63,571 nucleotides of DNA from a virus (lineage: Duplodnaviria > Caudoviricetes), in IMG/VR virus record IMGVR_UViG_3300032214_000555, positions 1-63,571 of that record. One strand, given 5' to 3'. Of this stretch, positions 1 to 63,571 are shown piece by piece (positions within the stretch are counted from its first letter, which is position 1; the number at the start of each line of letters is the position of its first letter). A program made the translations under genes and the position numbers. Under the pieces are notes generated by a model. That model saw nothing but the letters and a program-made list of their open reading frames with translations. It ran no database searches and was not told the origin of the DNA.

Positions 1-1
1 T

Positions 2-103
2 ATATTCAGACAACCATTTGAGTATTACCAAAAACCAAATCGTACATTAATTAAAACCAATAACGAAACAACAGTTTCACTAACACTAAATTACAACCTA
101 TGA
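2..103 (+). CDS. 3' end of a probable TonB-dependent receptor/outer-membrane beta-barrel protein (partial)
   Basis: Open frame IFRQPFEYYQKPNRTLIKTNNETTVSLTLNYNL*; ends in an alternating beta-signal (SLTLNYNL); stop overlaps the next ATG (ATGA). Confidence 0.6.
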   Translation: MFRQPFEYYQKPNRTLIKTNNETTVSLTLNYNL

Positions 104-1302
104 AAAAATTATTAGTATTATTCGCAAGTTTAACAATCTTCGGATGTTCAAAAGATTTAGGTGGAGAAGTTACACCAATAAATGTACCATCATCAACAAC
201 TTTGAGTGGGAACATTTCAGCAACAACAACCCTAACCTCTGACAAAGAGTGGGTATTAAAAGGTTATGTTTATGTAACCGATGGTGCAAAACTTATCATT
301 CAACCTGGAACAATAATCAAATCGGATATAAGTGAGAAAGGTGCTTTATGTATTGAAAGAGGAGCACAAATTATAGCAGAAGGAACTGCGGCAAAACCAA
401 TCGTATTTACATCAGGTAGAGCAGTTGGTGAAAAAACACCGGGTGATTGGGGTGGTATTGTAATATTGGGTAGAGCAAAAACCAATAGAACATCCGAACC
501 AACAATCGAAGGTGGTATTGGTAGAGCATATGGTGGAACAAACGATTTAGATAATAGTGGTGTTCTAAAATATGTAAGAATAGAGTATGCAGGAGTTGCA
601 GCAATGCCAAACTCTGAAATCAACGCACTAACATTGGGTGGGGTTGGTAGTGGTACAATCATTGAGAATGTACAAACTATCTACGCTAATGATGATGCAT
701 TTGAGTTCTTTGGTGGAACTGTATCACCTAAAAACTTATACGCATACGGAACTGCGGATGATGACTTTGATTTTGATTTTGGATATAGAGGTAAAGTATC
801 TAATTCAGTTTCTAAAAGAGACCCACAATTCGTAGATAATGGTGATGCGGGAAATGGTGTAGAATGTGATAATGATGGAACAGGTTCATCATCAGAACCA
901 TTCACACATCCTATATTAGATGGTGTAATTTTAATTGGACCAAACGATGTAGCATCTTTATCAAACCATAATTTGGCAATGAGATGGAGAAGAGCAACTC
1001 AATTTGAAGTGTATAACTCTACAATCATTGGATATATGAAAGGTGGTTTCTCAATGGAAAGTAATGAGACAGCACAATTCTACAAAGATGGTGTAAGTAA
1101 GTTTCAGAATAACAAAATTGGTTCTTACAATGGATTAAACTTTATCAGTAAAGTAACTACTATTATTACATCTGATTTAGTTAAAACAAAAGCATTGAGT
1201 GAGGGTAATACTGAAATCACTTTAACTAATGCTGAAATTGAAACATTGGCAAAGCCAATTTGGACAAATAGTTGGACAAGATTTCCAACAAAAGGAAACT
1301 AA
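100..1302 (+). CDS. Lipoprotein, beta-helix family usually paired with a TonB receptor
   Basis: Lipobox IFGC; motifs GDWGGIVILG, DNSGVLKYVRIEYAG, DDAFEFFGG, DDDFDFDFG. Confidence 0.8.
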   Translation: MKKLLVLFASLTIFGCSKDLGGEVTPINVPSSTTLSGNISATTTLTSDKEWVLKGYVYVTDGAKLIIQPGTIIKSDISEKGALCIERGAQIIAEGTAAKPIVFTSGRAVGEKTPGDWGGIVILGRAKTNRTSEPTIEGGIGRAYGGTNDLDNSGVLKYVRIEYAGVAAMPNSEINALTLGGVGSGTIIENVQTIYANDDAFEFFGGTVSPKNLYAYGTADDDFDFDFGYRGKVSNSVSKRDPQFVDNGDAGNGVECDNDGTGSSSEPFTHPILDGVILIGPNDVASLSNHNLAMRWRRATQFEVYNSTIIGYMKGGFSMESNETAQFYKDGVSKFQNNKIGSYNGLNFISKVTTIITSDLVKTKALSEGNTEITLTNAEIETLAKPIWTNSWTRFPTKGN

Positions 1303-1335
1303 ATGATATTTATATAAGTAACAAATATCAGATGG

Positions 1336-2886
1336 TTGAAAAGGTTAAAAATATTTTTAAGTGTATTGTTTATCTTATTTCTAGCTTCCAAAGCTAACGG
1401 ACAAACATATACACAAACATTCATAGATAAGTGTAGTGGCGAGGTAAAAGTTGCCACTACTACTTACGTCAATGGAAATGCAGTTGTTTCATTCTATAAT
1501 CAAGTTAAAGTATTTACTCCAACCGAAGTTCAAAGTGGAGCATTACAGATGTGGTTGCAAACTGTATATGTTGCATATTCAACAACAGGTTGTCCTACCA
1601 ATATAGTAGTTCAACAAACGGTACAACAAACGGTAAATCAGGCAGTACAACAAGCAGCATCGCAAGCAGCAACCCAAGCAGCATCACAAGCTGCAAGTTC
1701 TGCGGCATCAAATGCGGCAAGTTCGGCAGCAAGTTCAGCAGCTTCATCTGCGGCGAGTTCAGCAGCAAACAGAGCAGCAAGTTCTGTGGTTATACCACCA
1801 CCACCACCACCTGTAACACCACCTCCTGTAACACCACCACCAACAACTCCACCACCACCACCACCAACGGCAGGAACTCCACCTCCTCCACCTCCATCTG
1901 GTGGAAATAGTTCTTCTCCACCACCTGCACAAAGTGGAGGTAGTTCATCATCTTCATCGAGTAGTAGTTCTTCATCATCTTCGTCACAAAGTGAGGGTAA
2001 TTCTTCATCATCTTCGTCACAAAGTGAGGGTAGTTCATCTTCAAAATCGGAAACGAAGAGTGAAACTAAATCCGAATCTAAATCAGAAAGTAAGACTGAG
2101 GAAAAGAAAGAAGAATCTAAATCAGAAACTAAAAAGGAAGAGAAGAAAGAAGAATCTAAAAAAGAAGAAAAGAAAGAGGAGAAGAAGGAAGAGAAAAAAG
2201 AAGAAAAGAAGAAAGAAGAGAAGAAATCTCAAAACTTAAATCCTTTGTTATTGGCATCGGATTTAACAACCGCAGAAAGTGCTGATGGGGAATGGGCAGT
2301 AATCCTTTCAAATGGAATATCTCGTTCATCTATGGCAGGTGATGAAACATATTCGTTAAGTTCTATGGTTTGGAGTAATCTAAAACAATTTGCATTGAGT
2401 GGTGGATACACTAAAATGAACTTTGCAGATGGGGCATTGAAATCAATCAACTCATATTCAGTAACCGGTGCGTATCTATCTGGAAACTATATGGGATTAG
2501 TTGGTGCAACTGTAATCATACCACATCCTAAATTTGGAACATATGGATATAATGTTGGTGTTGTAAATCTATTTATAGATAGTGGTAGTGGTTCTGAATA
2601 TAGTATCAGTAGTTCGGGTGTTCTATTTTGGACAAAACCATACCCAGTAAGTAAGAAACTCACAGTATCACCTCAAATATTCACAATGCTTCCAGGTGGA
2701 AGTTGGAATACCAAAACAGGTGCTTATTCGTATAGTACAGATTTGGGGATAATGAGTGGTGCAAGTTTTGATTATAAAATCAGTAAAAGGTTTGGGTTGA
2801 GTATCAATTATAAAATCAATACTTCAACTACACCAGGAGCACCTATATTGAGTAATTTCTTGATAGGTTCAAGATTAATGCTTTAA
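1336..2886 (+). CDS. Secreted protein with long low-complexity linker and C-terminal beta-barrel-like domain
   Basis: Signal peptide; Q/A/S, poly-P, poly-S and E/K tracts; amphipathic beta strands at the C-terminus; TTG start. Confidence 0.75.
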   Translation: MKRLKIFLSVLFILFLASKANGQTYTQTFIDKCSGEVKVATTTYVNGNAVVSFYNQVKVFTPTEVQSGALQMWLQTVYVAYSTTGCPTNIVVQQTVQQTVNQAVQQAASQAATQAASQAASSAASNAASSAASSAASSAASSAANRAASSVVIPPPPPPVTPPPVTPPPTTPPPPPPTAGTPPPPPPSGGNSSSPPPAQSGGSSSSSSSSSSSSSSSQSEGNSSSSSSQSEGSSSSKSETKSETKSESKSESKTEEKKEESKSETKKEEKKEESKKEEKKEEKKEEKKEEKKKEEKKSQNLNPLLLASDLTTAESADGEWAVILSNGISRSSMAGDETYSLSSMVWSNLKQFALSGGYTKMNFADGALKSINSYSVTGAYLSGNYMGLVGATVIIPHPKFGTYGYNVGVVNLFIDSGSGSEYSISSSGVLFWTKPYPVSKKLTVSPQIFTMLPGGSWNTKTGAYSYSTDLGIMSGASFDYKISKRFGLSINYKINTSTTPGAPILSNFLIGSRLML

Positions 2887-3008
2887 TCTAATTTAAGAGG
2901 TTCGTTGTGTTCTCTTTGTTTTTTAAAACCGTATTCGGTTGTTGTTTTAGAGATGATTGCTCCGAAAGAACTGCAAACTAAAATAAGGCCTACTAATAAG
3001 TGAATCAT
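2883..3008 (-). CDS. Small membrane/secreted protein, 41 aa (MIHLLVGLILVCSSFGAIISKTTTEYGFKKQREHNEPLKLD)
   Basis: Read by hand on the minus strand; hydrophobic N-terminus; A-rich upstream region; fills an intergenic gap. Confidence 0.6.
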   Translation of the reverse strand: MIHLLVGLILVCSSFGAIISKTTTEYGFKKQREHNEPLKLD

Positions 3009-3159
3009 AATTGTGTTTTTTTGTTTATTATATAACTATTTGTATATAGATATAAGAAAAATACCAAAAAACACAAAAAAATAGGATTTTCCTAATAAGT
3101 TGATAAAGGTTCTTTTTATAATACAATTCTATACTTATTGGAAACAAAACGACTAATTT

Positions 3160-3786
3160 ATGAAACATTTTTTATTAATTTTATTACTAACATTTACTAC
3201 AAAAATACTTGCACAAGATATTGTAGTAATAAAACACACCAACTACACTACACATTTCAGTAAATCAAAAAGATATCCTGTATTGGTAGAATGGGAAACC
3301 ACTCACGCAATGGTAGGGTGTCCTACCCCATTAAAAAGAAAGGATAATTTCAAACCAGACCCACAATTACCAGTTGAAACTAACATAGGTGCTGATTATG
3401 TAAAGAGTGGATACGATAGAGGACACGTAATGCCAGCAGCAGACAATCTTTGTCAAACACCACAAGTACAAGATGAATGTTTCTATTTTTCAAATATGGT
3501 AGCACAAACTCACAGATTAAATGCGGGAGATTGGAAATCATTAGAAACGGCAACTCGTAATTGGGCATTAATAAGTGCAAAGGTAAAGGTATGGAGTGGT
3601 TCAATTGGAGAAGCAAAGAAAATAGGTAAAGTATCCGTTCCTACTCAATGTTGGAAAGTAGTAGAAATAGCAGGTAAGAAAACTGCATATCTATTCAACA
3701 ACGATTTATCTAATCCGGATGGATTTGCTAACAACGAAGTACCAGTATCCCAAATAGAAAAATTAACAGGTTTTACATTCAAATAA
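3160..3786 (+). CDS. DNA/RNA non-specific endonuclease (NucA/EndoG family), secreted
   Basis: Signal peptide; YDRGH active-site motif; FYFSNMVAQ..LNAGDWKSLE; VPTQCWKV. Confidence 0.92.
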   Translation: MKHFLLILLLTFTTKILAQDIVVIKHTNYTTHFSKSKRYPVLVEWETTHAMVGCPTPLKRKDNFKPDPQLPVETNIGADYVKSGYDRGHVMPAADNLCQTPQVQDECFYFSNMVAQTHRLNAGDWKSLETATRNWALISAKVKVWSGSIGEAKKIGKVSVPTQCWKVVEIAGKKTAYLFNNDLSNPDGFANNEVPVSQIEKLTGFTFK

Positions 3787-3787
3787 T

Positions 3788-4432
3788 ATGGCTTACTTAA
3801 ATCATAATATACCAACTACAAGGTGTATGATAAGAAACGAATTTCTTTTCAATCATACAAAAGGACACGGAGAATTTACCAATTGTGATGTACATATGGT
3901 AGCATCTATGGAGGGAATGACACCTGTATTTGAAGCATTTTTAGAGAATGGTGTGAATTGGACAAGAAGACCAATCAACGCATTTTGTTGGAAAACGGAT
4001 GCACCAACTTATTCATTAACCGAACATATATATTGGGATTGTTTCTCTAACTATTGTGATGTACAAATACGAAACAGACTGAGTGGATTGAGAGCAGAAC
4101 TTATTACACCATCGGGTGCTAAAAAAGAGGGTACATATATGTTTACAATAGATTGGGGATTTGAGAACAAAGCAGGTATGTTAGATGTATCATTTTCAGA
4201 AACATTTGAACATAAATGTGCTCATTTTTTTAAGATGGATGATGGAAATTTCTTTGCATATCCTAACAACAGAATAGTTTGGAAAGATAAAGCATGGACA
4301 TTCAATAGAATTAAAGAAAATCCTGGTTATATAATAGACCATAACATATATTCAGTTGAAGGTGAGGGTAAATATGAAACAGATAATAACTACTTTACAG
4401 AGTTTAAACCGGAAAAAATAATTAAAAAATAA
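3788..4432 (+). CDS. Conserved hypothetical phage protein
   Basis: 214-aa ORF abutting the nuclease gene; EHKCAH and GNFFAYPNNR motifs. Confidence 0.75.
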   Translation: MAYLNHNIPTTRCMIRNEFLFNHTKGHGEFTNCDVHMVASMEGMTPVFEAFLENGVNWTRRPINAFCWKTDAPTYSLTEHIYWDCFSNYCDVQIRNRLSGLRAELITPSGAKKEGTYMFTIDWGFENKAGMLDVSFSETFEHKCAHFFKMDDGNFFAYPNNRIVWKDKAWTFNRIKENPGYIIDHNIYSVEGEGKYETDNNYFTEFKPEKIIKK

Positions 4433-4442
4433 TTCAACTTTT

Positions 4443-4476
4443 GCTTGACTTTTTGCGCGGAATTTTGTACCTTTAT
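4443..4476 (+). promoter_or_regulatory. Early-type promoter of the repeated cassette
   Basis: GCTTGAC...TTGTACCTTTA, followed by a GAGA hairpin and CCTTTCCGATATG leader. Confidence 0.7.
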
Positions 4477-4520
4477 TATATGTGAGTGAGAGATGGTTCT
4501 CCTCTTTAACCCTTTCCGAT

Positions 4521-4814
4521 ATGAACGTTACAGAATTAAAATTGACTGATTTAGAATCAAAAACCTTAACTGCTTTCACTGGTTGTCTTTATGCTGAGCC
4601 TGGTTTTTCCGATGTGGATGTAAAAGATTTGAGTGAAGTGACCGGTATTTCTTCCAAAATTATCAGAGGTGCTTTGGGTTCATTGGTTAAGAAAGGTGTA
4701 GTTACTATCAACCCTAACGATGGTGGTTATGATATTATTGACCTGAATGTTCGTTACTGGCATTTAGTGAATGAAAGTTGGGCAGAAGAAGCTGAATATA
4801 TTTTGAAAAAATAA
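4521..4814 (+). CDS. Winged-helix HTH protein
   Basis: VKDLSEVTGISSKIIRGALGSLVKKGVV; start moved to the ATG after the conserved TTTCCGAT leader. Confidence 0.7.
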   Translation: MNVTELKLTDLESKTLTAFTGCLYAEPGFSDVDVKDLSEVTGISSKIIRGALGSLVKKGVVTINPNDGGYDIIDLNVRYWHLVNESWAEEAEYILKK

Positions 4815-4823
4815 TTACGAAAA

Positions 4824-4858
4824 AGCTTGACTTGTGTTGATATTTTTTGTATATTGTA
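4824..4858 (+). promoter_or_regulatory. Early-type promoter
   Basis: GCTTGAC...TTGTATATTGTA; downstream sequence matches the copy at 22958. Confidence 0.65.
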
Positions 4859-4909
4859 AGGTAATTGAGAGTGAGAGTTAAAATTGTTAAAATCTAAAAT
4901 ATAAAAGTT

Positions 4910-5488
4910 ATGAAATCTAAAATTAAATTTGTTTGGTTAGGTGTTAATTTTGAATTACCATCTGAGTGTTTAAGAACTAAATCTTATTGGGGAGATACAT
5001 TATCAGAACCATTTATCAGCATCGGACGTAAAGAAGTTCCTTTGTTGTTCAAACAGTATGTAAAAGCTAAATACCCTGATATGCTAGTGTGGGGTAAATC
5101 ATCTACCTTTGCTAACGGTTCTTCATCTGATTTGTATGCTTGTAAAGCTAACGGAGATGAGTTAGAGTGGGGTTCTACTGAGTACAAAGAATTAAACTCC
5201 TTTGTTAATTCAATGAGTGGTGGGCATTACGATGGTATGCATGACATTTACGAATATGGTGAGCCAGGTGTTTCTGATAACGGAACTAAATTGGATTTCA
5301 ATTCCAAATATGTTCATTTCAACAACAAAGCTCCGTTCGGTTCTTGGCCAGATGTGAAGAGAATGTTGTTAGATATGCAAGCCGGTAAGTATGTGTGGGG
5401 TGTATTATCTTTGGAGCAGGCAATTGAAAAGGTTAAAACTTACAGTTGTAAAGACTCTGATATTCAGAAAGCATTACAATTTATTTAA
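4910..5488 (+). CDS. Hypothetical protein (possible LPD29-like domain)
   Basis: GHYDGMHDIYEY motif. Confidence 0.65.
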   Translation: MKSKIKFVWLGVNFELPSECLRTKSYWGDTLSEPFISIGRKEVPLLFKQYVKAKYPDMLVWGKSSTFANGSSSDLYACKANGDELEWGSTEYKELNSFVNSMSGGHYDGMHDIYEYGEPGVSDNGTKLDFNSKYVHFNNKAPFGSWPDVKRMLLDMQAGKYVWGVLSLEQAIEKVKTYSCKDSDIQKALQFI

Positions 5489-5510
5489 AAAAACTTAAAA
5501 ATAATTATCA

Positions 5511-5547
5511 AAAGGCTTGGATATTCCAAGCCTTTTTCGTATCTTTA
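5511..5547 (+). terminator. Intrinsic terminator overlapping the next promoter
   Basis: AAAGGCTTGG-ATATT-CCAAGCCTTTTT, then CGTATCTTTA. Confidence 0.6.
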
Positions 5548-5591
5548 CTGGGTAGTGAGAGTGGTAATAACAAAAGATAAAATTTAAAATT

Positions 5592-5972
5592 ATGAAAAGA
5601 GAACAAAATTACAAAACGATTTTTAGCGATATAGACGGAACTCTAATTGAGCAAGTTAGGTTCGAAGATTTAAACCCTAACATAGTAAATGTGTTGCCAG
5701 GTGTTTTAGAGAAATTCAATGAGTGGTATGAAGAAGGACATTACATCGTTCTAACAACCGCAAGACCTGAGCATTTGAGAGAGATTACTGTTCATCAAAT
5801 GGGAGTGGCAGGGATTCGTTACCATCAGTTAGTAATGGGTATCGGTAGAGAGGAACGGATTCTAATCAACAACAACTCAAAAGGAGAACCAAACGCACCG
5901 AGAGCAATGGCAGTTGCCGTTGGTAGAGATGCCGGTTTCAACAATTCTAATTGGGAAAGTGTTGGATTATAA
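5592..5972 (+). CDS. HAD-superfamily phosphatase-like protein
   Basis: DIDGT motif I; LTTAR motif II. Confidence 0.8.
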   Translation: MKREQNYKTIFSDIDGTLIEQVRFEDLNPNIVNVLPGVLEKFNEWYEEGHYIVLTTARPEHLREITVHQMGVAGIRYHQLVMGIGREERILINNNSKGEPNAPRAMAVAVGRDAGFNNSNWESVGL

Positions 5973-6003
5973 TTTTAATTTATATTTATAAGAAACATTA
6001 AAA

Positions 6004-6249
6004 ATGATTAAATTAGCATCACTATTAAAGGAAGTATCAATCAAAGTTGGTAAAAATGGAGAATCCATCAACGGATATGAAGTAGAATACTTTAAAGTTG
6101 CAAGCGGGGTTTATGCGAATATAGAAATACCTTCACCAAATCCTACTTTTGATGATGATATTCAAATAAAAGGGCATGGAAAAAATGAAAAGGATGCCTT
6201 TGATGATTTGAAAAAACAGTTCGAAAAATATCTAAAAAAGAAAAGATAA
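6004..6249 (+). CDS. MIKL-leader small protein
   Basis: N-terminus MIKLASLLKE. Confidence 0.75.
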   Translation: MIKLASLLKEVSIKVGKNGESINGYEVEYFKVASGVYANIEIPSPNPTFDDDIQIKGHGKNEKDAFDDLKKQFEKYLKKKR

Positions 6250-6542
6250 TGATTAAATTAGCATCTTTATTAAAAGAGAGAAAATCAGATTATGAAACCT
6301 ATCATAATTCATATACATCTGCTATAACTGCGGCAAAAGAATACGCAGAAAAGCAAGGTTATGAGATAAATGATGATGATTCATTCACAAAGATTGGAAT
6401 GGGACCTCGTAAACCATCGGAGGGTAAGACTAATAGATTCAGTATCGAATTATCAAAAGATGGTAAGGTTAGTAGAAAACAACTTCACATTCAGGTATAT
6501 GGTATGAAAAACCAATACGAATTAAATGCTTATATACAATAA
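6249..6542 (+). CDS. MIKL-leader small protein
   Basis: N-terminus MIKLASLLKE; TAATG coupling. Confidence 0.8.
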   Translation: MIKLASLLKERKSDYETYHNSYTSAITAAKEYAEKQGYEINDDDSFTKIGMGPRKPSEGKTNRFSIELSKDGKVSRKQLHIQVYGMKNQYELNAYIQ

Positions 6543-6871
6543 TGAAACTAAAAGATTTATTAAAGGAAGCATTCAAATCACCCGATTATATTATTACATC
6601 GGTTACTGAAAAGGATATTCCACCACAAGCTATACCCAGAGCAGATGTTATGTTAGGGTTAAAGATGGGTGGTGAATTTGGTACATATGGTACATTAACT
6701 AACAAACATTACAAATTAGGACATGAGAATGGTAAAGTTGTTTTAATATTATCTAACGATGGTAAAAGAGCAATAAGAGTTAGAAGTGAAAAAGAACCTA
6801 AATATTTGGATAAAATGCAAAAATTTGCTGATAAGTTTTTATCAGACTATGCTAAGAAAATAAATAAATGA
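6542..6871 (+). CDS. MIKL-leader small protein
   Basis: N-terminus MKLKDLLKE. Confidence 0.8.
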   Translation: MKLKDLLKEAFKSPDYIITSVTEKDIPPQAIPRADVMLGLKMGGEFGTYGTLTNKHYKLGHENGKVVLILSNDGKRAIRVRSEKEPKYLDKMQKFADKFLSDYAKKINK

Positions 6872-7143
6872 TAAAGTTAAAAGATTTACTAAAAGAAAAC
6901 TTTCCAGGTAAAGGTGCAACCGTATCGGCAAAAGATATTGACGATAAAATGATGGATTACTTTGATAGAATGAATGTGAAATTAGAAGTAACACCAATCA
7001 GCGGAAAGAAGTATAGTGCATCAGTAGGTCCTCAATTTGGTGATATTTTCTTTCATGGAGATGGAGCACCTGATAAAGCAAGTTGGCAATTACAATTAAA
7101 ACAAATCAAATCTGTAAAGATTTTAGGATACTACGGAGATTAA
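6868..7143 (+). CDS. MIKL-leader small protein
   Basis: N-terminus MIKLKDLLKE. Confidence 0.8.
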   Translation: MIKLKDLLKENFPGKGATVSAKDIDDKMMDYFDRMNVKLEVTPISGKKYSASVGPQFGDIFFHGDGAPDKASWQLQLKQIKSVKILGYYGD

Positions 7144-7153
7144 CATATAGCAA

Positions 7154-7591
7154 ATGAAACTAAAAGACTTATTAAACGAAGACACCTGGAAACTTGAAAA
7201 AGGAGAAATCCTTTTCAATGGCAAAAAAGTAGGAACATTCGAATACGAATATGAAGCAGATGCGTTTTGGATTGATGATATAGATAAAAACGGAACAAAG
7301 GGATTTGGTAGTAAAGAAAAGGCTATTCAATGGTTGAAAAAAAATAAAAAAGCATATTTGGATAGACACAATAATGATTACCATCGTAAAGAACGAGATT
7401 ATTTAAGTCGATTTGATTATTACGATGAATCGGTAAATGAGGTGAAGATACATCACATGGCAAGAGAAGGAGCATTGGATAATCTTAAAGAAGTAATCTT
7501 AAACATTGGACCATTTAGTAAAGAGGTGGTTAAACATTGTGAAGCAGCAATTAAAATTATAGAAAAATTTGACTCCAATTATAAACGATGA
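7154..7591 (+). CDS. MIKL-leader protein
   Basis: N-terminus MKLKDLLNE. Confidence 0.8.
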   Translation: MKLKDLLNEDTWKLEKGEILFNGKKVGTFEYEYEADAFWIDDIDKNGTKGFGSKEKAIQWLKKNKKAYLDRHNNDYHRKERDYLSRFDYYDESVNEVKIHHMAREGALDNLKEVILNIGPFSKEVVKHCEAAIKIIEKFDSNYKR

Positions 7592-7863
7592 TATTAGCAT
7601 TTAAAGTAGATAGAAACGTATATAGAGTAGAGTTTCAAACATCTGTTTCCAAAAACAATGTTATATCTTGTATTCCAAAGACAACAAAAGATGCGGATAC
7701 TGTGCAAAGTATAATATCACAATCACAACCAATGGTGGTTCAGAAAGGAATACAACAATACATAGAAAAACAATTAAAATTACCTATTGAAATCGAAAGA
7801 GATTACAACGGACCTGGATTTGGTTTTACAGTTGATTTATACGATTTAGTGAAAAAATTATAG
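7588..7863 (+). CDS. Hypothetical protein
   Basis: Coupled ORF (ATGA overlap). Confidence 0.7.
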   Translation: MILAFKVDRNVYRVEFQTSVSKNNVISCIPKTTKDADTVQSIISQSQPMVVQKGIQQYIEKQLKLPIEIERDYNGPGFGFTVDLYDLVKKL

Positions 7864-7864
7864 T

Positions 7865-8935
7865 ATGGGTAAATACATTGTTACATCTGGATGTTCATTT
7901 ACTAGACAATCTAAAAGAGTTGGATTAACTGGCAATGAATATGATTTTATGGATGATTATGTTTCTCAATGGAAATGGCCTCATTTTATAAAAGAAGAAT
8001 ATCCTAATTATGAAGTTATTAATTATGGTAATCCAACAAATGACAATACGGTAATTGCCAATTCTATTTTATATGGAGTAGATAAATTATTAAAAAATGG
8101 TGTATCACCATCTGATATAAAAGTAGTAATTCAATGGTCTGGTTGGTCGAGAAATTCTGCATTCATTTCACAATACAAACAAACTGAAATGAATTATGGA
8201 TTACATCAGGATATCAAAACGGCAGATGAAAACGATTATGCTCATATAAATGATTTTATAAATGTTCCTAAAAAGTATGCAGGGGAACATGGATATTTTA
8301 TATTAGCAGCTGGGTATAATTCACCTCATGTAAAAGTTAAATCAATTGATTATTTTACTGAATATGTTAAACACGTATTTTCAGCAGACGAAAGAATGAT
8401 TGAATATATTCGAAACATATTATTGGTTCAAAATTATTTTAAATCAAAAGGAATAGAATATAAATGCTTTACAATGCATAATAATTTTTCAAAAGAATAT
8501 GTAAATGATAACACGTTTCCAATGTGGTGTCCAGACGATTCAAATGAAACAGAAGCACATCATGTTATTTATGATAAATTTATTCCTATAACGTGGAAAT
8601 CGGATTTAGAAAATCAATTTGAAAATAATCCATATATTAGATATTTATATGATATGGTGGATTTTGATAATTTTTGGTTTTATAAAGAAGAAGGTATAAC
8701 TAAATATGGTGGGCAAGTTGAATGGTCTATAAAAAAATATAATTTTGATGAAATATCGGATAATGAAGATATACCAAATATTTTATGGATGGAGTGTATG
8801 ACAAATTGGGATAAAGGATATAGGAGTAAAAAAGATTGGGTTGATTTTTTAAACAAAACAGTATTTTGGCAACACACTTCTCCATACTTAAATAAAAAAT
8901 TTGTAGTAGAAGAATTAAAAGAGTTTTTACAATAA
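7865..8935 (+). CDS. SGNH-hydrolase-like protein
   Basis: IVTSGCSFT block I, VINYG..TNDN, IQWSG..R, terminal His. Confidence 0.7.
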   Translation: MGKYIVTSGCSFTRQSKRVGLTGNEYDFMDDYVSQWKWPHFIKEEYPNYEVINYGNPTNDNTVIANSILYGVDKLLKNGVSPSDIKVVIQWSGWSRNSAFISQYKQTEMNYGLHQDIKTADENDYAHINDFINVPKKYAGEHGYFILAAGYNSPHVKVKSIDYFTEYVKHVFSADERMIEYIRNILLVQNYFKSKGIEYKCFTMHNNFSKEYVNDNTFPMWCPDDSNETEAHHVIYDKFIPITWKSDLENQFENNPYIRYLYDMVDFDNFWFYKEEGITKYGGQVEWSIKKYNFDEISDNEDIPNILWMECMTNWDKGYRSKKDWVDFLNKTVFWQHTSPYLNKKFVVEELKEFLQ

Positions 8936-8949
8936 AAAATAAATTGTGA

Positions 8950-9498
8950 ATGATTAAGTTAAAAGATTTACTTCCAGAAAAAGAAAATTATTTTGAGATA
9001 CCAAAAAATAAGTGGACTCCAATTCTACGTTCTGAACTATCTCGTTTTAAGAAAATAATATATGATTTAATTTCAAATGCATATGCACCAATAGGTGGGC
9101 ACTCTAATGTGAAAGATTCCGATGATTTACCTGATGAGGGTGATTATTTTGATGTGATAGATGTAGATGGAGATAATGAGGTAGATGCAGCAACGGTAGC
9201 AAAACATAAACCAGCAGGTAAGAAGTTTGTTGCGTTAGGACACGATGGTTCATCAGCAGGTAAATCGGCAGCAGTAAATCACCAAATAGATAAGTTAAAA
9301 AGTGGTGGATACTATGTAGAAGTTTCTGGTAAAATGAAAGATATATTTATGGGTAAAGGGTTGGAACCTGTGATGGATGAAAAAGCAGTTCGTAAAGCAC
9401 TACCTGGAAAAGAAATTAAATGGAATGGTGATGGAACATACGATAGAAAAATCGGGGGTTCTATTCACACTAAAATGATGTTTGGAAAACCAAGATAA
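8950..9498 (+). CDS. MIKL-leader protein
   Basis: N-terminus MIKLKDLLPE. Confidence 0.8.
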   Translation: MIKLKDLLPEKENYFEIPKNKWTPILRSELSRFKKIIYDLISNAYAPIGGHSNVKDSDDLPDEGDYFDVIDVDGDNEVDAATVAKHKPAGKKFVALGHDGSSAGKSAAVNHQIDKLKSGGYYVEVSGKMKDIFMGKGLEPVMDEKAVRKALPGKEIKWNGDGTYDRKIGGSIHTKMMFGKPR

Positions 9499-9502
9499 TA
9501 TT

Positions 9503-9778
9503 ATGATAAAGTTAAAATCCCTATTGAAAGAAGGAAAAATTTCTATTTCGGAATTAAATCCAAATGACCAAAAACAAATTAAACAATTAGAAAGTATAAT
9601 TGGGGGAAAGCTCGATACTATTTATGTAGGTGGAAGTGAGCGTTTTGTTGCAAGTATAAGAATATCACCTGGATATAGTGCATACGAATTTACACTAGAT
9701 ATTATGAGAAAATTATTAAAATTTCCCATCACTCATGTTACGGGTGGTCATGATATTGTAAATATTTATTTTAAATAA
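9503..9778 (+). CDS. MIKL-leader small protein
   Basis: Start moved to MIKLKSLLKE. Confidence 0.75.
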   Translation: MIKLKSLLKEGKISISELNPNDQKQIKQLESIIGGKLDTIYVGGSERFVASIRISPGYSAYEFTLDIMRKLLKFPITHVTGGHDIVNIYFK

Positions 9779-9784
9779 GGAAAA

Positions 9785-10537
9785 ATGATAAAGTTAAAAG
9801 ACCTATTAAACCCATCAGTATTAAACGAAGGAGTTGATGACCCTGGTATCCTTAAATGCGTATTTTTGGCAGGAGGACCTGGTAGTGGTAAATCAAGAGT
9901 TGCGGGAGATTTGTTCGGTATTGGTAAAGGATTATCAAATGTATCATACACAGGCCTTAAATCTATTAATTCGGATACCGCATTTGAAGCGCAATTAAAA
10001 AAGAATGGTATTGACCCAAAGGATTTGGGTAAGATTGAAAAAGAAAATCCAGAATTATGGAATGCTATAACTGAAAAGCCAGGCTCACCAAGAGAAAGAG
10101 GTAAAGAAATAACCAATCAAATAAAAAGTTTCTATGAGGCAGGTAGATTGGGTATGATTATCGATGGAACTGGTGATGACACTGCTAAAATTAAAAGACA
10201 AAAAGAACACGCTGAATCATTAGGATACGATACTTATATGGTATTTGTAAATACATCATTAGAAGTTGCGCAAGCTAGAAACGCAAAACGGAGTAGAACA
10301 CTACCAGAAGATTTAGTAACTTCAATTTGGAAAGAATGTCAGCATAATTTAGGGGCATTTCAAACTATTTTTGGTGGTAGTTTCCGTATTATAGATAATA
10401 CCAATGATGGGGATAATCTTACACCAGAAATTAAAAAAGCAGTTGATGATTTTATTAAACAAAGATTATATAACCCAATTGGAATACAATGGGTAGCAAC
10501 TGCAAGAGCATTGAAGAACGCAAATTTAATTAAGTAA
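9785..10537 (+). CDS. P-loop kinase (AAA_33/zeta-toxin-like fold) with MIKL leader
   Basis: Walker A GGPGSGKS; IIDGTG; lid motif ARNAKRSR. Confidence 0.85.
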   Translation: MIKLKDLLNPSVLNEGVDDPGILKCVFLAGGPGSGKSRVAGDLFGIGKGLSNVSYTGLKSINSDTAFEAQLKKNGIDPKDLGKIEKENPELWNAITEKPGSPRERGKEITNQIKSFYEAGRLGMIIDGTGDDTAKIKRQKEHAESLGYDTYMVFVNTSLEVAQARNAKRSRTLPEDLVTSIWKECQHNLGAFQTIFGGSFRIIDNTNDGDNLTPEIKKAVDDFIKQRLYNPIGIQWVATARALKNANLIK

Positions 10538-11250
10538 TGATAAAGGCAGGTAGATACGAATTGGATGAAGCATCGATGGGTAGAATATACCAACACATCG
10601 TTTCTAATCCTAAAACAAATAGTTGGGCAGTAATTACCGCAAGTAGGGGAGAAAACTCTTCTGCTGAAAACGCAAAAAGAAACAAAGATTTAGAGAACGA
10701 TTTGCGTAATTTAGGACTTGGGTTTGTCCATGCAGATGGTATGTGGAGAGAGTGTAAAAACCAAAGTATTGAATATAAAGATTGTCCAGAAGAATTAAAA
10801 GTACCATCGGAAGAGAAAGTTTTATTCATACCAAACATACCAAAAGATAAAGCAGTAGAGCTTGGTAAGAAGTATCAACAAGATAGTGTTTTGTACGCAG
10901 ATGAAGAAACGAAAGCAAGAGGTGAAGCAACTTTTATAGATTCTAAATCAGGAGAAGAATTCAACATTGGTAAATTTACACCTGGCAAAGTAGCACAAGG
11001 TTATACAAAAATGAAAGGTGATAAAGTATTCACTTTTTTACAACCTGGTGAAAAAGGGGAAAAACCAAAAGAAACTCCAAAGAAAGATGATATGAAATTA
11101 AAATCGTTAATTCCGAAAGATATTCTTGATAAAACGGTTAAGAACCCGGAAACAGGAAATATGATTAAATTAAAAACTGCATTAAAGCACGATAAGAATT
11201 CACCTGTTTATAAAACTGCGGTTGTAATGGTTAAACAATCGAAAAAGTAA
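10537..11250 (+). CDS. Hypothetical protein (DUF3293-like)
   Basis: AVITASR..ENAKRN..LGKKYQQDSVL; internal MKLKSL/MIKLK motifs. Confidence 0.7.
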   Translation: MIKAGRYELDEASMGRIYQHIVSNPKTNSWAVITASRGENSSAENAKRNKDLENDLRNLGLGFVHADGMWRECKNQSIEYKDCPEELKVPSEEKVLFIPNIPKDKAVELGKKYQQDSVLYADEETKARGEATFIDSKSGEEFNIGKFTPGKVAQGYTKMKGDKVFTFLQPGEKGEKPKETPKKDDMKLKSLIPKDILDKTVKNPETGNMIKLKTALKHDKNSPVYKTAVVMVKQSKK

Positions 11251-11289
11251 AAAGTTATATATTTAATATTGACAACCAAATAAAATAAA

Positions 11290-11742
11290 ATGAAAAAAGT
11301 ATCGTTTATAGTGGCTTTGATACTCGGAATAAGTATCTCAGCAAGTGCGCAAGAGTGGTTTATAACCGCTACCCGTAGGGGTGGACCATCTGATGGATAT
11401 ATTACAGGTGGATTTATGAAAAAAGGATGGGGATTTTATGCAGGATTACCATACGATGAAGTTAAATCTGCAAATTCAAGTGGTATTGTGATTCCTCCGG
11501 GAGTTAATACATCTACTGGAACAATCTCTGAAAATATGAAGTTTGGTGTTTTACGTCAATTGAAAGAAGATAAAGCGGTTGTAGGATTTGGTATCCAACC
11601 AACACTTGGAGGTAACAAACCAAACGTATTTTTAATGTATAACCCATTAAGACCATCAAGTGTTTTAAACTTATGGACAGTTGGTAATTTAGTAGGTAGT
11701 GATTTTACATTAGGATTAGGAATTTCCTACAAAGTAAAATAA
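11290..11742 (+). CDS. Small outer-membrane beta-barrel-like protein
   Basis: Signal peptide ending ASAQ; C-terminal LGLGISYKVK beta-signal. Confidence 0.7.
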   Translation: MKKVSFIVALILGISISASAQEWFITATRRGGPSDGYITGGFMKKGWGFYAGLPYDEVKSANSSGIVIPPGVNTSTGTISENMKFGVLRQLKEDKAVVGFGIQPTLGGNKPNVFLMYNPLRPSSVLNLWTVGNLVGSDFTLGLGISYKVK

Positions 11743-12098
11743 GGGGATGACTGGATTTTGACAGGAATCTTAATAAGTATAGTTGATGCAAGCAAGGTTA
11801 GATGGAAACCTTAAACCTATCACAGAGTAAAAGGCGAATATAATTACGCAATAGCTGCCTAATCCCAAAGGGAAAAGCGGTAACGGGGTTGAGAGGAGTG
11901 CCTAGGAACAGAATCCTCTCAAATTATTAAGGTCTCGTTGGAGGTGCTACCTATTAAAGTGAATCTCCCACATTTGAGAGTGGCAATGGCAAAATAGAAA
12001 CTCTATATTTTTTCAGTTTAGAAAAATTGAATAAGCTTGTGAATGAAACGTATTGGTTAATTCTTTGGACGTGGGTTCGAATCCCACCATCTCCACCA
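11743..12098 (+). ncRNA. ssrA: tmRNA
   Basis: GGGGATG/CATCTCC-ACCA acceptor with G3:U; T-arm GTGGGTTCGAATCCCAC; tag ORF 11833-11862 GEYNYAIAA*. Confidence 0.95.
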
Positions 12099-12114
12099 AA
12101 AAAATATTAGAAAA

Positions 12115-12150
12115 GACTTGACATTGTTAAAAACTTTTCGTATATTTGTA
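12115..12150 (+). promoter_or_regulatory. Bacteroidetes-type promoter
   Basis: GACTTG...CGTATATTTG (TAnnTTTG -7 element). Confidence 0.8.
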
Positions 12151-12161
12151 TCATAATAAAT

Positions 12162-12236
12162 CGCGGGGAGGATGTTGGTTTCCCACCGGTCTCATAAGCC
12201 AGGTCTACGATAGTTCGATTCTGTCTCCCGCAACCA
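12162..12236 (+). tRNA. trnM: tRNA-Met(CAT), initiator-like
   Basis: C1:A72 mismatch, CAT anticodon, encoded CCA; atypical D arm. Confidence 0.8.
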
Positions 12237-12254
12237 AAAAAGTTTTTTAAAAAA

Positions 12255-12290
12255 GACTTGGATATATGAAAAAAGTTTCGTATATTTGTA
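12255..12290 (+). promoter_or_regulatory. Bacteroidetes-type promoter
   Basis: GACTTG...CGTATATTTG. Confidence 0.8.
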
Positions 12291-12296
12291 AAACCT

Positions 12297-12393
12297 TTAA
12301 GAGTAAGTGTTGAAGCCAACATCTAATAAAACCGAATGTGTGACCACTTCCCAAATGTGGGGGGTTAATAAAGCCGGATACACTCACTCTTAA
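12297..12393 (+). ncRNA. Unidentified ~97-nt structured RNA
   Basis: Own promoter; closing stem TTAAGAGTAAGTGT/ACACTCACTCTTAA; no ORF. Confidence 0.6.
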
Positions 12394-12419
12394 AAAAAAT
12401 TAAAAAGTTTTTGTAAAAA

Positions 12420-12455
12420 GACTTGTAAATACGAAAAAAGTTTCGTATATTTGTA
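12420..12455 (+). promoter_or_regulatory. Bacteroidetes-type promoter
   Basis: GACTTG...CGTATATTTG. Confidence 0.8.
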
Positions 12456-12529
12456 TTAAGAATTTGAAACCAATAGGTGATGAAAGATACTCGGTAATTC
12501 AGATTTAAAACGTTCTTTAAAATATAAGC

Positions 12530-13362
12530 ACATAGTAGACTTGTTCTACATAGTGTACATCGGCAGCATATGGTCGTTAAATAAACTACGAAAGTAGGAT
12601 AAAGTGAAGTGTTTGGTTAAACACTTTGCGGCTTCGCAAGGAGCTCGGGTATGCAAGTGGAATATCATTAGACCTGTGTAGTGAGGGTAACTCCGTAGCG
12701 AAATGGTTAGATGACTGGGCTAAGTAGAAGTTCAGTTGAGGTAGGAATACCGATAAGAATAATCCATAGAATTATTGCAAGAAGTGAGAACTTAATCTCT
12801 TCTCATCATTGCGAAATTCAATATTAAAGGTTGCTTAAAACCGAAAGGTATGATGAAGTACGAGTGGTGTCGTTATCATCCTTACCTACATCTCACCAAA
12901 GAGTGGGTAGTGAAGTAATCTTAAAATATGGTGTTAGAGATAACACATCGAGTAGTTCAGTATTCTGTTGTTCAAAAGATAACGGAGCAGGTTGGTGAAC
13001 CACTACTTGAAAACATCTACAAACCAAAACTCAATTTGCAAATGACGTGCAAACTCAAAAACAAAAAGAGCAAAAGTGTTCACCAGTTACGGATGAAAGG
13101 TGCGTACATAGTAGGGAGTTGTTCCCTGCCACGATACCTCCGCAAGAGGTCTGTGATTCTTTCTAAAAGCTTCTAACATCGCGAGGTGCTAATCTGTTCG
13201 CAAAATAGAAGAAGTAGAGTAAAAAGAGAGTAGTTCGTAACTCAAAGATTGGTTAATCTATAATAACCCGCATTGAATCGTTACTATCCAAAAGATGGTG
13301 GAAAAGTTGGGAAACAATAATCCAACAAAAGATGGTTCGTTTTATGGAGTATTCTCATCCGT
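12530..13362 (+). ncRNA. Large ornate ncRNA, GOLLD-like (boundaries approximate)
   Basis: ~830 nt non-coding, GC-richer, many GNRA-capped hairpins (CTAC-GAAA-GTAG, GCTTC-GCAA-GGAGC, ACC-GAAA-GGT, CATC-GCGA-GGTG); tRNA-array context and size typical of GOLLD. Confidence 0.65.
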
Positions 13363-13408
13363 ATCTTATCTAAATGGTTAAAGTTGGTTCGATTCCGATA
13401 TAGATAAC

Positions 13409-13598
13409 TTCGTAGTGATTTTATAACAATAAAGTGCCTGAGCGGCAGAATTGATTTTTTCACTTAAACTAAAAATCGAATAACGGATAGCTTGGTTTTC
13501 AGTAGGGGATTTTCGCCTTAAACAATCTCAACAACGCGAATTTAGTTGATGGTAAATACGGAATGTAGCTAGTTCCATAGAAAGAACCACCCTACGAA
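13409..13598 (+). ncRNA. Unidentified ~190-nt structured RNA
   Basis: Closing stem TTCGTAG/CTACGAA, internal hairpins, complementary loops TTCGC/GCGAA. Confidence 0.5.
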
Positions 13599-13656
13599 TC
13601 TTTCATTTTTAGCTGAAAATAAAAAAATTACATATATATTATTAAATAACAAAGAA

Positions 13657-13788
13657 ATGAAAACTCTTAACCTACATACGATTAGTTATCAACCGATGCC
13701 AACTTTGGCGTGGGGTGGCACAAACGTGTGTGATTTTAATTCGAAGAGAATTGAAATGCAGTTAGGGGCAGATATAATTTTAGGATAA
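13657..13788 (+). CDS. Leader peptide, 43 aa, containing all 20 amino acids (MKTLNLHTISYQPMPTLAWGGTNVCDFNSKRIEMQLGADIILG)
   Basis: A-rich initiation context; 35 different codons; carries the antiterminator strand AGTTAGGGG (13760-13768). Confidence 0.8.
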   Translation: MKTLNLHTISYQPMPTLAWGGTNVCDFNSKRIEMQLGADIILG

Positions 13789-13809
13789 AAGACTAAAATA
13801 TAATAGTGT

Positions 13810-13847
13810 AACAAACCCCTAACTTAATCAGTTAGGGGTTTTTTGTT
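13810..13847 (+). terminator. Attenuator terminator upstream of the tRNA array
   Basis: AAACCCCTAACT-TAATC-AGTTAGGGGTTT followed by a T tract. Confidence 0.9.
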
Positions 13848-13851
13848 GTTA

Positions 13852-13923
13852 GGGGTGGTAGCTCAGAGGCAGAGCAATTGACTGTTAATCAATAGGTCGA
13901 GATTTCGAAATTCTCCCTCCCCT
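13852..13923 (+). tRNA. trnN: tRNA-Asn(GTT)
   Basis: Cloverleaf; ATTGA-CT-GTT-AA-TCAAT. Confidence 0.85.
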
Positions 13924-13930
13924 CAGTAGA

Positions 13931-13942
13931 GTTCTTTGACAT
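13931..13942 (+). promoter_or_regulatory. boxA-like antitermination element
   Basis: GTTCTTTGACAT; related copies at 12512 and 15803. Confidence 0.55.
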
Positions 13943-14014
13943 GCAGGTATAGCACAACGGTTAGTGCTCTGGTCTTCCAAACCGGAGATTTCGGTTCGAA
14001 TCCGAATACCTGCT
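13943..14014 (+). tRNA. trnG: tRNA-Gly(TCC)
   Basis: Cloverleaf; CTGGT-CT-TCC-AA-ACCGG. Confidence 0.92.
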
Positions 14015-14019
14015 CATAT

Positions 14020-14091
14020 TGCCCGATGGTGTAATGGTTAGCATCACAGATTTTGATTCTGTTAGTTCTGGTTCGAGTCCAGGTCGGGTAA
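14020..14091 (+). tRNA. trnQ: tRNA-Gln(TTG)
   Basis: Cloverleaf; ACAGA-TT-TTG-AT-TCTGT. Confidence 0.92.
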
Positions 14092-14097
14092 CATTAT

Positions 14098-14171
14098 AGA
14101 AGATTAGCTCAGTTGGTTAGAGCATTTGGTTTACATCCAAAGGGTCATAGGTTCGAATCCTATATCTTCTA
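14098..14171 (+). tRNA. trnV: tRNA-Val(TAC)
   Basis: Cloverleaf; TTTGG-TT-TAC-AT-CCAAA. Confidence 0.92.
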
Positions 14172-14176
14172 CAATT

Positions 14177-14260
14177 GGGAGTAATGCACGAATTGGTTAG
14201 GCGCTAGACTGTAAATCTGGTAACCCGCATGGGTAGGTGGTTCGAATCCATCTGCTCCCA
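14177..14260 (+). tRNA. trnY: tRNA-Tyr(GTA)
   Basis: Long variable arm; CTAGA-CT-GTA-AA-TCTGG. Confidence 0.88.
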
Positions 14261-14265
14261 CAATT

Positions 14266-14339
14266 GGAACTTTGGTATAGCTGGTGCGTACGTTGGTCTG
14301 AAAAATCAAAGGAGTGTGATTCGATTTCCACAGGTTCCG
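14266..14339 (+). tRNA. trnF: tRNA-Phe(GAA)
   Basis: TTGGT-CT-GAA-AA-ATCAA; irregular T arm. Confidence 0.8.
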
Positions 14340-14369
14340 CATTTTTTAACAATTTAAACAATTTATATT

Positions 14370-14408
14370 ATGGAAAGTGACAAGTATGATAAACAAAAGA
14401 CTTCGTAG
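14370..14408 (+). CDS. Mini-ORF MESDKYDKQKTS overlapping tRNA-Lys
   Basis: AT-rich initiation region; stop codon lies inside the tRNA 5' end. Confidence 0.35.
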   Translation: MESDKYDKQKTS

Positions 14409-14472
14409 CTCAGTTGGTTAGAGCACCTCACTTTTAATGAGGGAGTCGTGAGTTCGAGTCTCACCGGGGTCA
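14399..14472 (+). tRNA. trnK: tRNA-Lys(TTT)
   Basis: Cloverleaf; CCTCA-CT-TTT-AA-TGAGG. Confidence 0.93.
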
Positions 14473-14478
14473 CAACAC

Positions 14479-14554
14479 AGGGTAGTAGAGGAGTTAGGTT
14501 TATCTCGCTTCGTTTGGGACGAAGAGCACGCAGGTTCGAATCCTGCTTACCCTA
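14479..14554 (+). tRNA. trnP: tRNA-Pro(TGG)
   Basis: Cloverleaf; CTTCG-TT-TGG-GA-CGAAG. Confidence 0.9.
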
Positions 14555-14559
14555 CACAT

Positions 14560-14633
14560 AGGAATATAGCTCAACTGGTTAGAGCATCTGTCTGATACGC
14601 AGAAGGTTGTAGATTCGAGTTCTACTATTCCTA
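14560..14633 (+). tRNA. trnI: tRNA-Ile(GAT)
   Basis: Cloverleaf; TCTGT-CT-GAT-AC-GCAGA. Confidence 0.92.
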
Positions 14634-14634
14634 C

Positions 14635-14708
14635 AATACGAATCATCCCCGTTCCAGACGTGAAAACAATGTGGTTAGAATCCACTACGGGGACAATGTT
14701 CGTATTAA
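14635..14708 (+). ncRNA. tRNA-like mini-module (T arm plus stems, no anticodon arm)
   Basis: ATACGAA/TTCGTAT and TCCCCGT/ACGGGGA stems enclosing GTGG-TTAGAAT-CCAC. Confidence 0.45.
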
Positions 14709-14710
14709 TT

Positions 14711-14781
14711 ATCTCTTTGGTGCAATGGTAGCATATCGGTCTCCAAAACCGCAGATGAAAGTTCGAATCTTTCAGGGGGTG
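14711..14781 (+). tRNA. trnW: tRNA-Trp(CCA)
   Basis: Cloverleaf; CGGT-CT-CCA-AA-ACCG. Confidence 0.88.
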
Positions 14782-14787
14782 CATAAT

Positions 14788-14860
14788 AGTTCTATGGTGT
14801 AATTGGATAGCACCTTTCACTACGGATGAAAAAGTTAGGGTTCGAGTCCTTATGGAACTA
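14788..14860 (+). tRNA. trnR: tRNA-Arg(ACG)
   Basis: Cloverleaf; TTTCA-CT-ACG-GA-TGAAA. Confidence 0.92.
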
Positions 14861-14868
14861 CATTAAAT

Positions 14869-14941
14869 GTCAGGTTGACCGAGTTGGTTTAGGTGCTGGT
14901 CTGCAAAACCAGTTACATAGGTTCGAATCCTATACTTGACT
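14869..14941 (+). tRNA. trnC: tRNA-Cys(GCA)
   Basis: Cloverleaf; CTGGT-CT-GCA-AA-ACCAG; U73. Confidence 0.92.
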
Positions 14942-14946
14942 CAGAT

Positions 14947-15020
14947 TGCGAAATGGTAGAGTTGGTTTCATACGGTGCTCTCATAAGGCATAGACTTAGG
15001 TTCGAATCCTAATTTCGCAA
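14947..15020 (+). tRNA. trnM: tRNA-Met(CAT), elongator-like
   Basis: Cloverleaf; GTGCT-CT-CAT-AA-GGCAT. Confidence 0.85.
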
Positions 15021-15025
15021 CATAT

Positions 15026-15102
15026 GGTGTTTATAGTGTTAGTGGTTAGCACGTCAGTTTGTGGTACTGATAGCATGGGTTCGAATCCCATTAATCACCC
15101 CA
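15026..15102 (+). tRNA. trnH: tRNA-His(GTG)
   Basis: G-1:C73, encoded CCA; TCAGT-TT-GTG-GT-ACTGA. Confidence 0.92.
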
Positions 15103-15104
15103 AT

Positions 15105-15194
15105 AGAGAGTTACCCAAGTTGGTGAAGGGGTCTGTTTGCTAAACAGATAGGTCGGGTTATACCGGCGCAAGGGTTCGAGCCCCTTACTCTCTA
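15105..15194 (+). tRNA. trnS: tRNA-Ser(GCT)
   Basis: Long variable arm; TCTGT-TT-GCT-AA-ACAGA. Confidence 0.92.
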
Positions 15195-15202
15195 CTGAAT
15201 AT

Positions 15203-15275
15203 GTCCGTATGGTGGAATGGAAGACACGGTGGTCTTAGAAACCACTTTTTGCAGGTTCGAGTCCTGCTATGGATA
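15203..15275 (+). tRNA. trnL: tRNA-Leu(TAG), short variable region
   Basis: GTGGT-CT-TAG-AA-ACCAC; Leu-type D arm; only 5 nt of variable region. Confidence 0.85.
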
Positions 15276-15291
15276 CTTAAATTTGAATACT

Positions 15292-15747
15292 ATGGTTTAC
15301 AAAAGATTAAGTGATGGGAGTAAAGTTCAGTTAGATGAGTATATCAAAGAATATATGACTCAATTCGAAGATGTGGATATACTTATAGGTTGTGATTCAC
15401 AGAACTTTGCAAGAGGAACTGTATATGCGATTGTAGTTGCATTATACAGACCAGGTAAAGGTGCTCACGTTCTATTTAACAGATGGACTGCACCAAAAGA
15501 ATACACTCGTTCTATCAGATTGTTAAACGAAGTATGGTATGCAATTGAAGTTGCTGAAAAGTTAAGAGAAGCAGATGTTCCAAAAGTAAAATGGATTGAT
15601 GTGGATTTGAACCCAGACCCAAGATACAAATCTAATGAGGTGTTCAGACAAGCAGTTGGTATGGTTGAAGGAATGGGTTATCAGGTAAGATACAAAACAT
15701 TAGGTCCTATTGCAACTTATGCAGCAGACCATTTAGTAAGGGTGTAA
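15292..15747 (+). CDS. RNase H-like YkuK (DUF458) family protein
   Basis: IGCDSQ, RLLNEV, DVDLN, YAADH motifs; start moved downstream of tRNA-Leu. Confidence 0.85.
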   Translation: MVYKRLSDGSKVQLDEYIKEYMTQFEDVDILIGCDSQNFARGTVYAIVVALYRPGKGAHVLFNRWTAPKEYTRSIRLLNEVWYAIEVAEKLREADVPKVKWIDVDLNPDPRYKSNEVFRQAVGMVEGMGYQVRYKTLGPIATYAADHLVRV

Positions 15748-15763
15748 AATAAAATTGAGAAAA

Positions 15764-15799
15764 GACTTGATTTTATCAAATAGTTTTCGTATATTTGTA
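15764..15799 (+). promoter_or_regulatory. Bacteroidetes-type promoter for the second tRNA block
   Basis: GACTTG...CGTATATTTG followed by boxA-like GTTCATTGAAAT. Confidence 0.8.
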
Positions 15800-15829
15800 A
15801 AAGTTCATTGAAATAGTGGTGATTAAATT

Positions 15830-15903
15830 GCTCCGTTCGTCTAATTGGTTAGGACATCCGCCTTTCACGTGGAAGCTTACGGGTTCGAGTCCCGTACGGA
15901 GTA
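15830..15903 (+). tRNA. trnE: tRNA-Glu(TTC)
   Basis: Cloverleaf; TCCGC-CT-TTC-AC-GTGGA. Confidence 0.93.
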
Positions 15904-15905
15904 CA

Positions 15906-16094
15906 ATGTATCAAATGTGCAGTGAAAATTGATGTAGGCATACATTGATGAGGTGGGTTCGAATCCCAACTTACTAATACCCTTCAAACCAGGTGGGAGC
16001 CAAGTAACTGAAAACACATTATAGCCAGTTGGGTTGTGCACCTCGTCCGAGAAACCCTAATAGTTCCTAATAGGTTGGTATGGAACTGATACAT
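15906..16094 (+). ncRNA. Unidentified ~190-nt structured RNA with T-loop
   Basis: Closing stem ATGTATCA/TGATACAT; internal GGGTTCGAATCCC; several hairpins. Confidence 0.6.
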
Positions 16095-16098
16095 ATTT

Positions 16099-16171
16099 GC
16101 TTTCGTAGCACAATTGGTAGTGCAGCTGATTTGTAATCAGCAGGTTGTAGGTTCGAGTCCTATCGAAAGCT
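16099..16171 (+). tRNA. trnT: tRNA-Thr(TGT)
   Basis: Cloverleaf; GCTGA-TT-TGT-AA-TCAGC. Confidence 0.93.
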
Positions 16172-16172
16172 C

Positions 16173-16355
16173 AAAACAAATGACGACTGAGGAGAAACCC
16201 CTCGGTATATGAAATCCAAAATGGTCCTGTTGAAACCGGAATAGTCATACAGGTCAGGAGAGAGTTACTATAAGCAGGGAGTAATTAACCCGAAGCGAAA
16301 ATGTAACCACCAGTAATGGTCATGATGTGTAGAAGGGACACAAAAAGTTTGTTTT
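16173..16355 (+). ncRNA. Unidentified ~180-nt structured RNA
   Basis: Closing stem AAAACAAA/TTTGTTTT; hairpins ACTGAGG/CCTCGGT, GTTAC/GTAAC, TGTGT/ACACA; CCTGT/ACAGG pseudoknot potential. Confidence 0.55.
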
Positions 16356-16360
16356 AATTT

Positions 16361-16436
16361 GGTTCATTGGTTGAATGGTCACAATACCACCCTGTCACGG
16401 TGTGTGGTACGGGTTCGAATCCCGTATGAACCGCCA
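16361..16436 (+). tRNA. trnD: tRNA-Asp(GTC)
   Basis: Cloverleaf; CACC-CT-GTC-AC-GGTG; G73, encoded CCA. Confidence 0.92.
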
Positions 16437-16460
16437 TAGTTTAATTTAAATAAATAAAAA

Positions 16461-16802
16461 ATGAAAGAAGTAGGATTAAGCATTATGTTGTTTTTCAACA
16501 CTTTGTTGGGTGGTGTAGACCCGGCATTATCAAATGAAAGAGGTGCTATTGCAAACATTAAAAAAGAAATTAAAGTTTTGCAAAGGCAAATAGAATGGGA
16601 ATCTGTAACAACAACAGATTATGCAACCCGTTGGGTGAAGATTAAAAAGATTAATGATAAGATTGACAACCTTAAAAATCAGATTAAAACAATTGAAGTT
16701 CGTGCCAAAATAAAAGAGAAGTGGGCAGCAGAAGATTCATTGGAAATTATTAAACAATATCCACCGTTAAAGTTGGAAGAATCAAAATCTGAAAACATTT
16801 AA
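16461..16802 (+). CDS. Hypothetical protein with N-terminal hydrophobic segment and coiled coil
   Basis: ORF between tRNAs with A-rich start context. Confidence 0.7.
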   Translation: MKEVGLSIMLFFNTLLGGVDPALSNERGAIANIKKEIKVLQRQIEWESVTTTDYATRWVKIKKINDKIDNLKNQIKTIEVRAKIKEKWAAEDSLEIIKQYPPLKLEESKSENI

Positions 16803-16807
16803 AGTAT

Positions 16808-16881
<74 letters not shown>

Positions 16882-16901
16882 CTAACCATCCAATTTAATT
16901 T

Positions 16902-17255
16902 ATGATTAACAAAGTAATTGTATGTTTATTAATTAGTTACAATGTATTTTCAACAGATATTGTTACAGTAACTACCTATTCAGCGAAAGCATCGCAAACG
17001 GATAGCACACCTCGAATTACTGCAAGTGGGTTCAAAATCAAACCAAACACTACACGCATTGTGGCAGTTAGTAGAGATTTAAAAAGAAAATACAAGTTTG
17101 GTACAAGAGTTAGGATTACGGGCATCGGTAAGCACAATGGTGTTTATGTAGTAAGAGACGTGATGAATAAACGATTTACCAAACGTGTGGATATTCTAAT
17201 CAGTAGAAAGGATAAACACACAAAATTTAAAAGAGCTAAACTTACAAGAGTGTAG
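16902..17255 (+). CDS. 3D-domain (MltA/RlpA-like double-psi barrel) protein
   Basis: TTYS..QTD.TP.ITASG, VAVSRDL, VVRDVM..R...RVDI. Confidence 0.85.
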   Translation: MINKVIVCLLISYNVFSTDIVTVTTYSAKASQTDSTPRITASGFKIKPNTTRIVAVSRDLKRKYKFGTRVRITGIGKHNGVYVVRDVMNKRFTKRVDILISRKDKHTKFKRAKLTRV

Positions 17256-17264
17256 GTTTAGTTT

Positions 17265-17351
17265 GCTTCGGTGGGGGAATAGGTAGACCCGCAAGACTTA
17301 AAATCTTGTTTTTGTAAAAGAGTGCTGGTTCGATTCCAGTCCGAAGTACCA
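17265..17351 (+). tRNA. trnL: tRNA-Leu(TAA)
   Basis: Variable arm; CAAGA-CT-TAA-AA-TCTTG; encoded CCA. Confidence 0.93.
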
Positions 17352-17353
17352 AT

Positions 17354-17427
17354 GGGGATTTAGTTCAGTTGGCTAGAACGCTTGATTTGCATTCAAGAGG
17401 TCGTAGGTTCGAATCCTATATTCTCCA
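17354..17427 (+). tRNA. trnA: tRNA-Ala(TGC)
   Basis: G3:U70; CTTGA-TT-TGC-AT-TCAAG. Confidence 0.93.
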
Positions 17428-17429
17428 CA

Positions 17430-17744
17430 TTACACCATCTCTAATTGACATATAGGAGGAAACAACTTATGGACATATTATCATTCGGTTTAGGGATTGC
17501 AGTGGTTGTGATTATTGGATTATCAGTAATTTCGGTTATTGCTTTTGTTAAGTCAAGGAAAATAGGAAAACAAATAGAGCAATTGGAATCAGAAATTTAC
17601 AGAGAAATACACTCTCAAATAACTGATACGCATCGTAGAATCGATGACTTTGAAAAAGATGTTTATTCTCAATTAGATTCGAGATTAGACAAATTAGAAA
17701 ATAAACTAACAACTAAAAAATAAAGTTGATTAGGGGTGGTGTAA
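17430..17744 (+). repeat. 20-bp inverted repeat (RNA stem) enclosing a CDS
   Basis: 17430-17449 pairs fully with 17725-17744 using 4 G:U pairs. Confidence 0.8.
17469..17723 (+). CDS. Single-TM coiled-coil membrane protein
   Basis: N-terminal TM helix; ends DSRLDKLENKL; start moved to ATG. Confidence 0.75.
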   Translation: MDILSFGLGIAVVVIIGLSVISVIAFVKSRKIGKQIEQLESEIYREIHSQITDTHRRIDDFEKDVYSQLDSRLDKLENKLTTKK

Positions 17745-17752
17745 GAATATTT

Positions 17753-17860
17753 GCCGGTGTGGCGGAACGAATGGGAAGTACAACCATTAGACGTACCTAT
17801 ACTAGTGTGGTGGTGTAACCGAAAAGGACATCGTGTGAGTAACCAATCTCTCCACCGGCA
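17753..17860 (+). ncRNA. Degenerate/enlarged tRNA-Leu-like RNA
   Basis: Perfect acceptor GCCGGTG/CACCGGC-A, Leu-type D stem with inserted hairpin, aberrant anticodon and T loops. Confidence 0.6.
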
Positions 17861-17867
17861 CCTCATT

Positions 17868-17944
17868 GGACTTGTAGCTCACTCGGTTAGAGCAACTGAC
17901 TCATAATCAGTAGGTACTTGGTTCGATTCCAAGCTGGTCCACCA
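17868..17944 (+). tRNA. tRNA(CAT), probably Ile2
   Basis: ACTGA-CT-CAT-AA-TCAGT; Ile-like body; third CAT tRNA in the array. Confidence 0.85.
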
Positions 17945-17960
17945 ATTAAAATTTAAACTT

Positions 17961-18527
17961 ATGGCAAATCATGTAGAGAATTACATTAGAGTTAAGAACT
18001 GTAATCAAGCAGTTATTGATGAGTTACAAAGAATCTTTTCTGTAAAGGATGAGATTGGAGATACACATACAATAGACCTTGTCAATGGTATATTTGATAT
18101 GGATTGGAAACAAGAAGATTATGATAGGGGTTGGATGCATGAATATGTAGGTTCTAAATGGGTATATGGGCAAATTGAGGGAGAGTGGGATACTGAAATT
18201 TCAATCAGTCTAACATCAGCATGGGATGCGGTAAATCCTTTATTGAAACAATTATGTTCTAAACTGATATGTATAAAAGAAAATGTTGTAATTGAAAACA
18301 GATTTGAAGATGAGAGTTTAGAACCAATGGGTGTAGCATATATTTCATCTGTATATGATTCAGTTGAATATCTTGATGAAGAAGTGGATGTATATAAGTT
18401 CTACGAAGATGAAGAATATAGAGATGAAGTTTATGAAATGCTAGAACAACTAATGGATGAAGAAAGAAGAATCCATCAGGAAGTTTTAGATGAATTAGAA
18501 GAAGAAAGAAAACAGAAAGAAGAGTAA
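17961..18527 (+). CDS. Acidic hypothetical protein (DUF1281/Api92-like)
   Basis: MANHVEN start; W...VGSKW; LTSAWD. Confidence 0.7.
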   Translation: MANHVENYIRVKNCNQAVIDELQRIFSVKDEIGDTHTIDLVNGIFDMDWKQEDYDRGWMHEYVGSKWVYGQIEGEWDTEISISLTSAWDAVNPLLKQLCSKLICIKENVVIENRFEDESLEPMGVAYISSVYDSVEYLDEEVDVYKFYEDEEYRDEVYEMLEQLMDEERRIHQEVLDELEEERKQKEE

Positions 18528-18532
18528 AATAA

Positions 18533-18618
18533 GGAGAGTTGGCAGAGTTGGTCTATCGCGATAGTCTTGAAAACTATTGACTGTTACAGGTCCATTGGTT
18601 CGAATCCAATACTCTCCT
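18533..18618 (+). tRNA. trnS: tRNA-Ser(TGA)
   Basis: Variable arm; ATAGT-CT-TGA-AA-ACTAT. Confidence 0.93.
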
Positions 18619-18623
18619 CACAT

Positions 18624-18797
18624 TGTGGTATGGTGAAAAATGATTAGCACGTGTGTTAATCTGGCAGACACACCCTCCTGTCTCGGGGGCGGGGATAAAG
18701 AAATAGATAAGTAATATGGGGTAGACCACCAAGCTGGCCAGCGGATGTTACTTATTGAATCTCCCTTTGGATGGTTCGAATCCTCCTACCACAGCCA
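18624..18797 (+). ncRNA. Giant (174-nt) tRNA-Asp(GTC)-like RNA
   Basis: 7-bp acceptor plus G-CCA, D-loop hairpin insertion, CCCTC-CT-GTC-TC-GGGGG arm, ~79-nt structured variable arm, GGTTCGAATCC T loop. Confidence 0.75.
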
Positions 18798-18851
18798 CTA
18801 TTTGGAAATGTAAAATATTTTCCGTATATTTATATTAATAAAGGAAAAATT

Positions 18852-19109
18852 ATGGCAGAATTTAGCAAACAATGGTGTGAAATCCATGACCCCCAAATGC
18901 CTTGGGATTTTGATATTGAAGAAATTGCAACAGAAATACCAAGAGGGTATTACAAACTAATGATTTGTGAAGGTTTTGGATTTATCGGTATTGGTGTAGG
19001 AATGGATAGAGAAATACAATTGTTATTTAGAGATGGGGAAGACGGGTTTGATAAAATGAACTACAAACACTTCATCAAAAAACAAAAAGAATCATCGGAT
19101 GGAATCTAA
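18852..19109 (+). CDS. Hypothetical protein
   Basis: MAEFSKQWC..ICEGFG; start moved downstream of the RNA gene. Confidence 0.75.
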   Translation: MAEFSKQWCEIHDPQMPWDFDIEEIATEIPRGYYKLMICEGFGFIGIGVGMDREIQLLFRDGEDGFDKMNYKHFIKKQKESSDGI

Positions 19110-19302
19110 TGAAGCACAATATTTAGAGTTAATGGATAGAATACATATAGCATCCGTTAATTTAGATGACCACATTTTAAATCACCCTATTTCATTAGCA
19201 AATCCTGATGTGAAACATCATTTATCAGTTGCATTGGATAATTTACTAATCGCATATTCAAATTTAGGTTATATAGAAGATGAGAATAACTCACATAAGT
19301 GA
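19099..19302 (+). CDS. Hypothetical protein
   Basis: Overlapping operon ORF. Confidence 0.65.
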   Translation: MESNEAQYLELMDRIHIASVNLDDHILNHPISLANPDVKHHLSVALDNLLIAYSNLGYIEDENNSHK

Positions 19303-20035
19303 TACACACAATCACCACTCAAAATTACAGGAAGATTTACCAGGCGGAGACCTTTTAATCCATAGTGGTGATTTCACGTCCATTGGTAGAAAATCCGAAG
19401 TAGAACGATTTATCAAATGGTTCAACAATGTGGATAATTACACATACAAAGTTTTCATCGCAGGTAATCACGACTTAACATTTGAATCGGAAGCACTACA
19501 CCGTCAGAAATCGGAATGGTTTGATGGTCCGAGAGCATACGATACTAAACCTGGTATTGGAAAACCTTATTGGTTATGTGAGATATTGGAAGTAGGATTA
19601 GCAGGTTCTGTATTCTATTTGGAAAATGAAACAATTGATATTGAAGGTGTGAAGATTTGGGGTTCTCCTTGCTCTCCTACATTCGGTAGAGATTGGGCAT
19701 TCAATGTGGATAGGGGTGAGCCATCTGAAAAACTTTGGAGTACAATTCCAATGGATACTGATATTGTAATTACACATGGACCTATGTATGGTGTATTGGA
19801 TGTAGCATACAATAGTGGATTGCCAGTTGGGTGTGAAGATTTGTACAATAGATTACAAATAGTAAAACCAAACCTACACTTTTGTGGACACGTTCATGAG
19901 GGATACGGTTACAAACAATTAGGAGATATGTATTCATTTAATGGTGCATCTGTATCTTTGGAGTATCAGTATAAAAATAAACCAATCAGTTTTGATTACG
20001 ATTTTAATACAAAAGAGATAAACTTTTTAATGTAA
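19280..20035 (+). CDS. Calcineurin-like metallophosphoesterase
   Basis: SDTH, HSGD, GNHD, THGP, GHVHE motifs. Confidence 0.93.
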   Translation: MRITHISDTHNHHSKLQEDLPGGDLLIHSGDFTSIGRKSEVERFIKWFNNVDNYTYKVFIAGNHDLTFESEALHRQKSEWFDGPRAYDTKPGIGKPYWLCEILEVGLAGSVFYLENETIDIEGVKIWGSPCSPTFGRDWAFNVDRGEPSEKLWSTIPMDTDIVITHGPMYGVLDVAYNSGLPVGCEDLYNRLQIVKPNLHFCGHVHEGYGYKQLGDMYSFNGASVSLEYQYKNKPISFDYDFNTKEINFLM

Positions 20036-20036
20036 T

Positions 20037-20876
20037 ATGAGAAACATTGCTATATTTTCAGGAGCATCTAATACATTTGGATTAGGTTTAGAAATTCAAT
20101 TTAGAGATAAATACAATGATGATAAATGGTTGAAAGAAAATGGTATGATGTTACCGTTACCAAGAGAACCAGAAGATATTCCATTTTGGAAAGAACATAG
20201 GTGGTCAAAATTGGTATGTGATGAATTGGGCTTGATTCAATATAATATTCACGATGATTACGTTCATAAATCACATCCACTAGGGGGTAATGCAATTGAA
20301 ACACTTTGGATGCTAAATAAAAAAGACCCAAGTTTAAAAGAAACATTAAAAAATACAAAGTATATATTTTTAGAAATATCATATTTGAGATGGTGGGATG
20401 AATTTTTACACGGTTCAGGTGATGGAAAAGAATACCCAAACACTATTAGAGAAATTATAGATTTGATAAATAATAAAAATAGTGATGGTCAGACTGTTGC
20501 AAAAGCATTAGAATGGGTTAAAAACGTTGATGAAGAAATCTATTTTAAAGAATCTTTTAACAAATTTAAAGATTTTAAAGATGAAAATCCTGATATAGAA
20601 TTTGTATTTGTTCCTTGGTATGAAGGCATTCCCATTAGTATAATTAATTCTTTTAAAGATGAATTTGTAAATTTGGGAGAATATGTTGGAATGCATAAAT
20701 ACATTCAACTTAATAAATTATCCATTGGTGATGCTGCAAAAGCATACAATGGTAATTATAAATATAATTATAAAGATGACCACCCATCTAAATTAGGACA
20801 CAGACATGTTGCTAATTTTGTAATTAACCACATAAATAAAAATAATGATTTGGAAACCATTCCATTTAAAAAATAA
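20037..20876 (+). CDS. SGNH-hydrolase-like protein
   Basis: FSGASNTFG at the N-terminus, DDHPSKLGH at the C-terminus. Confidence 0.7.
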   Translation: MRNIAIFSGASNTFGLGLEIQFRDKYNDDKWLKENGMMLPLPREPEDIPFWKEHRWSKLVCDELGLIQYNIHDDYVHKSHPLGGNAIETLWMLNKKDPSLKETLKNTKYIFLEISYLRWWDEFLHGSGDGKEYPNTIREIIDLINNKNSDGQTVAKALEWVKNVDEEIYFKESFNKFKDFKDENPDIEFVFVPWYEGIPISIINSFKDEFVNLGEYVGMHKYIQLNKLSIGDAAKAYNGNYKYNYKDDHPSKLGHRHVANFVINHINKNNDLETIPFKK

Positions 20877-20878
20877 AT

Positions 20879-21502
20879 ATGAAAGTAGAATTTAAGGATA
20901 CATTTTTTGAAAGTGTAGAAAAATTAGTTTGGTACAATACTAAACTATACAAAGTATGGGAATTTTTCAGAAGAGGAATACCTACATTTATTGGCAACAT
21001 TTGGAGATTCCGTAAAGAGTTGTATAATCACCAATGGTGGGATTATAGATACACATTGGAAATGTTACGTCGTTCTTTGATAATTATGGAAAAGAATTTA
21101 CAATCAAAGGGAATCGAAGAACCATTAAACAGAGCTAAGAAACTCAATAAGATTCGTAGAGCAATTAAATTGTTAAACAATAGATTAGATGATAACTATG
21201 TTGACCAAGCAGAAGCAGAACTAGGGAAGTTATTTTTAAGAGAACCTGAATTTGAACCATTGGAAAATGGAACATATCGTTTAATAAATGACCTAAGTAC
21301 GGAAGAAACTGTTCATAATAAAAAAGTATTTAAATTAGCATCTACAATAGATGATAGAGAGTGGAGAGAATTATGGAATATCTTCAAAGGACAATCTGGT
21401 TTGGATTATAAAAAATATTTAAAAACTCTACCAAAAGAAGAATGGGGAACTGCTTGGGATAAATGGTTCAATGGTTCTGATATGAGAGGTTGGTGGGATT
21501 AA
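20879..21502 (+). CDS. Conserved hypothetical phage protein
   Basis: Trp-rich ORF ending MRGWWD. Confidence 0.8.
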   Translation: MKVEFKDTFFESVEKLVWYNTKLYKVWEFFRRGIPTFIGNIWRFRKELYNHQWWDYRYTLEMLRRSLIIMEKNLQSKGIEEPLNRAKKLNKIRRAIKLLNNRLDDNYVDQAEAELGKLFLREPEFEPLENGTYRLINDLSTEETVHNKKVFKLASTIDDREWRELWNIFKGQSGLDYKKYLKTLPKEEWGTAWDKWFNGSDMRGWWD

Positions 21503-21513
21503 ATTAACATATT

Positions 21514-21681
21514 ATGATACAAAGTATATTAATAGTAGGATTGATATTATTTCCAGCTTTGGCATATCTTTGTTGGATGTGGATAAAGGGAATTGATTAT
21601 ATGAAAGAGAATCATCCAGACTATAAAGGTGATGATTTGTTTGGTGAATTTGATGAAAATGACAAGAATCAAATAGGGTAG
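21514..21681 (+). CDS. Small membrane protein
   Basis: 55 aa read by hand; TM helix then GIDYMKENHPDYKG. Confidence 0.65.
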   Translation: MIQSILIVGLILFPALAYLCWMWIKGIDYMKENHPDYKGDDLFGEFDENDKNQIG

Positions 21682-22775
21682 TGGAAAATTTAATAGCATT
21701 TATAGGTTATGGAAACCAACTACCAATAATGCTTGGTATGTTTGGTAAAGAAAATGTAGAATATTTATCTGAATTCGATGCCAGAGCATTTGATAATTCA
21801 CATGAACAAATATATTATCATAATAAATTAAATGCAAAGATATATTTTTTTAATCATCCAACTGATTTTTTAAAACAATCAAATGAATTTTTTAAAAGTT
21901 TTAACAGATGTGTGATATTTGTAGAAGATTTAGAAAGTAGATTGATTGATGATAGGTTGTTTCAATTGAACATATCTTGGCCTAATATAAAAAAGGTATT
22001 CATTTGGCATTACGGTGAAGTATTTGAACCTAGATTTATAAAAAGAATAAAAGAAATAGAATACGATTTAATTCTTTCTGGTTCAAAAAGACCTTTATTA
22101 GAAAAAGAACCTAATTTTTATTTTGATTTACTATTTCCGTTTAGATATTTCAGATATTATATAGGATATTATTATTTAGAAGATTTGGTAAAAAATATAC
22201 CATTACCAAAATATGACAAATTAAAATCAAAGTTGTTTTCTTATGTAAGAGCACGTGGTACGGGAAATTGGAGAACAGAAATTCTTAATGAAAATCCTAA
22301 AATTGCTAAAATGTTAAATCCAAAGGATTCTGCCAATGATGCATATGATTTGTTATATCCTAAATACAAACACTTTGAAGCAATAAATGATTACTTGTAT
22401 TGTAATTATAATTTAGTATTCGAAACATTAAATTACGCAAACGATACGGAACGATTTATTACAGAGAAGACATTTAAAGGATTATTTTTTGGAAAACCAA
22501 TATTTCTTGTATCTTCTTATGAAACTTTAAATCAACTCAAAGAAATGGGGTTTTACTTATTAAATTTTGATTTTATGGAAAACATAAATTCAAGATGGGA
22601 TGTAAAACAAAGTATAACTTTATTTACAGAGTGGTTGGATAGTGCATCCGATGATGAAATAGAAAAACGATATAATGAATCATTAGAAAAATCTATACAG
22701 AATAGATATAAACTGATGCAGTATCTAAATGACTATTCGGAAATGGAAAGCATATTTAAGAAACTATTAAACTAA
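21681..22775 (+). CDS. Glycosyltransferase-like protein (GT-B, EKT motif)
   Basis: NLVFET..FITEKTFKGL..KPIF. Confidence 0.65.
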   Translation: MENLIAFIGYGNQLPIMLGMFGKENVEYLSEFDARAFDNSHEQIYYHNKLNAKIYFFNHPTDFLKQSNEFFKSFNRCVIFVEDLESRLIDDRLFQLNISWPNIKKVFIWHYGEVFEPRFIKRIKEIEYDLILSGSKRPLLEKEPNFYFDLLFPFRYFRYYIGYYYLEDLVKNIPLPKYDKLKSKLFSYVRARGTGNWRTEILNENPKIAKMLNPKDSANDAYDLLYPKYKHFEAINDYLYCNYNLVFETLNYANDTERFITEKTFKGLFFGKPIFLVSSYETLNQLKEMGFYLLNFDFMENINSRWDVKQSITLFTEWLDSASDDEIEKRYNESLEKSIQNRYKLMQYLNDYSEMESIFKKLLN

Positions 22776-22939
22776 TGGAGCAAAAACAATACGAAGACAT
22801 CAAAAAGTTGTTAGAAGAAATCAGAGATTTACTGGCAACTACACAATCACAACCTACTACCAAAATTACAGTCGTTGGTAATGGGCAGGGGCAGAAAACA
22901 ACGAAGGGATTGAAATCAGAAGAAGATTTTTCTTTTTAA
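22775..22939 (+). CDS. Hypothetical protein
   Basis: 54-aa coupled ORF read by hand. Confidence 0.55.
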   Translation: MEQKQYEDIKKLLEEIRDLLATTQSQPTTKITVVGNGQGQKTTKGLKSEEDFSF

Positions 22940-22957
22940 AAATATATTTTAAGTTTT

Positions 22958-22991
22958 GCTTGACTTTTTGCGCGGAATTGTGTATATTGTA
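22958..22991 (+). promoter_or_regulatory. Early-type promoter of the repeated cassette
   Basis: GCTTGACTTTTTGCGCGGAATT identical to the copy at 4444. Confidence 0.75.
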
Positions 22992-23040
22992 AGGTAATTG
23001 AGAGTGAGAGACGTTTCTCCTCTTTTAACCCCTTTCCGAT

Positions 23041-23259
23041 ATGACTTTTTTAAAAATGTGTGCTTCCTACGATTCTTATTTCAATTACTTATTTGGTGAT
23101 AAAGAATCTATTTCAGGTTTTAAATCAATTTCATCTAAAAAAGATATTGTTGATTTGATTATCAAAAATGACTTGATGTATCACAACGATTACATCTCCA
23201 AACCAATCTACAAACGAGCAGAAAAACATTTAATAAAATGTTTAACAATTATTTCGTAA
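23041..23259 (+). CDS. Hypothetical protein
   Basis: ATG follows the CCTTTCCGAT leader. Confidence 0.7.
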   Translation: MTFLKMCASYDSYFNYLFGDKESISGFKSISSKKDIVDLIIKNDLMYHNDYISKPIYKRAEKHLIKCLTIIS

Positions 23260-23262
23260 AAT

Positions 23263-23296
23263 GCTTGACATTACGGATATTTCTTCGTATATTGTA
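23263..23296 (+). promoter_or_regulatory. Early-type promoter
   Basis: GCTTGACA...CGTATATTGTA. Confidence 0.65.
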
Positions 23297-23329
23297 GAAT
23301 AATTAATAAACAACATAAATTTCCGAGCT

Positions 23330-25552
23330 ATGAGTTTTTTCAACAAATTTAAGGGTACTGATTCAAAGAAATCGGCATCTTCCTATTGGTTTGATGAGCA
23401 CGATTCATCCTATGATTATTTGGATTTATATTCAGATTGGGGTAAAGATGAGTTGGCATCATATAAGAAAACCAATGACCTTTACAAATTATCAGCAACC
23501 CGCAGAGCAGTTGCTAACTTTGTGAATATCGTAACACAGAAAAACATTCCTGTTACTTTCGCTACCAAATCTAACTCCTGCACAGATGGAGAGAGAGTTA
23601 TTTTATCTGCCGATGTGGATAATAACTTTGACGTTTCTGTGGGTTTAGCATTACACGAAGGTTCTCACATTGTTTTATCTGATTTTGGTTTATTAACCGA
23701 AATGAATACGGCATTCGATACATTCCGATATGCTCAACGAGAGGTTGCGGCAAGCGGTGGTGATTTGGATTCTAAAATAGAATACACAATCAACAACTGT
23801 AAGTTCCGCGATGGTTTAGGTGAAATGTACTATTCTACCGGTAAGATTGGTGGTAAGGTTGCGGTAAATGATGAAATCAAAAATCTAATCGGTTCTTTAA
23901 CCAATTGGATTGAAGACAGACGTATTGACCGTTACATTTACAATTCAGCACCTGGTTACAGAGATTACTACACATCTATGTATGATTTCTACTTTAATGA
24001 TAAAGCAATCACAAAGGGTATCGAATCAGACGAATACACAGAAGAGGATATTGAATCTTATATGTTCCGTATCATCAACTTACACAACGAGAAAACAGAC
24101 CTTTCTAAACTAAAAGGTTTGAGAGCAATCTATCGTTTGATTGACCTTAAAAACATTGACCGTTTGAAATCAACAGAAGATGTATTTAACCTTTCTATTG
24201 ATGTTGCTTCTATCATTTTAGATAATATTACAATCGGTGATGGTAAAGGTGGTGATAGTGGTAAAGATGCCGGAAAAGGTGATGGCCAAGCAAGTGATAC
24301 TACGGATTCTAATGGTGAATCATCTGATGGTGAAGGTAATGATGGAGATGGTATCCAAATGGAAGCAGGTGATGACTTCGAGGGTTCTGATTCAGATGGT
24401 GATTCTGATGGAGATGCTTCTTCTACCTCTGATATTAAGAAAGGTAAAGAATCTTTAAGTGCTAGTGCTAAGAAACAATTGGATAAGAAAATCCAAAAGC
24501 AAAAAGACTTCTTAGATGGCAAGGTTAAGAAGAAACAAATCTCCAAAGGAGAAGCTGAGAAATTACAGAACATTGCAGATTCTGACTCACAGGTTGTTAG
24601 GGTTGGTAATGATTATGAGCATAAATATTCAGTTACCAAAGGTGTGGATTGTATCGTAGTTAAGAACTTAACAGAAAAATTGCTTGAACAAGATGACTTT
24701 CCTTTCTCTCGCATTGATTGGAAAACTAAGAAACCATCTGAATGGGCACGTGAAGAAGTAACCAAAGGTATTACATTAGGAACTATTTTAGGTAAAAAAT
24801 TGCAAGTTCGTAATGAGAATCGTGAAACGGTTTATAGCCGATTGGTTAAAGGTAAGATTGATGGTAGAATGGTTGCTTCATTAGGATACGATAATGAGAA
24901 TGTATTCTACACCAAAGAAGTTGACCAATATAAGAAAGCAAACTTACACATCTCAATTGACTACTCCGGCTCTATGCATGGTGATAAGTTGCGCAAGGCA
25001 ATCACTTCTACGGTGGCAATCGTTAAGGCTTGCGAGATGGCAAGAAACATTAATGTGCAAGTATCTATCCGTTCTACGGATGCTAGTAACAGAGCACTAC
25101 CTTACATTGCAGTTGTGCATGATTCCCGTAAGAATTCATTCAGACAGTTCTGTAAGTATATGAGTATCTTACAAGCAAACAATACAACACCAGAAGGGTT
25201 GTGTTTCGAAGCAATTCAGAAGCAACTGATTCCTACATCAAATGATATGGATTCTTATTTCTTAAACTTCTCAGATGGGCAACCGTGTTACTCAATTGGT
25301 ACTAACGATGACTCTATTAACTATCAAGGAGAAGCAGCAGCAGAACACACCAGAAAGCAGGTAAATAAAATGAGAAATGCCGGAATCAATACTCTATCAT
25401 ATTTCATTTCAGATTATTCAGAAGAAAGAATGATGAGTTCATCCGATTGGAGAATCTTCCAAAAGTGTTACGGAAAGGATGCCAAATGTGTCAATGTAGA
25501 GAATATGATGCAGGTAGCCAAAACGATGAATGAATTATTTCTTAAAAAGTAA
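23330..25552 (+). CDS. vWA-domain protein with N-terminal HExxH peptidase-like domain (CobT-like)
   Basis: LHEGSH, NWIEDRRID, acidic linker, MIDAS DYSGS, FSDGQP. Confidence 0.88.
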   Translation: MSFFNKFKGTDSKKSASSYWFDEHDSSYDYLDLYSDWGKDELASYKKTNDLYKLSATRRAVANFVNIVTQKNIPVTFATKSNSCTDGERVILSADVDNNFDVSVGLALHEGSHIVLSDFGLLTEMNTAFDTFRYAQREVAASGGDLDSKIEYTINNCKFRDGLGEMYYSTGKIGGKVAVNDEIKNLIGSLTNWIEDRRIDRYIYNSAPGYRDYYTSMYDFYFNDKAITKGIESDEYTEEDIESYMFRIINLHNEKTDLSKLKGLRAIYRLIDLKNIDRLKSTEDVFNLSIDVASIILDNITIGDGKGGDSGKDAGKGDGQASDTTDSNGESSDGEGNDGDGIQMEAGDDFEGSDSDGDSDGDASSTSDIKKGKESLSASAKKQLDKKIQKQKDFLDGKVKKKQISKGEAEKLQNIADSDSQVVRVGNDYEHKYSVTKGVDCIVVKNLTEKLLEQDDFPFSRIDWKTKKPSEWAREEVTKGITLGTILGKKLQVRNENRETVYSRLVKGKIDGRMVASLGYDNENVFYTKEVDQYKKANLHISIDYSGSMHGDKLRKAITSTVAIVKACEMARNINVQVSIRSTDASNRALPYIAVVHDSRKNSFRQFCKYMSILQANNTTPEGLCFEAIQKQLIPTSNDMDSYFLNFSDGQPCYSIGTNDDSINYQGEAAAEHTRKQVNKMRNAGINTLSYFISDYSEERMMSSSDWRIFQKCYGKDAKCVNVENMMQVAKTMNELFLKK

Positions 25553-25573
25553 AGCTCGGAAAGCGGTAAGATT

Positions 25574-25598
25574 GGGGACCTAAAAAATCCCCTTTTTT
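25574..25598 (+). terminator. Intrinsic terminator
   Basis: GGGGA...TCCCC-TTTTTT. Confidence 0.65.
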
Positions 25599-25619
25599 AT
25601 TAAAAGTTTTTCACAAAAC

Positions 25620-25654
25620 GCTTGTTTTTTTGCTCACAATTTTGTATATTTGTT
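25620..25654 (+). promoter_or_regulatory. Early-type promoter
   Basis: GCTTGTTTTTTTGCTCACAATTT shared with 41659; TATATTTG. Confidence 0.7.
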
Positions 25655-25721
25655 ATATGTGAGAGAGTGATGTAACTCTCCCCATTTCAACCTTAAATTT
25701 TTTAATCTTAAACATACCATT

Positions 25722-26948
25722 ATGGCTACTACCAAAAAATCCGATGTTATTGTAGGTTTCACTAACGAAATTTACCAAGTTATCAAAGTAGGACGTACGT
25801 TCGCAATGCTTACTGCTGATAACCAAACTGCTACAAAAGTGGCAGGTATTACTAAGACCCGTATGAAAGCGGCTCATGACCTAAACAAAGCCATTCGTGG
25901 TTATGTTTCTAAATCTGGCAAAACAACTTACAAACTTGTTGAAATCGATGAGTTCCGTAATCTTGCTCACCAAGCACCAACAGTTAATTCTGAATCTGTG
26001 ACCGAAGCATTCGAAACGCACGAAGCACTTAAATCATTCATCCACGACAAAGGATATGAATTCAAACCGAAGGGTTTATTTATGGATGAGTTAAAGTGGA
26101 AGTATCTATTACGTTCAGCAGTTCGTGGTAAGAACATTATGATGACAGGACCGACCGGTTGTGGTAAGACCTTAGCTGCTCAATCATTGGTTAAATCACT
26201 TAACCGCCCTGATTTCTACTTCAACTTAGGAGCAACGCAAGACCCGAGAGCAACCTTAATCGGTAATACTCACTTCGATAAACAAAGAGGTACATTCTTC
26301 TCCGAATCTGCTTTCGTTAAAGCAATCAAAACTCCTAACTCTATCATCTTACTAGATGAGTTGAGTAGAGCACATCCAGAAGCATGGAATATCTTAATGA
26401 CGGTATTGGATGCAGGACAACGTTACTTACGTTTAGATGAGGCAGAAGGTTCTCCAATCGTTAAGGTAGCAGAAGGTGTTACATTCATCGCAACTGCTAA
26501 CATTGGTAATGAATACACTTCAACCCGTATTATGGACCGCGCGATGATGGACCGTTTCGTAACAATTGAAATGAGCTTGTTAGATAAAGATTCAGAGTTC
26601 GATTTGTTAAAACTTATCTATCCAGAAGCCGATGAATACTCACTAAATGCATTAGCAGAAATTGCTTCTACCACTCGTGAGTTAATCAAAACGGAAGCAA
26701 GTAAGATTTCAACAATCTTATCAACCCGTACTAACGTAGAAGCTGCCGGTTTGATTTACGACGGTTTCACTTTAATGGAAGCTGCTGAGATTGCTATCTT
26801 ACCTTACTTCTCTGCTGATGGAGGTTTAGATTCAGAGAGAACTTTTATGAAACAATTGGTTCAGAAATACATCAAAACCGAAACAGGTGAGAGTGACAAA
26901 CTCTTCAACGATGTAGATGACTCCAATGAAGATACTATTGTGTGGTAG
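25722..26948 (+). CDS. MoxR/CbbQ/CobS-like AAA+ ATPase
   Basis: GPTGCGKT, LLDELSR, ATAN, DRAMMDRF, STR sensor. Confidence 0.92.
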   Translation: MATTKKSDVIVGFTNEIYQVIKVGRTFAMLTADNQTATKVAGITKTRMKAAHDLNKAIRGYVSKSGKTTYKLVEIDEFRNLAHQAPTVNSESVTEAFETHEALKSFIHDKGYEFKPKGLFMDELKWKYLLRSAVRGKNIMMTGPTGCGKTLAAQSLVKSLNRPDFYFNLGATQDPRATLIGNTHFDKQRGTFFSESAFVKAIKTPNSIILLDELSRAHPEAWNILMTVLDAGQRYLRLDEAEGSPIVKVAEGVTFIATANIGNEYTSTRIMDRAMMDRFVTIEMSLLDKDSEFDLLKLIYPEADEYSLNALAEIASTTRELIKTEASKISTILSTRTNVEAAGLIYDGFTLMEAAEIAILPYFSADGGLDSERTFMKQLVQKYIKTETGESDKLFNDVDDSNEDTIVW

Positions 26949-26965
26949 TGATAGTAATGGTAGAT

Positions 26966-27004
26966 AAAGGGGGGTGATTAGTTTTACTCCCCTTTTCTTT
27001 TTTT
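26966..27004 (+). terminator. Intrinsic terminator
   Basis: AAAGGGGGGTGA...TTACTCCCCTTTT plus T tract. Confidence 0.7.
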
Positions 27005-27024
27005 CACAAATAAACTTTATAGAA

Positions 27025-27285
27025 ATGACAACATTTAACGATTTAATATTTAACAAATTGCCAGATGGTATGGGCATTCAATGCCGTATCAAATTTCCAA
27101 ACGGATATGGGGCAAGTATAGTGAAAGGTCCTTATACCTATGGTGGACGAGATGGTTTATTCGAACTCGCAGTATTGGACTCAAACGATGAAATAGCATA
27201 CGACACACCGATTACAGATGATGTAGTTGGGTATTTGACAGAAGATGGTATAACGGCATTATTAGCAGAAATTGAATTACTATGA
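27025..27285 (+). CDS. Conserved small phage protein
   Basis: FPNGYGASIV..YGG..GLFELAVL; start moved to ATG. Confidence 0.8.
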   Translation: MTTFNDLIFNKLPDGMGIQCRIKFPNGYGASIVKGPYTYGGRDGLFELAVLDSNDEIAYDTPITDDVVGYLTEDGITALLAEIELL

Positions 27286-27656
27286 TAATGAGACGTAAAG
27301 AATATAGTAAAGATAAGGTAAAACAACTTCGTGCTCAAAGAAACTTATTGAAAGCAAAAGACCAATTAGTTGCTGATTTATATGACAAAAAAGTTGGTAA
27401 GTTGAGAGCAGCAGGACACTTTACAATTGGCGGGTTTAATAAACTTATCAAATCGGAACATGGTGACCTTACATTTGATAATGGTAAAATTTATGAAACA
27501 CAAATATCATTCAGAACACTTCAAAAGGATGGATTCGGTGATGCACCACATATTAGTGGTTATTTAGAATCTGCCTCCGATGTAGACAAAGGTAAGTATA
27601 GATTGAAAGGGTGGTTTAATGAGGATGGTACAATTAGAATAGAACTTGTAGACTAA
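27282..27656 (+). CDS. Hypothetical protein
   Basis: Coupled ORF. Confidence 0.7.
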   Translation: MIMRRKEYSKDKVKQLRAQRNLLKAKDQLVADLYDKKVGKLRAAGHFTIGGFNKLIKSEHGDLTFDNGKIYETQISFRTLQKDGFGDAPHISGYLESASDVDKGKYRLKGWFNEDGTIRIELVD

Positions 27657-27662
27657 TAAGAT

Positions 27663-27854
27663 ATGTGGTATATAGTTACAGTAGTATGGTTGTTGTTATG
27701 TTTGCCTTTGGCAAGAGATGTGGATAAAGAACTACAATCCGTTCCAAACAAATACAACATATTAATGAATTTGATTATATTTGTAAGAACTTTGATTGTA
27801 ATGCCGTTTTTTTACTTAATGGTTATTAAAAACTTACTTACTAGAAAGAAATAA
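27663..27854 (+). CDS. Small membrane protein
   Basis: Two hydrophobic segments. Confidence 0.65.
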   Translation: MWYIVTVVWLLLCLPLARDVDKELQSVPNKYNILMNLIIFVRTLIVMPFFYLMVIKNLLTRKK

Positions 27855-27855
27855 T

Positions 27856-28401
27856 ATGAAACGGATACTATTTGGATTTTTGGTTTTATTTGGATTAAGT
27901 AGTTGTACGGGTGAAAATCCGTATTACCCATTTATGGATTCATTACTTAAACCAACTGAAAATGTTGAATTGGTTGCTATTAAGAATCTACCAAAGGACA
28001 AGAATGGTTTTTATTATTTTGAATTATACAATCGAACAGGTCAGAACTTACAAACTCTAACTGGTTCAATTCGTATCAACGGAAAGGTGCCAGATAATCC
28101 ACGAGTTAAAGTAGATTGGGAAAACAACTTATACTGGCATTTACGCAAAGGAGATGTGGTAGCAACTATCACAAAGACATACCTAAACAAATACACCGGT
28201 CAATTCACAATCGTTCAGCTTCCACCTCTAATCAACAATATTGATGCATTAGTACCAACCATCAACAAGACCTGTTATAACTCCGTAGATGGAAGCATAA
28301 ACACTGTCATTGCTCCTATTTGGGAAATGAGAGGTGATACTATGCAAGTTGTGGTAAAATATAATAAAACATCAAAAATTGAACGGATAATTTTGAAATA
28401 A
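27856..28401 (+). CDS. Lipoprotein
   Basis: Lipobox LSSC. Confidence 0.75.
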   Translation: MKRILFGFLVLFGLSSCTGENPYYPFMDSLLKPTENVELVAIKNLPKDKNGFYYFELYNRTGQNLQTLTGSIRINGKVPDNPRVKVDWENNLYWHLRKGDVVATITKTYLNKYTGQFTIVQLPPLINNIDALVPTINKTCYNSVDGSINTVIAPIWEMRGDTMQVVVKYNKTSKIERIILK

Positions 28402-28443
28402 GAAATATTTTTTGTATATTTAGATTTATAAAACAAACATATT

Positions 28444-28743
28444 ATGGGAGCTATTAAAAAAGCATTTGAAGACCAGATAAACACAGGTTCAATCGGTGGT
28501 GATGAAGACTATGGATACGATGGTTGGACAGAAGAATTAGAAGAACAATATTGGAGAGAACAACCTCCATATCCATTTGCTACCGAAGAAGATTTGGCAG
28601 AAATCAACAAACGAATCCAACCAAAATATTCAGATATGGATGTGGATACTGTTTTGGGTGTATTAAATGACCCATTTTTGGCAAGTATGTTGAGAGAAGA
28701 GTTTGATAACATATATAATTTAAAGAATGGATACTTTGAGTAA
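28444..28743 (+). CDS. Acidic hypothetical protein
   Basis: ORF after a promoter-like motif. Confidence 0.7.
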   Translation: MGAIKKAFEDQINTGSIGGDEDYGYDGWTEELEEQYWREQPPYPFATEEDLAEINKRIQPKYSDMDVDTVLGVLNDPFLASMLREEFDNIYNLKNGYFE

Positions 28744-30151
28744 AAAATTTATACTTGGGTACGATGTGATGACATACAATGGGGAAATACCTAATTGTTT
28801 GCCACATAAATTTTTACCTACAATACATAATGCATCTGATTTTTATTACTCAAACTCAGGTGAAGGATACCAAAAACGATGGAATAGGCATTGGTTTTTA
28901 TATAATAGCAACTTTTATAACGATTTTGCTATTAAAAAATCAGTATATGATATTTTACACTATCATGGAAAAGAAACGTGGTTTTATATTGTAGAACCAT
29001 TTGCTTCACTAGAAAACTTTTTTGGTAATGATGAGTTTTACAATACATTTGCATTGAATAATATGTCCAAAATAGCATTGGATGCTATTAAAAATGGACA
29101 CGGTAATTTACTAATAAATTATATCATAGACGGTGGGTTGGGTATAAATGTTCCAAATTTCCAAAAAATTATAGATTTTACCAGAGGTAATGGTATTGCG
29201 GATGAAAAAGTTCATTTGGTTTTTCAAGACTTCAAATTAAAAGATAATATTAAAAAATTGGGAGTTGATTATAATGTATATGATTTCAATATGGCATTAC
29301 AATCTAAATCGCAAGAATTTAATAAAACAATAAATGACCCAAACTTTTCATTTTGGGGACCAGATAGTCACGAATCGCAAGTTGGTAAAATGCAACGAAA
29401 TGTAAATAGTGTTGCAACATATTCTGAATTTGAAGAAAGTATTGGTAAAGATAAAAAGGATTTTCTATTTTTATGTAGACATTGGAAACTACATAGATTA
29501 ATTTTAATGAATGAATTGTATAAATTAGGAATAGATAATAATTTAGTTTCGTGGGATAATAAATTTTATCATGACCATATTGTAGATAATTTTCAAAATT
29601 ACGAAGAAAGTCCTGAATTTGTTGAGTTGATTAAAACAACATCCAGAACTTTGGATATAGATGATTTGACCAGAATTGCAGGATATGGATTTGAAAATAA
29701 AGATATGTACCTAAATTCGTATATCAGTTTAGTATCCGAATCTATATTCTTTCAAGAAAATTCGGATGAAAATGGTATTTCACAATTTCCAACAGGATAT
29801 TTAAGTGAGAAGATTTGGAAACCAATAGGGCATTCACAACCTTTCATATTAGCAGCACCATCTAAATCATTAGAATATTTAAAAACACTTGGATTTAAGA
29901 CATTTTCTCCGTATATTGATGAAAGTTATGATTTAGTAAATAATGATTCAGAAAGATTGGAATTAATTATTCAAGAGATACGAAAATTTGCGAACAAAAC
30001 AAAGGAAGAAAAAGACCAATTCTTAAAAGATGTATCACATATAGTTAAACATAACTACGAATTGTTTCTAAATTACACTTCAAATGAAGTTCATATAAAA
30101 GATTGCAAAAATATTATATATAATTTATTAAGAATAAAGACAATAGTATGA
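28727..30151 (+). CDS. Glycosyltransferase-like protein (GT-B, EK motif)
   Basis: FLFLCR.WKLHR, ISLVSES, LSEKIWKPI..QPFI, GFKTF..IDESYD; ends KTIV. Confidence 0.7.
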   Translation: MDTLSKKFILGYDVMTYNGEIPNCLPHKFLPTIHNASDFYYSNSGEGYQKRWNRHWFLYNSNFYNDFAIKKSVYDILHYHGKETWFYIVEPFASLENFFGNDEFYNTFALNNMSKIALDAIKNGHGNLLINYIIDGGLGINVPNFQKIIDFTRGNGIADEKVHLVFQDFKLKDNIKKLGVDYNVYDFNMALQSKSQEFNKTINDPNFSFWGPDSHESQVGKMQRNVNSVATYSEFEESIGKDKKDFLFLCRHWKLHRLILMNELYKLGIDNNLVSWDNKFYHDHIVDNFQNYEESPEFVELIKTTSRTLDIDDLTRIAGYGFENKDMYLNSYISLVSESIFFQENSDENGISQFPTGYLSEKIWKPIGHSQPFILAAPSKSLEYLKTLGFKTFSPYIDESYDLVNNDSERLELIIQEIRKFANKTKEEKDQFLKDVSHIVKHNYELFLNYTSNEVHIKDCKNIIYNLLRIKTIV

Positions 30152-30390
30152 TACACTACGACCCAACAAGAGAACTAACGGCAAACGAATTGAATACATT
30201 GGATGAAAAAGATTTCTTTGCTTATTTGGATGCGAGAACAAAACACTTAAAGCAATTTACTAAACCTTTATCAGAACATCACACCAAACACTATTCAGCA
30301 ATGGATGCAGCAATCGGTGGTAGAGAATTTACAGACGAACATTATAAAACGGCTAAACAAATAGCAAAACAAAACAGTTATGAATATTAA
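30148..30390 (+). CDS. Hypothetical protein
   Basis: Coupled ORF. Confidence 0.7.
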   Translation: MIHYDPTRELTANELNTLDEKDFFAYLDARTKHLKQFTKPLSEHHTKHYSAMDAAIGGREFTDEHYKTAKQIAKQNSYEY

Positions 30391-30718
30391 AAAACAACCA
30401 AGCAGAATAAGTGCAACCCAATGGGGTAAGACAGTTACAATTGAAGTAGAACATTCTGATACAGATTTATACGAGTTTATGGAAATGTTCAAAGGTGTTG
30501 TAGTTGGACTAGAATATAGTGAAAGTAGTTGGAGAAGTGTAATCAAAGAGTTGGGAGAATTATATGCAGAAGAAGATGCCGATACAGATGAGGAAAAGTT
30601 CCCCAATTCAGTAAAGAATGAATTTTATAATTATGTTGCCAATTTACCAGAAGAATATATTGATGAAGCATTGGCACAACACAACAAAGACGAAGAAGAT
30701 TTAGAAGATGGGTTATAA
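30380..30718 (+). CDS. Hypothetical protein
   Basis: Overlapping operon ORF. Confidence 0.7.
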   Translation: MNIKKQPSRISATQWGKTVTIEVEHSDTDLYEFMEMFKGVVVGLEYSESSWRSVIKELGELYAEEDADTDEEKFPNSVKNEFYNYVANLPEEYIDEALAQHNKDEEDLEDGL

Positions 30719-31199
30719 CAAATATAGATGGTGGACAAAAGGAAGAGTAAACAAACCTTTAAAAGAAGATGCACCTCTGTTATTAAAAATACGAAATGGT
30801 GACTTTGATTATTCTTATATGTTTAGTGAAGCTAGGGATACTAGGCAATCCGCCAAAGTGGCTAGTGAGAATGCTTATAAGAATTATAGGGGTACGGATG
30901 ACAAAAACCGTAATGAGGTTGCTATGGAAGCGGGTAGAATGAAACGTATCAAAGCAATCAAATTAGAGTTGGAAGCATTTGCTAATGAGAACAAAATCTT
31001 ATGGAAATTGCAAGGTGATTTGAAGAAAGAGTTTGGTAAGGATTTGTGGGAGAAAGCAATGAATGCTAAACGTGGATTCAAAACGGTAGAAGATTTGTAT
31101 TGGTGGTGTAAGAAGCAAGTAAAAGAAGTAACTACCAAATCTGAAATGGATATTCAACTTAAAAGAGTAAACACAAAAGGATTACAACGATTGTTTTAA
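30708..31199 (+). CDS. Hypothetical protein
   Basis: Overlapping operon ORF. Confidence 0.75.
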   Translation: MGYNKYRWWTKGRVNKPLKEDAPLLLKIRNGDFDYSYMFSEARDTRQSAKVASENAYKNYRGTDDKNRNEVAMEAGRMKRIKAIKLELEAFANENKILWKLQGDLKKEFGKDLWEKAMNAKRGFKTVEDLYWWCKKQVKEVTTKSEMDIQLKRVNTKGLQRLF

Positions 31200-31200
31200 T

Positions 31201-31848
31201 ATGTCAACTGTTTGGACATTTGGTGATAGTTTAACCGAACGATACAATCCAAAACAGGATTGGGCAGAAGAATATATAAAGTTTAAAGGATACCACCCAA
31301 AAGTTTATGGTGATTTCATTTCAGAAAATTTAGGTTATGATTTACAAAATTTAGGAAAATGTGGGTGTGATAACTATACAATCTTCGAAACCTTTTGTAA
31401 AACATATCCTTTAATAAAAGATGGAGATATTATTATATTTGGTTGGACATCTTGTTTAAGATTTAGAATGGTAAACGAAGATAATGGGTGGCAATCTATA
31501 CTCCCATACTATGAAAATCGTCTAAAACATTTTAATTTTTTATCAGAAAATACAATAAATGAAATTCTTATAAATAGAAGTAATTTACCATATATAGAAG
31601 AGTTGAATATTAAGATAGATTTTATAAACGAACTATGTAAAAATAAAAAAGTAATACATTGGACCAATTTTCATACGGAATTGAATGCATTCTTTTTTGC
31701 AGAACATATAGAAAAAATCAGAGATGAAACTTTAAATAAAATTGATGACTCTCATTTTTCAGAAAACGGACATATAAAATTATCAAAAGAATTATTATAT
31801 ATAATGGTAAATAATATACCGTTTGAAACTAATACAAAATTAATATAA
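31201..31848 (+). CDS. SGNH-hydrolase-like protein
   Basis: WTFGDSLT, NLGKCGCDN, DSHFSENGH; ends TKLI. Confidence 0.8.
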   Translation: MSTVWTFGDSLTERYNPKQDWAEEYIKFKGYHPKVYGDFISENLGYDLQNLGKCGCDNYTIFETFCKTYPLIKDGDIIIFGWTSCLRFRMVNEDNGWQSILPYYENRLKHFNFLSENTINEILINRSNLPYIEELNIKIDFINELCKNKKVIHWTNFHTELNAFFFAEHIEKIRDETLNKIDDSHFSENGHIKLSKELLYIMVNNIPFETNTKLI

Positions 31849-32219
31849 TGAAGAACCAACCAATGATTTTGCACATAGATTTAGGCAATCAATCATTATA
31901 TGGTTGGGTTAAAGAAAACAATTATATTATATTTTCAGAGTTGATTAGATATGCTGAAAAACTAATTAAAGAAGATTTGGAAGAGGTTCAGGCATTGATG
32001 ATTTCTAATTTGTTAGACAATATAGTATTTCTTTTAAGAAAGCAAGATGTTGAAATTACCTTACAAAAAGCATTAGATTACTTTTTATCAATAGAAGAAT
32101 ACGAGCAATGTGTCAAAATTCGTAATTTGTTTATACTTATTGAAAAAGTTAAAAACAATGAAACAGAGAATATTACGAATAGTAAACGAAATCAAAGACA
32201 CATTAAAGGAAATAGATAA
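31848..32219 (+). CDS. Hypothetical protein with UVR-like motif
   Basis: EEYEQCVKIRNL. Confidence 0.7.
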   Translation: MKNQPMILHIDLGNQSLYGWVKENNYIIFSELIRYAEKLIKEDLEEVQALMISNLLDNIVFLLRKQDVEITLQKALDYFLSIEEYEQCVKIRNLFILIEKVKNNETENITNSKRNQRHIKGNR

Positions 32220-32334
32220 TGATGTCCAACACCCATTATTAGATGAAGTCTATGAATACCTTTCAGAAATAGAAGAGGAAATCTATGAAGATGATGAAGA
32301 AGATGGTATAGATATTCAGGATTATATGGATTAA
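32158..32334 (+). CDS. Small acidic protein
   Basis: MKQRILRIVNEIKD...; start moved. Confidence 0.6.
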   Translation: MKQRILRIVNEIKDTLKEIDNDVQHPLLDEVYEYLSEIEEEIYEDDEEDGIDIQDYMD

Positions 32335-32347
32335 AGTTAAATAGGTT

Positions 32348-32554
32348 ATGAGAAAAGCGGAGTTATTAAATGTAAACGGTGAGTTATACGAAATCGTTCG
32401 TAAATTCCCATACACCAAATTTAAGACTACAATCTCTTCTGATGATGCTACTATATTGAAAGAATACTATGGTGTAGATAAGATTTTAAGACATAATCAG
32501 ACACAAGAATATCTTTTTGTAAATCTAATAGAAGAAGCTATTATTGTTTCCTAA
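32348..32554 (+). CDS. Hypothetical protein
   Basis: ORF in operon. Confidence 0.7.
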   Translation: MRKAELLNVNGELYEIVRKFPYTKFKTTISSDDATILKEYYGVDKILRHNQTQEYLFVNLIEEAIIVS

Positions 32555-32592
32555 ATATTTTTATATTTATATGTAAATAAACTAATTAAAAA

Positions 32593-32904
32593 ATGGAAGA
32601 ACAACAAGGATGCATGTTTAGAAATATGTATAATGAGCAAAGATTTAATGAGGAAGATACTGCAAAAATAGCAGAAGGTCAATTTCCTCTAATACTTGCA
32701 AAAGATGGTGTATTTACAAAATTATATGTAACTAATGAAGAGTTAGATAATTATGGTATTTTTGATGCATTGGATTCCGATGTGGAAGCACAACAGGAAT
32801 TGCATGGTTTAAATGTACCAATAGTTTGGGTAAGAGCAGAAGATGGTAGTGGTATGCACCCAACAGGATTTGACCACAAAATTTTCGAACCAACGGAAGA
32901 GTAA
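32593..32904 (+). CDS. Hypothetical protein
   Basis: Preceded by an ATATTTATA motif. Confidence 0.7.
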   Translation: MEEQQGCMFRNMYNEQRFNEEDTAKIAEGQFPLILAKDGVFTKLYVTNEELDNYGIFDALDSDVEAQQELHGLNVPIVWVRAEDGSGMHPTGFDHKIFEPTEE

Positions 32905-32905
32905 A

Positions 32906-33004
32906 ATGACACATAGAGAAGAAAAGAATCAAAATCGAAAGAAGATTGCTAAAAAGATTATAAAGGAACAACAGAAGATTGGAATTTATAAGAAAAAATC
33001 ATAA
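32906..33004 (+). CDS. Small basic protein (32 aa)
   Basis: Read by hand; followed by a terminator. Confidence 0.5.
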   Translation: MTHREEKNQNRKKIAKKIIKEQQKIGIYKKKS

Positions 33005-33010
33005 CCAAAT

Positions 33011-33038
33011 AAGGGGATACGAAAGTTTCCCCTTTTTT
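33011..33038 (+). terminator. Intrinsic terminator
   Basis: AAGGGGATAC-GAAA-GTTTCCCCTTTTTT. Confidence 0.8.
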
Positions 33039-33093
33039 ATTTGGAAAAATGGAAAATTATTCGTATCTTTGAAACAATCTAAAATAGAATATA

Positions 33094-33465
33094 ATGAAAC
33101 CAATTCACAAATTTAACGGAGGTATCGGAGCAACACTATGTAATGAGTGTAGTAAGATTATATCAGAAGGTATGACCGATGATTTGTTCTGCGATGAGCA
33201 TGGTGGTAAAACATTCAAATATACACTAATCAGAGAACGAGATGGTTTAACTATTGGTGCAAACAAGATAGCTTGGATAGAATGGAGTGGTAATGGTACA
33301 GGTAAAGCAATGCACGAAGAACCCGCAGTTGATATGAGTTTGATGTTAGAGCCATCTATCAGTTATAAGTGGATGACAACTACTGTAACCGAAATTGTAG
33401 AACAGAGAGAGGGTTATGTTAAATTTAAAACACTAAACAGTATTTACGAATTAAAATATGAATAA
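33094..33465 (+). CDS. Hypothetical protein with N-terminal Zn-binding motif
   Basis: KFNGG.GATLCNEC..FCDEH. Confidence 0.75.
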   Translation: MKPIHKFNGGIGATLCNECSKIISEGMTDDLFCDEHGGKTFKYTLIRERDGLTIGANKIAWIEWSGNGTGKAMHEEPAVDMSLMLEPSISYKWMTTTVTEIVEQREGYVKFKTLNSIYELKYE

Positions 33466-34624
33466 TATAGACAAATCATATCAGGCATTACTGAAAGATA
33501 TTTTAGAGAATGGTGTAGAGAAGCAGGATAGAACCGGAACTGGCACCATATCTGTATTCGGCAGACAAATCAGACATAAGATGAGTGAGGGATTTCCTTT
33601 ACTCACTACAAAGAAGATGGCTTGGAAGACAATTGTTACAGAACTCCTATGGTTTCTACGTGGTGATACCAACATCAAATTTCTATTAGATTACGATTGC
33701 CACATTTGGGATGGTGATGCGTTTAAAAACTATACTAATGCGGTTGAAGATATTATTGACGGTTATAGATGTGGTGACATTATGGGAATACAACCACATA
33801 TTGAAGCGATGTTTAGTAATACCGATGAATTAATTCCCTTAACAAAAGAAGAATTTATTAGTAAAATAAAAAATGATAAAGATTTTGCCAAAAAGTGGGG
33901 TGATTTAGGACCAATCTATGGTAAGCAATGGAGACAGTGGCAAGGTTGGATGGATATGAATGGTAATGAGAAAGGTTCATTATGGTACGACCAGATTTTG
34001 GAAGTAGTTCATTCTCTAAAAACAAATCCAGATAGTAGAAGATTGATGGTATCGGCTTGGAATGTAGCAGAGTTGCATCAAATGGTATTACCACCTTGCC
34101 ACTATGGATTCCAATTCTACACCAGAGAGTTGAGTAACAAAGAAAGATACAGAATTTGGTTCAATAAGAATTACGAGAGTGGCATGGAATATAACGATGA
34201 ACTAATACCTGATTTTGATGACAAGTATTATGATTCAACCCCAAAGAGAGCAATATCTTTAATGTGGAATCAAAGGAGTGTGGATACATTTTTAGGATTA
34301 CCGTTTAACATTGCTTCCTACGGATTACTATTACAGATTGTAGCAAAGGAAGTGGGGATGTATGCAGACGAACTTATTGGTAATTTAGGAGATGTTCATT
34401 TGTATTCTAATCATTTAGAACAGGCAAAAGAACAAATCAGTAGAGAACCATTCAAATTACCTAAATTAGAAATAACAGAACGGAATTGGTATTTACACGC
34501 AAAGGTTAAAGAACATTTAGGTGAGAAGACATTCAAAGATAAGATATTATCTTACAGACCTGATTGTTTTGAAATAAGAAATTACCAATCACATTCAAAA
34601 TTAAGAGCACCTTTATCGAATTAA
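33458..34624 (+). CDS. thyA: Thymidylate synthase
   Basis: DRTGTGT, ELLWFL, LGPIYGKQWR, LPPCH, QRSVD.FLGLPFN, HLYSNH. Confidence 0.97.
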   Translation: MNNIDKSYQALLKDILENGVEKQDRTGTGTISVFGRQIRHKMSEGFPLLTTKKMAWKTIVTELLWFLRGDTNIKFLLDYDCHIWDGDAFKNYTNAVEDIIDGYRCGDIMGIQPHIEAMFSNTDELIPLTKEEFISKIKNDKDFAKKWGDLGPIYGKQWRQWQGWMDMNGNEKGSLWYDQILEVVHSLKTNPDSRRLMVSAWNVAELHQMVLPPCHYGFQFYTRELSNKERYRIWFNKNYESGMEYNDELIPDFDDKYYDSTPKRAISLMWNQRSVDTFLGLPFNIASYGLLLQIVAKEVGMYADELIGNLGDVHLYSNHLEQAKEQISREPFKLPKLEITERNWYLHAKVKEHLGEKTFKDKILSYRPDCFEIRNYQSHSKLRAPLSN

Positions 34625-34625
34625 A

Positions 34626-35249
34626 ATGAAAAAACTAATAACACTATTACTTATGCTATCGGGAGTGTTAGCATATGGTCAGACCTTAACATTCAAATCA
34701 TATAAGGATGGAAAGGTAGTTGCAACTAAAACTATTCCATATCCTACAAAGGTTATAACAAGAGTAATTTATAAGACTGTAACGGTTGAGAAGATTAGGA
34801 AAGTAAATGTACCAGTTCCTAAAATTGAATACAAAATCGTAGAAGTTCCAACAAAAGCAACTGCATTGGACACGGTGGCAATATTACAACAATACTATCC
34901 AAAGAATGTATTTACAGATGTGTTGGTTTTGGAGAAAGGACAGGGTAAAGTAACGGTGATTGATACAGTATCTCATAATAGATTAGTAGGTAGAACATTT
35001 ACGGCAGATATTAAACCTAAATTGGTGAGAGAAAGAGTAGAGGTAGTTCAGCCTAACGTTAGAGAGTATTACTTAGGACCTGAACTAACAACTAACTTCA
35101 ATGGTATAAACAACTGGTACGGACTAAATGCGTTGCTTAAAACGAAAGAAAACACCATATATAAGTTAGGTGCGGGTATAAATATGAGAGATGGTTTGGA
35201 TGGTCCGAAACCATATTTAGTAGGAGGAATTTACATAAAGATTAAATAA
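34626..35249 (+). CDS. Secreted/membrane protein
   Basis: Signal peptide; beta-rich C-terminus. Confidence 0.7.
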   Translation: MKKLITLLLMLSGVLAYGQTLTFKSYKDGKVVATKTIPYPTKVITRVIYKTVTVEKIRKVNVPVPKIEYKIVEVPTKATALDTVAILQQYYPKNVFTDVLVLEKGQGKVTVIDTVSHNRLVGRTFTADIKPKLVRERVEVVQPNVREYYLGPELTTNFNGINNWYGLNALLKTKENTIYKLGAGINMRDGLDGPKPYLVGGIYIKIK

Positions 35250-35525
35250 ATGAAAAAATTAGTAGTATTACTACTGTTATTGGGAGTAATGACAGTAGAA
35301 GCAAGACCGAAGTATCGTATTGTTGTAAAGAAAATTGAGGGAACTTTGTATTATATCCCCCAAGCAAAAAAGAAAGTTGAAGGATTGGCAATTAGACAGT
35401 GGGTTGATTTATCTAACCAACCATTGAAAACTCAAAATGAGGCAGCAAATTATGTGAGAGAAGCATTAATTATAAACGACCAGATAAGACAAGCACAAAT
35501 TATTCAATATATAAACATCAAATAA
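35250..35525 (+). CDS. Small secreted protein
   Basis: Signal peptide. Confidence 0.7.
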   Translation: MKKLVVLLLLLGVMTVEARPKYRIVVKKIEGTLYYIPQAKKKVEGLAIRQWVDLSNQPLKTQNEAANYVREALIINDQIRQAQIIQYINIK

Positions 35526-35526
35526 A

Positions 35527-35805
35527 ATGGTATTAGAAGTTACACAATTAGAGTTAGTTGAAAAGTTACAAAACGAAGTAGTATCTGTAACATTCACAAA
35601 AGCGGATGGTTCTGATAGAACTATGTTATGCACCAAAATGATTTCCAAAATCCCAACGGAGTTTCATCCAAAAACGGATAGAGAAGTAAATCCAAAGTTG
35701 GACGAGAATGGTAATCCAATCATTTCAGAAAACATCACCGTATGGGATGTAGAGAAAGAGGGATGGAGAAGTTTTAATTTCAGTAAAATAAAAGAAATCG
35801 CGTAA
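35527..35805 (+). CDS. WYL-like/Sm-like SH3 beta-barrel protein
   Basis: VTFTKADGSDRTMLCT..VWDVEKEGWRSF. Confidence 0.8.
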   Translation: MVLEVTQLELVEKLQNEVVSVTFTKADGSDRTMLCTKMISKIPTEFHPKTDREVNPKLDENGNPIISENITVWDVEKEGWRSFNFSKIKEIA

Positions 35806-35806
35806 T

Positions 35807-36193
35807 ATGGATACGAATACAAAATTAAAAATAACATTGTTTGTAATATTAGTGGTAGGGATAGTAGTAGTGGGGTTGAGTATGAATCAAAGAGATAAGC
35901 CCGTTGTTGCATTAAGTAAAGAAAACTATGAAAGTAAAATCAAAACAATAGATTCTTTGACAAATGTAGTTGATAGTTTGCAAATGGAAATATTTAGTTT
36001 GGAAGATGGTTTTGATTCAAAAGAACATAGATATGAAGATGTTTTATTTGAATACGAATTGGGCATTTCGTATCTAAAAGATTATCACCCAAAAGCATAC
36101 AAAGATTTCCATAGAATAATCGGAATGAAAGAAGATTATACACACGAACTTGAAAGAGAAAACAGTAAAAGATTAAAACAAAACAATTTATAG
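35807..36193 (+). CDS. Single-TM coiled-coil protein
   Basis: N-terminal TM; IDSL..VDSL. Confidence 0.7.
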   Translation: MDTNTKLKITLFVILVVGIVVVGLSMNQRDKPVVALSKENYESKIKTIDSLTNVVDSLQMEIFSLEDGFDSKEHRYEDVLFEYELGISYLKDYHPKAYKDFHRIIGMKEDYTHELERENSKRLKQNNL

Positions 36194-36194
36194 T

Positions 36195-36362
36195 ATGTCA
36201 GTAGAATCAGAACTAGAAGAAATCCTGAAAAAATTAGAGTATTGGGAAACTATGGAACCTGTAAATAATATGGGTAAGATGGCACAGAAAACCGCATTAG
36301 AAAGTTTGAGTAAGAAGAAACTAAAACTTGAAAAAAAGCTAGGAATTCTCCAAAAAAATTAG
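36195..36362 (+). CDS. Hypothetical protein (55 aa)
   Basis: Read by hand; fills a gap. Confidence 0.55.
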   Translation: MSVESELEEILKKLEYWETMEPVNNMGKMAQKTALESLSKKKLKLEKKLGILQKN

Positions 36363-36395
36363 TATATTGTGGAACAATTAAAACTTAAAAGCAAT

Positions 36396-36596
36396 ATGGA
36401 AAATACATTAAGAGTAAAGTATAGCACTTTTCAGACAGAATTGTCATTCAATGAGTGGGCACAACACATTCAAGCATCTACACTATGGGACGAGGCAACA
36501 AACGAAAGAAACCGTCAGTTCATAGAGCAGTACCGAAACTTTAAGTTTGCAGAAGCATTCCCACCAACAAAACAAACCCACGAATATGCAGTATAA
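36396..36596 (+). CDS. Hypothetical protein
   Basis: LSFNEWAQHI; start moved to ATG. Confidence 0.65.
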   Translation: MENTLRVKYSTFQTELSFNEWAQHIQASTLWDEATNERNRQFIEQYRNFKFAEAFPPTKQTHEYAV

Positions 36597-37098
36597 AGAT
36601 TTTATTACAGATGTGCCTAATTGGCCAGCAGAGGGTGTCTTATTTAAGGACATCACCCCATTACTATCTTGTGCACAACCATTCAATTTGGTTTTGGATG
36701 ATTTATCTATAATGATTGGTGAAATGGGTGACAATATTGAATGTGTTGCAGGTATTGAAAGTAGAGGATTCATATTTGGTGCAGCAGCATCTGCTCTAAA
36801 TGGTTTAGGATTCATTCCTGTCCGTAAAGAGGGGAAACTACCACCACCTGTTGAGTACATAGATTCCACTAAGGAATATGGTAATGAGGTATTAGAGGTG
36901 AAAACAGGTTCAGGTGATGTAATCATTGTAGATGATGTGTTGGCAACCGGTGGAACTTTAAGAGCAACTGAGCAATTGTTAATCGAAGCAGGATATAATG
37001 TGGTAGGGGCAATTGTAGTAATAGATTTGACATATTTGCATGGTGAAATCCTAATTGGTGGAAAACCTGTGCAATCTTTAATTAAATACGATGAGTAA
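36586..37098 (+). CDS. apt: Adenine phosphoribosyltransferase
   Basis: GVLFKDITPLL, GIESRGF, RKEGKLP, EYG, IVDDVLATGGT. Confidence 0.93.
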   Translation: MQYKDFITDVPNWPAEGVLFKDITPLLSCAQPFNLVLDDLSIMIGEMGDNIECVAGIESRGFIFGAAASALNGLGFIPVRKEGKLPPPVEYIDSTKEYGNEVLEVKTGSGDVIIVDDVLATGGTLRATEQLLIEAGYNVVGAIVVIDLTYLHGEILIGGKPVQSLIKYDE

Positions 37099-37654
37099 GC
37101 ATATCATATTATTTGTAGCATTAGAAAGTGAATTACCACGAGAATTAGTACCACCAAATGTAAGTGTATATTACACAGGTGTAGGTAAAGTAAATGCTGC
37201 AATCAGAGCAACGCAAGTAATAACTGGTTTCCAAACGGCAGGATGGGTAGCAGAAGATGTAGTTGTACTAAACTATGGTTCAGCAGGTTCTAACACTCTA
37301 CCAAAAGGTACATTAGCAGATTGTAGATATTTCATTCAGCAAGATATGAATACTCCATTTGGTAAGCAACACGAAACACCATTTGATGAATTGGTATATC
37401 CTACATTAAAAGAACCAACGATTGAATTTGGTACTGGTTATGTGTGCAGAACGCAGGATAAGTTTGAGGATAACCCACAAGGTGTATTCGATATGGAAGC
37501 ATATGCAATTGCAAAGGTATGTAAGATATATGGGTTTAACTTTACTGCATATAAATTTATTAGTGATGGTGGTGATGTAGATGATTGGCAAGAGAATCAT
37601 TCAAAAGGAAAAGAGTTGTTTATAGAACAATTAAATAAGATACTCAATGGATAG
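37091..37654 (+). CDS. MTA/SAH nucleosidase-like (PNP_UDP_1) protein
   Basis: TGVGKVNAA, NYGSAGS, DMEAYAIA, KFISD. Confidence 0.88.
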   Translation: MSKHIILFVALESELPRELVPPNVSVYYTGVGKVNAAIRATQVITGFQTAGWVAEDVVVLNYGSAGSNTLPKGTLADCRYFIQQDMNTPFGKQHETPFDELVYPTLKEPTIEFGTGYVCRTQDKFEDNPQGVFDMEAYAIAKVCKIYGFNFTAYKFISDGGDVDDWQENHSKGKELFIEQLNKILNG

Positions 37655-37916
37655 GAGACAGATGATTGCTGACATCAATCCAGATGCACATATTTGGGAT
37701 GATTTGGATGATTGTATCATTGGTATAACCGAAGAGGGTTGTGCGGTATATGACATCCACAAAATGGAAAAGGAGTTGATGAAACAAAACGATTGGGATT
37801 GGGAAACGGCAGCAGAGTTCGTTGAGTTTAACATATTAAGAGCATACATAGGAGAATTTACACCTGTGCATGTTTGGACAATACCTGATGAAAATTTTGA
37901 AAAAAAGACTATTTAG
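37647..37916 (+). CDS. Conserved small phage protein
   Basis: DDCIIG..AVYD..EFVEFNILRAYIGE.TP. Confidence 0.8.
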   Translation: MDRRQMIADINPDAHIWDDLDDCIIGITEEGCAVYDIHKMEKELMKQNDWDWETAAEFVEFNILRAYIGEFTPVHVWTIPDENFEKKTI

Positions 37917-37918
37917 TA

Positions 37919-39763
37919 ATGAGTAGAGAAGAGCATTTGATGCGTACATTCCCTATGAAAGACGGTACAACTTACATACAAAATTTAGATAATCATATGG
38001 GTAACATTAATGCTGAAAACAGATTAGGGGAGCAAGTAGAAGACGGCAGAGAGGTATTTGACTTAAAAGTTGATTTGCTAGAATACATGCGACAAAACGT
38101 ATTTGTAGAAAGAAGCAAATTAAAAGTAGAACATCAATTTCAGTTTGAAACAATTGAAGAGCAAGATGCATTACTAATTCAAGTTCCTAATATAAATGAG
38201 AGTGGATACTATGCAGGTATAGTTGCATTGAAATCTTATATAGATAAATACTCACCTGAAATACGAGTTGCAATTGTAGACCCGGTGATTGATTACTTTT
38301 TTATAAATCCACCAGATAAACAAGGTGAGTTTTTTAATATGTTTAACACATATTCTAAACAAAGTCAATTTCATTTATTATATGAGCATCAAGAGATATA
38401 TGATATTGCATATGGGTTTGTAGGTAGATATATTGAGAAAGCAAACCCAAAGGTTTTAGGATTTAGTATTATAGATGGGAATATAGATGCTACTCTTGCT
38501 ATATCTAAACTGATAAAGGAAAAATATCCTAACATCAAAATCCTAATAGGTGGTAATGGTGTTGAATGTTTAGAGTTTGGTAGATTACCTAATTCAAATT
38601 ATAGAATAGATGATTATGATTTTATAGATGCAATCGTTAGAGGTGATGGGGAGCTGACATTCATAAACTTATTAAAATCAGATTGGAGTGATGAATCTTT
38701 ATCCGAAATTAAAGGTATAGTTTGGAGAGCAGAGGGTAGTTGGGTTCATAACACTACGAGTGATTATGTTGATATGAATACATTACCAGTTCCCGATTAC
38801 TCTTCATTAGAAGAAAACTATTATTACAAATCGGTTTATCAGGATACTAAACCATTATCAATGAGTACGGGTTGCCCTTACAGATGTTCATTCTGTTCGG
38901 TGCCAGAATATATACCTGAATTTAGACAGAAGAACATTTCTACTGTATTGCAGGAGATTGAGAGTTGGGTAGCAAAAGGACACAGATATTTCTTCTGTCA
39001 TGATAGTATCATCAACGGTAATCCAAAGTGGTTAAAGAACCTATGTGAAGCTATTGTAGAAAAGGATTTAGATATTAGTATAGGAGCTAATATTAGATTA
39101 TCATCACCTATGAGAGATTTGGATACGATGAGATTATATCGTAAAGCGGGTTTAACTAAAATGATTACGGGATTTGAATCGGCATCCGAACCGGTGTTGA
39201 GGCATATGAAGAAATACACCAATGTAGAGGGTGTTAGGGAAATATTTGAAAATGTAAGACAAATCAATAAAGAAAACATAGGGACTAAATATGAATTTCC
39301 ATTATTGTTTGGTATGCAACTTATCATTGGATATTTAAATGAGGGAGAAGATGATTTCCAAAAAACAATGGACTTCATTGAAGAGTTCAGAGATTGTATG
39401 GAGGAAATAGTAACCTGTTCAGCATTCCTTATACATCAACCATTACAGAAACGATGGATAAGAGAGGGAGAATATTTAAACTATATAAATGGTGTTAATT
39501 TTGCAACACTATACAATACACCAAAAGATAGATTGGATAGATTGGATAGAGCGGAGCAAACATTTAAAAGAATTGGAATTCCATACTCAATATACAACAG
39601 AGGGTTATATGCTGAATTGGATGCAAAGGGAGAATTAGGACAAGTTGGAGAAGAGTTCAACAAAAGAGTTGTAGAAGAACCAATAGTTGAGCAAGTTGTA
39701 GAAGAGATACCTATTATATCAAATATTATAGTAGAAGAACCAGTAAAAAGAAAATTGATATAA
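37919..39763 (+). CDS. B12-binding-domain radical SAM enzyme
   Basis: ILIGG, VRGDGE, GCPYRCSFC (CxxxCxxC), GFES; ends RKLI. Confidence 0.9.
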   Translation: MSREEHLMRTFPMKDGTTYIQNLDNHMGNINAENRLGEQVEDGREVFDLKVDLLEYMRQNVFVERSKLKVEHQFQFETIEEQDALLIQVPNINESGYYAGIVALKSYIDKYSPEIRVAIVDPVIDYFFINPPDKQGEFFNMFNTYSKQSQFHLLYEHQEIYDIAYGFVGRYIEKANPKVLGFSIIDGNIDATLAISKLIKEKYPNIKILIGGNGVECLEFGRLPNSNYRIDDYDFIDAIVRGDGELTFINLLKSDWSDESLSEIKGIVWRAEGSWVHNTTSDYVDMNTLPVPDYSSLEENYYYKSVYQDTKPLSMSTGCPYRCSFCSVPEYIPEFRQKNISTVLQEIESWVAKGHRYFFCHDSIINGNPKWLKNLCEAIVEKDLDISIGANIRLSSPMRDLDTMRLYRKAGLTKMITGFESASEPVLRHMKKYTNVEGVREIFENVRQINKENIGTKYEFPLLFGMQLIIGYLNEGEDDFQKTMDFIEEFRDCMEEIVTCSAFLIHQPLQKRWIREGEYLNYINGVNFATLYNTPKDRLDRLDRAEQTFKRIGIPYSIYNRGLYAELDAKGELGQVGEEFNKRVVEEPIVEQVVEEIPIISNIIVEEPVKRKLI

Positions 39764-39780
39764 ATACGGAGATTCCCCAA

Positions 39781-39825
39781 AGGGGGCGGGGGTTGGGGGA
39801 ATCGCAGTCGAAAAAGGAAAATTTT
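39781..39825 (+). repeat. G-run element, copy 1 of a long-range inverted pair
   Basis: AGGGGGCGGGGGTTGGGGGAA..GTCGAAAAAGGAAAATTT. Confidence 0.75.
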
Positions 39826-39858
39826 ATAGATAGTGCTTTGATTATTTAATTTAGAAAG

Positions 39859-40056
39859 ATGAATAAAAACGATGTGATTGCAACCTTAGCTTCGATAGGA
39901 TTAATATTAGGGTTATTTGGTGTATTATGGATATTAGGACATTATCCATTAGTTGTAGTATTTCTTTGTGTTGCAATCCTCATATGGGGTTTGTTTAAGG
40001 CAACCAAATCTATAATCAAAGACCATTTAGATGCGAGAGATGGAGAAAGCAAATAA
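39859..40056 (+). CDS. Small membrane protein
   Basis: Two TM segments. Confidence 0.65.
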   Translation: MNKNDVIATLASIGLILGLFGVLWILGHYPLVVVFLCVAILIWGLFKATKSIIKDHLDARDGESK

Positions 40057-40165
40057 GAACGGTTGGGTAGATGCCTTTTTGATATTTGCCATTATGTATT
40101 TAATTTCAAACGGTTACAACGGGTGGGGTTGGTTAATCTTCATCCTTATATTAAGAAACGGGTAG
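40040..40165 (+). CDS. Small membrane protein (41 aa)
   Basis: Read by hand; GWGWLIF. Confidence 0.55.
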   Translation: MEKANKNGWVDAFLIFAIMYLISNGYNGWGWLIFILILRNG

Positions 40166-40166
40166 T

Positions 40167-40328
40167 ATGAGTTGGATAAAAAGTAGATGGACAATGAGAA
40201 AAACCGGTAACTCATTTAGAGATGATGTTAGTTGGAATATAGTTTACCAATGGCAGGATTGTTATGGTGATGTATGGTTGGCGGAAAGTAGATGGGGATT
40301 TAGAGTTAAAACAAACGAAAACAGATAG
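40167..40328 (+). CDS. Hypothetical protein (53 aa)
   Basis: Read by hand; coupled to the next GTG. Confidence 0.55.
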   Translation: MSWIKSRWTMRKTGNSFRDDVSWNIVYQWQDCYGDVWLAESRWGFRVKTNENR

Positions 40329-40669
40329 TGTTAAACATCAAAAATCAAGACAAACTATTGGGTAAAACAATCTATTCTAAATTCCTACCACAAATGGGGG
40401 AATGGAAGGTGTTTAGTGTTTTAAGAGATGAACGTACGTTCGATATACGAATCCAAAACACCAAAACCCGCGACATGGATAGAATCTATTTAGATAGACA
40501 ACCCTACTTTGACCCAACTTCTTTTGAACCTAAATACAGGCTGATAGGATACTGTAAAATCAAAGGTGAGGAAAAATCGAAATTGATTGGGAAACATCAA
40601 ATTCAAGATATGGATATGCTTTTAATCCAAATGGTAACGGTGTTAAATAAAATGAGACCTACGACATAA
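40328..40669 (+). CDS. LxIxN-family paralog
   Basis: N-terminus MLNIKNQDKL. Confidence 0.7.
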   Translation: MLNIKNQDKLLGKTIYSKFLPQMGEWKVFSVLRDERTFDIRIQNTKTRDMDRIYLDRQPYFDPTSFEPKYRLIGYCKIKGEEKSKLIGKHQIQDMDMLLIQMVTVLNKMRPTT

Positions 40670-40698
40670 TAAAGAATTAAAAAATAAACAAAAAAGTT

Positions 40699-41202
40699 AT
40701 GAAAAAATTATTAGTAATTGCAGGAGTATTAGTATCATCCTTATCTTATGGACAGGATAAACACAATCATAAACTAATCCACACAATTGGTGGAGTGAGT
40801 GGATTTACAACAAATTCTCAAAATCCCTCAATGATTTTTGGTGGGTGGATTGATTTTGGAAAAGTAGGTATTGAATTTAAACGTGGTATGACTTTGGGTG
40901 ATGAAGACTTTACAAACCTTACTAATACAAACATACATACTATTAGTAGCACTTTTAGAAATCTAGGTATATTTGTTCCTCTATTCAGTATATCACGCCA
41001 CAGAGATGCAAATGTGTTTGTTTCTATGGGTGGGCAACTTGCTGATAATATTACCACAAAAGGAAATAAAAAATCTAATAGTCCTTATGGTGGGTTTGGT
41101 ATTGATTTTTCTTTTGGTCCTGATAATAGAGCAATCATTAGAACGGAATATCAGATTTCCAAAATATCAACCATAGGATTGGGAGTTGGATATAAATTTT
41201 AG
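40699..41202 (+). CDS. Small outer-membrane beta-barrel protein
   Basis: Signal peptide; ends GLGVGYKF. Confidence 0.8.
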   Translation: MKKLLVIAGVLVSSLSYGQDKHNHKLIHTIGGVSGFTTNSQNPSMIFGGWIDFGKVGIEFKRGMTLGDEDFTNLTNTNIHTISSTFRNLGIFVPLFSISRHRDANVFVSMGGQLADNITTKGNKKSNSPYGGFGIDFSFGPDNRAIIRTEYQISKISTIGLGVGYKF

Positions 41203-41204
41203 AG

Positions 41205-41555
41205 ATGATTAAAATAGAAAATTATAAGGGTTTAATTGGTGAAGATTTAAATGAATGGTATTCGGTATCCGAAGCATTTGAGTTAGAGGATGCGTATGTA
41301 TTTGTTATTAAATCGTATTTAGACCACCTATCGGAATTTACTTATAGATTGAGTAGAACTCCTAATCATGGGTTCTATCAGTTATCTATTTCAAACGACG
41401 TTCCAGCAACTCCTTTTCATTCTACGACTAAGGTATTGGGTGATTTGTTGATAAATCATGCTAACATATCAAACAAGTTTATGATTAAACGTAATATGTT
41501 ATCTCTTGCACAATCAATCCCATCTATTCTCAATACTAAAAAAGAACGTCAATGA
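41205..41555 (+). CDS. LxIxN-family paralog
   Basis: N-terminus MIKIENYKGL. Confidence 0.7.
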   Translation: MIKIENYKGLIGEDLNEWYSVSEAFELEDAYVFVIKSYLDHLSEFTYRLSRTPNHGFYQLSISNDVPATPFHSTTKVLGDLLINHANISNKFMIKRNMLSLAQSIPSILNTKKERQ

Positions 41556-41658
41556 TTAACACCTGTATAATAGGACTTGGTGTTTTATTTGTAGGGTTCT
41601 GTTTGGGAATGATTTTGATGTGGTTAATAGAAGATGAATAAAAAATAATTCAGAAAGT

Positions 41659-41692
41659 GCTTGTTTTTTTGCTCACAATTTCGTATCTTTAA
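41659..41692 (+). promoter_or_regulatory. Early-type promoter
   Basis: GCTTG...CGTATCTTTA. Confidence 0.7.
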
Positions 41693-41738
41693 TACGTGGT
41701 TGAGAGACAACGAATCATCCCCTCCCTCCACTTCTGAT

Positions 41739-42008
41739 ATGAATAATATGACCGTTAATTTTGAGAACGAACGTAGAAATGCCATTCAAGAGTTGAAAGG
41801 TGTAATTGGTAAAGAGTGTAGTGAAAACTTCTCTCCTACCCTAAGAGCTAAGTTAGTTGATTTTGATGAGTTCCATGATGTATGTACTATGGAGGTTGTT
41901 AAATCCCCTTATACATCTATGAAAAGTATGGGTTCTCTTAATGAGGATAGAGTAGGTGAGAAATACACCGCTCCCGCATCTCGCATTTGGAACGCATTTT
42001 TCTTCTAA
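41739..42008 (+). CDS. Hypothetical protein
   Basis: ATG after the CTTCTGAT leader. Confidence 0.7.
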   Translation: MNNMTVNFENERRNAIQELKGVIGKECSENFSPTLRAKLVDFDEFHDVCTMEVVKSPYTSMKSMGSLNEDRVGEKYTAPASRIWNAFFF

Positions 42009-42027
42009 TCTTTAAACCCCCTATATT

Positions 42028-42276
42028 ATGAGTTACGTTAAATTTGATAGACATGCCAATATGAGTTCGGAAACCCGTCGAGAGATATTGGATATTATTG
42101 GTGAGGTTGATTACAATACAGGCTTCGACCTTATGAATATGTTGTATGGGTTATTTGATGGATACCTTTACGATGATTTACTACCTGTGGTAACTAGACA
42201 TCCCGACCAATTACTTTACAATAGAGTAAAAAAGGTGGTTTTAACTGTCAAAAAATATCCAAAAATAAATGGGTAA
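42028..42276 (+). CDS. Hypothetical protein
   Basis: ORF in early cassette. Confidence 0.7.
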   Translation: MSYVKFDRHANMSSETRREILDIIGEVDYNTGFDLMNMLYGLFDGYLYDDLLPVVTRHPDQLLYNRVKKVVLTVKKYPKING

Positions 42277-42278
42277 AT

Positions 42279-42312
42279 GCTTGAATATATGAGCAGAATT
42301 TCGTATCTTTAT
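42279..42312 (+). promoter_or_regulatory. Early-type promoter
   Basis: GCTTGAA...CGTATCTTTA. Confidence 0.65.
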
Positions 42313-42369
42313 TATATGTGAGGTTCGTAGTACCCCACTTTAAAACTTAAAATCTAAAACAAAATTATT

Positions 42370-42840
42370 ATGGCTACTTCAAATTTTCACAACGTTAATG
42401 CTTCTCACATCTTCGCAGTTCAATTAGAAGATACCTATGAGTACGATGATTTAATCGACAATATCAAATCCGGTCTTAAAGAGACAGGTGAGTTCAATTT
42501 ACTTACAAAATCAGACCCTAACGAATTACGTTCTTACCCATCTACCGGCATTGGTTCATTAGACTGTTATGTTGAAGATAATGATGGTAATGGTATTGTG
42601 GTTACAGTTACGGCAGTTGTTCGTTCTGGTTACTACGATGGTGTTAATTTAGATTGGCATCTACACTTTGAAGAGTATGGTGAATCTGTTGAACATTTAC
42701 TACCACAAGCAGAGATTGAGCAAAATCGTTTGATAGAGTTAGTTGAAACGGTGTTCGCAGAATACACTACTCCATTAGGAGTTACTGCTCAATTCTCCAA
42801 TGGAGAAACGATTTATCATTCAACAACCTATCAAAAATAA
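42370..42840 (+). CDS. Hypothetical protein
   Basis: RSGYYDG and FSNGETIY motifs. Confidence 0.75.
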   Translation: MATSNFHNVNASHIFAVQLEDTYEYDDLIDNIKSGLKETGEFNLLTKSDPNELRSYPSTGIGSLDCYVEDNDGNGIVVTVTAVVRSGYYDGVNLDWHLHFEEYGESVEHLLPQAEIEQNRLIELVETVFAEYTTPLGVTAQFSNGETIYHSTTYQK

Positions 42841-42850
42841 ATGAAATAAT

Positions 42851-42927
42851 GCTTGACTTTTTGCCAAGCATTTTGTATCTTTACTATGTAGTTCGGGTTG
42901 AGCTACTTTAAACCCCTTTCCGATATG
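42851..42927 (+). promoter_or_regulatory. Promoter plus 5' stem-loop leader cassette
   Basis: Near-identical to 44586-44661 (TTACTATGTAGTTCGGGTTGAGCTACTTTAAAC..TTTCCGATATG). Confidence 0.75.
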
Positions 42928-43206
42928 ATTACTGAAACCCCAATTCCCGCTTTTAAACCTGTTTCTTTCTTAACTGACCTTCATTTGTTCATTGAGTATT
43001 GTAACGATTTCTACAACATTAAGACCGGTATGTACCCAGTTGCTACCAAAAAGGAAATCGTTGCCGCAATCGGTGAGTATCTTACAGAACCTCATGAATT
43101 TGAGATTCAGTTTGATTCCATAGATAGAGAGAATGTTCGTATGATATTAGAACCTTCTTACTCTCCGTTCGGTCCTGCTATCGAATTTACAGTTGTTGAA
43201 TCCTAA
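42925..43206 (+). CDS. Hypothetical protein
   Basis: FDSIDRE motif; start moved to ATG after the leader. Confidence 0.7.
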   Translation: MITETPIPAFKPVSFLTDLHLFIEYCNDFYNIKTGMYPVATKKEIVAAIGEYLTEPHEFEIQFDSIDRENVRMILEPSYSPFGPAIEFTVVES

Positions 43207-43217
43207 TCCCTACTATT

Positions 43218-43442
43218 ATGAATAAGTTTTCTAAAATTGAGTTACAAACTATTGCTGCCAATACAGATGCAGTTGGATTTGATAAGTTTTGTGAAGATAA
43301 TGGCATCAGAAACGTATGGTTAGATGTTACATTAACTGATTTCAACGATGGATACTACAATGTTGAATTGCCAGAGTACGGTATCAATGTTGCTTACTAC
43401 GGTGGTGTGTTAGATTTTATAGATGATTTAGAAGAAGAATAG
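43218..43442 (+). CDS. Hypothetical protein
   Basis: ORF in operon. Confidence 0.7.
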   Translation: MNKFSKIELQTIAANTDAVGFDKFCEDNGIRNVWLDVTLTDFNDGYYNVELPEYGINVAYYGGVLDFIDDLEEE

Positions 43443-43444
43443 AT

Positions 43445-43678
43445 ATGTTAGAAATAATTGGCTATGTTGCAATGGGATTGAGTATCCTATCATTTGCTTT
43501 CTCTAAACAGAAATTGGTTAGAACTACTAACGCAGTTGCTTGTTTGGTATGGGTATGGTATGGGTTCTTAATTCAGAACAATCCAACCATAATTGTCAAT
43601 ATTATGGTATGTATGGTACATATCCATTGGTTTGTTAATAGATGGTGCAGAATAAATAAGTTAAACCGTAAATCCTAA
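43445..43678 (+). CDS. Small 3-TM membrane protein (YgjV/PQ-loop-like)
   Basis: IIGYVA..R..N.VAC..W..YG.LI..P.IIVN. Confidence 0.7.
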   Translation: MLEIIGYVAMGLSILSFAFSKQKLVRTTNAVACLVWVWYGFLIQNNPTIIVNIMVCMVHIHWFVNRWCRINKLNRKS

Positions 43679-43875
43679 TGAAAAAAAACAACGATGTAAT
43701 AGGTGAGGGATTGGGGATACTAATCCTTTTCACATTTATAGTTTTGGTAATAGTAAAGCTTGAATGGTATATCGATATACCTTGGATAGTTGTATTTGCT
43801 CCTATATGGTTGCCTCTTATAACTGTTTTTATAGTCGGTTTCATTATGGGATTTACAGAACCACCTAAAAAGTAA
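43678..43875 (+). CDS. Small membrane protein
   Basis: KL...IDIPW.VVFAPIW motif. Confidence 0.7.
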   Translation: MKKNNDVIGEGLGILILFTFIVLVIVKLEWYIDIPWIVVFAPIWLPLITVFIVGFIMGFTEPPKK

Positions 43876-43879
43876 AGTA

Positions 43880-44170
43880 ATGCTAACTATAAAAAACATA
43901 GAGAAATTAGAGAACCAAAAGGTAAACCAAGATTGGGAGGTGGCTTCGATTTATGAAGCACCATCTACATATCGTATAACCATACGAAGCGTATTTTTTC
44001 CATACCAAAGGGTAGCGGAGTTAAGTAGGTTTGTTGAGTTTAACAATAATGGTATAGGTCATTATTACTTTTTTAATGAGCAAGGAAGAAAAACCCATAC
44101 TTCTTTGGTATTAGAACAAATTAAATATATGGGTAATATAGTAAATGCACTAAATTGGTTTACCTTATAA
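43880..44170 (+). CDS. LxIxN-family paralog
   Basis: N-terminus MLTIKNIEKL. Confidence 0.7.
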   Translation: MLTIKNIEKLENQKVNQDWEVASIYEAPSTYRITIRSVFFPYQRVAELSRFVEFNNNGIGHYYFFNEQGRKTHTSLVLEQIKYMGNIVNALNWFTL

Positions 44171-44173
44171 GAT

Positions 44174-44569
44174 ATGCTAACAATACAAAACCCTCGTAAG
44201 GATGTACATCACATCAACGGATTTGAAAGTGGTGGGTATAGATTGGTAGATGGTGGATTGAGTGGTGAAGGTTTAGACCATTTATCACCAGAAGCTCCAT
44301 ACTATACATTTTTCTGGTCTTATGGTGATGAGCCAGTAAGAAAGATTAAAGTTAGAATAAAGAGAACCCCTATAACTGATGACCCAAATCGCATATCACG
44401 ATATGGTATCAGCTATGGTATCAAATTTTACAAAAAGATAGAGAATAGTCCAACTTGGGAAGAGATATGGAAAGATATTATCAACAGAAACGATATAATA
44501 GATTCAAAGAAATTCTACCTTAAAATGCTTGCTTCAATTGAGTGGTTAAAAAACAGAGGATTATTTTAA
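44174..44569 (+). CDS. LxIxN-family paralog
   Basis: N-terminus MLTIQNPRK. Confidence 0.7.
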   Translation: MLTIQNPRKDVHHINGFESGGYRLVDGGLSGEGLDHLSPEAPYYTFFWSYGDEPVRKIKVRIKRTPITDDPNRISRYGISYGIKFYKKIENSPTWEEIWKDIINRNDIIDSKKFYLKMLASIEWLKNRGLF

Positions 44570-44585
44570 AAATAATTAAAGTTTT

Positions 44586-44661
44586 GCTTGTTTTTTTGCG
44601 CGGAATTTCGTACTTTTACTATGTAGTTCGGGTTGAGCTACTTTAAACACTTTCCGATATG
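44586..44661 (+). promoter_or_regulatory. Promoter plus 5' stem-loop leader cassette
   Basis: Near-identical to 42851-42927. Confidence 0.75.
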
Positions 44662-45018
44662 AGCTTACCATTTAACCTTAGTTCCCTTTTAGAAACCGCT
44701 TCTCTTGTAGAAGGTTACGGTGTTATTAAAAATGCTTTCCCTGTTAAGGGACAGTTTGTTGATAGGGTTATTACCTATCCAGAAGCAGTGTTCGATGCAC
44801 TTGCGGATGTTGCAGAAGATTACCAAGATTGGCCTGAGGACCAAGGGTTTGGTTCTTCTGATATGGCTTATGCCCGTAAGTCATTCATCGATACGATGAT
44901 TTCTATTGCTAATTTACGTGGTTATTACGAAACCAAATTCCAACCTTACTTAAAAGTGGTTGAGTATTCAGAGGTTGAGTATCATGAACAACAACTGCGT
45001 AGAGAGCAGGGATTGTAA
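44659..45018 (+). CDS. Hypothetical protein
   Basis: GFGSSD motif. Confidence 0.75.
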   Translation: MSLPFNLSSLLETASLVEGYGVIKNAFPVKGQFVDRVITYPEAVFDALADVAEDYQDWPEDQGFGSSDMAYARKSFIDTMISIANLRGYYETKFQPYLKVVEYSEVEYHEQQLRREQGL

Positions 45019-45052
45019 TTCTATTATTTGTTAAACCTTAAAATCTAAAATT

Positions 45053-45379
45053 ATGTTATACGATTCTTATGATGTTGAAGTTCTTGCTGACCGTTTAGAG
45101 ATGGAAGCAGAGGTTATTAGAGAGATGAATGAGCTCTGTGCGTTTGAATTTACCTTTAAGACCGGAGCCGAATATCTTTCAGCACGTCTAAATGGTTATA
45201 TTGAGGCATACAGAAATGTCCGTATTGAGGTAATCACTTCCGAAGGTTGGAATATTGATTTTCCCGCACATAGTGAAGAGGAATACTTTCAATGTTTAAA
45301 TAGTGCATATAAAAATGGTGATAAAATCATCAAAGTATATGCTAATTTAGACCATTATGAACCAAAAGATTGGTACTAA
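45053..45379 (+). CDS. Hypothetical protein
   Basis: ORF in operon. Confidence 0.7.
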   Translation: MLYDSYDVEVLADRLEMEAEVIREMNELCAFEFTFKTGAEYLSARLNGYIEAYRNVRIEVITSEGWNIDFPAHSEEEYFQCLNSAYKNGDKIIKVYANLDHYEPKDWY

Positions 45380-45380
45380 T

Positions 45381-45617
45381 ATGGAAATGGTAGGATGTAT
45401 AAAATGCGGGTATGATATGCCCGCATTACGATTTGCTTTATATGGGTTCAAATCCTGTGTAAATTGTAGCACAACCGAAAGGGTTGGTGGTGTCCCTATA
45501 ACAAACCACAAAACAGGAAATACTATTCAGATTGTCCCTAAATCAGTAGCTGAAAATCTTATACGTTTATCACAACGACAAGGTTACGGTGTATGTAAGG
45601 GAATGAAACATAACTAA
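45381..45617 (+). CDS. C4 zinc-finger protein (TraR/DksA-type spacing)
   Basis: CIKCG..MP.LR....G..SCVNCS. Confidence 0.7.
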   Translation: MEMVGCIKCGYDMPALRFALYGFKSCVNCSTTERVGGVPITNHKTGNTIQIVPKSVAENLIRLSQRQGYGVCKGMKHN

Positions 45618-45618
45618 T

Positions 45619-45954
45619 ATGAAACTATTAAACGGTATAGGGATTATCATTATTGCCCAAGTAATCTCTTTTATACAATTGCAAGGACAAGTGAAATGGC
45701 CCTGGGCAAAAGACCATCCGTTAGCAATGATGTTATTCGGATTACCCATTGGTTATATGTTTATCAAATCTACCGGCATTATAAATGAGGTGACCGGTGA
45801 GACCTGGCCTGGTCGTTTAATCGGACAAGCAGTAGGTATTGTTATATTCTCTATAATGAGCTGGGTTCTATTCAAAGAGCCACTAACAATCAAAACAAGT
45901 GTGTGTATTGCACTAGCATTATCTGTGGTAGTTATACAGATATTTTGGAAATAG
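45619..45954 (+). CDS. Small 4-TM DMT-like membrane protein
   Basis: Four hydrophobic helices; FKEPLT. Confidence 0.7.
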   Translation: MKLLNGIGIIIIAQVISFIQLQGQVKWPWAKDHPLAMMLFGLPIGYMFIKSTGIINEVTGETWPGRLIGQAVGIVIFSIMSWVLFKEPLTIKTSVCIALALSVVVIQIFWK

Positions 45955-45994
45955 ACTTGTAAAAGTGGAAAATTTGTCGTATATTTAGAACAAT

Positions 45995-46456
45995 ATGGAA
46001 ACAGAAGACGGGGTATATAACCCAAATCATTGGCAAGATTTATTACTACAAGCACTCAAAGATGATGAAGATTCTAGTGCATTATTAGGTGCTATGGCAT
46101 CTGTGCTCGGACCATCTGCTTTGCTTGATAAAAAACCTACATCGGAAAAGTCCAATTTTGTAAAACTATCCAACCCTGAAAAGTTGGCAAGTGATTATGC
46201 TCTATTAAGTGGGGATAGTGTTACAATAAAATATATGGGAGAGAATTCGGATTCATACAACTATCTGTATAGGGTAAGAACTAAACCTACTAATGCGGGA
46301 GAAATGCGTATAATGAAGAAAAAAAAGTATGGTTGTGTATATGTTGAGTTTGATTGCCAAAACGGAGGTAGAGATGGTAGACGATATGAAATGGATGAAT
46401 TTTCCGATTTTCAAAAGTTTATGGGATTGATTACAGATGTGATTTATAAATTTTAA
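45995..46456 (+). CDS. Hypothetical protein (internal LxIxN-like segment)
   Basis: VKLSNPEKL; preceded by a promoter motif at 45954. Confidence 0.7.
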   Translation: METEDGVYNPNHWQDLLLQALKDDEDSSALLGAMASVLGPSALLDKKPTSEKSNFVKLSNPEKLASDYALLSGDSVTIKYMGENSDSYNYLYRVRTKPTNAGEMRIMKKKKYGCVYVEFDCQNGGRDGRRYEMDEFSDFQKFMGLITDVIYKF

Positions 46457-46538
46457 AATATATGGATACAATTATAGTAGTTGCTCTATGTGTGGGTATA
46501 GTTTTATGGTTTGATTATTTGGATACATTTGATAAGAA

Positions 46539-46733
46539 ATGACATTAGAACAGGCAGAATTTGTTAAAGAATTTAGAGTTGTATTAGGGTATAGTTGGAG
46601 AGCAATCCATATTGAGTGGTGTGACCAATATGAGAATAATACAATTCAGAAAGGAAATCAGTTGAAAGGTATGGAGTTGTGTAAAGAAGCAATGAAACTA
46701 CTAAATGAGAAAATGGAAGATGGTTGGAGCTAA
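46539..46733 (+). CDS. Hypothetical protein
   Basis: YSWRAI..GNQL.G.ELC. Confidence 0.7.
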   Translation: MTLEQAEFVKEFRVVLGYSWRAIHIEWCDQYENNTIQKGNQLKGMELCKEAMKLLNEKMEDGWS

Positions 46734-46832
46734 TATGTTATATAAAATAGGAGTTGTAATTGGAATATTTGTCAGCATTACCTTACTAAAATGGTTTGAA
46801 AATGGTAGTGTAAAAAGAAGAAAAGCAAAGAA

Positions 46833-47042
46833 ATGGAACAAAAACCGTTAAGTTTAGGCATCGAAGTGATGACCGGAATACAGAATGAATCTAATAAATT
46901 CATCGAATCCTTAAAGCAAGCAAACGAACACTTTTTGATATGTAAATCTGAGGAGTGGTATGAGGGTTGTAAGGAGGGATACGAATTAGGATTGATACAA
47001 ATGCACTTAAATATAATTAGAAATGAATCAGAAACTGAATGA
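46833..47042 (+). CDS. Hypothetical protein
   Basis: ORF in operon. Confidence 0.6.
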   Translation: MEQKPLSLGIEVMTGIQNESNKFIESLKQANEHFLICKSEEWYEGCKEGYELGLIQMHLNIIRNESETE

Positions 47043-47141
47043 TTTTAAAGATTTTGGCATAGGTTGCCTGATATATGTTGGTGGTGTTCTTGCCACTATT
47101 TGGATATTGGAGGTAATATTAACATTATTATTTGGATAAAT

Positions 47142-47348
47142 ATGAAAAAGAAAATAGATTATATCATAAGAAAATTTGATGAATGGACGGCAATTTGGGT
47201 AGTATTTGGAATACTAGCATCTGCCGTATCATTCCAAATGTTCTATATTTTACACCTAAAATCACAACTTAAACTGTTTCAAACACATGAAAAAACTGCT
47301 CCTATTGCTGGGACTGACTCTGTCCTCATTCAAAAACGAACCCGATAA
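47142..47348 (+). CDS. Small membrane protein
   Basis: One TM; start moved to ATG. Confidence 0.55.
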   Translation: MKKKIDYIIRKFDEWTAIWVVFGILASAVSFQMFYILHLKSQLKLFQTHEKTAPIAGTDSVLIQKRTR

Positions 47349-47871
47349 AATCCTATTTGTAGGTGATTCACTAACCGCATATAGTGGTGGGTGGCAACAC
47401 CAAATGAGTAGAATGCTACACGCAAAATACACCAATATTTCAAAGGGTGGGAAGCGGACTAAATGGATGGTAAATGAGTTAAAAAAACACGCAGATAATT
47501 CAGCAGGTTATACCAAAGTGGTAATCTACGGGGGTATTAACGACTCATTTAGTAGTGTTAAAGAGGACGATACGATTGACAACATAGCAAATATGGTTTA
47601 TATTGCAAAGGAAATGGGTGCAGAACCTATTGTCGTTGTAGGATATAACCCACAAAAGGTGAATGTTCGAACGATGTATTCAAACGAAATCGAAACGAAA
47701 TGCCGGAATAGATACATCAAATTACAGAAACGTATCCAAAAGGATATAACGATGTGCAATGTAATACCTATGGAGAATACAATAGACCGAACTGATTCTG
47801 ATGATGGTATTCACTTAAAGGCAAGTGGACATCAAAAATTCTATAAATGGGTGGTTAAAAACTTAGAATAA
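47287..47871 (+). CDS. SGNH/GDSL hydrolase, secreted
   Basis: FVGDSLT, GGIND, DGIH; signal peptide. Confidence 0.9.
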   Translation: MKKLLLLLGLTLSSFKNEPDKILFVGDSLTAYSGGWQHQMSRMLHAKYTNISKGGKRTKWMVNELKKHADNSAGYTKVVIYGGINDSFSSVKEDDTIDNIANMVYIAKEMGAEPIVVVGYNPQKVNVRTMYSNEIETKCRNRYIKLQKRIQKDITMCNVIPMENTIDRTDSDDGIHLKASGHQKFYKWVVKNLE

Positions 47872-47872
47872 A

Positions 47873-48232
47873 ATGCAAAAAATACAGATAACAAACCCTG
47901 AAAGACTCAATGAGTTTAAGTTCCAAATAGATGGAGCACCATTTGTTGTCAAGTATTTAGGGACTAATGCAACGTTGGGTGGAGATAACATCTATTGGTC
48001 TATCTACCAGAAAGATGATATATCTAAGGATTATCGTATTAGTTTGATGAAACAGGCAGAACCTGACGAGGATGGACGTGAAATAAAACATAGAGTTATT
48101 ATCAATAATCCAGATAACGGTTATTCTCGTGCAATATTTGTATATGGTTCTACCTTATGGGATATGGCAGAGTTCTGTAATATCCTAATGAAAGAGGTTA
48201 TTAGGTTTGAACAGAAATATTTACCGTTTTAG
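47873..48232 (+). CDS. LxIxN-family paralog
   Basis: IQITNPERL. Confidence 0.7.
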   Translation: MQKIQITNPERLNEFKFQIDGAPFVVKYLGTNATLGGDNIYWSIYQKDDISKDYRISLMKQAEPDEDGREIKHRVIINNPDNGYSRAIFVYGSTLWDMAEFCNILMKEVIRFEQKYLPF

Positions 48233-48234
48233 AA

Positions 48235-48753
48235 ATGAAAGGTTTGGAGTATTCAGAAATGATGATGGAGTTGGCAAAAGCAACTACCGAACTAAATATG
48301 GCACATAAACAAGCAGTAGCAACAATGCAAGCAATGGCAAACGAAGTAGATGAAACAAGCAAACTAACGATACAGGGTTACACCAATATAATAGGTGGAA
48401 CTATGGGTAAAAGATTGGTAGTATCGGATGTCAAAGTAAATACGAATACCTATATATTTGAAGTCCAAAACAGAGATACATTTGAGTCACAAATAGTGCA
48501 TTTGGATAGAATGCCTGAGGTAGAAAAACGTGGAAATGGATTTGATGCATATAGATTGCACATTCCGTATGGTATGTTACCACCTGGTGCATCCGTTAAT
48601 GAAAGTTGGACGTTGGTAGGTAAAGGGTTGATAAGAGATAAGAATAGTGTATTAAACTGCCTGTGGAAAATAATAGGTAACTCTACCGATTTGGACGATG
48701 ATAAGGAAGCAATAGGATACGACCCAAATACTTTCACTATAACATACAGATAA
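48235..48753 (+). CDS. LxIxN-family paralog with N-terminal extension
   Basis: Internal LTIQGYTNII. Confidence 0.7.
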   Translation: MKGLEYSEMMMELAKATTELNMAHKQAVATMQAMANEVDETSKLTIQGYTNIIGGTMGKRLVVSDVKVNTNTYIFEVQNRDTFESQIVHLDRMPEVEKRGNGFDAYRLHIPYGMLPPGASVNESWTLVGKGLIRDKNSVLNCLWKIIGNSTDLDDDKEAIGYDPNTFTITYR

Positions 48754-48756
48754 TAG

Positions 48757-49212
48757 ATGCTGACAATACCACATCCTGAGAAACTAAACGGTCAAATCCA
48801 AATTGACGATATGAAATACGATTTGAAATGGAAGTATGATAATGCAAACTTCTATATCTTTTCGGTAGACCAGGTAAGACCTACACTATATCATGCTGGC
48901 ACACCTGACCCTAGATTATTCACACTTAAAATCCATAGAAATTACGCAACAATAGATGATATTGGTGAGGACATATATAATAATATAGGGGTAAAAAAGA
49001 TAGTGACAATTAGATTGCAATATTTGCAGGAAAAGGTAGTGCATATGATAAGTCTGACTGACCTAAAAGATTTACAGAGATTTAAAAGAGTAATAGAAGG
49101 AATGATAATAGGTTTGAATGAAAAACTGGATAAAAATTGGAAATTACCACTACCACCACTAACCCAATGGGGTACTGCTATGACACATTCAACATCACAT
49201 GGAACATGGTAG
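48757..49212 (+). CDS. LxIxN-family paralog
   Basis: MLTIPHPEKL. Confidence 0.7.
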   Translation: MLTIPHPEKLNGQIQIDDMKYDLKWKYDNANFYIFSVDQVRPTLYHAGTPDPRLFTLKIHRNYATIDDIGEDIYNNIGVKKIVTIRLQYLQEKVVHMISLTDLKDLQRFKRVIEGMIIGLNEKLDKNWKLPLPPLTQWGTAMTHSTSHGTW

Positions 49213-49613
49213 ATAATAAACGACTTACGATAAAGAACATAGAGAATATATCAGGAGCTAAACTACCTAATTTGGACGGATGGACAATAGGATATATTCA
49301 GGACAAAGGACATATCTACGAAATAGATATACAACAAAACCATACACTCAAAATGGTACTGCATGTAAGTAGAGATAATCCATATTTTGGATGGAATAAA
49401 GATATTTATACCTGCACTTTATTAGGGGCAAATGGTAGTAAATACAAATGGGAATTACAAAGGGAGATGTTCAAAACCAAATTAGGATTCATCAAATGTG
49501 TAGGGGATATGGTATTGAAATTGAAACGAGATATAGACGAACAGAATTTCATTGCTAGTTTACCGTCTGTATCTGCGGGTACGCATATAACACAATCCTA
49601 TAATCCGTTTTAA
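49206..49613 (+). CDS. LxIxN-family paralog
   Basis: MVDNKRLTIKNIENI; start moved. Confidence 0.7.
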   Translation: MVDNKRLTIKNIENISGAKLPNLDGWTIGYIQDKGHIYEIDIQQNHTLKMVLHVSRDNPYFGWNKDIYTCTLLGANGSKYKWELQREMFKTKLGFIKCVGDMVLKLKRDIDEQNFIASLPSVSAGTHITQSYNPF

Positions 49614-50280
49614 CATTCAAAACCAAATCTGACACATATAATAAAAATAATTCAGCAAGGACTACAAATACTAACCTGAATAAAGAATAAGATATATAAG
49701 ATAGTAGTATAGATACATAACATAACGTACATACATAAGGGAGTATAGACACCTATCCGTATAAGGATACACCATTCAGTACCCTACTTTCCCTGCTATC
49801 TACACTCAAAGCAATAGAGTATATCAAATCATTACTGAGAGTATAGCACAATCCATCTATTACACAAAATCATTAAAAATGGTTATAAAGTGTGGTAGGT
49901 GGATTCTGTGTGTCAATATAAGAGATGATATACTAACACACTACAAAGAAAGGTTAAAGAGATAAAAGTATGGCATGAGAACTCTAAGCATCCCACCCAT
50001 TCATGCTTCGCAAGCAGAAAAAAATTTACATAAGTAACCAAAATTTACAAATGTAACACCCCTACACCCCTATGCTTTTGTACTATTCCAAGCCTGATTA
50101 GATATTTAAACAAATGTCTAAACGTTCATAGCAGCTCATACGATTAGATTCCCCCATACCGAGATAAAAAGATTTCTACAAAGCAGAAATTGTATTATTC
50201 CGATGTAGTTCTGTTATATAATTTACATTATGTTAAGTAGAAAAATTATTCTAAGAAGTTATTTAACGGTTAAAAATAAT
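49614..50280. other. Long non-coding region
   Basis: No credible ORF in an otherwise gene-dense genome. Confidence 0.6.
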
Positions 50281-50288
50281 TGCTGAAT

Positions 50289-50322
50289 GGCTTGATTATA
50301 TCAGAATTATTTCGTATATTGT
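50289..50322 (+). promoter_or_regulatory. Early-type promoter
   Basis: GCTTGA...CGTATATTGT. Confidence 0.6.
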
Positions 50323-50370
50323 GGGAGTGGAGGGCGGGTTCTTAAACTCATTATATATCCCCCAGCTCTG

Positions 50371-50455
50371 TATGACACATTGTCAGTAAAAATAAATTAA
50401 AAAAGACTTGACTTGAATCGATTATTTTTGTACCTTTATTGTATGAGAGAGAGAT
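50371..50455 (+). repeat. Operator-plus-promoter direct repeat, copy 1
   Basis: TGACACATTGTCAGTAAAA..CTTGACTTG..TGTACCTTTATTGTAT. Confidence 0.7.
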
Positions 50456-50481
50456 TGACAGCCCTTCTGATTGTGTTCCTT

Positions 50482-50571
50482 ATGATTACAGAACACCCTT
50501 GCCGTATGCGTGTGAGAGCGATTGAGGTTGAACCTTTACCTAAATCTGAAATTAGTTTTAAACCTGAATAA
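50482..50571 (+). CDS. Tiny hypothetical protein (29 aa)
   Basis: MITEHPCRMRVRAIEVEPLPKSEISFKPE, read by hand after the promoter. Confidence 0.4.
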   Translation: MITEHPCRMRVRAIEVEPLPKSEISFKPE

Positions 50572-50572
50572 T

Positions 50573-50764
50573 ATGAATGATGACTTTTTAATTTTAGACG
50601 ATACAGATATTGAAGTGTTTAATACTTTCTATTACTTCGGTGGTAGGGTGTGTAGTGATGGTACAGAGATGACTCGCTTAGAGAAGTTATTAAGACCTGA
50701 TGAGTCCATTGATAGAATCATTTATTCTTCCTTAAAAAAGAATGACACATTGTCAGTAAAATAA
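50573..50764 (+). CDS. Hypothetical protein
   Basis: Start moved to ATG (MNDDFLIL). Confidence 0.55.
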   Translation: MNDDFLILDDTDIEVFNTFYYFGGRVCSDGTEMTRLEKLLRPDESIDRIIYSSLKKNDTLSVK

Positions 50765-50823
50765 TTTATGATTTGCTTGACTTGTATTGATTTATTTTGT
50801 ATCTTTATTGTATAGAGTGAGGG
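50741..50823 (+). repeat. Operator-plus-promoter direct repeat, copy 2
   Basis: TGACACATTGTCAGTAAAA..CTTGACTTG..TGTATCTTTATTGTAT. Confidence 0.7.
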
Positions 50824-50851
50824 ACGTTCCTCCTCTGAGATTTTTTGAGTT

Positions 50852-51052
50852 ATGACTAATGCAGAGATTGTTGAGATGAGTGTTGTTGAGTATTGTGATT
50901 TGTTAGTTGCTATGGCTGAGTTCAACGGTCATAACGACCCCCATAAGACCAACTGGGATTACTGCCGTTGGTGGGGTGTAGTGAGTGAAGAGCGTTATGA
51001 CGAGGCGATTGCCGAGTTAGCATCGCGTGGGTATGAGAGTTGGAATAACTAA
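50852..51052 (+). CDS. Hypothetical protein
   Basis: ORF after promoter and hairpin. Confidence 0.7.
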   Translation: MTNAEIVEMSVVEYCDLLVAMAEFNGHNDPHKTNWDYCRWWGVVSEERYDEAIAELASRGYESWNN

Positions 51053-51160
51053 TTCGGACATGAGTAGAAATAATATTACCTAAGTCCACAGTAGTAGACA
51101 CAGTAGGTATATAAGATATGTGTTTGGTTTAATTTGTTTTTTTAAATGGTTTTAGTATAG

Positions 51161-51194
51161 AAAGCGGGAGGGCATTGCTCTTCTGCTTTTTTTT
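51161..51194 (+). terminator. Intrinsic terminator
   Basis: AAAGCGGGAGGGC-ATT-GCTCTTCTGC-T8. Confidence 0.8.
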
Positions 51195-51418
51195 ATACAT
51201 TTGTATATTTAGTTAAAAGGCTAAATGTGACAACTGAATATCGTGTAACTAAGAATATGACAAGTTGTCATACACCGGTCGGACTCGTTTAAATATCGGG
51301 GCCGAAATTTTTGTGGTGGAAACCCTTTTTGACATAATAGTGTGATACACTACAACTGTAAAACCCCCTCTATTTAACGTATTGAGGGTATTGAGGTAAA
51401 ACTAAAAGAGCTAGGATT

Positions 51419-51784
51419 ATGATAAGACCAGAAGTGTATGAGAAAGTATCGGATACGTTTGGAGTATCCATAGGTGTAGCAAACTTAATGAATGTATCTC
51501 CTATAACTGAAATAAAGGAGGAGGTAGATAAAAAGGTTTACAATGGGTTCAGAAACGAATTAAAGATTAATGGGGTTATAGGAAGAGCAATAGATACTCT
51601 CAGATATAAGGATTTACAAAGAGAATTGTATAAGTTAAAGAGAGAGTACGATGGTAAGAAAATCTCCGAATTAACTATTTATAACAGAGCATGGGGTAAC
51701 GTAGTAAACAAACCCGATAGTGTAAGAAATGGAAATAACAAAACAAAATCAGAATCCGGAGAGGTACTCAAAGCAGAACAGTAA
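51419..51784 (+). CDS. Hypothetical protein
   Basis: 121-aa ORF. Confidence 0.65.
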   Translation: MIRPEVYEKVSDTFGVSIGVANLMNVSPITEIKEEVDKKVYNGFRNELKINGVIGRAIDTLRYKDLQRELYKLKREYDGKKISELTIYNRAWGNVVNKPDSVRNGNNKTKSESGEVLKAEQ

Positions 51785-52766
51785 GTGGAGAATCTCTGCT
51801 TTACCTACACCTGCTACCTCAAAAGAACAACGAGAAATCAAACCCCTTACATTCGATGTAGGATTACCGTTAGATAATATCAAAGCAGTATTAGATGTTG
51901 ATGGGATTGTGGTTAAAGTAGGTACGGATTATTTGTGTTCTAAGAAAACCTTAAAGGTTATAACCGATTCGGATAATCCACACTACGATATAGTAGCAAA
52001 CGGAAGGATACCCGTTAAAACAAAAGAGGTTACGATAGGGAAGACTATCCCCATAATTTCGATTGATAATACTCAGTTCTCAGTAATAGGTACTCAGAGA
52101 GATACCGTTAATCAGAATGCAGGTGTTAAATCAGTAGATTACATATATGAGGGAAAACAAACTCAGGGTGTATCAAATAATCTAATCAAACAAATTAATT
52201 ATACATTAGGTGATGGTACAAGACCCGGTGATTCTTTTGAGTTGTACGACCTCAAATTAGCTGACCCGATGGCATACTCCGTTGCACCTCTAATCGTTTC
52301 TACAACGCAAGAGGATGGTAAGTTTGAGAAAGGAAAATTAGAATCCTTTTTGATGGGAACTAAGGAGAGATTGAAGATTCTACAATCGGATTTCGATATG
52401 ATAAGAGAAACCTTCTATAACGGTGCTCCTCCCCAATCCAAAGGAATTCTTAAAATAGATAACCAAGTAGCTTCTGCGCAAGATGATACAACCTTTGAGG
52501 GCTCATACACTAAGAAGAGTTCTGAAACTGTATCCGTACAACAAACACCTGGTGATAAAGCAATCGATGCTCAAAAGAAAGCAACCGAAGAACTGGCTAC
52601 CAAAGCTGCCGATGCTCTCAAATTGGAAACCGATGCATTGAAGACTCAACAAAAATCTCTAAAAGAGAGAATTGCGGATGCGGGTGGTATAACCGATTAC
52701 ATCCGTCAACAAGGTGGTTGGGACAAATTTAGACAATCGTTAAGAGACGAGAAACAAACTAAATAA
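51729..52766 (+). CDS. Hypothetical protein
   Basis: 345-aa ORF with C-terminal coiled coil. Confidence 0.75.
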   Translation: MEITKQNQNPERYSKQNSKWRISALPTPATSKEQREIKPLTFDVGLPLDNIKAVLDVDGIVVKVGTDYLCSKKTLKVITDSDNPHYDIVANGRIPVKTKEVTIGKTIPIISIDNTQFSVIGTQRDTVNQNAGVKSVDYIYEGKQTQGVSNNLIKQINYTLGDGTRPGDSFELYDLKLADPMAYSVAPLIVSTTQEDGKFEKGKLESFLMGTKERLKILQSDFDMIRETFYNGAPPQSKGILKIDNQVASAQDDTTFEGSYTKKSSETVSVQQTPGDKAIDAQKKATEELATKAADALKLETDALKTQQKSLKERIADAGGITDYIRQQGGWDKFRQSLRDEKQTK

Positions 52767-52773
52767 CTAAGTT

Positions 52774-53013
52774 ATGTTAAATGAAAAACAAATCAATTTT
52801 TTGGAAGGATTAGGGGTAGCAATGAGAATCCTTGCCTTTGGTGTTCTATCTATTATGAATAAAGATACACCGTTCCTTGCTATGTGGATTGTGAATACAA
52901 TCGATGCCGTTATACTTACTTATTGTGCTTGGTGGAGACGAAACACTGCCTACATCGCTCTCAATCTATTTTGGTTACTCGTTGGTATTGTTGGTATATG
53001 GAACTCGCTCTAA
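52774..53013 (+). CDS. Small 3-TM membrane protein
   Basis: Hydrophobic; LN.FW..VGI.G. Confidence 0.7.
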   Translation: MLNEKQINFLEGLGVAMRILAFGVLSIMNKDTPFLAMWIVNTIDAVILTYCAWWRRNTAYIALNLFWLLVGIVGIWNSL

Positions 53014-53159
53014 TGTGGTTTTGGATTAAGAATATTGTAATGGGTATTCTCTCTATACCTTTTATCCTTATGGGGGTACTTGCTTTCGTTATAGGGGGAA
53101 TATTCCATTTTCTACCATGGTACATCAAACGATGGTTAAAACGAAGATACTATCAATAG
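53013..53159 (+). CDS. Small membrane protein
   Basis: Start moved to the TAATG-coupled ATG. Confidence 0.6.
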   Translation: MWFWIKNIVMGILSIPFILMGVLAFVIGGIFHFLPWYIKRWLKRRYYQ

Positions 53160-53181
53160 GGTAAAGATATTTCTTTACGAC

Positions 53182-53222
53182 AAATTTTCTTTTTGACGAA
53201 TTTCCCCCCAACCCCCGCCCCT
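53182..53222 (-). repeat. G-run element, copy 2 (inverted)
   Basis: Reverse complement AGGGGCGGGGGTTGGGGGGAAATTCGTCAAAAAGAAAATTT. Confidence 0.75.
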
Positions 53223-53316
53223 CAAAATAATCCTAAAAATAAAGGTTCATTTTTTTGGAAATGTGGATAATTATTAGTATATTTACTATATTCCTACAAC
53301 TACATTTTCGTTACTA

Positions 53317-53619
53317 ATGAACATCTCTGCGTTACATAAACTTGAAAAGGGTTACATCAAGTTAAATTGGAAATCTTACATCCACAAAATCGAATTATCC
53401 AAAGACCATATGGAAACCATCATCGATATGATTGATGTGTTTAAGTTTAATAAGAAAACTGATGAATTGGTTATATTCAGATTTGAAGGTATTCCTGCTT
53501 ATATAACCATTCCCAAAGAAGAGTATAAGGAGTTGTTAGATTGGATGTATGAGAAAATGATACAGTATGAATTTTTCGAAAATTGTCAAAGAATTAATGA
53601 TTTAATAAAAGTGTTATGA
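53317..53619 (+). CDS. Hypothetical protein with UVR-like motif
   Basis: YEFFENCQRINDL. Confidence 0.7.
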   Translation: MNISALHKLEKGYIKLNWKSYIHKIELSKDHMETIIDMIDVFKFNKKTDELVIFRFEGIPAYITIPKEEYKELLDWMYEKMIQYEFFENCQRINDLIKVL

Positions 53620-53834
53620 GTGATATAAAAGACATCGTTAAGAGTTGGTGGACATCCTTTAACCCAACCGAAGAACAATCAAAAGAGGGTGAGAGAAGAT
53701 TATTAATATGTGCCGGATGTGAGAAACGTCAGGAATCAATAGTGTTTGGTTATGTATGTGGACAATGTGGTTGTCCTTTGGGTAAGAAGATATTTTCAGA
53801 TGTTGAGCAACCCTGTCCTCTAAATAAGTGGTAA
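53616..53834 (+). CDS. Cys-rich small protein (DUF6171-like)
   Basis: RLLICAGCE..CGQCGCPL..CPLNKW. Confidence 0.8.
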   Translation: MSDIKDIVKSWWTSFNPTEEQSKEGERRLLICAGCEKRQESIVFGYVCGQCGCPLGKKIFSDVEQPCPLNKW

Positions 53835-53835
53835 T

Positions 53836-54405
53836 ATGGAAAAGATATATTTTGATAATATAGACATATTCGAAAACTTCTTATCAATCGAAGAATGTAA
53901 TTTTATTTTAAATAAATGTAAAAAAGAATTAACATTATCAGAAGCTCAAGTTAGCACTAATAACCCCAACCCACCGTATAAAAGAAGAAAATCATCAGTT
54001 GGTTGGATTTCGGATTTAGAGTTTTTAAATGAAAGGTTGGAAAACAAATTAAGAGAAACTTTTAATATAAATGGTATGGAAGTTACCGGATTAGGAGATT
54101 ATCAATTTACTGAATATAAAGAAGGTGAATATTTTGATTGGCACACCGATAGCACCGATAGCGTATTTACACATAGATTTGCTTCTGTGGTGATTCAATT
54201 AAATGATACATATTCCGATGGTATACTAGAAATTAAAAATATTAAAGAAGAACTAGTACCAATTCAAAATAAAATTGGAACGTTGTATATTTTTAATTCA
54301 AAATTATTGCATAGAGTAACACCTGTAACCGATGGTGTTAGATACTCATTAGTAAATTGGGTATCATTGGTTAGAACAAATTCAGGTAAGCAAAATTTAA
54401 TATGA
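53836..54405 (+). CDS. 2OG-Fe(II) oxygenase (prolyl-hydroxylase/PiuC-like)
   Basis: FDWHTD, LHRVTPV..GVRYSLVNW; ends KQNLI. Confidence 0.9.
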   Translation: MEKIYFDNIDIFENFLSIEECNFILNKCKKELTLSEAQVSTNNPNPPYKRRKSSVGWISDLEFLNERLENKLRETFNINGMEVTGLGDYQFTEYKEGEYFDWHTDSTDSVFTHRFASVVIQLNDTYSDGILEIKNIKEELVPIQNKIGTLYIFNSKLLHRVTPVTDGVRYSLVNWVSLVRTNSGKQNLI

Positions 54406-55019
54406 TAGATGGATACCATATATTTGATGATATAATTTCGGAAACATATCAAACTAAATTAGAAGAATATGTAAAACTTTCAAATTTAAAATGGAATTAT
54501 CAACATAACATAACCGGTGGATATGGGGGTACTGATTCATTAGAATTACCTGCAAATGTTTTAAAAGGTGTTGATATTACAGATACTAATATTCTTAATA
54601 TAATACATTCTATAAAGTTAAATTTACTCAATAAACTTAATTTGGAATTTGTAATGGATTATAGATATAAGATAAATTGGACTACTCCTTTAAGTAAAAA
54701 TTATGATTTTGAAAATCTAATACACATTGATATGGATGTTGACCATATTGCTATTGTTTATTATATAAATGATACCGATGGTAATACCGTTTTTTTAAAC
54801 AACAAAAAAGGAAATTCAGCAGAATCTCATCAAAGTAATCTTAAAGGTATTAAATTGGATGATTTTGAAATAGTAAATAGAATATCTCCTAAAAAGGGAA
54901 GGGCAATTATATTTGATGGTAACATTTATCACTATGGTGAATACCCAACTACAACCGATAGATTTATAATTAATTTTGATTTAGTTGGTAAATGTGGAAA
55001 TATTAATAAATTAATATAA
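54402..55019 (+). CDS. 2OG-Fe(II) oxygenase
   Basis: HID, YYINDTDG.T, PKKGRAIIFDG..YH, RFIINF; ends NKLI. Confidence 0.85.
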   Translation: MIDGYHIFDDIISETYQTKLEEYVKLSNLKWNYQHNITGGYGGTDSLELPANVLKGVDITDTNILNIIHSIKLNLLNKLNLEFVMDYRYKINWTTPLSKNYDFENLIHIDMDVDHIAIVYYINDTDGNTVFLNNKKGNSAESHQSNLKGIKLDDFEIVNRISPKKGRAIIFDGNIYHYGEYPTTTDRFIINFDLVGKCGNINKLI

Positions 55020-55020
55020 T

Positions 55021-55677
55021 ATGGAAAAGATATATTTCGATGACACTACTTTTTTATGGAAAACTAAATTAAATAAATTAGATGATAGGTCATCTTTTTT
55101 AAAAGAAGCCTACTCTGTTATAGAATCACAACCTGATACTAAAACGGATGGATTTGGATATATAAAATACGATAAAACTATTATAAATTTTATTGGTGAA
55201 ATTAATATTAATAGCAAATTAGATGAAGTTGTTCAATTGGGTATTAACATGTGTAAAGAATTATATACACAATCAAATAATAATATATTCAATCGAATTA
55301 ATACCGATTCGTGGGTAAATGTAGTTCGTTCTAAAAATCCGGTTCAACTTGAATTTACATATGAAAAAAATAAAAGGGTAGATAAATTCCATTCTCATAC
55401 CGAAATAAATAAAAGATTTGATTTATTTGTTCCTGATTACACTTATGTATATTACATTCAAATGCCAGATATTATGAATGAAGAAGACGGTGTTTTATAT
55501 TTTAGAGGTGAGAACAAAAAAGAATATTGGATAAAACCAGAAGAAGATGATTTAATTATAATGCCAGGTTGGATGCCACACGCTCCAAACAACGCACCAA
55601 ATGCAACAATTGATAGAGTGGTATTAGCTGGAAATGTTGGGTTTGAATTTATTAAAAAAGAAAAATCCATAATATAA
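55021..55677 (+). CDS. Putative 2OG-Fe(II) oxygenase
   Basis: SWVNV, HSH, YVYY, P.W.PH, RVVLAGN; ends KSII. Confidence 0.8.
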   Translation: MEKIYFDDTTFLWKTKLNKLDDRSSFLKEAYSVIESQPDTKTDGFGYIKYDKTIINFIGEININSKLDEVVQLGINMCKELYTQSNNNIFNRINTDSWVNVVRSKNPVQLEFTYEKNKRVDKFHSHTEINKRFDLFVPDYTYVYYIQMPDIMNEEDGVLYFRGENKKEYWIKPEEDDLIIMPGWMPHAPNNAPNATIDRVVLAGNVGFEFIKKEKSII

Positions 55678-56450
55678 TGTTAATAGATAATAAATTTATA
55701 TATTTAAGTTTACCGAGAAGAGGTTCTACTTCATTTCATTATTCTTGTATATTACATAATTTAGAAATTCAAACTTTAAATGGTTGGAATTTTATGAATA
55801 CAAATGTAGATTTCACTAAAATAGATGAAAATATAATAATGGACCATATTTTTCACGGACATGAATCTTTACTAGAATTGGGTAAAAAGTTCGGATATGG
55901 TTATCCAACGATAGCAGTTAAACGTGATAGGCATGAAACATTTTATTCATTATATAAACATCTACTTTTTGAATTTGAACGTATAGGTGCTAATGAATTT
56001 TATGAACATTTTATAAATATTACATTAGATGATTTATTTTTTTATAAAACAGAACAATTACTAACTAAAAAAGATAGATGGGATATTATATGTGAATATT
56101 TAATAGATAAAAATTTATTACCAAATCGTATTAAAATTCCAATTGGTATTTACGGAACTCCAATTAGCTTAGATTTAGAACAATATATTATTAATGTTAT
56201 TGACCTATTAATAACGCCATCTTCATATTGGCATAACAACGACCCAAATGTTATATGGTTTGATATGAAAAATTTAAAAGTTATGGAAGAATGGGTTTCA
56301 AATATTACAAAAAAACCATTTATATTAAGTAATGTAAATTCAAGCAAACACATGGAAAGTAAATTGGAATTAAATTCCGATTTTATTGAAAGATATAATA
56401 GTATTTATGATTTTTATGATTTACCAAAATCAATTAAAACTTTAATATAA
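55677..56450 (+). CDS. Sulfotransferase-like protein
   Basis: YLSLPRRGSTS PAPS loop; VKRDRHE.F.SLY; VNSSK; ends KTLI. Confidence 0.7.
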   Translation: MLIDNKFIYLSLPRRGSTSFHYSCILHNLEIQTLNGWNFMNTNVDFTKIDENIIMDHIFHGHESLLELGKKFGYGYPTIAVKRDRHETFYSLYKHLLFEFERIGANEFYEHFINITLDDLFFYKTEQLLTKKDRWDIICEYLIDKNLLPNRIKIPIGIYGTPISLDLEQYIINVIDLLITPSSYWHNNDPNVIWFDMKNLKVMEEWVSNITKKPFILSNVNSSKHMESKLELNSDFIERYNSIYDFYDLPKSIKTLI

Positions 56451-56451
56451 T

Positions 56452-56739
56452 ATGATTAATTATAAAGAAATATTTGAAGCTTGGAAAATATCAATGAATC
56501 CAACTAAAAAACAAGAAGAGTTAGCTGAAAAAAGATTGGGGGTGTGTATTGGATGTGAATATAGAACTGAGATAGTAACTGGTCTAAAATGGTCCGAATT
56601 ATGTAGTGCATGTGGGTGTCCTCTAAATAAAAAAGTATTTGCCACAACGTTTAATGCATGTCCAAAGAAAAAATGGGAAGATGTGGATTCGGGATATTTA
56701 GAACCAATACCTGATAAAGATAAAAATTCATTAATTTAA
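56452..56739 (+). CDS. Cys-rich small protein (DUF6171-like), paralog of 53616
   Basis: RLGVCIGCE..CSACGCPL..CPKKKW; ends KNSLI. Confidence 0.8.
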   Translation: MINYKEIFEAWKISMNPTKKQEELAEKRLGVCIGCEYRTEIVTGLKWSELCSACGCPLNKKVFATTFNACPKKKWEDVDSGYLEPIPDKDKNSLI

Positions 56740-56777
56740 TTGAATGTATATTTATAAATAAAATATAAAGAAAAACT

Positions 56778-58472
56778 ATGAAAGGAATTATTCTTGGAAC
56801 AGACCTATTAGAACATAATGGTGATGTTAAAATATTAGAAACAAATACAAATACTACAACATTTAATGAAGGCTCAGACCTATTGGATTACGATGCCTTA
56901 TTTACTATGTTGGTATCAAATTCAATAACTGAATTTCATTATATATGGACGGAGCAATCTGCGTATCTACCTGGAAACCAACCTTACAGATTTAAAGCAA
57001 TATTAGAACAAAAATGTTCCGAAAATAATATAACATTTACCGATTACATTGTATCATATGGTTCAGTTACAGTTCCGTATATTGAAGATGCTTCCCATAA
57101 ATTTATTTTAAGACAATCATACGATACAACTGCATTGGTAGATGATACTTATTGTGCGGATAAATTTGAATTTTTCTCTTTAATGAGTGGTTCTTCATAC
57201 ATCCCAAATACATATCAAAATGATGAAACATTAGGTATTGACACTATCAATACAATAACCGATAATGGTAGTAATCCAAACGTTTTAATAAAATCTAGAT
57301 ATCCAACGTATGATACTGGATTGTATCCAGAATTGCATATATTATCAACCGATGAGGAATTAACTGCATTAAAATCTGAAACTCCTGCAAATTATTTATT
57401 ACAAGAATTTATATTTGATGAAACAAATTTAGTAGAAGGTAGATACTCAATTATTAGAAGTATGGATATTATATATGGTAGCAATTTAGATGTTATCAAT
57501 ATGGGTGGATATAAACAATCTACCGTTCTCCCACTTGAATTTACTCCAACTGAATTATTAACCGGTACTACTAAACTAAATCAAAAAAGTAAATACAAAT
57601 ATATTACAAAAGAAATAGGTAGACAAAAAGGAGTTGAGTTTCATACCGATGATGATAGTATGATATTAGATTATACTGGTTCATTGATAGATGTTGATAC
57701 TATAAAATTAGGTGATTACGTTAAATCTATAAATTTTGAAGATAAAGGTGGTTATAACGCTGCCGATTTTACAGCAGATATTACGACTTACAGATGGGAT
57801 TCCACTCTGCAATTATCAAATGAAACTTTAACACAAACATCATCTAGTTTGCAAGAAATCATTTCAACATCGGTTGATACTTTATATATAAGATTAACAT
57901 TAGAAGATGGTAGAACATGGGTTGATTCACCAGCTTGTACATATTATATTGAAGAATCGGGCTCATTAGTTACAAGATTTGAAAAATTAAATAAAATGTA
58001 TGTTGGTGATAAGTTGGTAATAACGGATTCTACTACAAACGCATTAACTACGATTGCTATTGCCGGACTAGAAATGGAACACGCTCAAAAAGTAATTTAT
58101 ACATTAAATTTTGAACCATCGGATTTATTTTTAGTGGATATTGATGGTGGTGATTTTGGTATAATGCACAACGGTTGTTGGTGTCCATCTTCATACTGTG
58201 GAAATTATTGTCTTGAATATACCTGCCCTTTTTGTACAGGTGGATTTAAATCAGATATATCATTTAAAGAAAATGTAAATTTAATTGGAAAGTCATCGTT
58301 GGGAATTAACATATATCAATTCAATTATATAGGTGAAGAGGGATTATATGAAGGTATAATAGCACAAGAATTAATAGGGACTGAATATGAATCTGCTTTA
58401 TCTTTAAATGAAGATGGAAAATATTTAGTAGATTATAATAAAATTGATGTTGAATTTAAAAAAATAAATTAA
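56778..58472 (+). CDS. Polyprotein: circularly permuted ATP-grasp + Hint domain + Cys-rich peptide + peptidase S74/ICA domain
   Basis: GTD..ILETNTN at the N-terminus, LIKSR, LLQEFI; IKLGDYVKS..VGDKL..IYTLNFE..MHN; GCWC..6 Cys; SDISFKEN..GINIYQFNY..GIIAQEL..VDYNKI. Confidence 0.75.
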   Translation: MKGIILGTDLLEHNGDVKILETNTNTTTFNEGSDLLDYDALFTMLVSNSITEFHYIWTEQSAYLPGNQPYRFKAILEQKCSENNITFTDYIVSYGSVTVPYIEDASHKFILRQSYDTTALVDDTYCADKFEFFSLMSGSSYIPNTYQNDETLGIDTINTITDNGSNPNVLIKSRYPTYDTGLYPELHILSTDEELTALKSETPANYLLQEFIFDETNLVEGRYSIIRSMDIIYGSNLDVINMGGYKQSTVLPLEFTPTELLTGTTKLNQKSKYKYITKEIGRQKGVEFHTDDDSMILDYTGSLIDVDTIKLGDYVKSINFEDKGGYNAADFTADITTYRWDSTLQLSNETLTQTSSSLQEIISTSVDTLYIRLTLEDGRTWVDSPACTYYIEESGSLVTRFEKLNKMYVGDKLVITDSTTNALTTIAIAGLEMEHAQKVIYTLNFEPSDLFLVDIDGGDFGIMHNGCWCPSSYCGNYCLEYTCPFCTGGFKSDISFKENVNLIGKSSLGINIYQFNYIGEEGLYEGIIAQELIGTEYESALSLNEDGKYLVDYNKIDVEFKKIN

Positions 58473-58473
58473 T

Positions 58474-58608
58474 ATGGCAATTACAACAGTAGAAAGACCT
58501 ACAACGGTCATAAAAAACATAGTAGCACCAATTTCTTCCGCAGAAAAAACACAAATTGCAGCTGCGGTTCAAGAAATTGTTAATAGAATTAAAGCTAAAC
58601 ATTTGTAG
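58474..58608 (+). CDS. Small protein, 44 aa (MAITTVERPTTVIKNIVAPISSAEKTQIAAAVQEIVNRIKAKHL)
   Basis: Read by hand; exactly fills the gap. Confidence 0.7.
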   Translation: MAITTVERPTTVIKNIVAPISSAEKTQIAAAVQEIVNRIKAKHL

Positions 58609-58611
58609 TTT

Positions 58612-59136
58612 ATGAATGTTTTGATTATATCTTTGCCTAGAACGGGTTCTACCGAATTGGGCAAAGATATATCTATTAAGCGTAAAATAAAATACGAGTG
58701 TGAACCATTTAATGGTGGGAATGTGTTATTAACTAATTTCGATTTAAACAATATAGTTTTAAAAACAATCTTATTTCATTTACCATCGTATGTAAATGAA
58801 TCCAATCGAATCAATTGGCTAATTGAACTTTCTAAAAATTTTAATGAAGTAATTTTACTATCACGTAGAAATTTAATTAATTGTGCCGAAAGTTGGGCAT
58901 ATTTGCAATATAACGAAAAACAAAAAAGTTTTAAAGCAGATGAACCGTATCTTTGGGAAAGAACTCCAAACTTTGATAAGGAATTTGAATTTATTCAAAA
59001 GTGTAATGATGAATTGGTGTATATATCTAAAAAATTAAATATCCCAATAACATACTATGAAGATATATATAATGAGAATGATTCAAATAAATTGAGGAAA
59101 GGTAATAGATTTGATTATTCTAAAAATATAATCTAA
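58612..59136 (+). CDS. Sulfotransferase-like protein
   Basis: IISLPRTGST, EPFN, LSRRN...AESW, YYEDI; ends KNII. Confidence 0.75.
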   Translation: MNVLIISLPRTGSTELGKDISIKRKIKYECEPFNGGNVLLTNFDLNNIVLKTILFHLPSYVNESNRINWLIELSKNFNEVILLSRRNLINCAESWAYLQYNEKQKSFKADEPYLWERTPNFDKEFEFIQKCNDELVYISKKLNIPITYYEDIYNENDSNKLRKGNRFDYSKNII

Positions 59137-59144
59137 TAAAAGTT

Positions 59145-60392
59145 ATGAAGTTATACATACATCATTATTATCAAAAATCTATATTTTACAAAATAGCACA
59201 CAATACCACAGATAGAGAATACTTTATTGAAAATGGTGAAGGTATTGTAAAATGTAAATATAATGGTGTTGATATTGAAATAGTATTCAAACAAGAAATA
59301 AGTTTTGAAGATGATGGATACCATATATTAGATTACTTTACTGCTCTTTTCTACGGAAGCAATGACCCAAAGATTGGATATATCCATAGGGATGAGCATT
59401 ATATGGAAAGAGAAACTCAACAGATTCTATCTATATATAAAAATCTTTTAAAAGATGTTCCTAAAAATCAAAAATGGATATTCACCTATTTTAGAACAGA
59501 AAAGATATTTCAAACAAACGATGCATCTATATATGATGAAAAGTGGTTTGAAATAGAACAGATGCTTTCTAATTTAGGTAATCACCATATTATAATTGAT
59601 AATGTGTTTTTGACAAATAGTTCGGAGAGTAAATATCCCAATCTACATTTTTCTTTAACTAATACTATTTTCCAATGGAATGAAATAATTGCAATCCGTT
59701 GGTTCTATGAATTTAAGCAAATTTATAATAAGTTGAATTTTGATTATGATTTAATGTATAGTATTAAAAATCATAAAATAAATCGTGTGAATATTATAAA
59801 TGAATTAGGAAAGCTGAATCAACCTAAATTATTATTACAACACACAGATGCTCTTCAAAATCCAGATTATCAAAAACGTTCACCTCAATTAAAAAATATT
59901 CACACTAACTCAATATACGGAGATACTGATTTTTCCGATGTTAGTTGGATTGAAAATCATAGAGGATATATGGATATGTTTTTTAGAGTTTTACCAAAAG
60001 CCAAAATGCAAATTCTTTGTGAAAGTTGGTCGTGGGATAATAGAGAATTTGCATCACAATATCTTTCCGAAAAAACATTTGCATTTATTTTAGCAGGTAT
60101 CCCATTCATATCAACGCACGAATATCCATTACAAATTCTACAAAAAATATTAGATTTACCACCACATCCGTTCTATAAAGAATCTGTTAAATTTAAAACA
60201 AATGGTAAGTTGTTTGCAGAGTTTGTATCTGAGTTTTTGAATAACTTTGATGAAAATTACATCCTATGCAAAGAATGGTCTGATTTGGCACATACTAAAT
60301 TAATAGAATTGGTTGAGAGTAAAAATTCACTATTAGATTTAATTTCAAAAAATTTTCAAAAACCAAACATATCTTCTAAATCTATAATATAA
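59145..60392 (+). CDS. Glycosyltransferase-like protein (GT-B, EKT motif)
   Basis: QILCES, YLSEKTF..IPFI; ends KSII. Confidence 0.65.
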   Translation: MKLYIHHYYQKSIFYKIAHNTTDREYFIENGEGIVKCKYNGVDIEIVFKQEISFEDDGYHILDYFTALFYGSNDPKIGYIHRDEHYMERETQQILSIYKNLLKDVPKNQKWIFTYFRTEKIFQTNDASIYDEKWFEIEQMLSNLGNHHIIIDNVFLTNSSESKYPNLHFSLTNTIFQWNEIIAIRWFYEFKQIYNKLNFDYDLMYSIKNHKINRVNIINELGKLNQPKLLLQHTDALQNPDYQKRSPQLKNIHTNSIYGDTDFSDVSWIENHRGYMDMFFRVLPKAKMQILCESWSWDNREFASQYLSEKTFAFILAGIPFISTHEYPLQILQKILDLPPHPFYKESVKFKTNGKLFAEFVSEFLNNFDENYILCKEWSDLAHTKLIELVESKNSLLDLISKNFQKPNISSKSII

Positions 60393-61084
60393 TGGATGTT
60401 ATATTTACATACCTACCAATTAGATTAAAAGATATTACTGAAATTTATTTGAAGTATAGTATTGATAATCTAAATAAACAAAATATTGAACCAATTATAT
60501 ACTCTGATATAGATTATTTTAATCACACCAACTTAAAGTATAAATGGATTCGGTTTGATGTTGATGATAGGTATAAGGTAGATGGGTTGTGGTCTTATCC
60601 TAAATTAAAAGTATTATCAATAATCGATAAACCATTTATACATTTGGATAATGATTTGATTGTAGAAGATTTTAGTAAGTTAATTAAAATACTAAATCCA
60701 AAAGAATTAAATATATGCTATAAACATTTGGTTAATGATGTTAATAGTTTTATTGAAATTTTTAAAAAATATTCAAACAAAAAACTTAACTTTGAATATT
60801 TGAATAATACATCTATTATAGCTACGGAACAATATCAATTAGTTAATAAATCATATATAGAGGTGTTAGATGTTATAGATTCGAATTATGATTTCTTTTT
60901 GAATAGATATAATACCATACCACCTATTACTCTAAATCAGCAATATCCAAATTTATATTTCAATAACATACATTATTTATTTGATGAAAACCCACCCTAT
61001 GGTAATTTAAATATAAATGGAATATGCCACCTGGCAGAAAAGCAAATGGAAAAAATATTTATTACAGATAACAAACTTATATAA
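60392..61084 (+). CDS. GT-A-like (DUF6734-like) protein
   Basis: LWSYPKL..PFIHLDND, NQQ, CHL; ends NKLI. Confidence 0.7.
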   Translation: MDVIFTYLPIRLKDITEIYLKYSIDNLNKQNIEPIIYSDIDYFNHTNLKYKWIRFDVDDRYKVDGLWSYPKLKVLSIIDKPFIHLDNDLIVEDFSKLIKILNPKELNICYKHLVNDVNSFIEIFKKYSNKKLNFEYLNNTSIIATEQYQLVNKSYIEVLDVIDSNYDFFLNRYNTIPPITLNQQYPNLYFNNIHYLFDENPPYGNLNINGICHLAEKQMEKIFITDNKLI

Positions 61085-61773
61085 TGAATACAATTTGGGC
61101 ATTTGGTGATTCTATGACATTTGGACATGGTTGCAATATAGAGTGTGAATCTGAAACTAAAATCAATTATTTACCTTTCAAAAAAGATGGAGATGATATT
61201 TGGACAAATCATTTGGCTAAACTATTAAATTATAATGTTGTAAATTTAGGAAAGAACGGGGCATCAAATGATTATATTTTAGATTGTATAATAGATAATT
61301 ACGATTCTATACAACCAAATGATGTTGTAGTAATTAATATGACACTACATGGTAGAATGGAAGTTCCGTTTAAAAGTGGAACGTATAGTATATTATCTGG
61401 CTATGAAAAGAATAAAACATTTATGGATGATATAGAACCACAGATATATCATGCAAAAAAACAAACAAAGGAGGAGGATGATGAGAAGATAGAATCACTA
61501 ATTAATTTCCAATATCATTTTTCAAATCATCAGTTTTACAAAGATAGACATACTAAAAGATTTAATTTTATTAAAGATAGGTTATTGAACGAACGCAAGG
61601 TAAAATGTGTGTATTTATGGTCTTTGGAAGATGATGACGGAGTATATGCTTCATTTGAAACTATACAAGATGCGACAAACGGTTTAGTAAATGATACACA
61701 TTTTTCATTTAATGGTCATTTTAACTTTGCTCATTTCTTAAATAAATTGGTTTCTACCAAAAGGTTAATATAG
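61084..61773 (+). CDS. SGNH-hydrolase-like protein
   Basis: WAFGDSMTFG, NLGKNGASN, DTHFSFNGH; ends KRLI. Confidence 0.8.
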   Translation: MNTIWAFGDSMTFGHGCNIECESETKINYLPFKKDGDDIWTNHLAKLLNYNVVNLGKNGASNDYILDCIIDNYDSIQPNDVVVINMTLHGRMEVPFKSGTYSILSGYEKNKTFMDDIEPQIYHAKKQTKEEDDEKIESLINFQYHFSNHQFYKDRHTKRFNFIKDRLLNERKVKCVYLWSLEDDDGVYASFETIQDATNGLVNDTHFSFNGHFNFAHFLNKLVSTKRLI

Positions 61774-61814
61774 AATAATTTGTAAATTTAACATTTTTTT
61801 CGTATATTAGTAAT

Positions 61815-62132
61815 ATGATTATAGTTCCACAAACCCTTATAACAGAGTCTAGCTTCAACAAATGGAAGTGCCACAGACTCGAAGTAGAAGATGGAGAAGA
61901 CTCCTATCACTACTATGTAATCCCTTTAATTGATATTGATGAAGATGAAATACCTGAAATGGAATTTGCTCCCGTATTATTTAGTTCGGAATCAGATGCC
62001 TTTGTAGGAGAAGATGGCGAACCGGTATATACAATTAGGTTATTTGATGAAGATATGCCTGAATTAGAAACCGAAGAGGAAGTAGAAATACTTTACAAAA
62101 TTTTAACAAAAAAAGATTTATTTCTGAAATGA
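61815..62132 (+). CDS. Acidic hypothetical protein
   Basis: ORF after a promoter motif. Confidence 0.75.
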   Translation: MIIVPQTLITESSFNKWKCHRLEVEDGEDSYHYYVIPLIDIDEDEIPEMEFAPVLFSSESDAFVGEDGEPVYTIRLFDEDMPELETEEEVEILYKILTKKDLFLK

Positions 62133-62237
62133 TTAGGAAAAGTAAAATATTTTTCGTATATTTGGGGTATCTTTTTATAGTAGCTTAAAGCAGCTTAGCA
62201 GCTTCACAACTTAATATTCAATTTAAACTTTCAAACA

Positions 62238-62891
62238 ATGAGACAAAAAACAGAAGAAGAATTAAAACAAAACTACACAAGGTTCATAGGAATCATTAAC
62301 AAATACTTTACAGGAGAAAGATTGGAGAAATTACTCCATATGTATTCAGAATCAGAGTTGGGTATCAACCTAACATTAGCACCAGCAAGTGGAAACGTAA
62401 ATTATCATAATGCTTATATTGGTGGGTATATTGACCATATTTTTAATGTTACAAAGAATGCTTTAAGAATGAAAGAAACTTTTGCTGCCGCAGGTGGTGA
62501 AATCGACTTTACTGATGAGGAGTTAGTATTTACTGCTTTGCATCATGATTTAGGTAAGTTAGGAACAAAAGATAATTTACATTATATTCAGAACGATTCT
62601 GATTGGCATATTAAAAACAGAGGTGATGCTTTCAAAATGAATTCAGATAATTCATATATGACACTTACTGATAGAACTTTCTTTACTCTAAATCATTATG
62701 GTATTACTTACAATGAGAAAGAGTATTTTGGAATTAAACTTACGGATGGTATGTTTGATGAGGAAAATATTAAATACTACAAAACGCACGATATTTCTAA
62801 AAGTTTGAGATACAACATTCAGTACATTATGCATTGGGCAGATTATATGAGTACCATTATAGAACGACAAAATTTCCGAAATTCACAATAG
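62238..62891 (+). CDS. HD-domain phosphohydrolase (YhaM-like)
   Basis: APAS...YHNA..GGY.DH, LHHDLGK, HWAD. Confidence 0.88.
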   Translation: MRQKTEEELKQNYTRFIGIINKYFTGERLEKLLHMYSESELGINLTLAPASGNVNYHNAYIGGYIDHIFNVTKNALRMKETFAAAGGEIDFTDEELVFTALHHDLGKLGTKDNLHYIQNDSDWHIKNRGDAFKMNSDNSYMTLTDRTFFTLNHYGITYNEKEYFGIKLTDGMFDEENIKYYKTHDISKSLRYNIQYIMHWADYMSTIIERQNFRNSQ

Positions 62892-62903
62892 TAGGAGTAG
62901 AAA

Positions 62904-62947
62904 GTATGACAAAGTGTCATACTTTTTTTATTTGGTATAGAAATTGA
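62904..62947 (+). promoter_or_regulatory. Palindromic operator plus sigma54-like promoter
   Basis: GTATGACA-AAG-TGTCATAC, then TGGTATAGAAATTGA (GG-N10-GA). Confidence 0.55.
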
Positions 62948-62980
62948 ACCTTTATATTTAAACTTTAAACACTTAATATT

Positions 62981-63373
62981 ATGAGCACATACAAAAGCAA
63001 AACAACCTACACATCAAATTTAGATGATTTATTTTTAGATTGGGATAATTTATTCTCCCATGCTAAACAAAATGTATTTTCTGATTACACTACAAAAGAA
63101 TTAGAAGATGGTAAAGTTGAATTAACAGTAAATGTATTAGGACACGACCCTAAACAAATCAATTTGGAAGCAACAGAAGACCGTATTACAATTAAATCAA
63201 CCAAACCAGATGGAGCATCTGCTTTAATTAAAGATATTGATTTTAGCTTTAAATTAGGTAAAGATTACGATGGTACTAAATCGGAAGCTAAATTCAACAA
63301 TGGGGTACTTTCTATCATCATAGATAAAAAAGATGAAAGAAAGGCAAAAAAATTATCTATTAATATTAGGTAA
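62981..63373 (+). CDS. Small heat-shock protein (Hsp20/alpha-crystallin)
   Basis: VLGHDPKQI.L..LTI; EAKFNNGVLSI; C-terminal I-x-I. Confidence 0.88.
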   Translation: MSTYKSKTTYTSNLDDLFLDWDNLFSHAKQNVFSDYTTKELEDGKVELTVNVLGHDPKQINLEATEDRITIKSTKPDGASALIKDIDFSFKLGKDYDGTKSEAKFNNGVLSIIIDKKDERKAKKLSINIR

Positions 63374-63397
63374 TTTGGGTTATTTTTCGTATATTTG

Positions 63398-63430
63398 ATG
63401 AGTGGGGCAATTATGTTCCACTCATTTTTT
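63398..63430 (+). terminator. Intrinsic terminator
   Basis: ATGAGTGGGGCA-ATTA-TGTTCCACTCAT-TTTTT. Confidence 0.8.
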
Positions 63431-63451
63431 ATATATAAAATATTTATTACT

Positions 63452-63571
63452 ATGAGTATGATGTACAAACAACAGGTTCTCAACCTAACAGAAGTAATGG
63501 CAGGTAAATTGAGAATCATCGAAGGAGCTGCTAATGGAGCAATGCAGTTATCACACGCTGAAATCCTACAA
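63452..63571 (+). CDS. Hypothetical protein (5' part, runs off the window)
   Basis: MSMMYKQQVLNLTEVMAGKLRIIEG... after an ATATTTAT motif. Confidence 0.65.
   Translation, partial: MSMMYKQQVLNLTEVMAGKLRIIEGAANGAMQLSHAEILQ

Follow-up and report, generated by a model that had tools for sequence, protein, structure and literature searches.

The window, a 63,571-nt stretch of phage DNA, contains a 43-codon open reading frame (ORF; 13657-13788, with its stop codon at 13786-13788) that precedes a predicted intrinsic terminator (13813-13849, comprising a hairpin-like site at 13813-13841 and a T tract at 13839-13849) and, just after it, a block of 16 tRNA genes (13852-15276, called by ARAGORN and Rfam) in the order Asn, Gly, Gln, Val, Tyr, Phe, Lys, Pro, Ile, Trp, Arg, Cys, Met, His, Ser and Leu. 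A second group of eight tRNA genes with interleaved small ORFs (15830-18619, ARAGORN) reads Glu, Thr, Asp, Arg-tct, Leu-taa, Ala, Met and Ser-tga; together the two groups comprise 24 genes up to 18619 and cover all 20 amino acids. These features, and the promoter-like site and RNA segments described below, lie on the + strand. Since tRNA-Asn, which starts at 13852, is only 2 nt beyond the T tract, it has no space for a promoter of its own. Upstream of the leader ORF, a consensus scan found a promoter-like site (CTGAAA, 16-18 nt, TATATT/TATTAT; 13613-13642; 9/12 matches) that lies 15-17 nt before the AUG and, if used, would leave a very short 5' untranslated region. In relatives, 57 distinct upstream sequences carry a TATA-rich motif 3-20 nt ahead of the AUG; with 6 matches vs 7.1 expected, the motif shows no enrichment in the window. 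A sigma-70-like match inside the ORF (13751-13778, 11/12) was rejected as a promoter of the array because by-eye comparison found it not to be conserved in relatives. No Shine-Dalgarno sequence was found at the leader ORF. When 10500-19500 was searched with cmscan, only GOLLD, tmRNA and tRNAs scored above the Rfam cut-offs, and no family, T-box and riboswitch families included, matched within 13362-13851 at E <= 1.

The leader peptide (MKTLNLHTISYQPMPTLAWGGTNVCDFNSKRIEMQLGADIILG) contains 18 amino-acid types by codon 27 and all 20 by codon 33, most of them only once, and its ORF uses 35 distinct codons; the length, the complete set by codon 33 and the codon count given in the initial annotation were reproduced exactly. 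The same peptide would be expected to use 29.1 +/- 1.8 distinct codons (P = 0.001). All four NCG codons are used (ACG, CCG, GCG and TCG; 4/43 codons in the leader vs 1.7% in phage genes), as are the Gly codons GGT, GGC, GGG and GGA and the Leu codons CTT, CTA, TTG and TTA. The chance calculation proposed with the initial annotation gave a probability of all 20 amino acids within 33 codons of 6.0e-4 per ORF under the codon usage of the window, and of 5.6e-4 to 1.0e-3 in random sequence of the local base composition. The window holds 277 ATG-started ORFs of at least 33 codons (437 when GTG and TTG starts are added), among which the leader is the only one with 20 amino-acid types; about 0.17-0.4 such ORFs are expected per window, so that the lone observation is by itself not beyond chance for a scan of 63 kb. 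It is the comparative sequence data, rather than this single-window statistic, that establish the feature as real. The idea that the leader is a chance ORF in a non-coding spacer beside a terminator, for which the expected 0.17-0.4 ORFs in the window alone would allow, is refuted by the complete set in 51/56 homologous peptides and 9/12 divergent clusters and by leaders that were found without using the ORF (all described below), and we give it practically no weight.

Four segments of the leader RNA can pair in alternative ways (paired segments are joined by a colon below). Segment 2 (AGTTAGGGG, 13760-13768, codons 35-38) is the 5' strand of an antiterminator, segment 3 (CCCCTAACT, 13816-13824) is the terminator 5' arm, followed by the terminator loop (13825-13829), and segment 4 (AGTTAGGGG, 13830-13838) is the terminator 3' arm and has the same letters as segment 2. 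Pairing of 13760-13768 with 13816-13824 had been proposed in the initial annotation and was recovered here as 9 bp with a predicted energy of -14.6 kcal/mol; the inner stem of the antiterminator (13777-13799; ATTTTAG at 13777-13783 with CTAAAAT at 13793-13799) was likewise found to place the stop codon in its loop. Segment 1 (CTCTTAAC, 13664-13671, codons 3-5) was absent from that annotation and refines its model: it pairs with 13761-13768 of segment 2, or alternatively with segment 4, and its pairing was seen in minimum free energy (MFE) folds of 13640-13855 and of growing transcripts. The structured interior of the leader (13673-13757) consists in the predicted fold of a helix (13673-13680/13725-13732) enclosing a hairpin (13696-13701/13706-13711), and of a second hairpin (13733-13742/13748-13757). 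The fold has a z-score of -5.9. Naked RNA is predicted to form 1:2 until transcription reaches 13800 and to adopt 2:3 on reaching 13826; predicted helix energies favour 2:3 (-14.6 kcal/mol) over 1:2 (-8.7 kcal/mol), and in the full-length RNA two states are predicted to be near-isoenergetic (-60.9 and -60.0 kcal/mol).

A small ORF was present at the equivalent place in all ten examined loci with GOLLD RNA and a tRNA array, and pattern scans of viral and metagenome contigs yielded 63 unique ORF variants encoding 56 unique peptides of 31-53 amino acids, a set that excludes four ORFs cut by contig ends. The terminator follows the stop codon by 19-55 nt in 62/63 variants (the remaining variant had only 59 nt of flank), tRNA-Asn was called 62-91 nt downstream of the stop in 58/63 variants, and 14 loci with long flanks show 23-25 tRNA genes for all 20 amino acids. 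Overall, the leaders lie directly upstream of arrays of 21-25 tRNA genes, an outcome of the comparison of related phages proposed in the initial annotation that supports its reading. All 20 amino acids occur in 51 of the 56 peptides; four of the others lack only Glu, and one of 31 residues lacks Ala and Asp. Under the null model the complete set has a probability of 0.004-0.037 for 39-53 residues. The peptides form 12 clusters at 70% identity, between which identity drops to 17-30%, and nine of the 12 have members with all 20 types. Simulated drift from an all-20 ancestor kept the property with a mean probability of 0.06 (range 0.000-0.257), which makes nine or more of 12 clusters improbable (P = 1.9e-9 at p = 0.06; P = 5e-4 at p = 0.26); amino-acid diversity is thus conserved while the sequence diverges, as the initial annotation had anticipated. 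The position of Cys, for example, differs by subtype (10, 17 or 25), and one subtype completes the 20 types within 28 codons (null P = 5.4e-5). A pattern match to the leader in a Saprospiraceae metagenome-assembled genome, the sole match in a scan of genome contigs, was a false positive lying inside a gene with no tRNA nearby.

The set of 20 is complete before segment 2 in 50/55 peptides, corresponding to 50/50 of the all-20 peptides that could be checked, and at least four codons ahead of it in 36/55. Glu and Asp are the amino acids most often outside the sensing window, which lends weak support to the earlier idea that the leader's late codons, Arg(AGA) and Glu, correspond to tRNAs of the second block; codons for Thr, Ala and Asp, which also have second-block tRNAs, nevertheless sit early in the window leader. 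Nor is the correspondence strict within the all-20 family: Glu-less leaders stand before arrays with tRNA-Glu (locus L037), and there is thus no one-to-one loss. Divergent syntenic relatives are poorer in types (L010, 13 types in 24 amino acids; L017, 17 types in 27 amino acids). Searches of 50,697 phage records with 13362-13860 (blastn) and with two leaders (tblastn, three matches at E = 6) returned nothing relevant, and megablast of 5000-25000 gave tRNA-sized matches only, with no cultured relative found.

Reading frame 0 is open from the AUG for 31-53 codons in 62/62 variants tested, and length changes keep the frame, whereas the off frames always contain stops (+1, at least one, mean 5.0; +2, at least three, mean 4.8). 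The ratio pN/pS is 0.56 in frame compared with 0.87 and 0.94 out of frame, a comparison that is confounded because RNA helices (for example, Pro13 with Trp19) largely account for the conservation of the leader. Many leader loci share the N-terminal motif MK(T/N)xNxH/Y.

Compensatory changes between antiterminator and terminator, also anticipated in the initial annotation, were found across relatives. A complement of 5-11 bp to the terminator 5' arm is present in 62/62 variants with enough flank and ends 7-29 nt before the leader stop codon or, in one variant, just after it. Among 56 sequences, 95.7% of cells are paired in the antiterminator, with double changes at one pair (GC 31 / AU 25) and at another (UA 43 / UG 7 / CG 6), and 99% are paired in the terminator stem, where the 3' arm shows CG 31 / UG 15 / UA 10 and AU 43 / GU 13 at the same columns. 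The antiterminator strand therefore follows the terminator 5' arm more closely than the 3' arm does, and since the 3' arm is often wobble-only at these columns, segment 2 is selected for pairing and is no mere copy of segment 4. The inner stem recurs at the equivalent place in relatives as ATGTAG/CTACAT, GTAGT/ACTAC or GTGGT/ACCGC and is absent from some subtypes. For segment 1, the best partner of segment 2 begins at ORF nucleotide 6-7 in 53 variants, in which the mean 1:2 energy is -8.3 kcal/mol vs -4.55 kcal/mol for shuffled N-termini, and a compensatory change (TAAC/GTTA to TGAC/GTCA) was seen; RNAalifold predicted 1:2 for the 29 sequences of the C type and 1:4 for the 26 of the A/B type. 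In the central hairpin, where the CC of the Pro13 codon pairs with the GG of the Trp19 codon, double changes at three pairs number 8, 12 and 13 among 26 sequences, and the hairpin is also present in the C type; the 3' half of the leader interior is unalignable between subtypes.

A further scan, independent of the leader, used terminator-tRNA junction patterns and identified 83 junction sites, 32 of which come with a small ORF that can pair, through its 3' part, with the terminator 5' arm. Several of these ORFs precede partial arrays and have compositions tailored to them, as in MKKTTTYQTQYQPKGGKP, which lies upstream of tRNAs Lys-Pro-Gly-Gln-Tyr-Thr. Before segment 2, 18/19 residues of the L165 leader belong to its block set GKPQTY (P = 1.9e-8), 25/27 of L200 to CILNRTV (P = 6.5e-9), 23/32 of L233 to DEMNQY (P = 1.7e-6) and 22/25 of L159 to its tRNA-block set (P = 2.5e-5). 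Enrichment for block amino acids was significant (P < 0.05) in 11 of 17 families and not significant in six (L151, P = 0.058; L182, P = 0.077; L181, L188, L189 and L245). The sum of z across pairings was 50.2 compared with 1.0 +/- 5.8 for permuted pairings (reached by 0/20,000), and 66 of the 67 block amino-acid types in the 17 families were found in the leader (permuted, 40.1 +/- 4.3, maximum 57, 0/20,000). Family representatives were picked by hand, as were rows L160 and L010 of the enrichment test; when these two hand-added rows were left out, 60/61 types were covered (0/20,000 permutations). With each locus's own proteins as background, 10/15 families remained at P < 0.05 (Fisher's combined P = 4e-25). 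The L182 leader, with the codons CAA AGA CAA TTG .. TTA GAA CAA CTA ATA TTA, is followed by tRNAs Leu(taa, caa, tag), Arg(tct), Glu, Ile(tat) and Gln. The tRNA sets matched by leaders range from 2 to 20 amino acids, and, as judged from sequence, the match in partial arrays is what a sensor for those tRNAs would be expected to look like.

We interpret the locus, with a probability of about 0.8, as a ribosome-mediated (leader-peptide) transcription attenuator that would place the phage tRNA genes under feedback control. Sequence comparison supports this reading through a conserved translated frame, four covarying segments, a position directly upstream of tRNA genes and a leader composition that matches the downstream tRNA set, and the central proposal of the initial annotation, an all-amino-acid leader with an antiterminator competing against the terminator before the array, accordingly gains support from the comparative tests. 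Transcription would begin just upstream of the AUG, at the putative promoter, and a ribosome would translate the 43-codon leader as RNA polymerase advances. With smooth decoding, the ribosome would cover segment 2 and the inner stem, or have only just passed them, by the time segments 3 and 4 are made; 3:4 would then fold and transcription would terminate at the T tract (13839-13849), 2 nt short of tRNA-Asn. A ribosome held at any codon upstream of segment 2 would leave that segment free to form the 2:3 antiterminator, allowing read-through into the tRNA genes. Since every amino acid of the downstream tRNAs, here all 20, is represented by one or more codons in the leader, a shortage of any aminoacyl-tRNA would raise tRNA transcription, and tRNA supply would be under negative feedback. 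The trigger could be starvation, tRNA-cleaving defences or the loss of host tRNAs late in infection; a link to host tRNA-cleaving anti-phage defences is speculation.

The polarity of this switch, with a stall causing read-through, is suggested by geometry, predicted energies and the analogy with classical attenuators. Segment 1 lies at codons 3-5 and would be free behind a ribosome stalled in mid-leader, and the polarity therefore rests on the predicted energies of 2:3 vs 1:2; were 1:2 to form around such a ribosome, the model predicts that the terminator would win. Because amino acids are mostly single in the leader, unlike the codon runs of classical attenuators, sensitivity to a mild shortage may be low.

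One alternative is a translation-dependent switch that reads ribosome availability or elongation speed, as an infection-stage timer, or that has the opposite polarity, a stall leading to 1:2 plus 3:4 and so to termination. We consider it unlikely, even though segment 1 would be free behind a ribosome stalled past about codon 10, 1:2 is predicted until segment 3 has been made, the full-length states (-60.9 vs -60.0 kcal/mol) are nearly isoenergetic and most amino acids occur singly. A general sensor of speed or ribosomes needs no match to the downstream tRNAs, yet 66/67 types are covered and the partial-array leaders consist almost only of block amino-acid types; the opposite polarity would shut off tRNA genes during a shortage of their own tRNAs, which makes little sense, and 2:3 is predicted to be far more stable than 1:2.

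A riboswitch- or T-box-type switch made of RNA alone, with a ligand or a tRNA bound by the multi-helix domain that 1:2 closes and with an ORF that plays no part, would predict neither the all-20 property nor the match to downstream tRNAs. The layout does resemble that of an OFF riboswitch, with a P1-like 1:2 helix sharing its 3' strand with the antiterminator, and the interior helices are conserved and covarying with a fold z-score of -5.9. However, frame 0 is open in 62/62 variants and is kept through length changes while the other frames always contain stops, the 3' half of the interior cannot be aligned between subtypes and 13362-13851 has no Rfam match at E <= 1; this explanation is very improbable.

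More doubtful still is the reading that the ORF encodes a conserved small protein with a separate role, perhaps as a regulator or membrane peptide, beside an ordinary terminator, with the array read from elsewhere. Conservation of the ORF, a pN/pS below 1 and the shared motif MK(T/N)xNxH/Y would fit such a protein, but composition is kept where sequence is not (17-30% identity between clusters), the conserved residues fall on RNA helices, and a first tRNA gene only 2 nt beyond the T tract leaves no promoter space. In addition, the complement of the terminator arm is always at the 3' end of the ORF, and composition tracks the downstream tRNAs.

The leaders trpL, hisL, leuL and pheL are leader-peptide attenuators of amino-acid operons; pheL is described in PMC3082878. 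The attenuator proposed here shares with them a short translated leader, the pairings 1:2, 2:3 and 3:4, a terminator just before the regulated genes, leader codons cognate to the regulated product and, as proposed, selection of the pairing by ribosome position. A conserved short ORF, a terminator, an antiterminator at the 3' end of the leader, segment 1 and cognate codons were all found; the regulated genes are tRNA genes, not genes for amino-acid biosynthesis or related enzymes, and for this reason we do not place the locus in any named leader family. Classical attenuators control biosynthetic enzymes and use a run of one amino acid, whereas the window leader precedes phage tRNA genes and its kind has one or a few codons for each of up to 20 types, spread over 28-43 codons. 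The phage leader also differs in the placement of segment 1, at codons 3-5, and of the regulatory codons, which occupy a structured domain between this segment and segment 2; its predicted 2:3 helix is stronger than 1:2, and a 1:4 pairing is possible.

Multivalent attenuators are known, the ilvGMEDA leader having Ile, Leu and Val codons and the thr leader having Thr and Ile codons. These likewise report more than one amino acid from a single leader, but two or three related ones, compared with 2 to 20 in the phage leaders, where they equal the downstream tRNA set. Aminoacyl-tRNA synthetase genes are regulated by the pheST leader pheM and by T-box leaders, one amino acid each, and T-box elements bind uncharged tRNA independently of translation. 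In both, as in the attenuator proposed here, the state of charging or decoding feeds back on genes of the decoding machinery through a choice between terminator and antiterminator; in contrast to T-boxes, the phage leader is translated and has no T-box match. Antibiotic-sensing leader ORFs of the ermC type, in which stalling depends on the drug and the nascent peptide, control resistance genes. As in the switch proposed here, a ribosome stalled in the leader turns on the genes behind it, and general translation damage can cause stalling, but the composition of the antibiotic-sensing leaders is unmatched to tRNA genes. The idea that a leader-peptide attenuator precedes the E. coli tRNA-Phe genes was not borne out for pheV, since only a promoter-like site, with no leader ORF, was found in the 100 nt upstream of that gene. 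A search of full-text literature, with subscription journals and supplements outside its reach, found no description of a leader-peptide attenuator before tRNA genes or of an all-amino-acid leader.

To our knowledge, the regulation of phage tRNA arrays is essentially unknown, and the reasons for the arrays themselves are debated (codon usage, host shut-off or escape from tRNA-targeting defences). We lean towards the view that the leaders form a widespread, undescribed class of phage attenuators that spell out which amino acids, and in many cases exactly which codons, are served by the tRNAs under their control, with the complete-set member in the window. Such a class would give each array its own demand-driven feedback, and the all-20 form would sense decoding globally and turn on a complete set of replacement tRNAs upon loss of any host tRNA, including by defence cleavage or depletion. 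If this is true, tRNA genes can be subject to the same feedback logic as amino-acid operons, and that logic can extend from a single amino acid up to the full twenty. For synthetic biology, the design would offer a small natural sensor of decoding capacity, and the leader/terminator signature could be used to annotate regulated tRNA islands in viral metagenomes.

The leader shares its genomic neighbourhood with the GOLLD RNA and tRNA islands: Rfam cmscan places GOLLD at 12948-13361, ~300 nt upstream of the leader. GOLLD is reported to lie often near tRNA islands (bioRxiv 10.1101/2024.12.08.627333), and the accessible part of that preprint makes no mention of a leader ORF or an attenuator. A tie between the leader and GOLLD was rejected, since the megaphage records LR756502.1 and LR745206.1 have GOLLD without the leader or an adjoining tRNA array; it is also contradicted by the partial-array leaders on other contigs. 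Acinetobacter phage Ab15 has a partial GOLLD match within its tRNA array, where the leader is not evident. Among contigs assembled from public RNA runs, which cannot show transcript ends or absence, bins 13716-13817 are without RNA cover and a contig from an RNA library of a relative covers 13464-13715 at a depth of 8. GOLLD itself is covered at depths of hundreds to tens of thousands, and several RNA contigs stop at 13361.

The leader ORF of the window (13657-13788, + strand) translates to MKTLNLHTISYQPMPTLAWGGTNVCDFNSKRIEMQLGADIILG, in which 18 amino-acid types have appeared by codon 27 and all 20 by codon 33, and it is written with 35 different codons, including all four NCG, all four Gly and four Leu codons. 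Towards its 3′ end lies segment 2 (AGTTAGGGG, 13760-13768), which recurs at 13830-13838 (segment 4), and both copies are complementary to the terminator 5′ arm (segment 3; CCCCTAACT, 13816-13824). An inner stem (ATTTTAG, 13777-13783, with CTAAAAT, 13793-13799) holds the leader stop codon in its loop, and a terminator-like hairpin with a T tract (13813-13849) precedes a tRNA array that begins with tRNA-Asn at 13852 and runs uninterrupted through 16 tRNA genes, with 8 further on. All of these elements had been described in the initial annotation, exactly as we found them on checking. Taken alone, the leader ORF is not clearly beyond chance: the probability of all 20 types in 33 codons is ~6e-4 with phage codon usage or random sequence, and among the 277-437 ORFs of such length in the window, 0.17-0.4 would be expected to have all 20 and only the leader does. 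Its codon usage is unusual in diversity (35 versus 29.1 +/- 1.8 expected, P = 0.001), in its low codon-adaptation value (0.55 versus 0.71 for phage genes) and in NCG codons (4 of 43 versus 1.7% in phage genes), features that could also stem from RNA-structure constraints.

Relatives were sought starting from the protein at 15217-15747, within the tRNA array, which led to 13 viral loci. GOLLD RNA, a gap and then a tRNA array (Rfam and ARAGORN) were found in five of these and in four additional contigs; with the window counted, all ten loci carry a small ORF in the equivalent position with a terminator behind it. Searching with a degenerate pattern for the start of the ORF matched 33 viral and 85 metagenome stretches, which when pooled gave 63 distinct ORF sequences encoding 56 distinct peptides (31-53 residues), four ORFs truncated by contig ends being excluded. 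All 20 amino acids occur in 51 of the 56 peptides (null probability 0.004 at 39 residues to 0.037 at 53); four lack only Glu, and one of 31 residues lacks Ala and Asp. Compared across these loci, leader composition is conserved and leader sequence is not. The peptides form 12 clusters at 70% identity, with representatives 17-67% identical between clusters, and nine clusters have all-20 members; drift from an all-20 ancestor by the observed number of changes would retain the property with a mean probability of 0.06, giving P = 1.9e-9 for nine of 12, or 5e-4 at the most generous value of 0.26. Cys, single in most peptides, stands at position 10, 17 or 25 according to subtype. Of the 55 peptides pairable with a terminator, 50 have the complete set before segment 2 begins to pair, and 36 have it at least four codons before that point; the types left outside this stretch are Glu (12), Asp (7) and Ala (1), and residues downstream of segment 2 contribute no further type. 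One subtype fits 20 types within 28 codons (null P = 5.4e-5).

The tRNA genes behind these leaders are similarly constant. tRNA-Asn is called 62-91 nt past the stop codon in 58 of 63 variants, the exceptions being first ARAGORN calls of Gly at 159 (two loci), Tyr at 92 (one) and Asn at 480 (one), and one locus that has no flank. Where the flank is long enough (14 loci), 23-25 tRNA genes cover all 20 amino acids, and the distance from T tract to first tRNA is too short for a promoter.

All 62 variants keep frame 0 open, and length differences among subtypes preserve it; frames +1 and +2 always contain stops (means 5.0 and 4.8). Across 290 same-length pairs, pN/pS is 0.56 in frame versus 0.87 and 0.94 out of frame, a ratio given moderate weight because RNA helices confound it. 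A terminator lies 19-55 nt past the stop codon in 62 of 63 variants, the remaining one having only 59 nt of flank, and a 5-11-bp complement of the terminator 5′ arm is present in 62 of 62, ending 7-29 nt before the stop codon and once just after it. When 56 distinct sequences are aligned, 95.7% of antiterminator (2:3) cells are paired, with double changes (one pair is GC 31 times and AU 25 times; a second is UA in 43, UG in 7 and CG in 6), as are 99% of terminator (3:4) cells, the matching columns of the shared strand giving CG 31, UG 15 and UA 10, and AU 43 and GU 13, with the terminator 3′ arm. Because segment 2 tracks changes in segment 3 by Watson-Crick pairing at columns where segment 4 often wobbles, the 2:3 pairing is selected in its own right.

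A fourth element, missed by the initial annotation, is segment 1 (codons 3-5, 13664-13671), which pairs with segment 2 and sits at a constant place in 53 variants (ORF nt 6-7). The mean 1:2 energy is -8.3 versus -4.55 kcal/mol with shuffled N-termini, and the pairing covaries, TAAC/GTTA becoming TGAC/GTCA in one subtype. RNAalifold returned 1:2 with 3:4 in 29 C-type sequences and 2:3 with 1:4 in 26 A/B-type sequences. Inside the ORF, a further covarying hairpin joins the invariant Pro13 and Trp19 codons, CC of the former pairing with GG of the latter. Folded as naked RNA, the window's leader region is predicted to adopt 1:2 in transcripts ending at 13770-13800 and 2:3 once they reach 13826; at full length these two states lie 0.9 kcal/mol apart.

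To avoid selection by leader, viral contigs were also scanned for a terminator tail followed by a tRNA D-arm within 2-28 nt. This yielded more all-20 leaders with different N-termini before complete arrays (loci L150, L155, L156, L157, whose leader is MATLTIHTLSYLPTQKCAWGGNRVFNMIEDRSKLRDVKRG, L158 and L164), as well as partial arrays. A fixed pipeline (ATG ORF of 12-75 codons, 3′ part pairing at <= -9 kcal/mol with the terminator 5′ arm) retained 32 of 83 junction sites; the test script fixed the block as tRNAs up to a gap >300 nt and the leader as running from residue 2 through the last codon upstream of segment 2. Under this rule, partial-array leaders are composed of their block's amino acids: 18 of 19 residues are G, K, P, Q, T or Y in L165 (P = 1.9e-8), 25 of 27 are C, I, L, N, R, T or V in L200 (P = 6.5e-9), 23 of 32 are D, E, M, N, Q or Y in L233 (P = 1.7e-6) and 22 of 25 fall in the block set in L159 (P = 2.5e-5), with P 0.001-0.025 for L251, L242, L221, L250 and L202. 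Enrichment was not significant for L151 (0.058), L181, L182 (0.077), L188, L189 and L245. In L182, the codon run CAA AGA CAA TTG tct TTA GAA CAA CTA ATA TTA precedes tRNAs Leu(taa), Arg(tct), Leu(caa), Glu(ttc), Ile(tat), Leu(tag) and Gln(ttg), and the codons match.

Family-level tests excluded complete arrays (L150, L155-158, L164, L184 and L226; P 0.18-0.89), which are uninformative because their set covers nearly everything, and family duplicates (L152, L161, L190, L207, L223 and L229); candidates without a called tRNA (L203, L237 and L247) were dropped, and rows for L160 and L010 were entered manually. Summed across the 17 families, z was 50.2, versus 1.0 +/- 5.8 when leaders were randomly reassigned to arrays (0 of 20,000 permutations reached 50.2), and 66 of 67 block amino-acid types were found in the leader versus 40.1 +/- 4.3 permuted (maximum 57; 0 of 20,000). 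The 15 pipeline families alone covered 60 of 61 types (0 of 20,000 permutations), with 155 of 342 residues in set versus 72.8 expected; a background of own-locus proteins gave the same outcome (10 of 15 families at P < 0.05; Fisher's combined P = 4e-25). The window's all-20 leader thus follows a general rule, that the leader names the tRNAs behind its terminator, for the case in which that set is complete.

These comparisons document the covarying structures, the reading frame, where the leader sits and its composition rule, and support the initial annotation's interpretation of a leader-peptide attenuator before the tRNA array; the promoter, timing, polarity and trigger of the switch we infer. 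Since the switch is built like a classical attenuator, we read it in the classical way: a ribosome at segment 2 in step with polymerase would block 2:3, letting 3:4 terminate, and one held anywhere upstream of segment 2 would leave 2:3 free to form, so that the tRNA genes are transcribed. Unlike trp, untranslated RNA of the phage leader may read through too, given the prediction that 2:3 outcompetes 1:2 once segment 3 exists. Most amino acids occur once, so the best response is expected to severe tRNA loss rather than mild starvation, which would fit the proposal in the initial annotation that tRNA depletion is sensed. The leader switch shares the structural features and, as read here, the mode of working of trp/his/leu-type attenuators and differs in its tRNA-gene target, its phage bearer and its list design of up to all 20 amino acids. 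Full-text literature searches, with older subscription papers and supplements outside their reach, returned no description of such an element, Rfam gave no family match for 13362-13851 at E <= 1, and passages of a GOLLD structure preprint (bioRxiv 10.1101/2024.12.08.627333) mention tRNA islands and no leader. A tRNA-Phe leader of E. coli, a possible precedent, was not borne out for pheV.

In the window record (63.6 kb, completeness estimate 31%), a tmRNA (11743-12098; predicted tag GEYNYAIAA) and GOLLD RNA (12948-13361; RF02032, 282.8 bits versus a cut-off of 150; probably starting at ~12100) lie upstream of the leader, and tmRNA, GOLLD, leader and tRNA array are one translation-related island conserved in relatives. 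The tmRNA of L003, a close relative, has a far longer predicted tag (26 residues). Four libraries, RNA or labelled as RNA, cover the GOLLD region with contigs at depths from the hundreds up to tens of thousands, and 13361 is where RNA contigs stop.

Immediately 3′ of GOLLD is a tRNA-like remnant (13362-13420; T-arm GGTTCGATTCC); at this site relatives encode odd tRNAs or one to two copies of tRNA-Gly (for example L003 3283-3431; L015 2004-2076, a 4-base anticodon call). Between GOLLD and leader, a conserved ~100-nt element (window 13480-13610; L007 2790-2900; L014 1085-1195; L015 2170-2285) has a closing stem, GTAGGGG/CCACCCTAC, with double changes at four pairs in four sequences; 13480-13610 has no Rfam match, and one RNA-library contig covers 13427-13555 at a depth of ~50. 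The element may be an unnamed ncRNA, and we place it outside the attenuator because it is absent from L003, L010, L017 and L019. In L014 (1267-1443) and L015 (2365-2544), a small lipoprotein-like ORF (MKKVLAIFAV..LASCGG, then a Thr/Ser/Asp-rich tail) is inserted between this element and the leader. Two sigma-70-type promoter matches score 11/12, the joint best of the region: 12118-12146 and 13751-13778 (TTGAAA, 16 nt, TATAAT), which is inside the leader ORF, overlaps segment 2 and is probably chance because it is unconserved among relatives.

Upstream of the island is an S-adenosylmethionine lyase-like protein (10537-11250; PF23780) and immediately past the tRNA array a calcineurin-like metallophosphoesterase (19280-20035; PF00149). 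Within the array, an RNase H-like protein (15289-15747; PF04308, E = 7e-18) is kept in place in 13 related contigs; it probably starts at Met 15289, because the listed ORF start, 15217, overlaps tRNA-Leu. Among L182, L190, L160, L163 and L245, some arrays include unusual isoacceptors, such as tRNA-Ile(tat), Lys(ctt), Glu(ctc), Leu(aag) and Gln(ctg), and matching ATA and AAG codons occur in the leaders. At many loci (L159, L165, L181, L182, L200, L221, L223 and L251), leaders of unrelated partial arrays have a common N-terminal pattern, MK(T/N)(I/L/V/M)N.(H/Y/N)(T/M), with a TATA-rich motif 3-12 nt 5′ of the AUG, which together suggest modules of common origin, with transcripts that are perhaps nearly leaderless.

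Follow-up and report, generated by a model that had tools for sequence, protein, structure and literature searches.

A conserved C-terminal tail on unrelated enzymes of a phage gene cluster as a possible common address label

Known systems and the phage locus

Peroxisomal targeting signal 1 (PTS1), which belongs to a eukaryotic organelle system, is a tripeptide at the C-terminus that the TPR domain of Pex5 recognises. Class I PDZ ligands follow the pattern [S/T]-x-hydrophobic-COOH and need a free carboxylate. The cargo-loading peptides of encapsulins are about 10 residues long and dockerins about 70. In RiPP biosynthesis the leader peptide sits on the substrate and the recognition element on the enzymes. 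Finally, cyanophages and bacteria have gene arrays that combine dioxygenases and Trp halogenases with sulfotransferases and PAPS synthetases; in the portions of the two papers drawn on here, their predicted targets are peptides, proteins or metabolites (Iyer et al. 2010, PMC2938197; Iyer et al. 2021, PMC7824862).

The stretch of phage DNA analysed here (63,571 nucleotides, called the window) contains a gene cluster in which unrelated enzymes end in a similar short tail. Among relatives, large uncultivated phages sampled as 80 related viral loci, the consensus is K-[S/T]-[L/I]-[I/L]-COOH, and a search of the literature found no description of it. Like PTS1, which has one receptor, the tail is a tiny motif at the free C-terminus in which a basic residue precedes a hydrophobic one, and it is common to unrelated enzymes. 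However, it occurs with its own consensus in a T4-like tailed phage with a tmRNA (Gp23, portal and sheath are present in a complete 287-kb relative). PDZ, TPR, Clp and Lon families were not found in the window (E <= 0.001 to 0.01) or in the 327 scanned ORFs of the complete relative (E <= 1e-4), so that neither a TPR protein nor a PDZ domain was found there. As in a PDZ ligand, S or T stands two residues before the hydrophobic C-terminal residue in 288/448 tails, but the other 160 do not have it and the residue before the last is, unlike that of a PDZ ligand, strongly conserved (L in 348, I in 90). With encapsulin cargo and dockerin-cohesin systems the tail shares the placing of an appended C-terminal element, on a flexible linker, on unrelated enzymes; theirs leads to a common scaffold. 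Their elements are longer, however, and neither an encapsulin shell nor a confirmed cohesin was found in the phage. A 764-aa protein of the complete relative has a Cohesin match just under the Pfam cut-off (23.9 vs 24.1 bits).

The cluster also recalls RiPP biosynthesis, since in it a ribosomal product that includes a Cys/Trp-rich stretch lies beside numerous tailoring enzymes and self-cleaving modules. Nevertheless, the logic would be reversed, with the common recognition peptide on the enzymes rather than on the substrate, and the candidate substrate is an enzyme-like protein of 490 to 560 aa from which release of a peptide is only hypothetical. The published arrays have the same enzyme repertoire, in phages, whereas the sections of the two papers drawn on here describe no C-terminal tail common to the enzymes and no central protein of the ATP-grasp/Hint kind (PMC2938197; PMC7824862). 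Moreover, the cultured pelagiphage and cyanophage homologues of the tailed enzymes are mostly tail-less: among the halogenase and 2OG homologues in HTVC008M and Syn1, 1/10 has the strict motif.

The tailed genes of the window

The relevant genes, all on the + strand, are as follows.

28727..30151, + strand, 474-aa satellite gene, no Pfam family; tail KTIV at 30137-30148
31201..31848, + strand, 215-aa SGNH-like satellite gene, Pfam match below cut-off; tail TKLI at 31834-31845
37919..39763, + strand, 614-aa B12-binding/radical SAM satellite gene; tail RKLI at 39749-39760; next gene 95 nt away
53317..53834, + strand, two short ORFs that open the cluster, both tail-less; one of 100 aa, the other of 72 aa and DUF6171-like
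53836..54405, + strand, 2OG-Fe(II) oxygenase (PF13640); tail KQNLI, last four codons at 54391-54402
54402..55019, + strand, 2OG-Fe(II) oxygenase-like; tail NKLI at 55005-55016; tail in 20/20 of family F12
55021..55677, + strand, 2OG-like (PHROG 81); tail KSII at 55663-55674; tail in 62/69 of family F4
55677..56450, + strand, 257-aa enzyme with an N-terminal LPR-x-x-ST loop, no family assigned; tail KTLI at 56436-56447; tail in 83/83 of family F1
56452..56739, + strand, 95-aa Cys-rich DUF6171-like protein; tail NSLI at 56725-56736; next gene 38 nt away
56778..58472, + strand, central protein; tail-less, ends KKIN
58474..58608, + strand, conserved 44-aa ORF immediately 3' of the central protein; tail-less, ends KAKHL
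58612..59136, + strand, 174-aa enzyme with an N-terminal LPRTGST loop, sulfotransferase-like (unconfirmed); tail KNII at 59122-59133; tail in 63/63 of family F5
59145..60392, + strand, 415-aa enzyme, no family assigned; tail KSII at 60378-60389
60392..61084, + strand, 230-aa DUF6734-like protein, match below cut-off; tail NKLI at 61070-61081; tail in 18/18 of family F14
61084..61773, + strand, 229-aa SGNH-like protein, last gene of the block; tail KRLI at 61759-61770; next gene 41 nt away

The twelve C-termini named in the original prediction (KTIV, TKLI, RKLI, KQNLI, NKLI, KSII, KTLI, KNSLI, KNII, KSII, NKLI and KRLI) all read as it gave them, and the codon variety that it described is real in the window. 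Its coordinates are those of start codons; each tail is encoded by the four codons that precede the stop, and the stops end at 30151, 31848, 39763, 54405, 55019, 55677, 56450, 56739, 59136, 60392, 61084 and 61773. Among the 115 + strand ORFs of the window (>=40 aa, chosen greedily without overlap), 12 end in K-x(0-2)-[LI]-[IV] (searched as K.{0,2}[LI][IV]$), with about 0.5 expected (0.60 from amino-acid composition, 0.52 from the motif's internal frequency). The binomial P of 2.7e-13 is post hoc, since the same data served to define the motif, and it is the C-termini of relatives that provide an independent replication. Even the bare ending [LI][IV] occurs only in the same 12 ORFs. Nine of these fall among the 11 consecutive genes from 53836 to 61773. 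The thymidylate synthase, CobS-like AAA, endonuclease and similar genes of the window do not have the tail.

The central protein, earlier called a polyprotein, is tail-less as predicted. Residues 1 to about 280 resemble ATP-grasp ligases of the glutathione-synthetase/YgiC/glutathionylspermidine-synthetase type (Foldseek E 4e-5; Z 7.3-8.7, a range that the tool labels as possibly only a common arrangement). A Hint/intein-like domain follows (about 286-465; Hint fold, Z 15.9) in which S294 is near-invariant and H464-N465 invariant, then a Cys/Trp-rich stretch (466-490) and an S74-like self-cleaving C-terminal module (491-556). The ATP-grasp/Hint part has no match in GenBank phages.

Conservation in related phages

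In the 80 loci a hydrophobic pair, [LIVM][LIVM], ends 647/664 members of 14 unrelated enzyme families. The tail is present in 165/165 2OG proteins, 51/51 Trp halogenases, 45/46 SGNH proteins, 15/15 radical SAM proteins and 78/79 members of the Cys-rich DUF6171-like family (F3, that of the 56452 gene), which always lies immediately 5' of the central protein. For the 2OG gene at 53836 it is kept in 118/119 close homologues, and the 115 full-length homologues of the 59145 protein all end in the hydrophobic pair, while 110 also match the broad motif. Retention is less complete in F4 and in F13, the family of the 31201 gene (hydrophobic pair in 12/18). The tail also persists in a distant clade, in which identity of the central protein is down to about 30%; there 8/9 and 7/10 cluster genes are tailed and the two small ORFs at the head of the cluster are conserved as well. 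In the locus L119 one cluster 2OG protein ends in IF and one 246-aa gene is tail-less.

The tail is far from equally frequent in all gene classes. Within the cluster it is found in 0/80 central proteins, 0/44 DUF2061 proteins, 0/41 nucleotidyltransferases and 3/30 APS kinases, and the 44-aa peptide and the sulfate-activation genes are without it. DUF2061 and family F26 are small membrane proteins encoded in or near the cluster. In the complete relative a further 20 listed enzymes and cofactor-supply proteins, among them GTs, a sulfotransferase, a 2OG protein, radical SAMs, methyltransferases and the APS-kinase trio, are all tail-less. This bears out the view that the tail is restricted to the tailoring enzymes of one pathway, including one encoded far from the cluster: homologues of the 28727 protein on other viral contigs end in the hydrophobic pair in 12/14 cases (KTLI in 7), the other 2/14 being without it. 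No relatives of the radical SAM gene at 37919 were found, and its tail is hence known from one sequence.

Pfam confirms unrelated folds among tail bearers, namely DSBH, flavin halogenase, radical SAM, FkbM, SET and SGNH. It did not confirm a sulfotransferase or GT identity for the proteins at 55677, 58612, 59145 and 28727, nor did a PDB profile search for those at 58612 and 55677, and the SGNH and DUF6171 matches in the window are below Pfam cut-offs.

The tail as a protein-level element

Lys is the commonest residue at position -4 (K 262, N 63, S 37 and Q 26 of 448) and stands at -7 in 236/448, making the last ten residues Lys-rich. A hydrophobic C-terminus preceded by Lys is also a possible look of a protease degron. 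Variability within each protein is mostly near its highest at positions -12 to -5, whereas the last two residues rank among the more conserved, a pattern that marks a short linear motif. Both codon boxes supply Ser at -3 (TCT 23, TCC 10, TCA 41, TCG 20; AGT 46, AGC 3), which argues for the selection at the amino-acid level that had been proposed.

As predicted, the tail is an appended extension; it is variable and seems to be disordered. Among 70 inspected 2OG termini, most tail-less proteins stop directly after the RYSLVxW strand, the last beta-strand, and in the AF2 model of the 53836 protein residues 185-189, which follow the last strand, have a pLDDT below 50. When 150 cluster representatives of the 2OG family are ranked by nearness, tails occur in 24/25, 14/25 and 8/25, and then in 3/75 of the last 75.

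A possible common reader and the alternatives

What might such a tail do? The favoured reading, to which we give about an even chance, is that it is a short linear motif, acting as protein, by which a common reader would recognise the enzymes that tailor macromolecules in one pathway. K-[S/T/K/N]-[L/I]-[I/L]-COOH closes a variable flexible linker appended to many enzyme folds: 2OG hydroxylases, Trp halogenase, SGNH, radical SAM, FkbM and SET methyltransferases, P-loop sulfotransferase-like proteins and a Cys-rich adaptor. The tailed enzymes would act on a macromolecular substrate of one phage pathway, centred on the tail-less ATP-grasp/Hint protein with its Cys/Trp-rich C-terminal stretch and on the 44-aa peptide; synteny suggests that the central protein itself may be acted upon. 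A single reader, most plausibly a tail-less product of the cluster and otherwise a host factor, would bind the free C-termini of all these enzymes and gather them at the same place, by the logic of a C-terminal sorting or docking peptide. The motif, its conservation, its pathway specificity and its independence from gene overlap are findings, whereas binding and the nature of the binder are inferred. Against this reading, no reader turned up in the scans of the window and of the complete relative for PDZ, TPR, Clp and Lon. Unrelated families of one genome tend to share a tail variant, which fits one co-evolving reader. In 36 loci, still related to one another, the observed sharing of L or I as the last residue was reached by 8/2000 permutations and that of T at -3 by 22/2000, and 3/5 features tested gave no signal.

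Could the peptide instead be a by-product? A nucleotide-level signal, serving either to couple or initiate translation of the next gene or as a cassette-recombination junction, would fit the excess of tail genes at tight junctions of the window (8/37 vs 4/71, Fisher P 0.02) and the over-use of A-ending codons in the last two codons (ATA makes up 250/330 Ile codons at -1 over all tails). However, the ATA excess is confined to overlaps (125/126 where the junction overlaps by 4 nt, class -4). Where the next gene is >20 nt away 103/106 tail-family genes keep the tail with Ile codons at background (ATT 56, ATA 37, ATC 3; background near 47:41:12), so stop/start coupling is not the explanation. The DUF6171-like family with a same-strand next gene makes the same point, having the tail in 77/78 and a gap of >20 nt in 77/78, as do the isolated satellite genes, which keep the tail, and the Ser codons. 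Conversely, 29/37 tight junctions of the window are tail-less, APS kinase, nucleotidyltransferase and DUF2061 genes frequently overlap the next gene and yet have no tail, and the AT-rich coupling word TTAATATAATG, once considered as a full explanation, has one exact occurrence in the window. A nucleotide-level origin is thus contradicted and very improbable. An origin by chance in AT-rich DNA or by descent from one ancestral gene has next to no probability. K, L and I are indeed the three commonest residues of the window's ORFs and 3 of the twelve tailed genes are 2OG paralogues, but the enrichment (12 vs 0.5 in the window, 21 vs 3.4 in the complete relative), the Pfam-confirmed unrelated folds and the tail-less genes of like composition in the same genome contradict it.

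The remaining alternatives also treat the tail as a peptide. A C-terminal degron, through which a protease or unfoldase of host or phage would limit the activity of the tailoring enzymes to a time window, is unlikely, even though the tail is exposed and flexible with two nonpolar end residues preceded by Lys. Nonpolar and basic-then-hydrophobic C-termini are protease or unfoldase signals in bacteria, and the phage encodes its own tmRNA, so that C-terminal tagging belongs to its biology. However, the tmRNA tag ends in AIAA and so does not resemble the tail. Nor is it evident why tailoring enzymes alone should be short-lived and the APS kinase trio of the same cluster should not, and no Clp or Lon was found in the 327 scanned ORFs of the relative. 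Sharing of tail variants within genomes would moreover need a fast-evolving reader, which a core host protease is unlikely to be. Less probable again is a covalent handle, by which the central protein would tether the enzymes chemically, its ATP-grasp domain activating the terminal carboxylate for ligation or the conserved Lys attacking a Hint-formed ester. The likeness to ligases that act on peptide carboxylates, the conserved Hint residues and the frequent Lys at -4 would suit this; against it, the ATP-grasp scores may reflect only a common arrangement and Lys at -4 is not invariant. We know of no precedent for covalent use of such a tail. A different localisation signal, one that sends the enzymes to the membrane or into the capsid or some other structure of the phage, seems just as improbable as the covalent handle. 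The Lys-rich, hydrophobic end and the small membrane proteins speak for it. However, conservation is limited to four residues behind a highly variable linker, which makes the tail too short for an amphipathic membrane helix, and enzymes dependent on FADH2, 2-oxoglutarate, SAM or PAPS would presumably idle inside a capsid.

To return to recognition by one reader, the tail looks like a common address label on at least a dozen modifying enzymes, unrelated to one another, that belong to a single gene cluster.

The tail in the window

The original prediction held that twelve modifying enzymes of the window share a C-terminal peptide, here the tail (K-[S/T]-[L/I]-[I/L]-COOH), and the C-termini that it listed are exact at every gene. 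Open reading frames (ORFs) were called mechanically, their C-termini being set by the stop codons alone. All twelve tailed ORFs have a Lys within the three residues before a terminal [LI][IV], an ending that is found in no other of 115 plus-strand ORFs (greedy set). The expected count in the window is 0.5-0.6 against 12 seen (P ~3e-13), but this P value is post hoc, so replication in other loci weighs more. Nine of the twelve tailed genes lie within eleven consecutive genes, 53836-61773 (genes are named by the position of their start codon). The two members of this block without a tail are:

56778-58472, plus strand: central protein, a 564-aa ATP-grasp/Hint protein
58474-58608: 44-aa ORF directly 3' of the central protein

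Some labels previously attached to these genes are unconfirmed: for four or five of the twelve, Pfam and PDB searches lend no support to "sulfotransferase" or "glycosyltransferase". Pfam at E <= 1 returned nothing usable for 28727, 55677, 58612, 59145, 60392 or the 44-aa ORF. Profile searches of the PDB with the families of 58612 (174 aa) and 55677 (257 aa) gave nothing significant, the best hint being an LPS sulfotransferase at E 0.48, matched over the N-terminal loop only. For the radical SAM gene 37919 the search of viral contigs found no relative, and the complete relative G001 matches it at residues 2-26 only; its tail may be real or a chance ending.

The virus and its relatives

The window (63.5 kb, ~27-39% G+C) carries nearly all of its genes on the plus strand. 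Among GenBank phages nothing is close to it at the DNA level; a DNA search with 53000-63571 and protein searches with 59145 and 55021 found no match there. All tail families were drawn from uncultivated viruses. G001 (287,455 bp, complete) encodes a Gp23 capsid protein, a T4 portal, a sheath, a gp19 tube protein and gp25. It is a T4-like myovirus, and the window is therefore taken as part of the genome of a large, uncultivated tailed phage. One related locus, L005, has a giant-virus-MAG label in its IMG/VR name despite the T4-like structural genes of its clade, and faulty binning is the probable source of this label. At 49569-52838, G001 (L009:9569-12838) encodes an outer-membrane beta-barrel of 1089 aa that resembles TonB-dependent receptors and includes a CarboxypepD_reg domain, an unusual protein in a phage. 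It gives a hint, though only a hint, of a Bacteroidota host.

Pfam matches in the window include nucleotide-metabolism and auxiliary genes (thymidylate synthase, CobS-like AAA, endonuclease, PRTase, HSP20 and HD protein). The thymidylate synthase homologue at 33458-34624 (388 aa) matches its 264-position profile over 381 residues, which indicates a large insertion; that of G001 (368 aa) likewise has an insertion. The window also holds an RNA gene array, in which the tRNA genes follow the tmRNA (tag GEYNYAIAA) with small ORFs between them:

11743-18619: tmRNA and 24 tRNA genes
15217-15747: RNase H-like protein, a small ORF among the tRNA genes

The tail in related loci

Five loci found via the 415-aa protein 59145 have the same gene block and the same kind of tail. 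Among 120 of the 467 homologues of this protein (50-91% identity), 115 are at least 400 aa long. All 115 of these end in a hydrophobic pair and 110 carry the broad motif, with the consensus KSLI. The 2OG oxygenase 53836 behaves in the same way, 118 of its 119 close homologues ending in K-Q/R-N-[LI]-[IL] or similar. A profile search with the central protein confirmed 233 loci in IMG/VR, and 1590 ORFs from the best 80 of these were clustered with the window ORFs. In this set (best 80 of 233 loci plus the window) the tail is present in 647/664 members of fourteen families.

Table. Members with the tail in nine families, best 80 of 233 loci
Family: tailed/total
2OG oxygenases: 165/165
257-aa family: 83/83
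DUF6171-like Cys-rich protein: 78/79
2OG-like family: 62/69
174-aa P-loop family: 63/63
Trp halogenase: 51/51
SGNH/DUF6071: 45/46
415-aa family: 21/22
Radical SAM family: 15/15

An FkbM methyltransferase and a SET-domain protein are also tailed in G001. The claim that the enzymes are of unrelated folds is borne out, in that DSBH, radical SAM, Trp halogenase, FkbM, SET and SGNH proteins confirmed by Pfam all carry the tail. The related loci are partly redundant, and the logo was made from a de-replicated set of 448 tails. Counting from the C-terminus, with the last residue at -1, position -4 is K in 262, N in 63 and S in 37; position -3 is T in 145, S in 143, K in 63 and N in 36; position -2 is L in 348 and I in 90; and position -1 is I in 330 and L in 113.

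The tail had also been predicted on enzymes encoded far from the cluster, and gene 28727 is such a case. Of its 14 homologues from other viral contigs, 12 have a terminal hydrophobic pair, seven of them as KTLI, with untailed neighbours. Of the four searchable records with a 28727 homologue, three encode a protein distantly related to the central protein (26-27% identity across the ATP-grasp part). In two such records 8/9 and 7/10 cluster genes are tailed, and the central protein is among the exceptions. Tailed genes thus flank even the distant central protein, which means that the link between the two survives deep divergence. Among cultured phages, pelagiphage HTVC008M and cyanophages have the closest homologues of the halogenase. 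In the halogenase and 2OG genes of HTVC008M and Syn1, the strict motif occurs in 1/10 (a 2OG protein ending in KIV) and the hydrophobic pair in 2/10.

Genes that lack the tail

The conserved gene order is APS kinase, nucleotidyltransferase, DUF2061, tailed enzymes, central protein and more tailed enzymes. The original prediction had the central protein (its "polyprotein") and housekeeping genes without the tail, and so they are: the central protein is tailed in 0/80 (best 80 of 233 loci), and neighbouring HD, HSP20 and other genes are tail-less. The conserved 44-48-aa ORF 3' of the central protein has no tail either. Sulfate-activation genes mostly lack it (APS kinase 3/30, nucleotidyltransferase 0/41, DUF2061 0/44); their products would supply a cofactor and not act on a macromolecule.

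The broad motif occurs in 21/382 ORFs of G001 against 3.4 expected, and nine of the 21 are in the cluster. Twenty other listed enzymes and cofactor-supply proteins of this genome are without the tail. It is absent from a Pfam sulfotransferase, a 2OG oxygenase, six glycosyltransferases, two radical SAM proteins and a methyltransferase adjoining the tail-fibre genes. Since enzymes of the same genome are tail-less, the tail goes not with enzyme class or composition but with membership in the pathway of the cluster, and its frequency, tabulated by gene class, is far from equal.

G001 has another set of modifying enzymes, without tails, at 216466-245552 (L017-L019), beside a 1747-aa S74-bearing fibre protein. 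This set includes a sulfotransferase, a hydroxyproline-arabinosyltransferase-like glycosyltransferase, a 2OG oxygenase, three GT7+LamG proteins, radical SAM proteins and sugar-nucleotide enzymes. In L034, L035 and most related loci, the trio of APS kinase, HIGH-motif nucleotidyltransferase (possibly ATP sulfurylase-like) and DUF2061 membrane protein usually adjoins the cluster. In G001 the trio is at 90776-91838, far from the cluster, and tblastn for it in the window gave no match better than E 7.6e-4. The trio suggests that the pathway uses PAPS.

A protein-level extension or a nucleotide-level signal?

What if the tail is simply the translation of a sequence that couples the stop of one gene to the start of the next? 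One clue in this direction is that Ile at -1 is encoded by ATA in 250/330 cases against ~136 expected, a real nucleotide-level overlay. However, the overlay has its own explanation. The last codon ends in A at 125/126 ATGA overlaps and 89/99 TAATG overlaps. TGA stops are over-used in tailed genes of L022-L101 (159/448 against 249/1142 elsewhere), mostly as ATGA overlaps, and these force an A-ending last codon, which accounts for the ATA bias. Where more than 20 nt separate the tailed gene from the next one, the final Ile codons are near background (ATT 56, ATA 37, ATC 3).

The tail also does not follow coupling. At tight junctions of the window (gap -5 to 2), the upstream gene is tailed in 8/37 and tail-less in 29/37, and four tailed window genes are 8, 38, 41 and 95 nt from the next gene. 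The word TTAATATAATG occurs once in the window. In related loci, 103/106 tail-family genes keep the tail with the next gene more than 20 nt away; in the DUF6171-like family the tail is present in 77/78 and the next gene is that far off in 77/78. Conversely, overlap with a neighbour goes without a tail in the APS kinase, nucleotidyltransferase and DUF2061 genes. A full explanation by translational coupling is therefore out, and an origin of the tail as a cassette recombination junction fails on the same facts. Selection on the protein, as originally proposed, fits better: Ser at -3 is drawn from both codon boxes, the codon use of Lys, Thr and Asn is near background, and so is that of the uncoupled Ile.

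The tail had been described as an appended extension, and three lines of evidence agree on this. One comes from the 2OG family, for which 150 representatives (50% clusters) were put in order of similarity. The first 25 include 24 with a hydrophobic-pair end, the next 25 include 14, the 25 after that 8 and the last 75 include 3. Among the first 70, whose termini were examined, most tail-less representatives stop a few residues past the conserved RYSLVxW strand; tailed ones have about ten extra residues, ending for example in N-[YF]-K-K-T-L-[IL]. Another is the entropy in eight families, where most positions from -12 to -5 rank with the most variable of the protein and the last two with the more conserved. 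The third is the AlphaFold model of oxygenase 53836 (mean pLDDT 85), in which the last strand is 169-180 and residues 185-189 have pLDDT < 50. The few conserved residues thus sit at the end of a variable, apparently disordered segment beyond the folded domain.

The central protein and its neighbours

The central protein (model pLDDT 72) has four parts. Its N-terminal domain resembles glutathione-synthetase/YgiC-type ATP-grasp ligases (Foldseek E 4e-5; Z 7.3-8.7, in the range that the tool calls uncertain). Residues 282-472 form a Hint/intein-like domain, which aligns with a BIL domain at Z 15.9 and with an intein at Z 15.7. S294 is near-invariant at the Hint start and H464-N465 is invariant at its end. 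The model is clear on a Hint fold; S294 would be its N-terminal nucleophile, and the His-Asn pair stands at the C-terminal end as in this class of domain. After the invariant His-Asn comes a stretch of ~25 residues rich in Cys, Trp, Pro and Tyr. The S74-type self-cleaving module is present only in the central protein of this window; in the relatives the protein ends with the Cys-rich stretch, and further Hint modules occur in some atlas clusters. The ATP-grasp/Hint part has no match among GenBank phages, where only the S74-like end (492-556) matches, to Brucella phage structural proteins.

The residues of the Cys-rich stretch would suit the neighbouring enzymes: Trp the halogenase, Pro the prolyl-hydroxylase-type oxygenases, Tyr and Ser the sulfotransferase-like proteins and Lys the SET protein. 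Cleavage at both ends would free this stretch as a peptide, and the pathway may be RiPP-like. The 44-aa ORF at 58474-58608 matches no family, and relatives have a 45-48-aa ORF 40-70% identical to it; it could be a precursor, an adaptor or a regulator.

Possible functions of the tail

The tail is very probably a functional signal at the protein level. Docking or recruitment to a common partner is the leading reading, at about even odds, and a degron, a covalent handle and some other localisation signal share the remaining probability. What is seen, a single C-terminal peptide appended across unrelated enzymes of the pathway and presenting its free carboxylate on a flexible linker, is what a docking or sorting signal with one reader would look like. 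Candidate readers are conserved tail-less products of the cluster, namely the central protein, the 44-aa peptide and, from the head of the cluster, the 100-aa and 72-aa proteins; a host protein is another candidate. Small heat-shock proteins bind I-x-I peptides, and for this reason one further window gene was considered as a reader:

62981-63373: HSP20, which adjoins the cluster in several relatives

If one reader co-evolves with the tails, unrelated families of one genome might share tail variants. In 36 loci that remain related after thinning at 85% identity, last L versus I is shared to an extent that 8/2000 permutations reach, and T at -3 to an extent that 22/2000 reach; three other features gave nothing. 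This is weakly suggestive of a single co-evolving reader. PDZ, TPR, Clp and Lon families, which bear on both docking and degradation, were sought with Pfam. None was detected in the window or, at E <= 1e-4, in 327 G001 ORFs. The latter scan covered all but two short minus-strand members of the 329 ORFs of 70 aa or more that lie within a single piece of the sequence; eleven further ORFs span piece boundaries. Complex prediction for residues 1-466 of the central protein with the tailed 2OG oxygenase scored 0.00 in two runs without controls, which speaks neither for nor against binding. A sliding-clamp-binding motif and membrane-targeting helices seem less likely in view of how long the motif is and what shape it has.

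Perhaps the most enticing scheme, albeit an unlikely one, is a viral "reverse-leader" peptide factory, in which the ATP-grasp/Hint protein would gather the tailed enzymes, decorate its own Cys/Trp-rich end and release it. The recognition peptide would then be on the enzymes. The tail would be the handle that links them to the ATP-grasp/Hint protein, either non-covalently or covalently, by activation of the terminal carboxylate or by attack of the tail Lys on the Hint ester. The assembly would halogenate, hydroxylate, sulfate and methylate the Cys/Trp-rich end, and the Hint module, together with the S74 module in this window, would cut the modified end free.

Relation to known systems and significance

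The known signals that the tail most resembles in form are peroxisomal PTS1 and class I PDZ ligands, but it satisfies neither definition in full. The class I PDZ pattern calls for [S/T] at PDZ position -2 and a hydrophobic end; 288/448 tails have S/T there, whereas the rest have K, N, Y, E or H. C-terminal address peptides common to unrelated enzymes are known from organelles and protein shells. Searches of full-text papers turned up no description of one for a viral biosynthetic gene cluster.

The enzyme repertoire itself is of a known kind. Iyer and colleagues (PMC2938197, PMC7824862) describe cyanophage arrays of dioxygenases with Trp halogenases, as well as bacterial clusters of hydroxylases, sulfotransferases and PAPS synthetases with a phage tail-collar or collagen-like substrate. 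In text passages of these papers and in searches of full-text papers, no mention was found of a shared tail or of an ATP-grasp/Hint centre. Passages on a halogenase and radical SAM context in a further paper (PMC12801897) have no bearing on the tail.

The pathway is widespread, with 233 confirmed IMG/VR loci and, in the protein collection, 591 homologues of the central protein and 467 of one tailed enzyme. If the tail is a degron, it would mean phage-encoded, coordinated and pathway-specific turnover of enzymes. If it is a docking signal, it would provide a sequence rule for picking pathway enzymes out of metagenomes, even far from the cluster, and a four-residue tag that could bring arbitrary proteins to the same reader. 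It would also be an entry point to a widespread, uncharacterised phage pathway.
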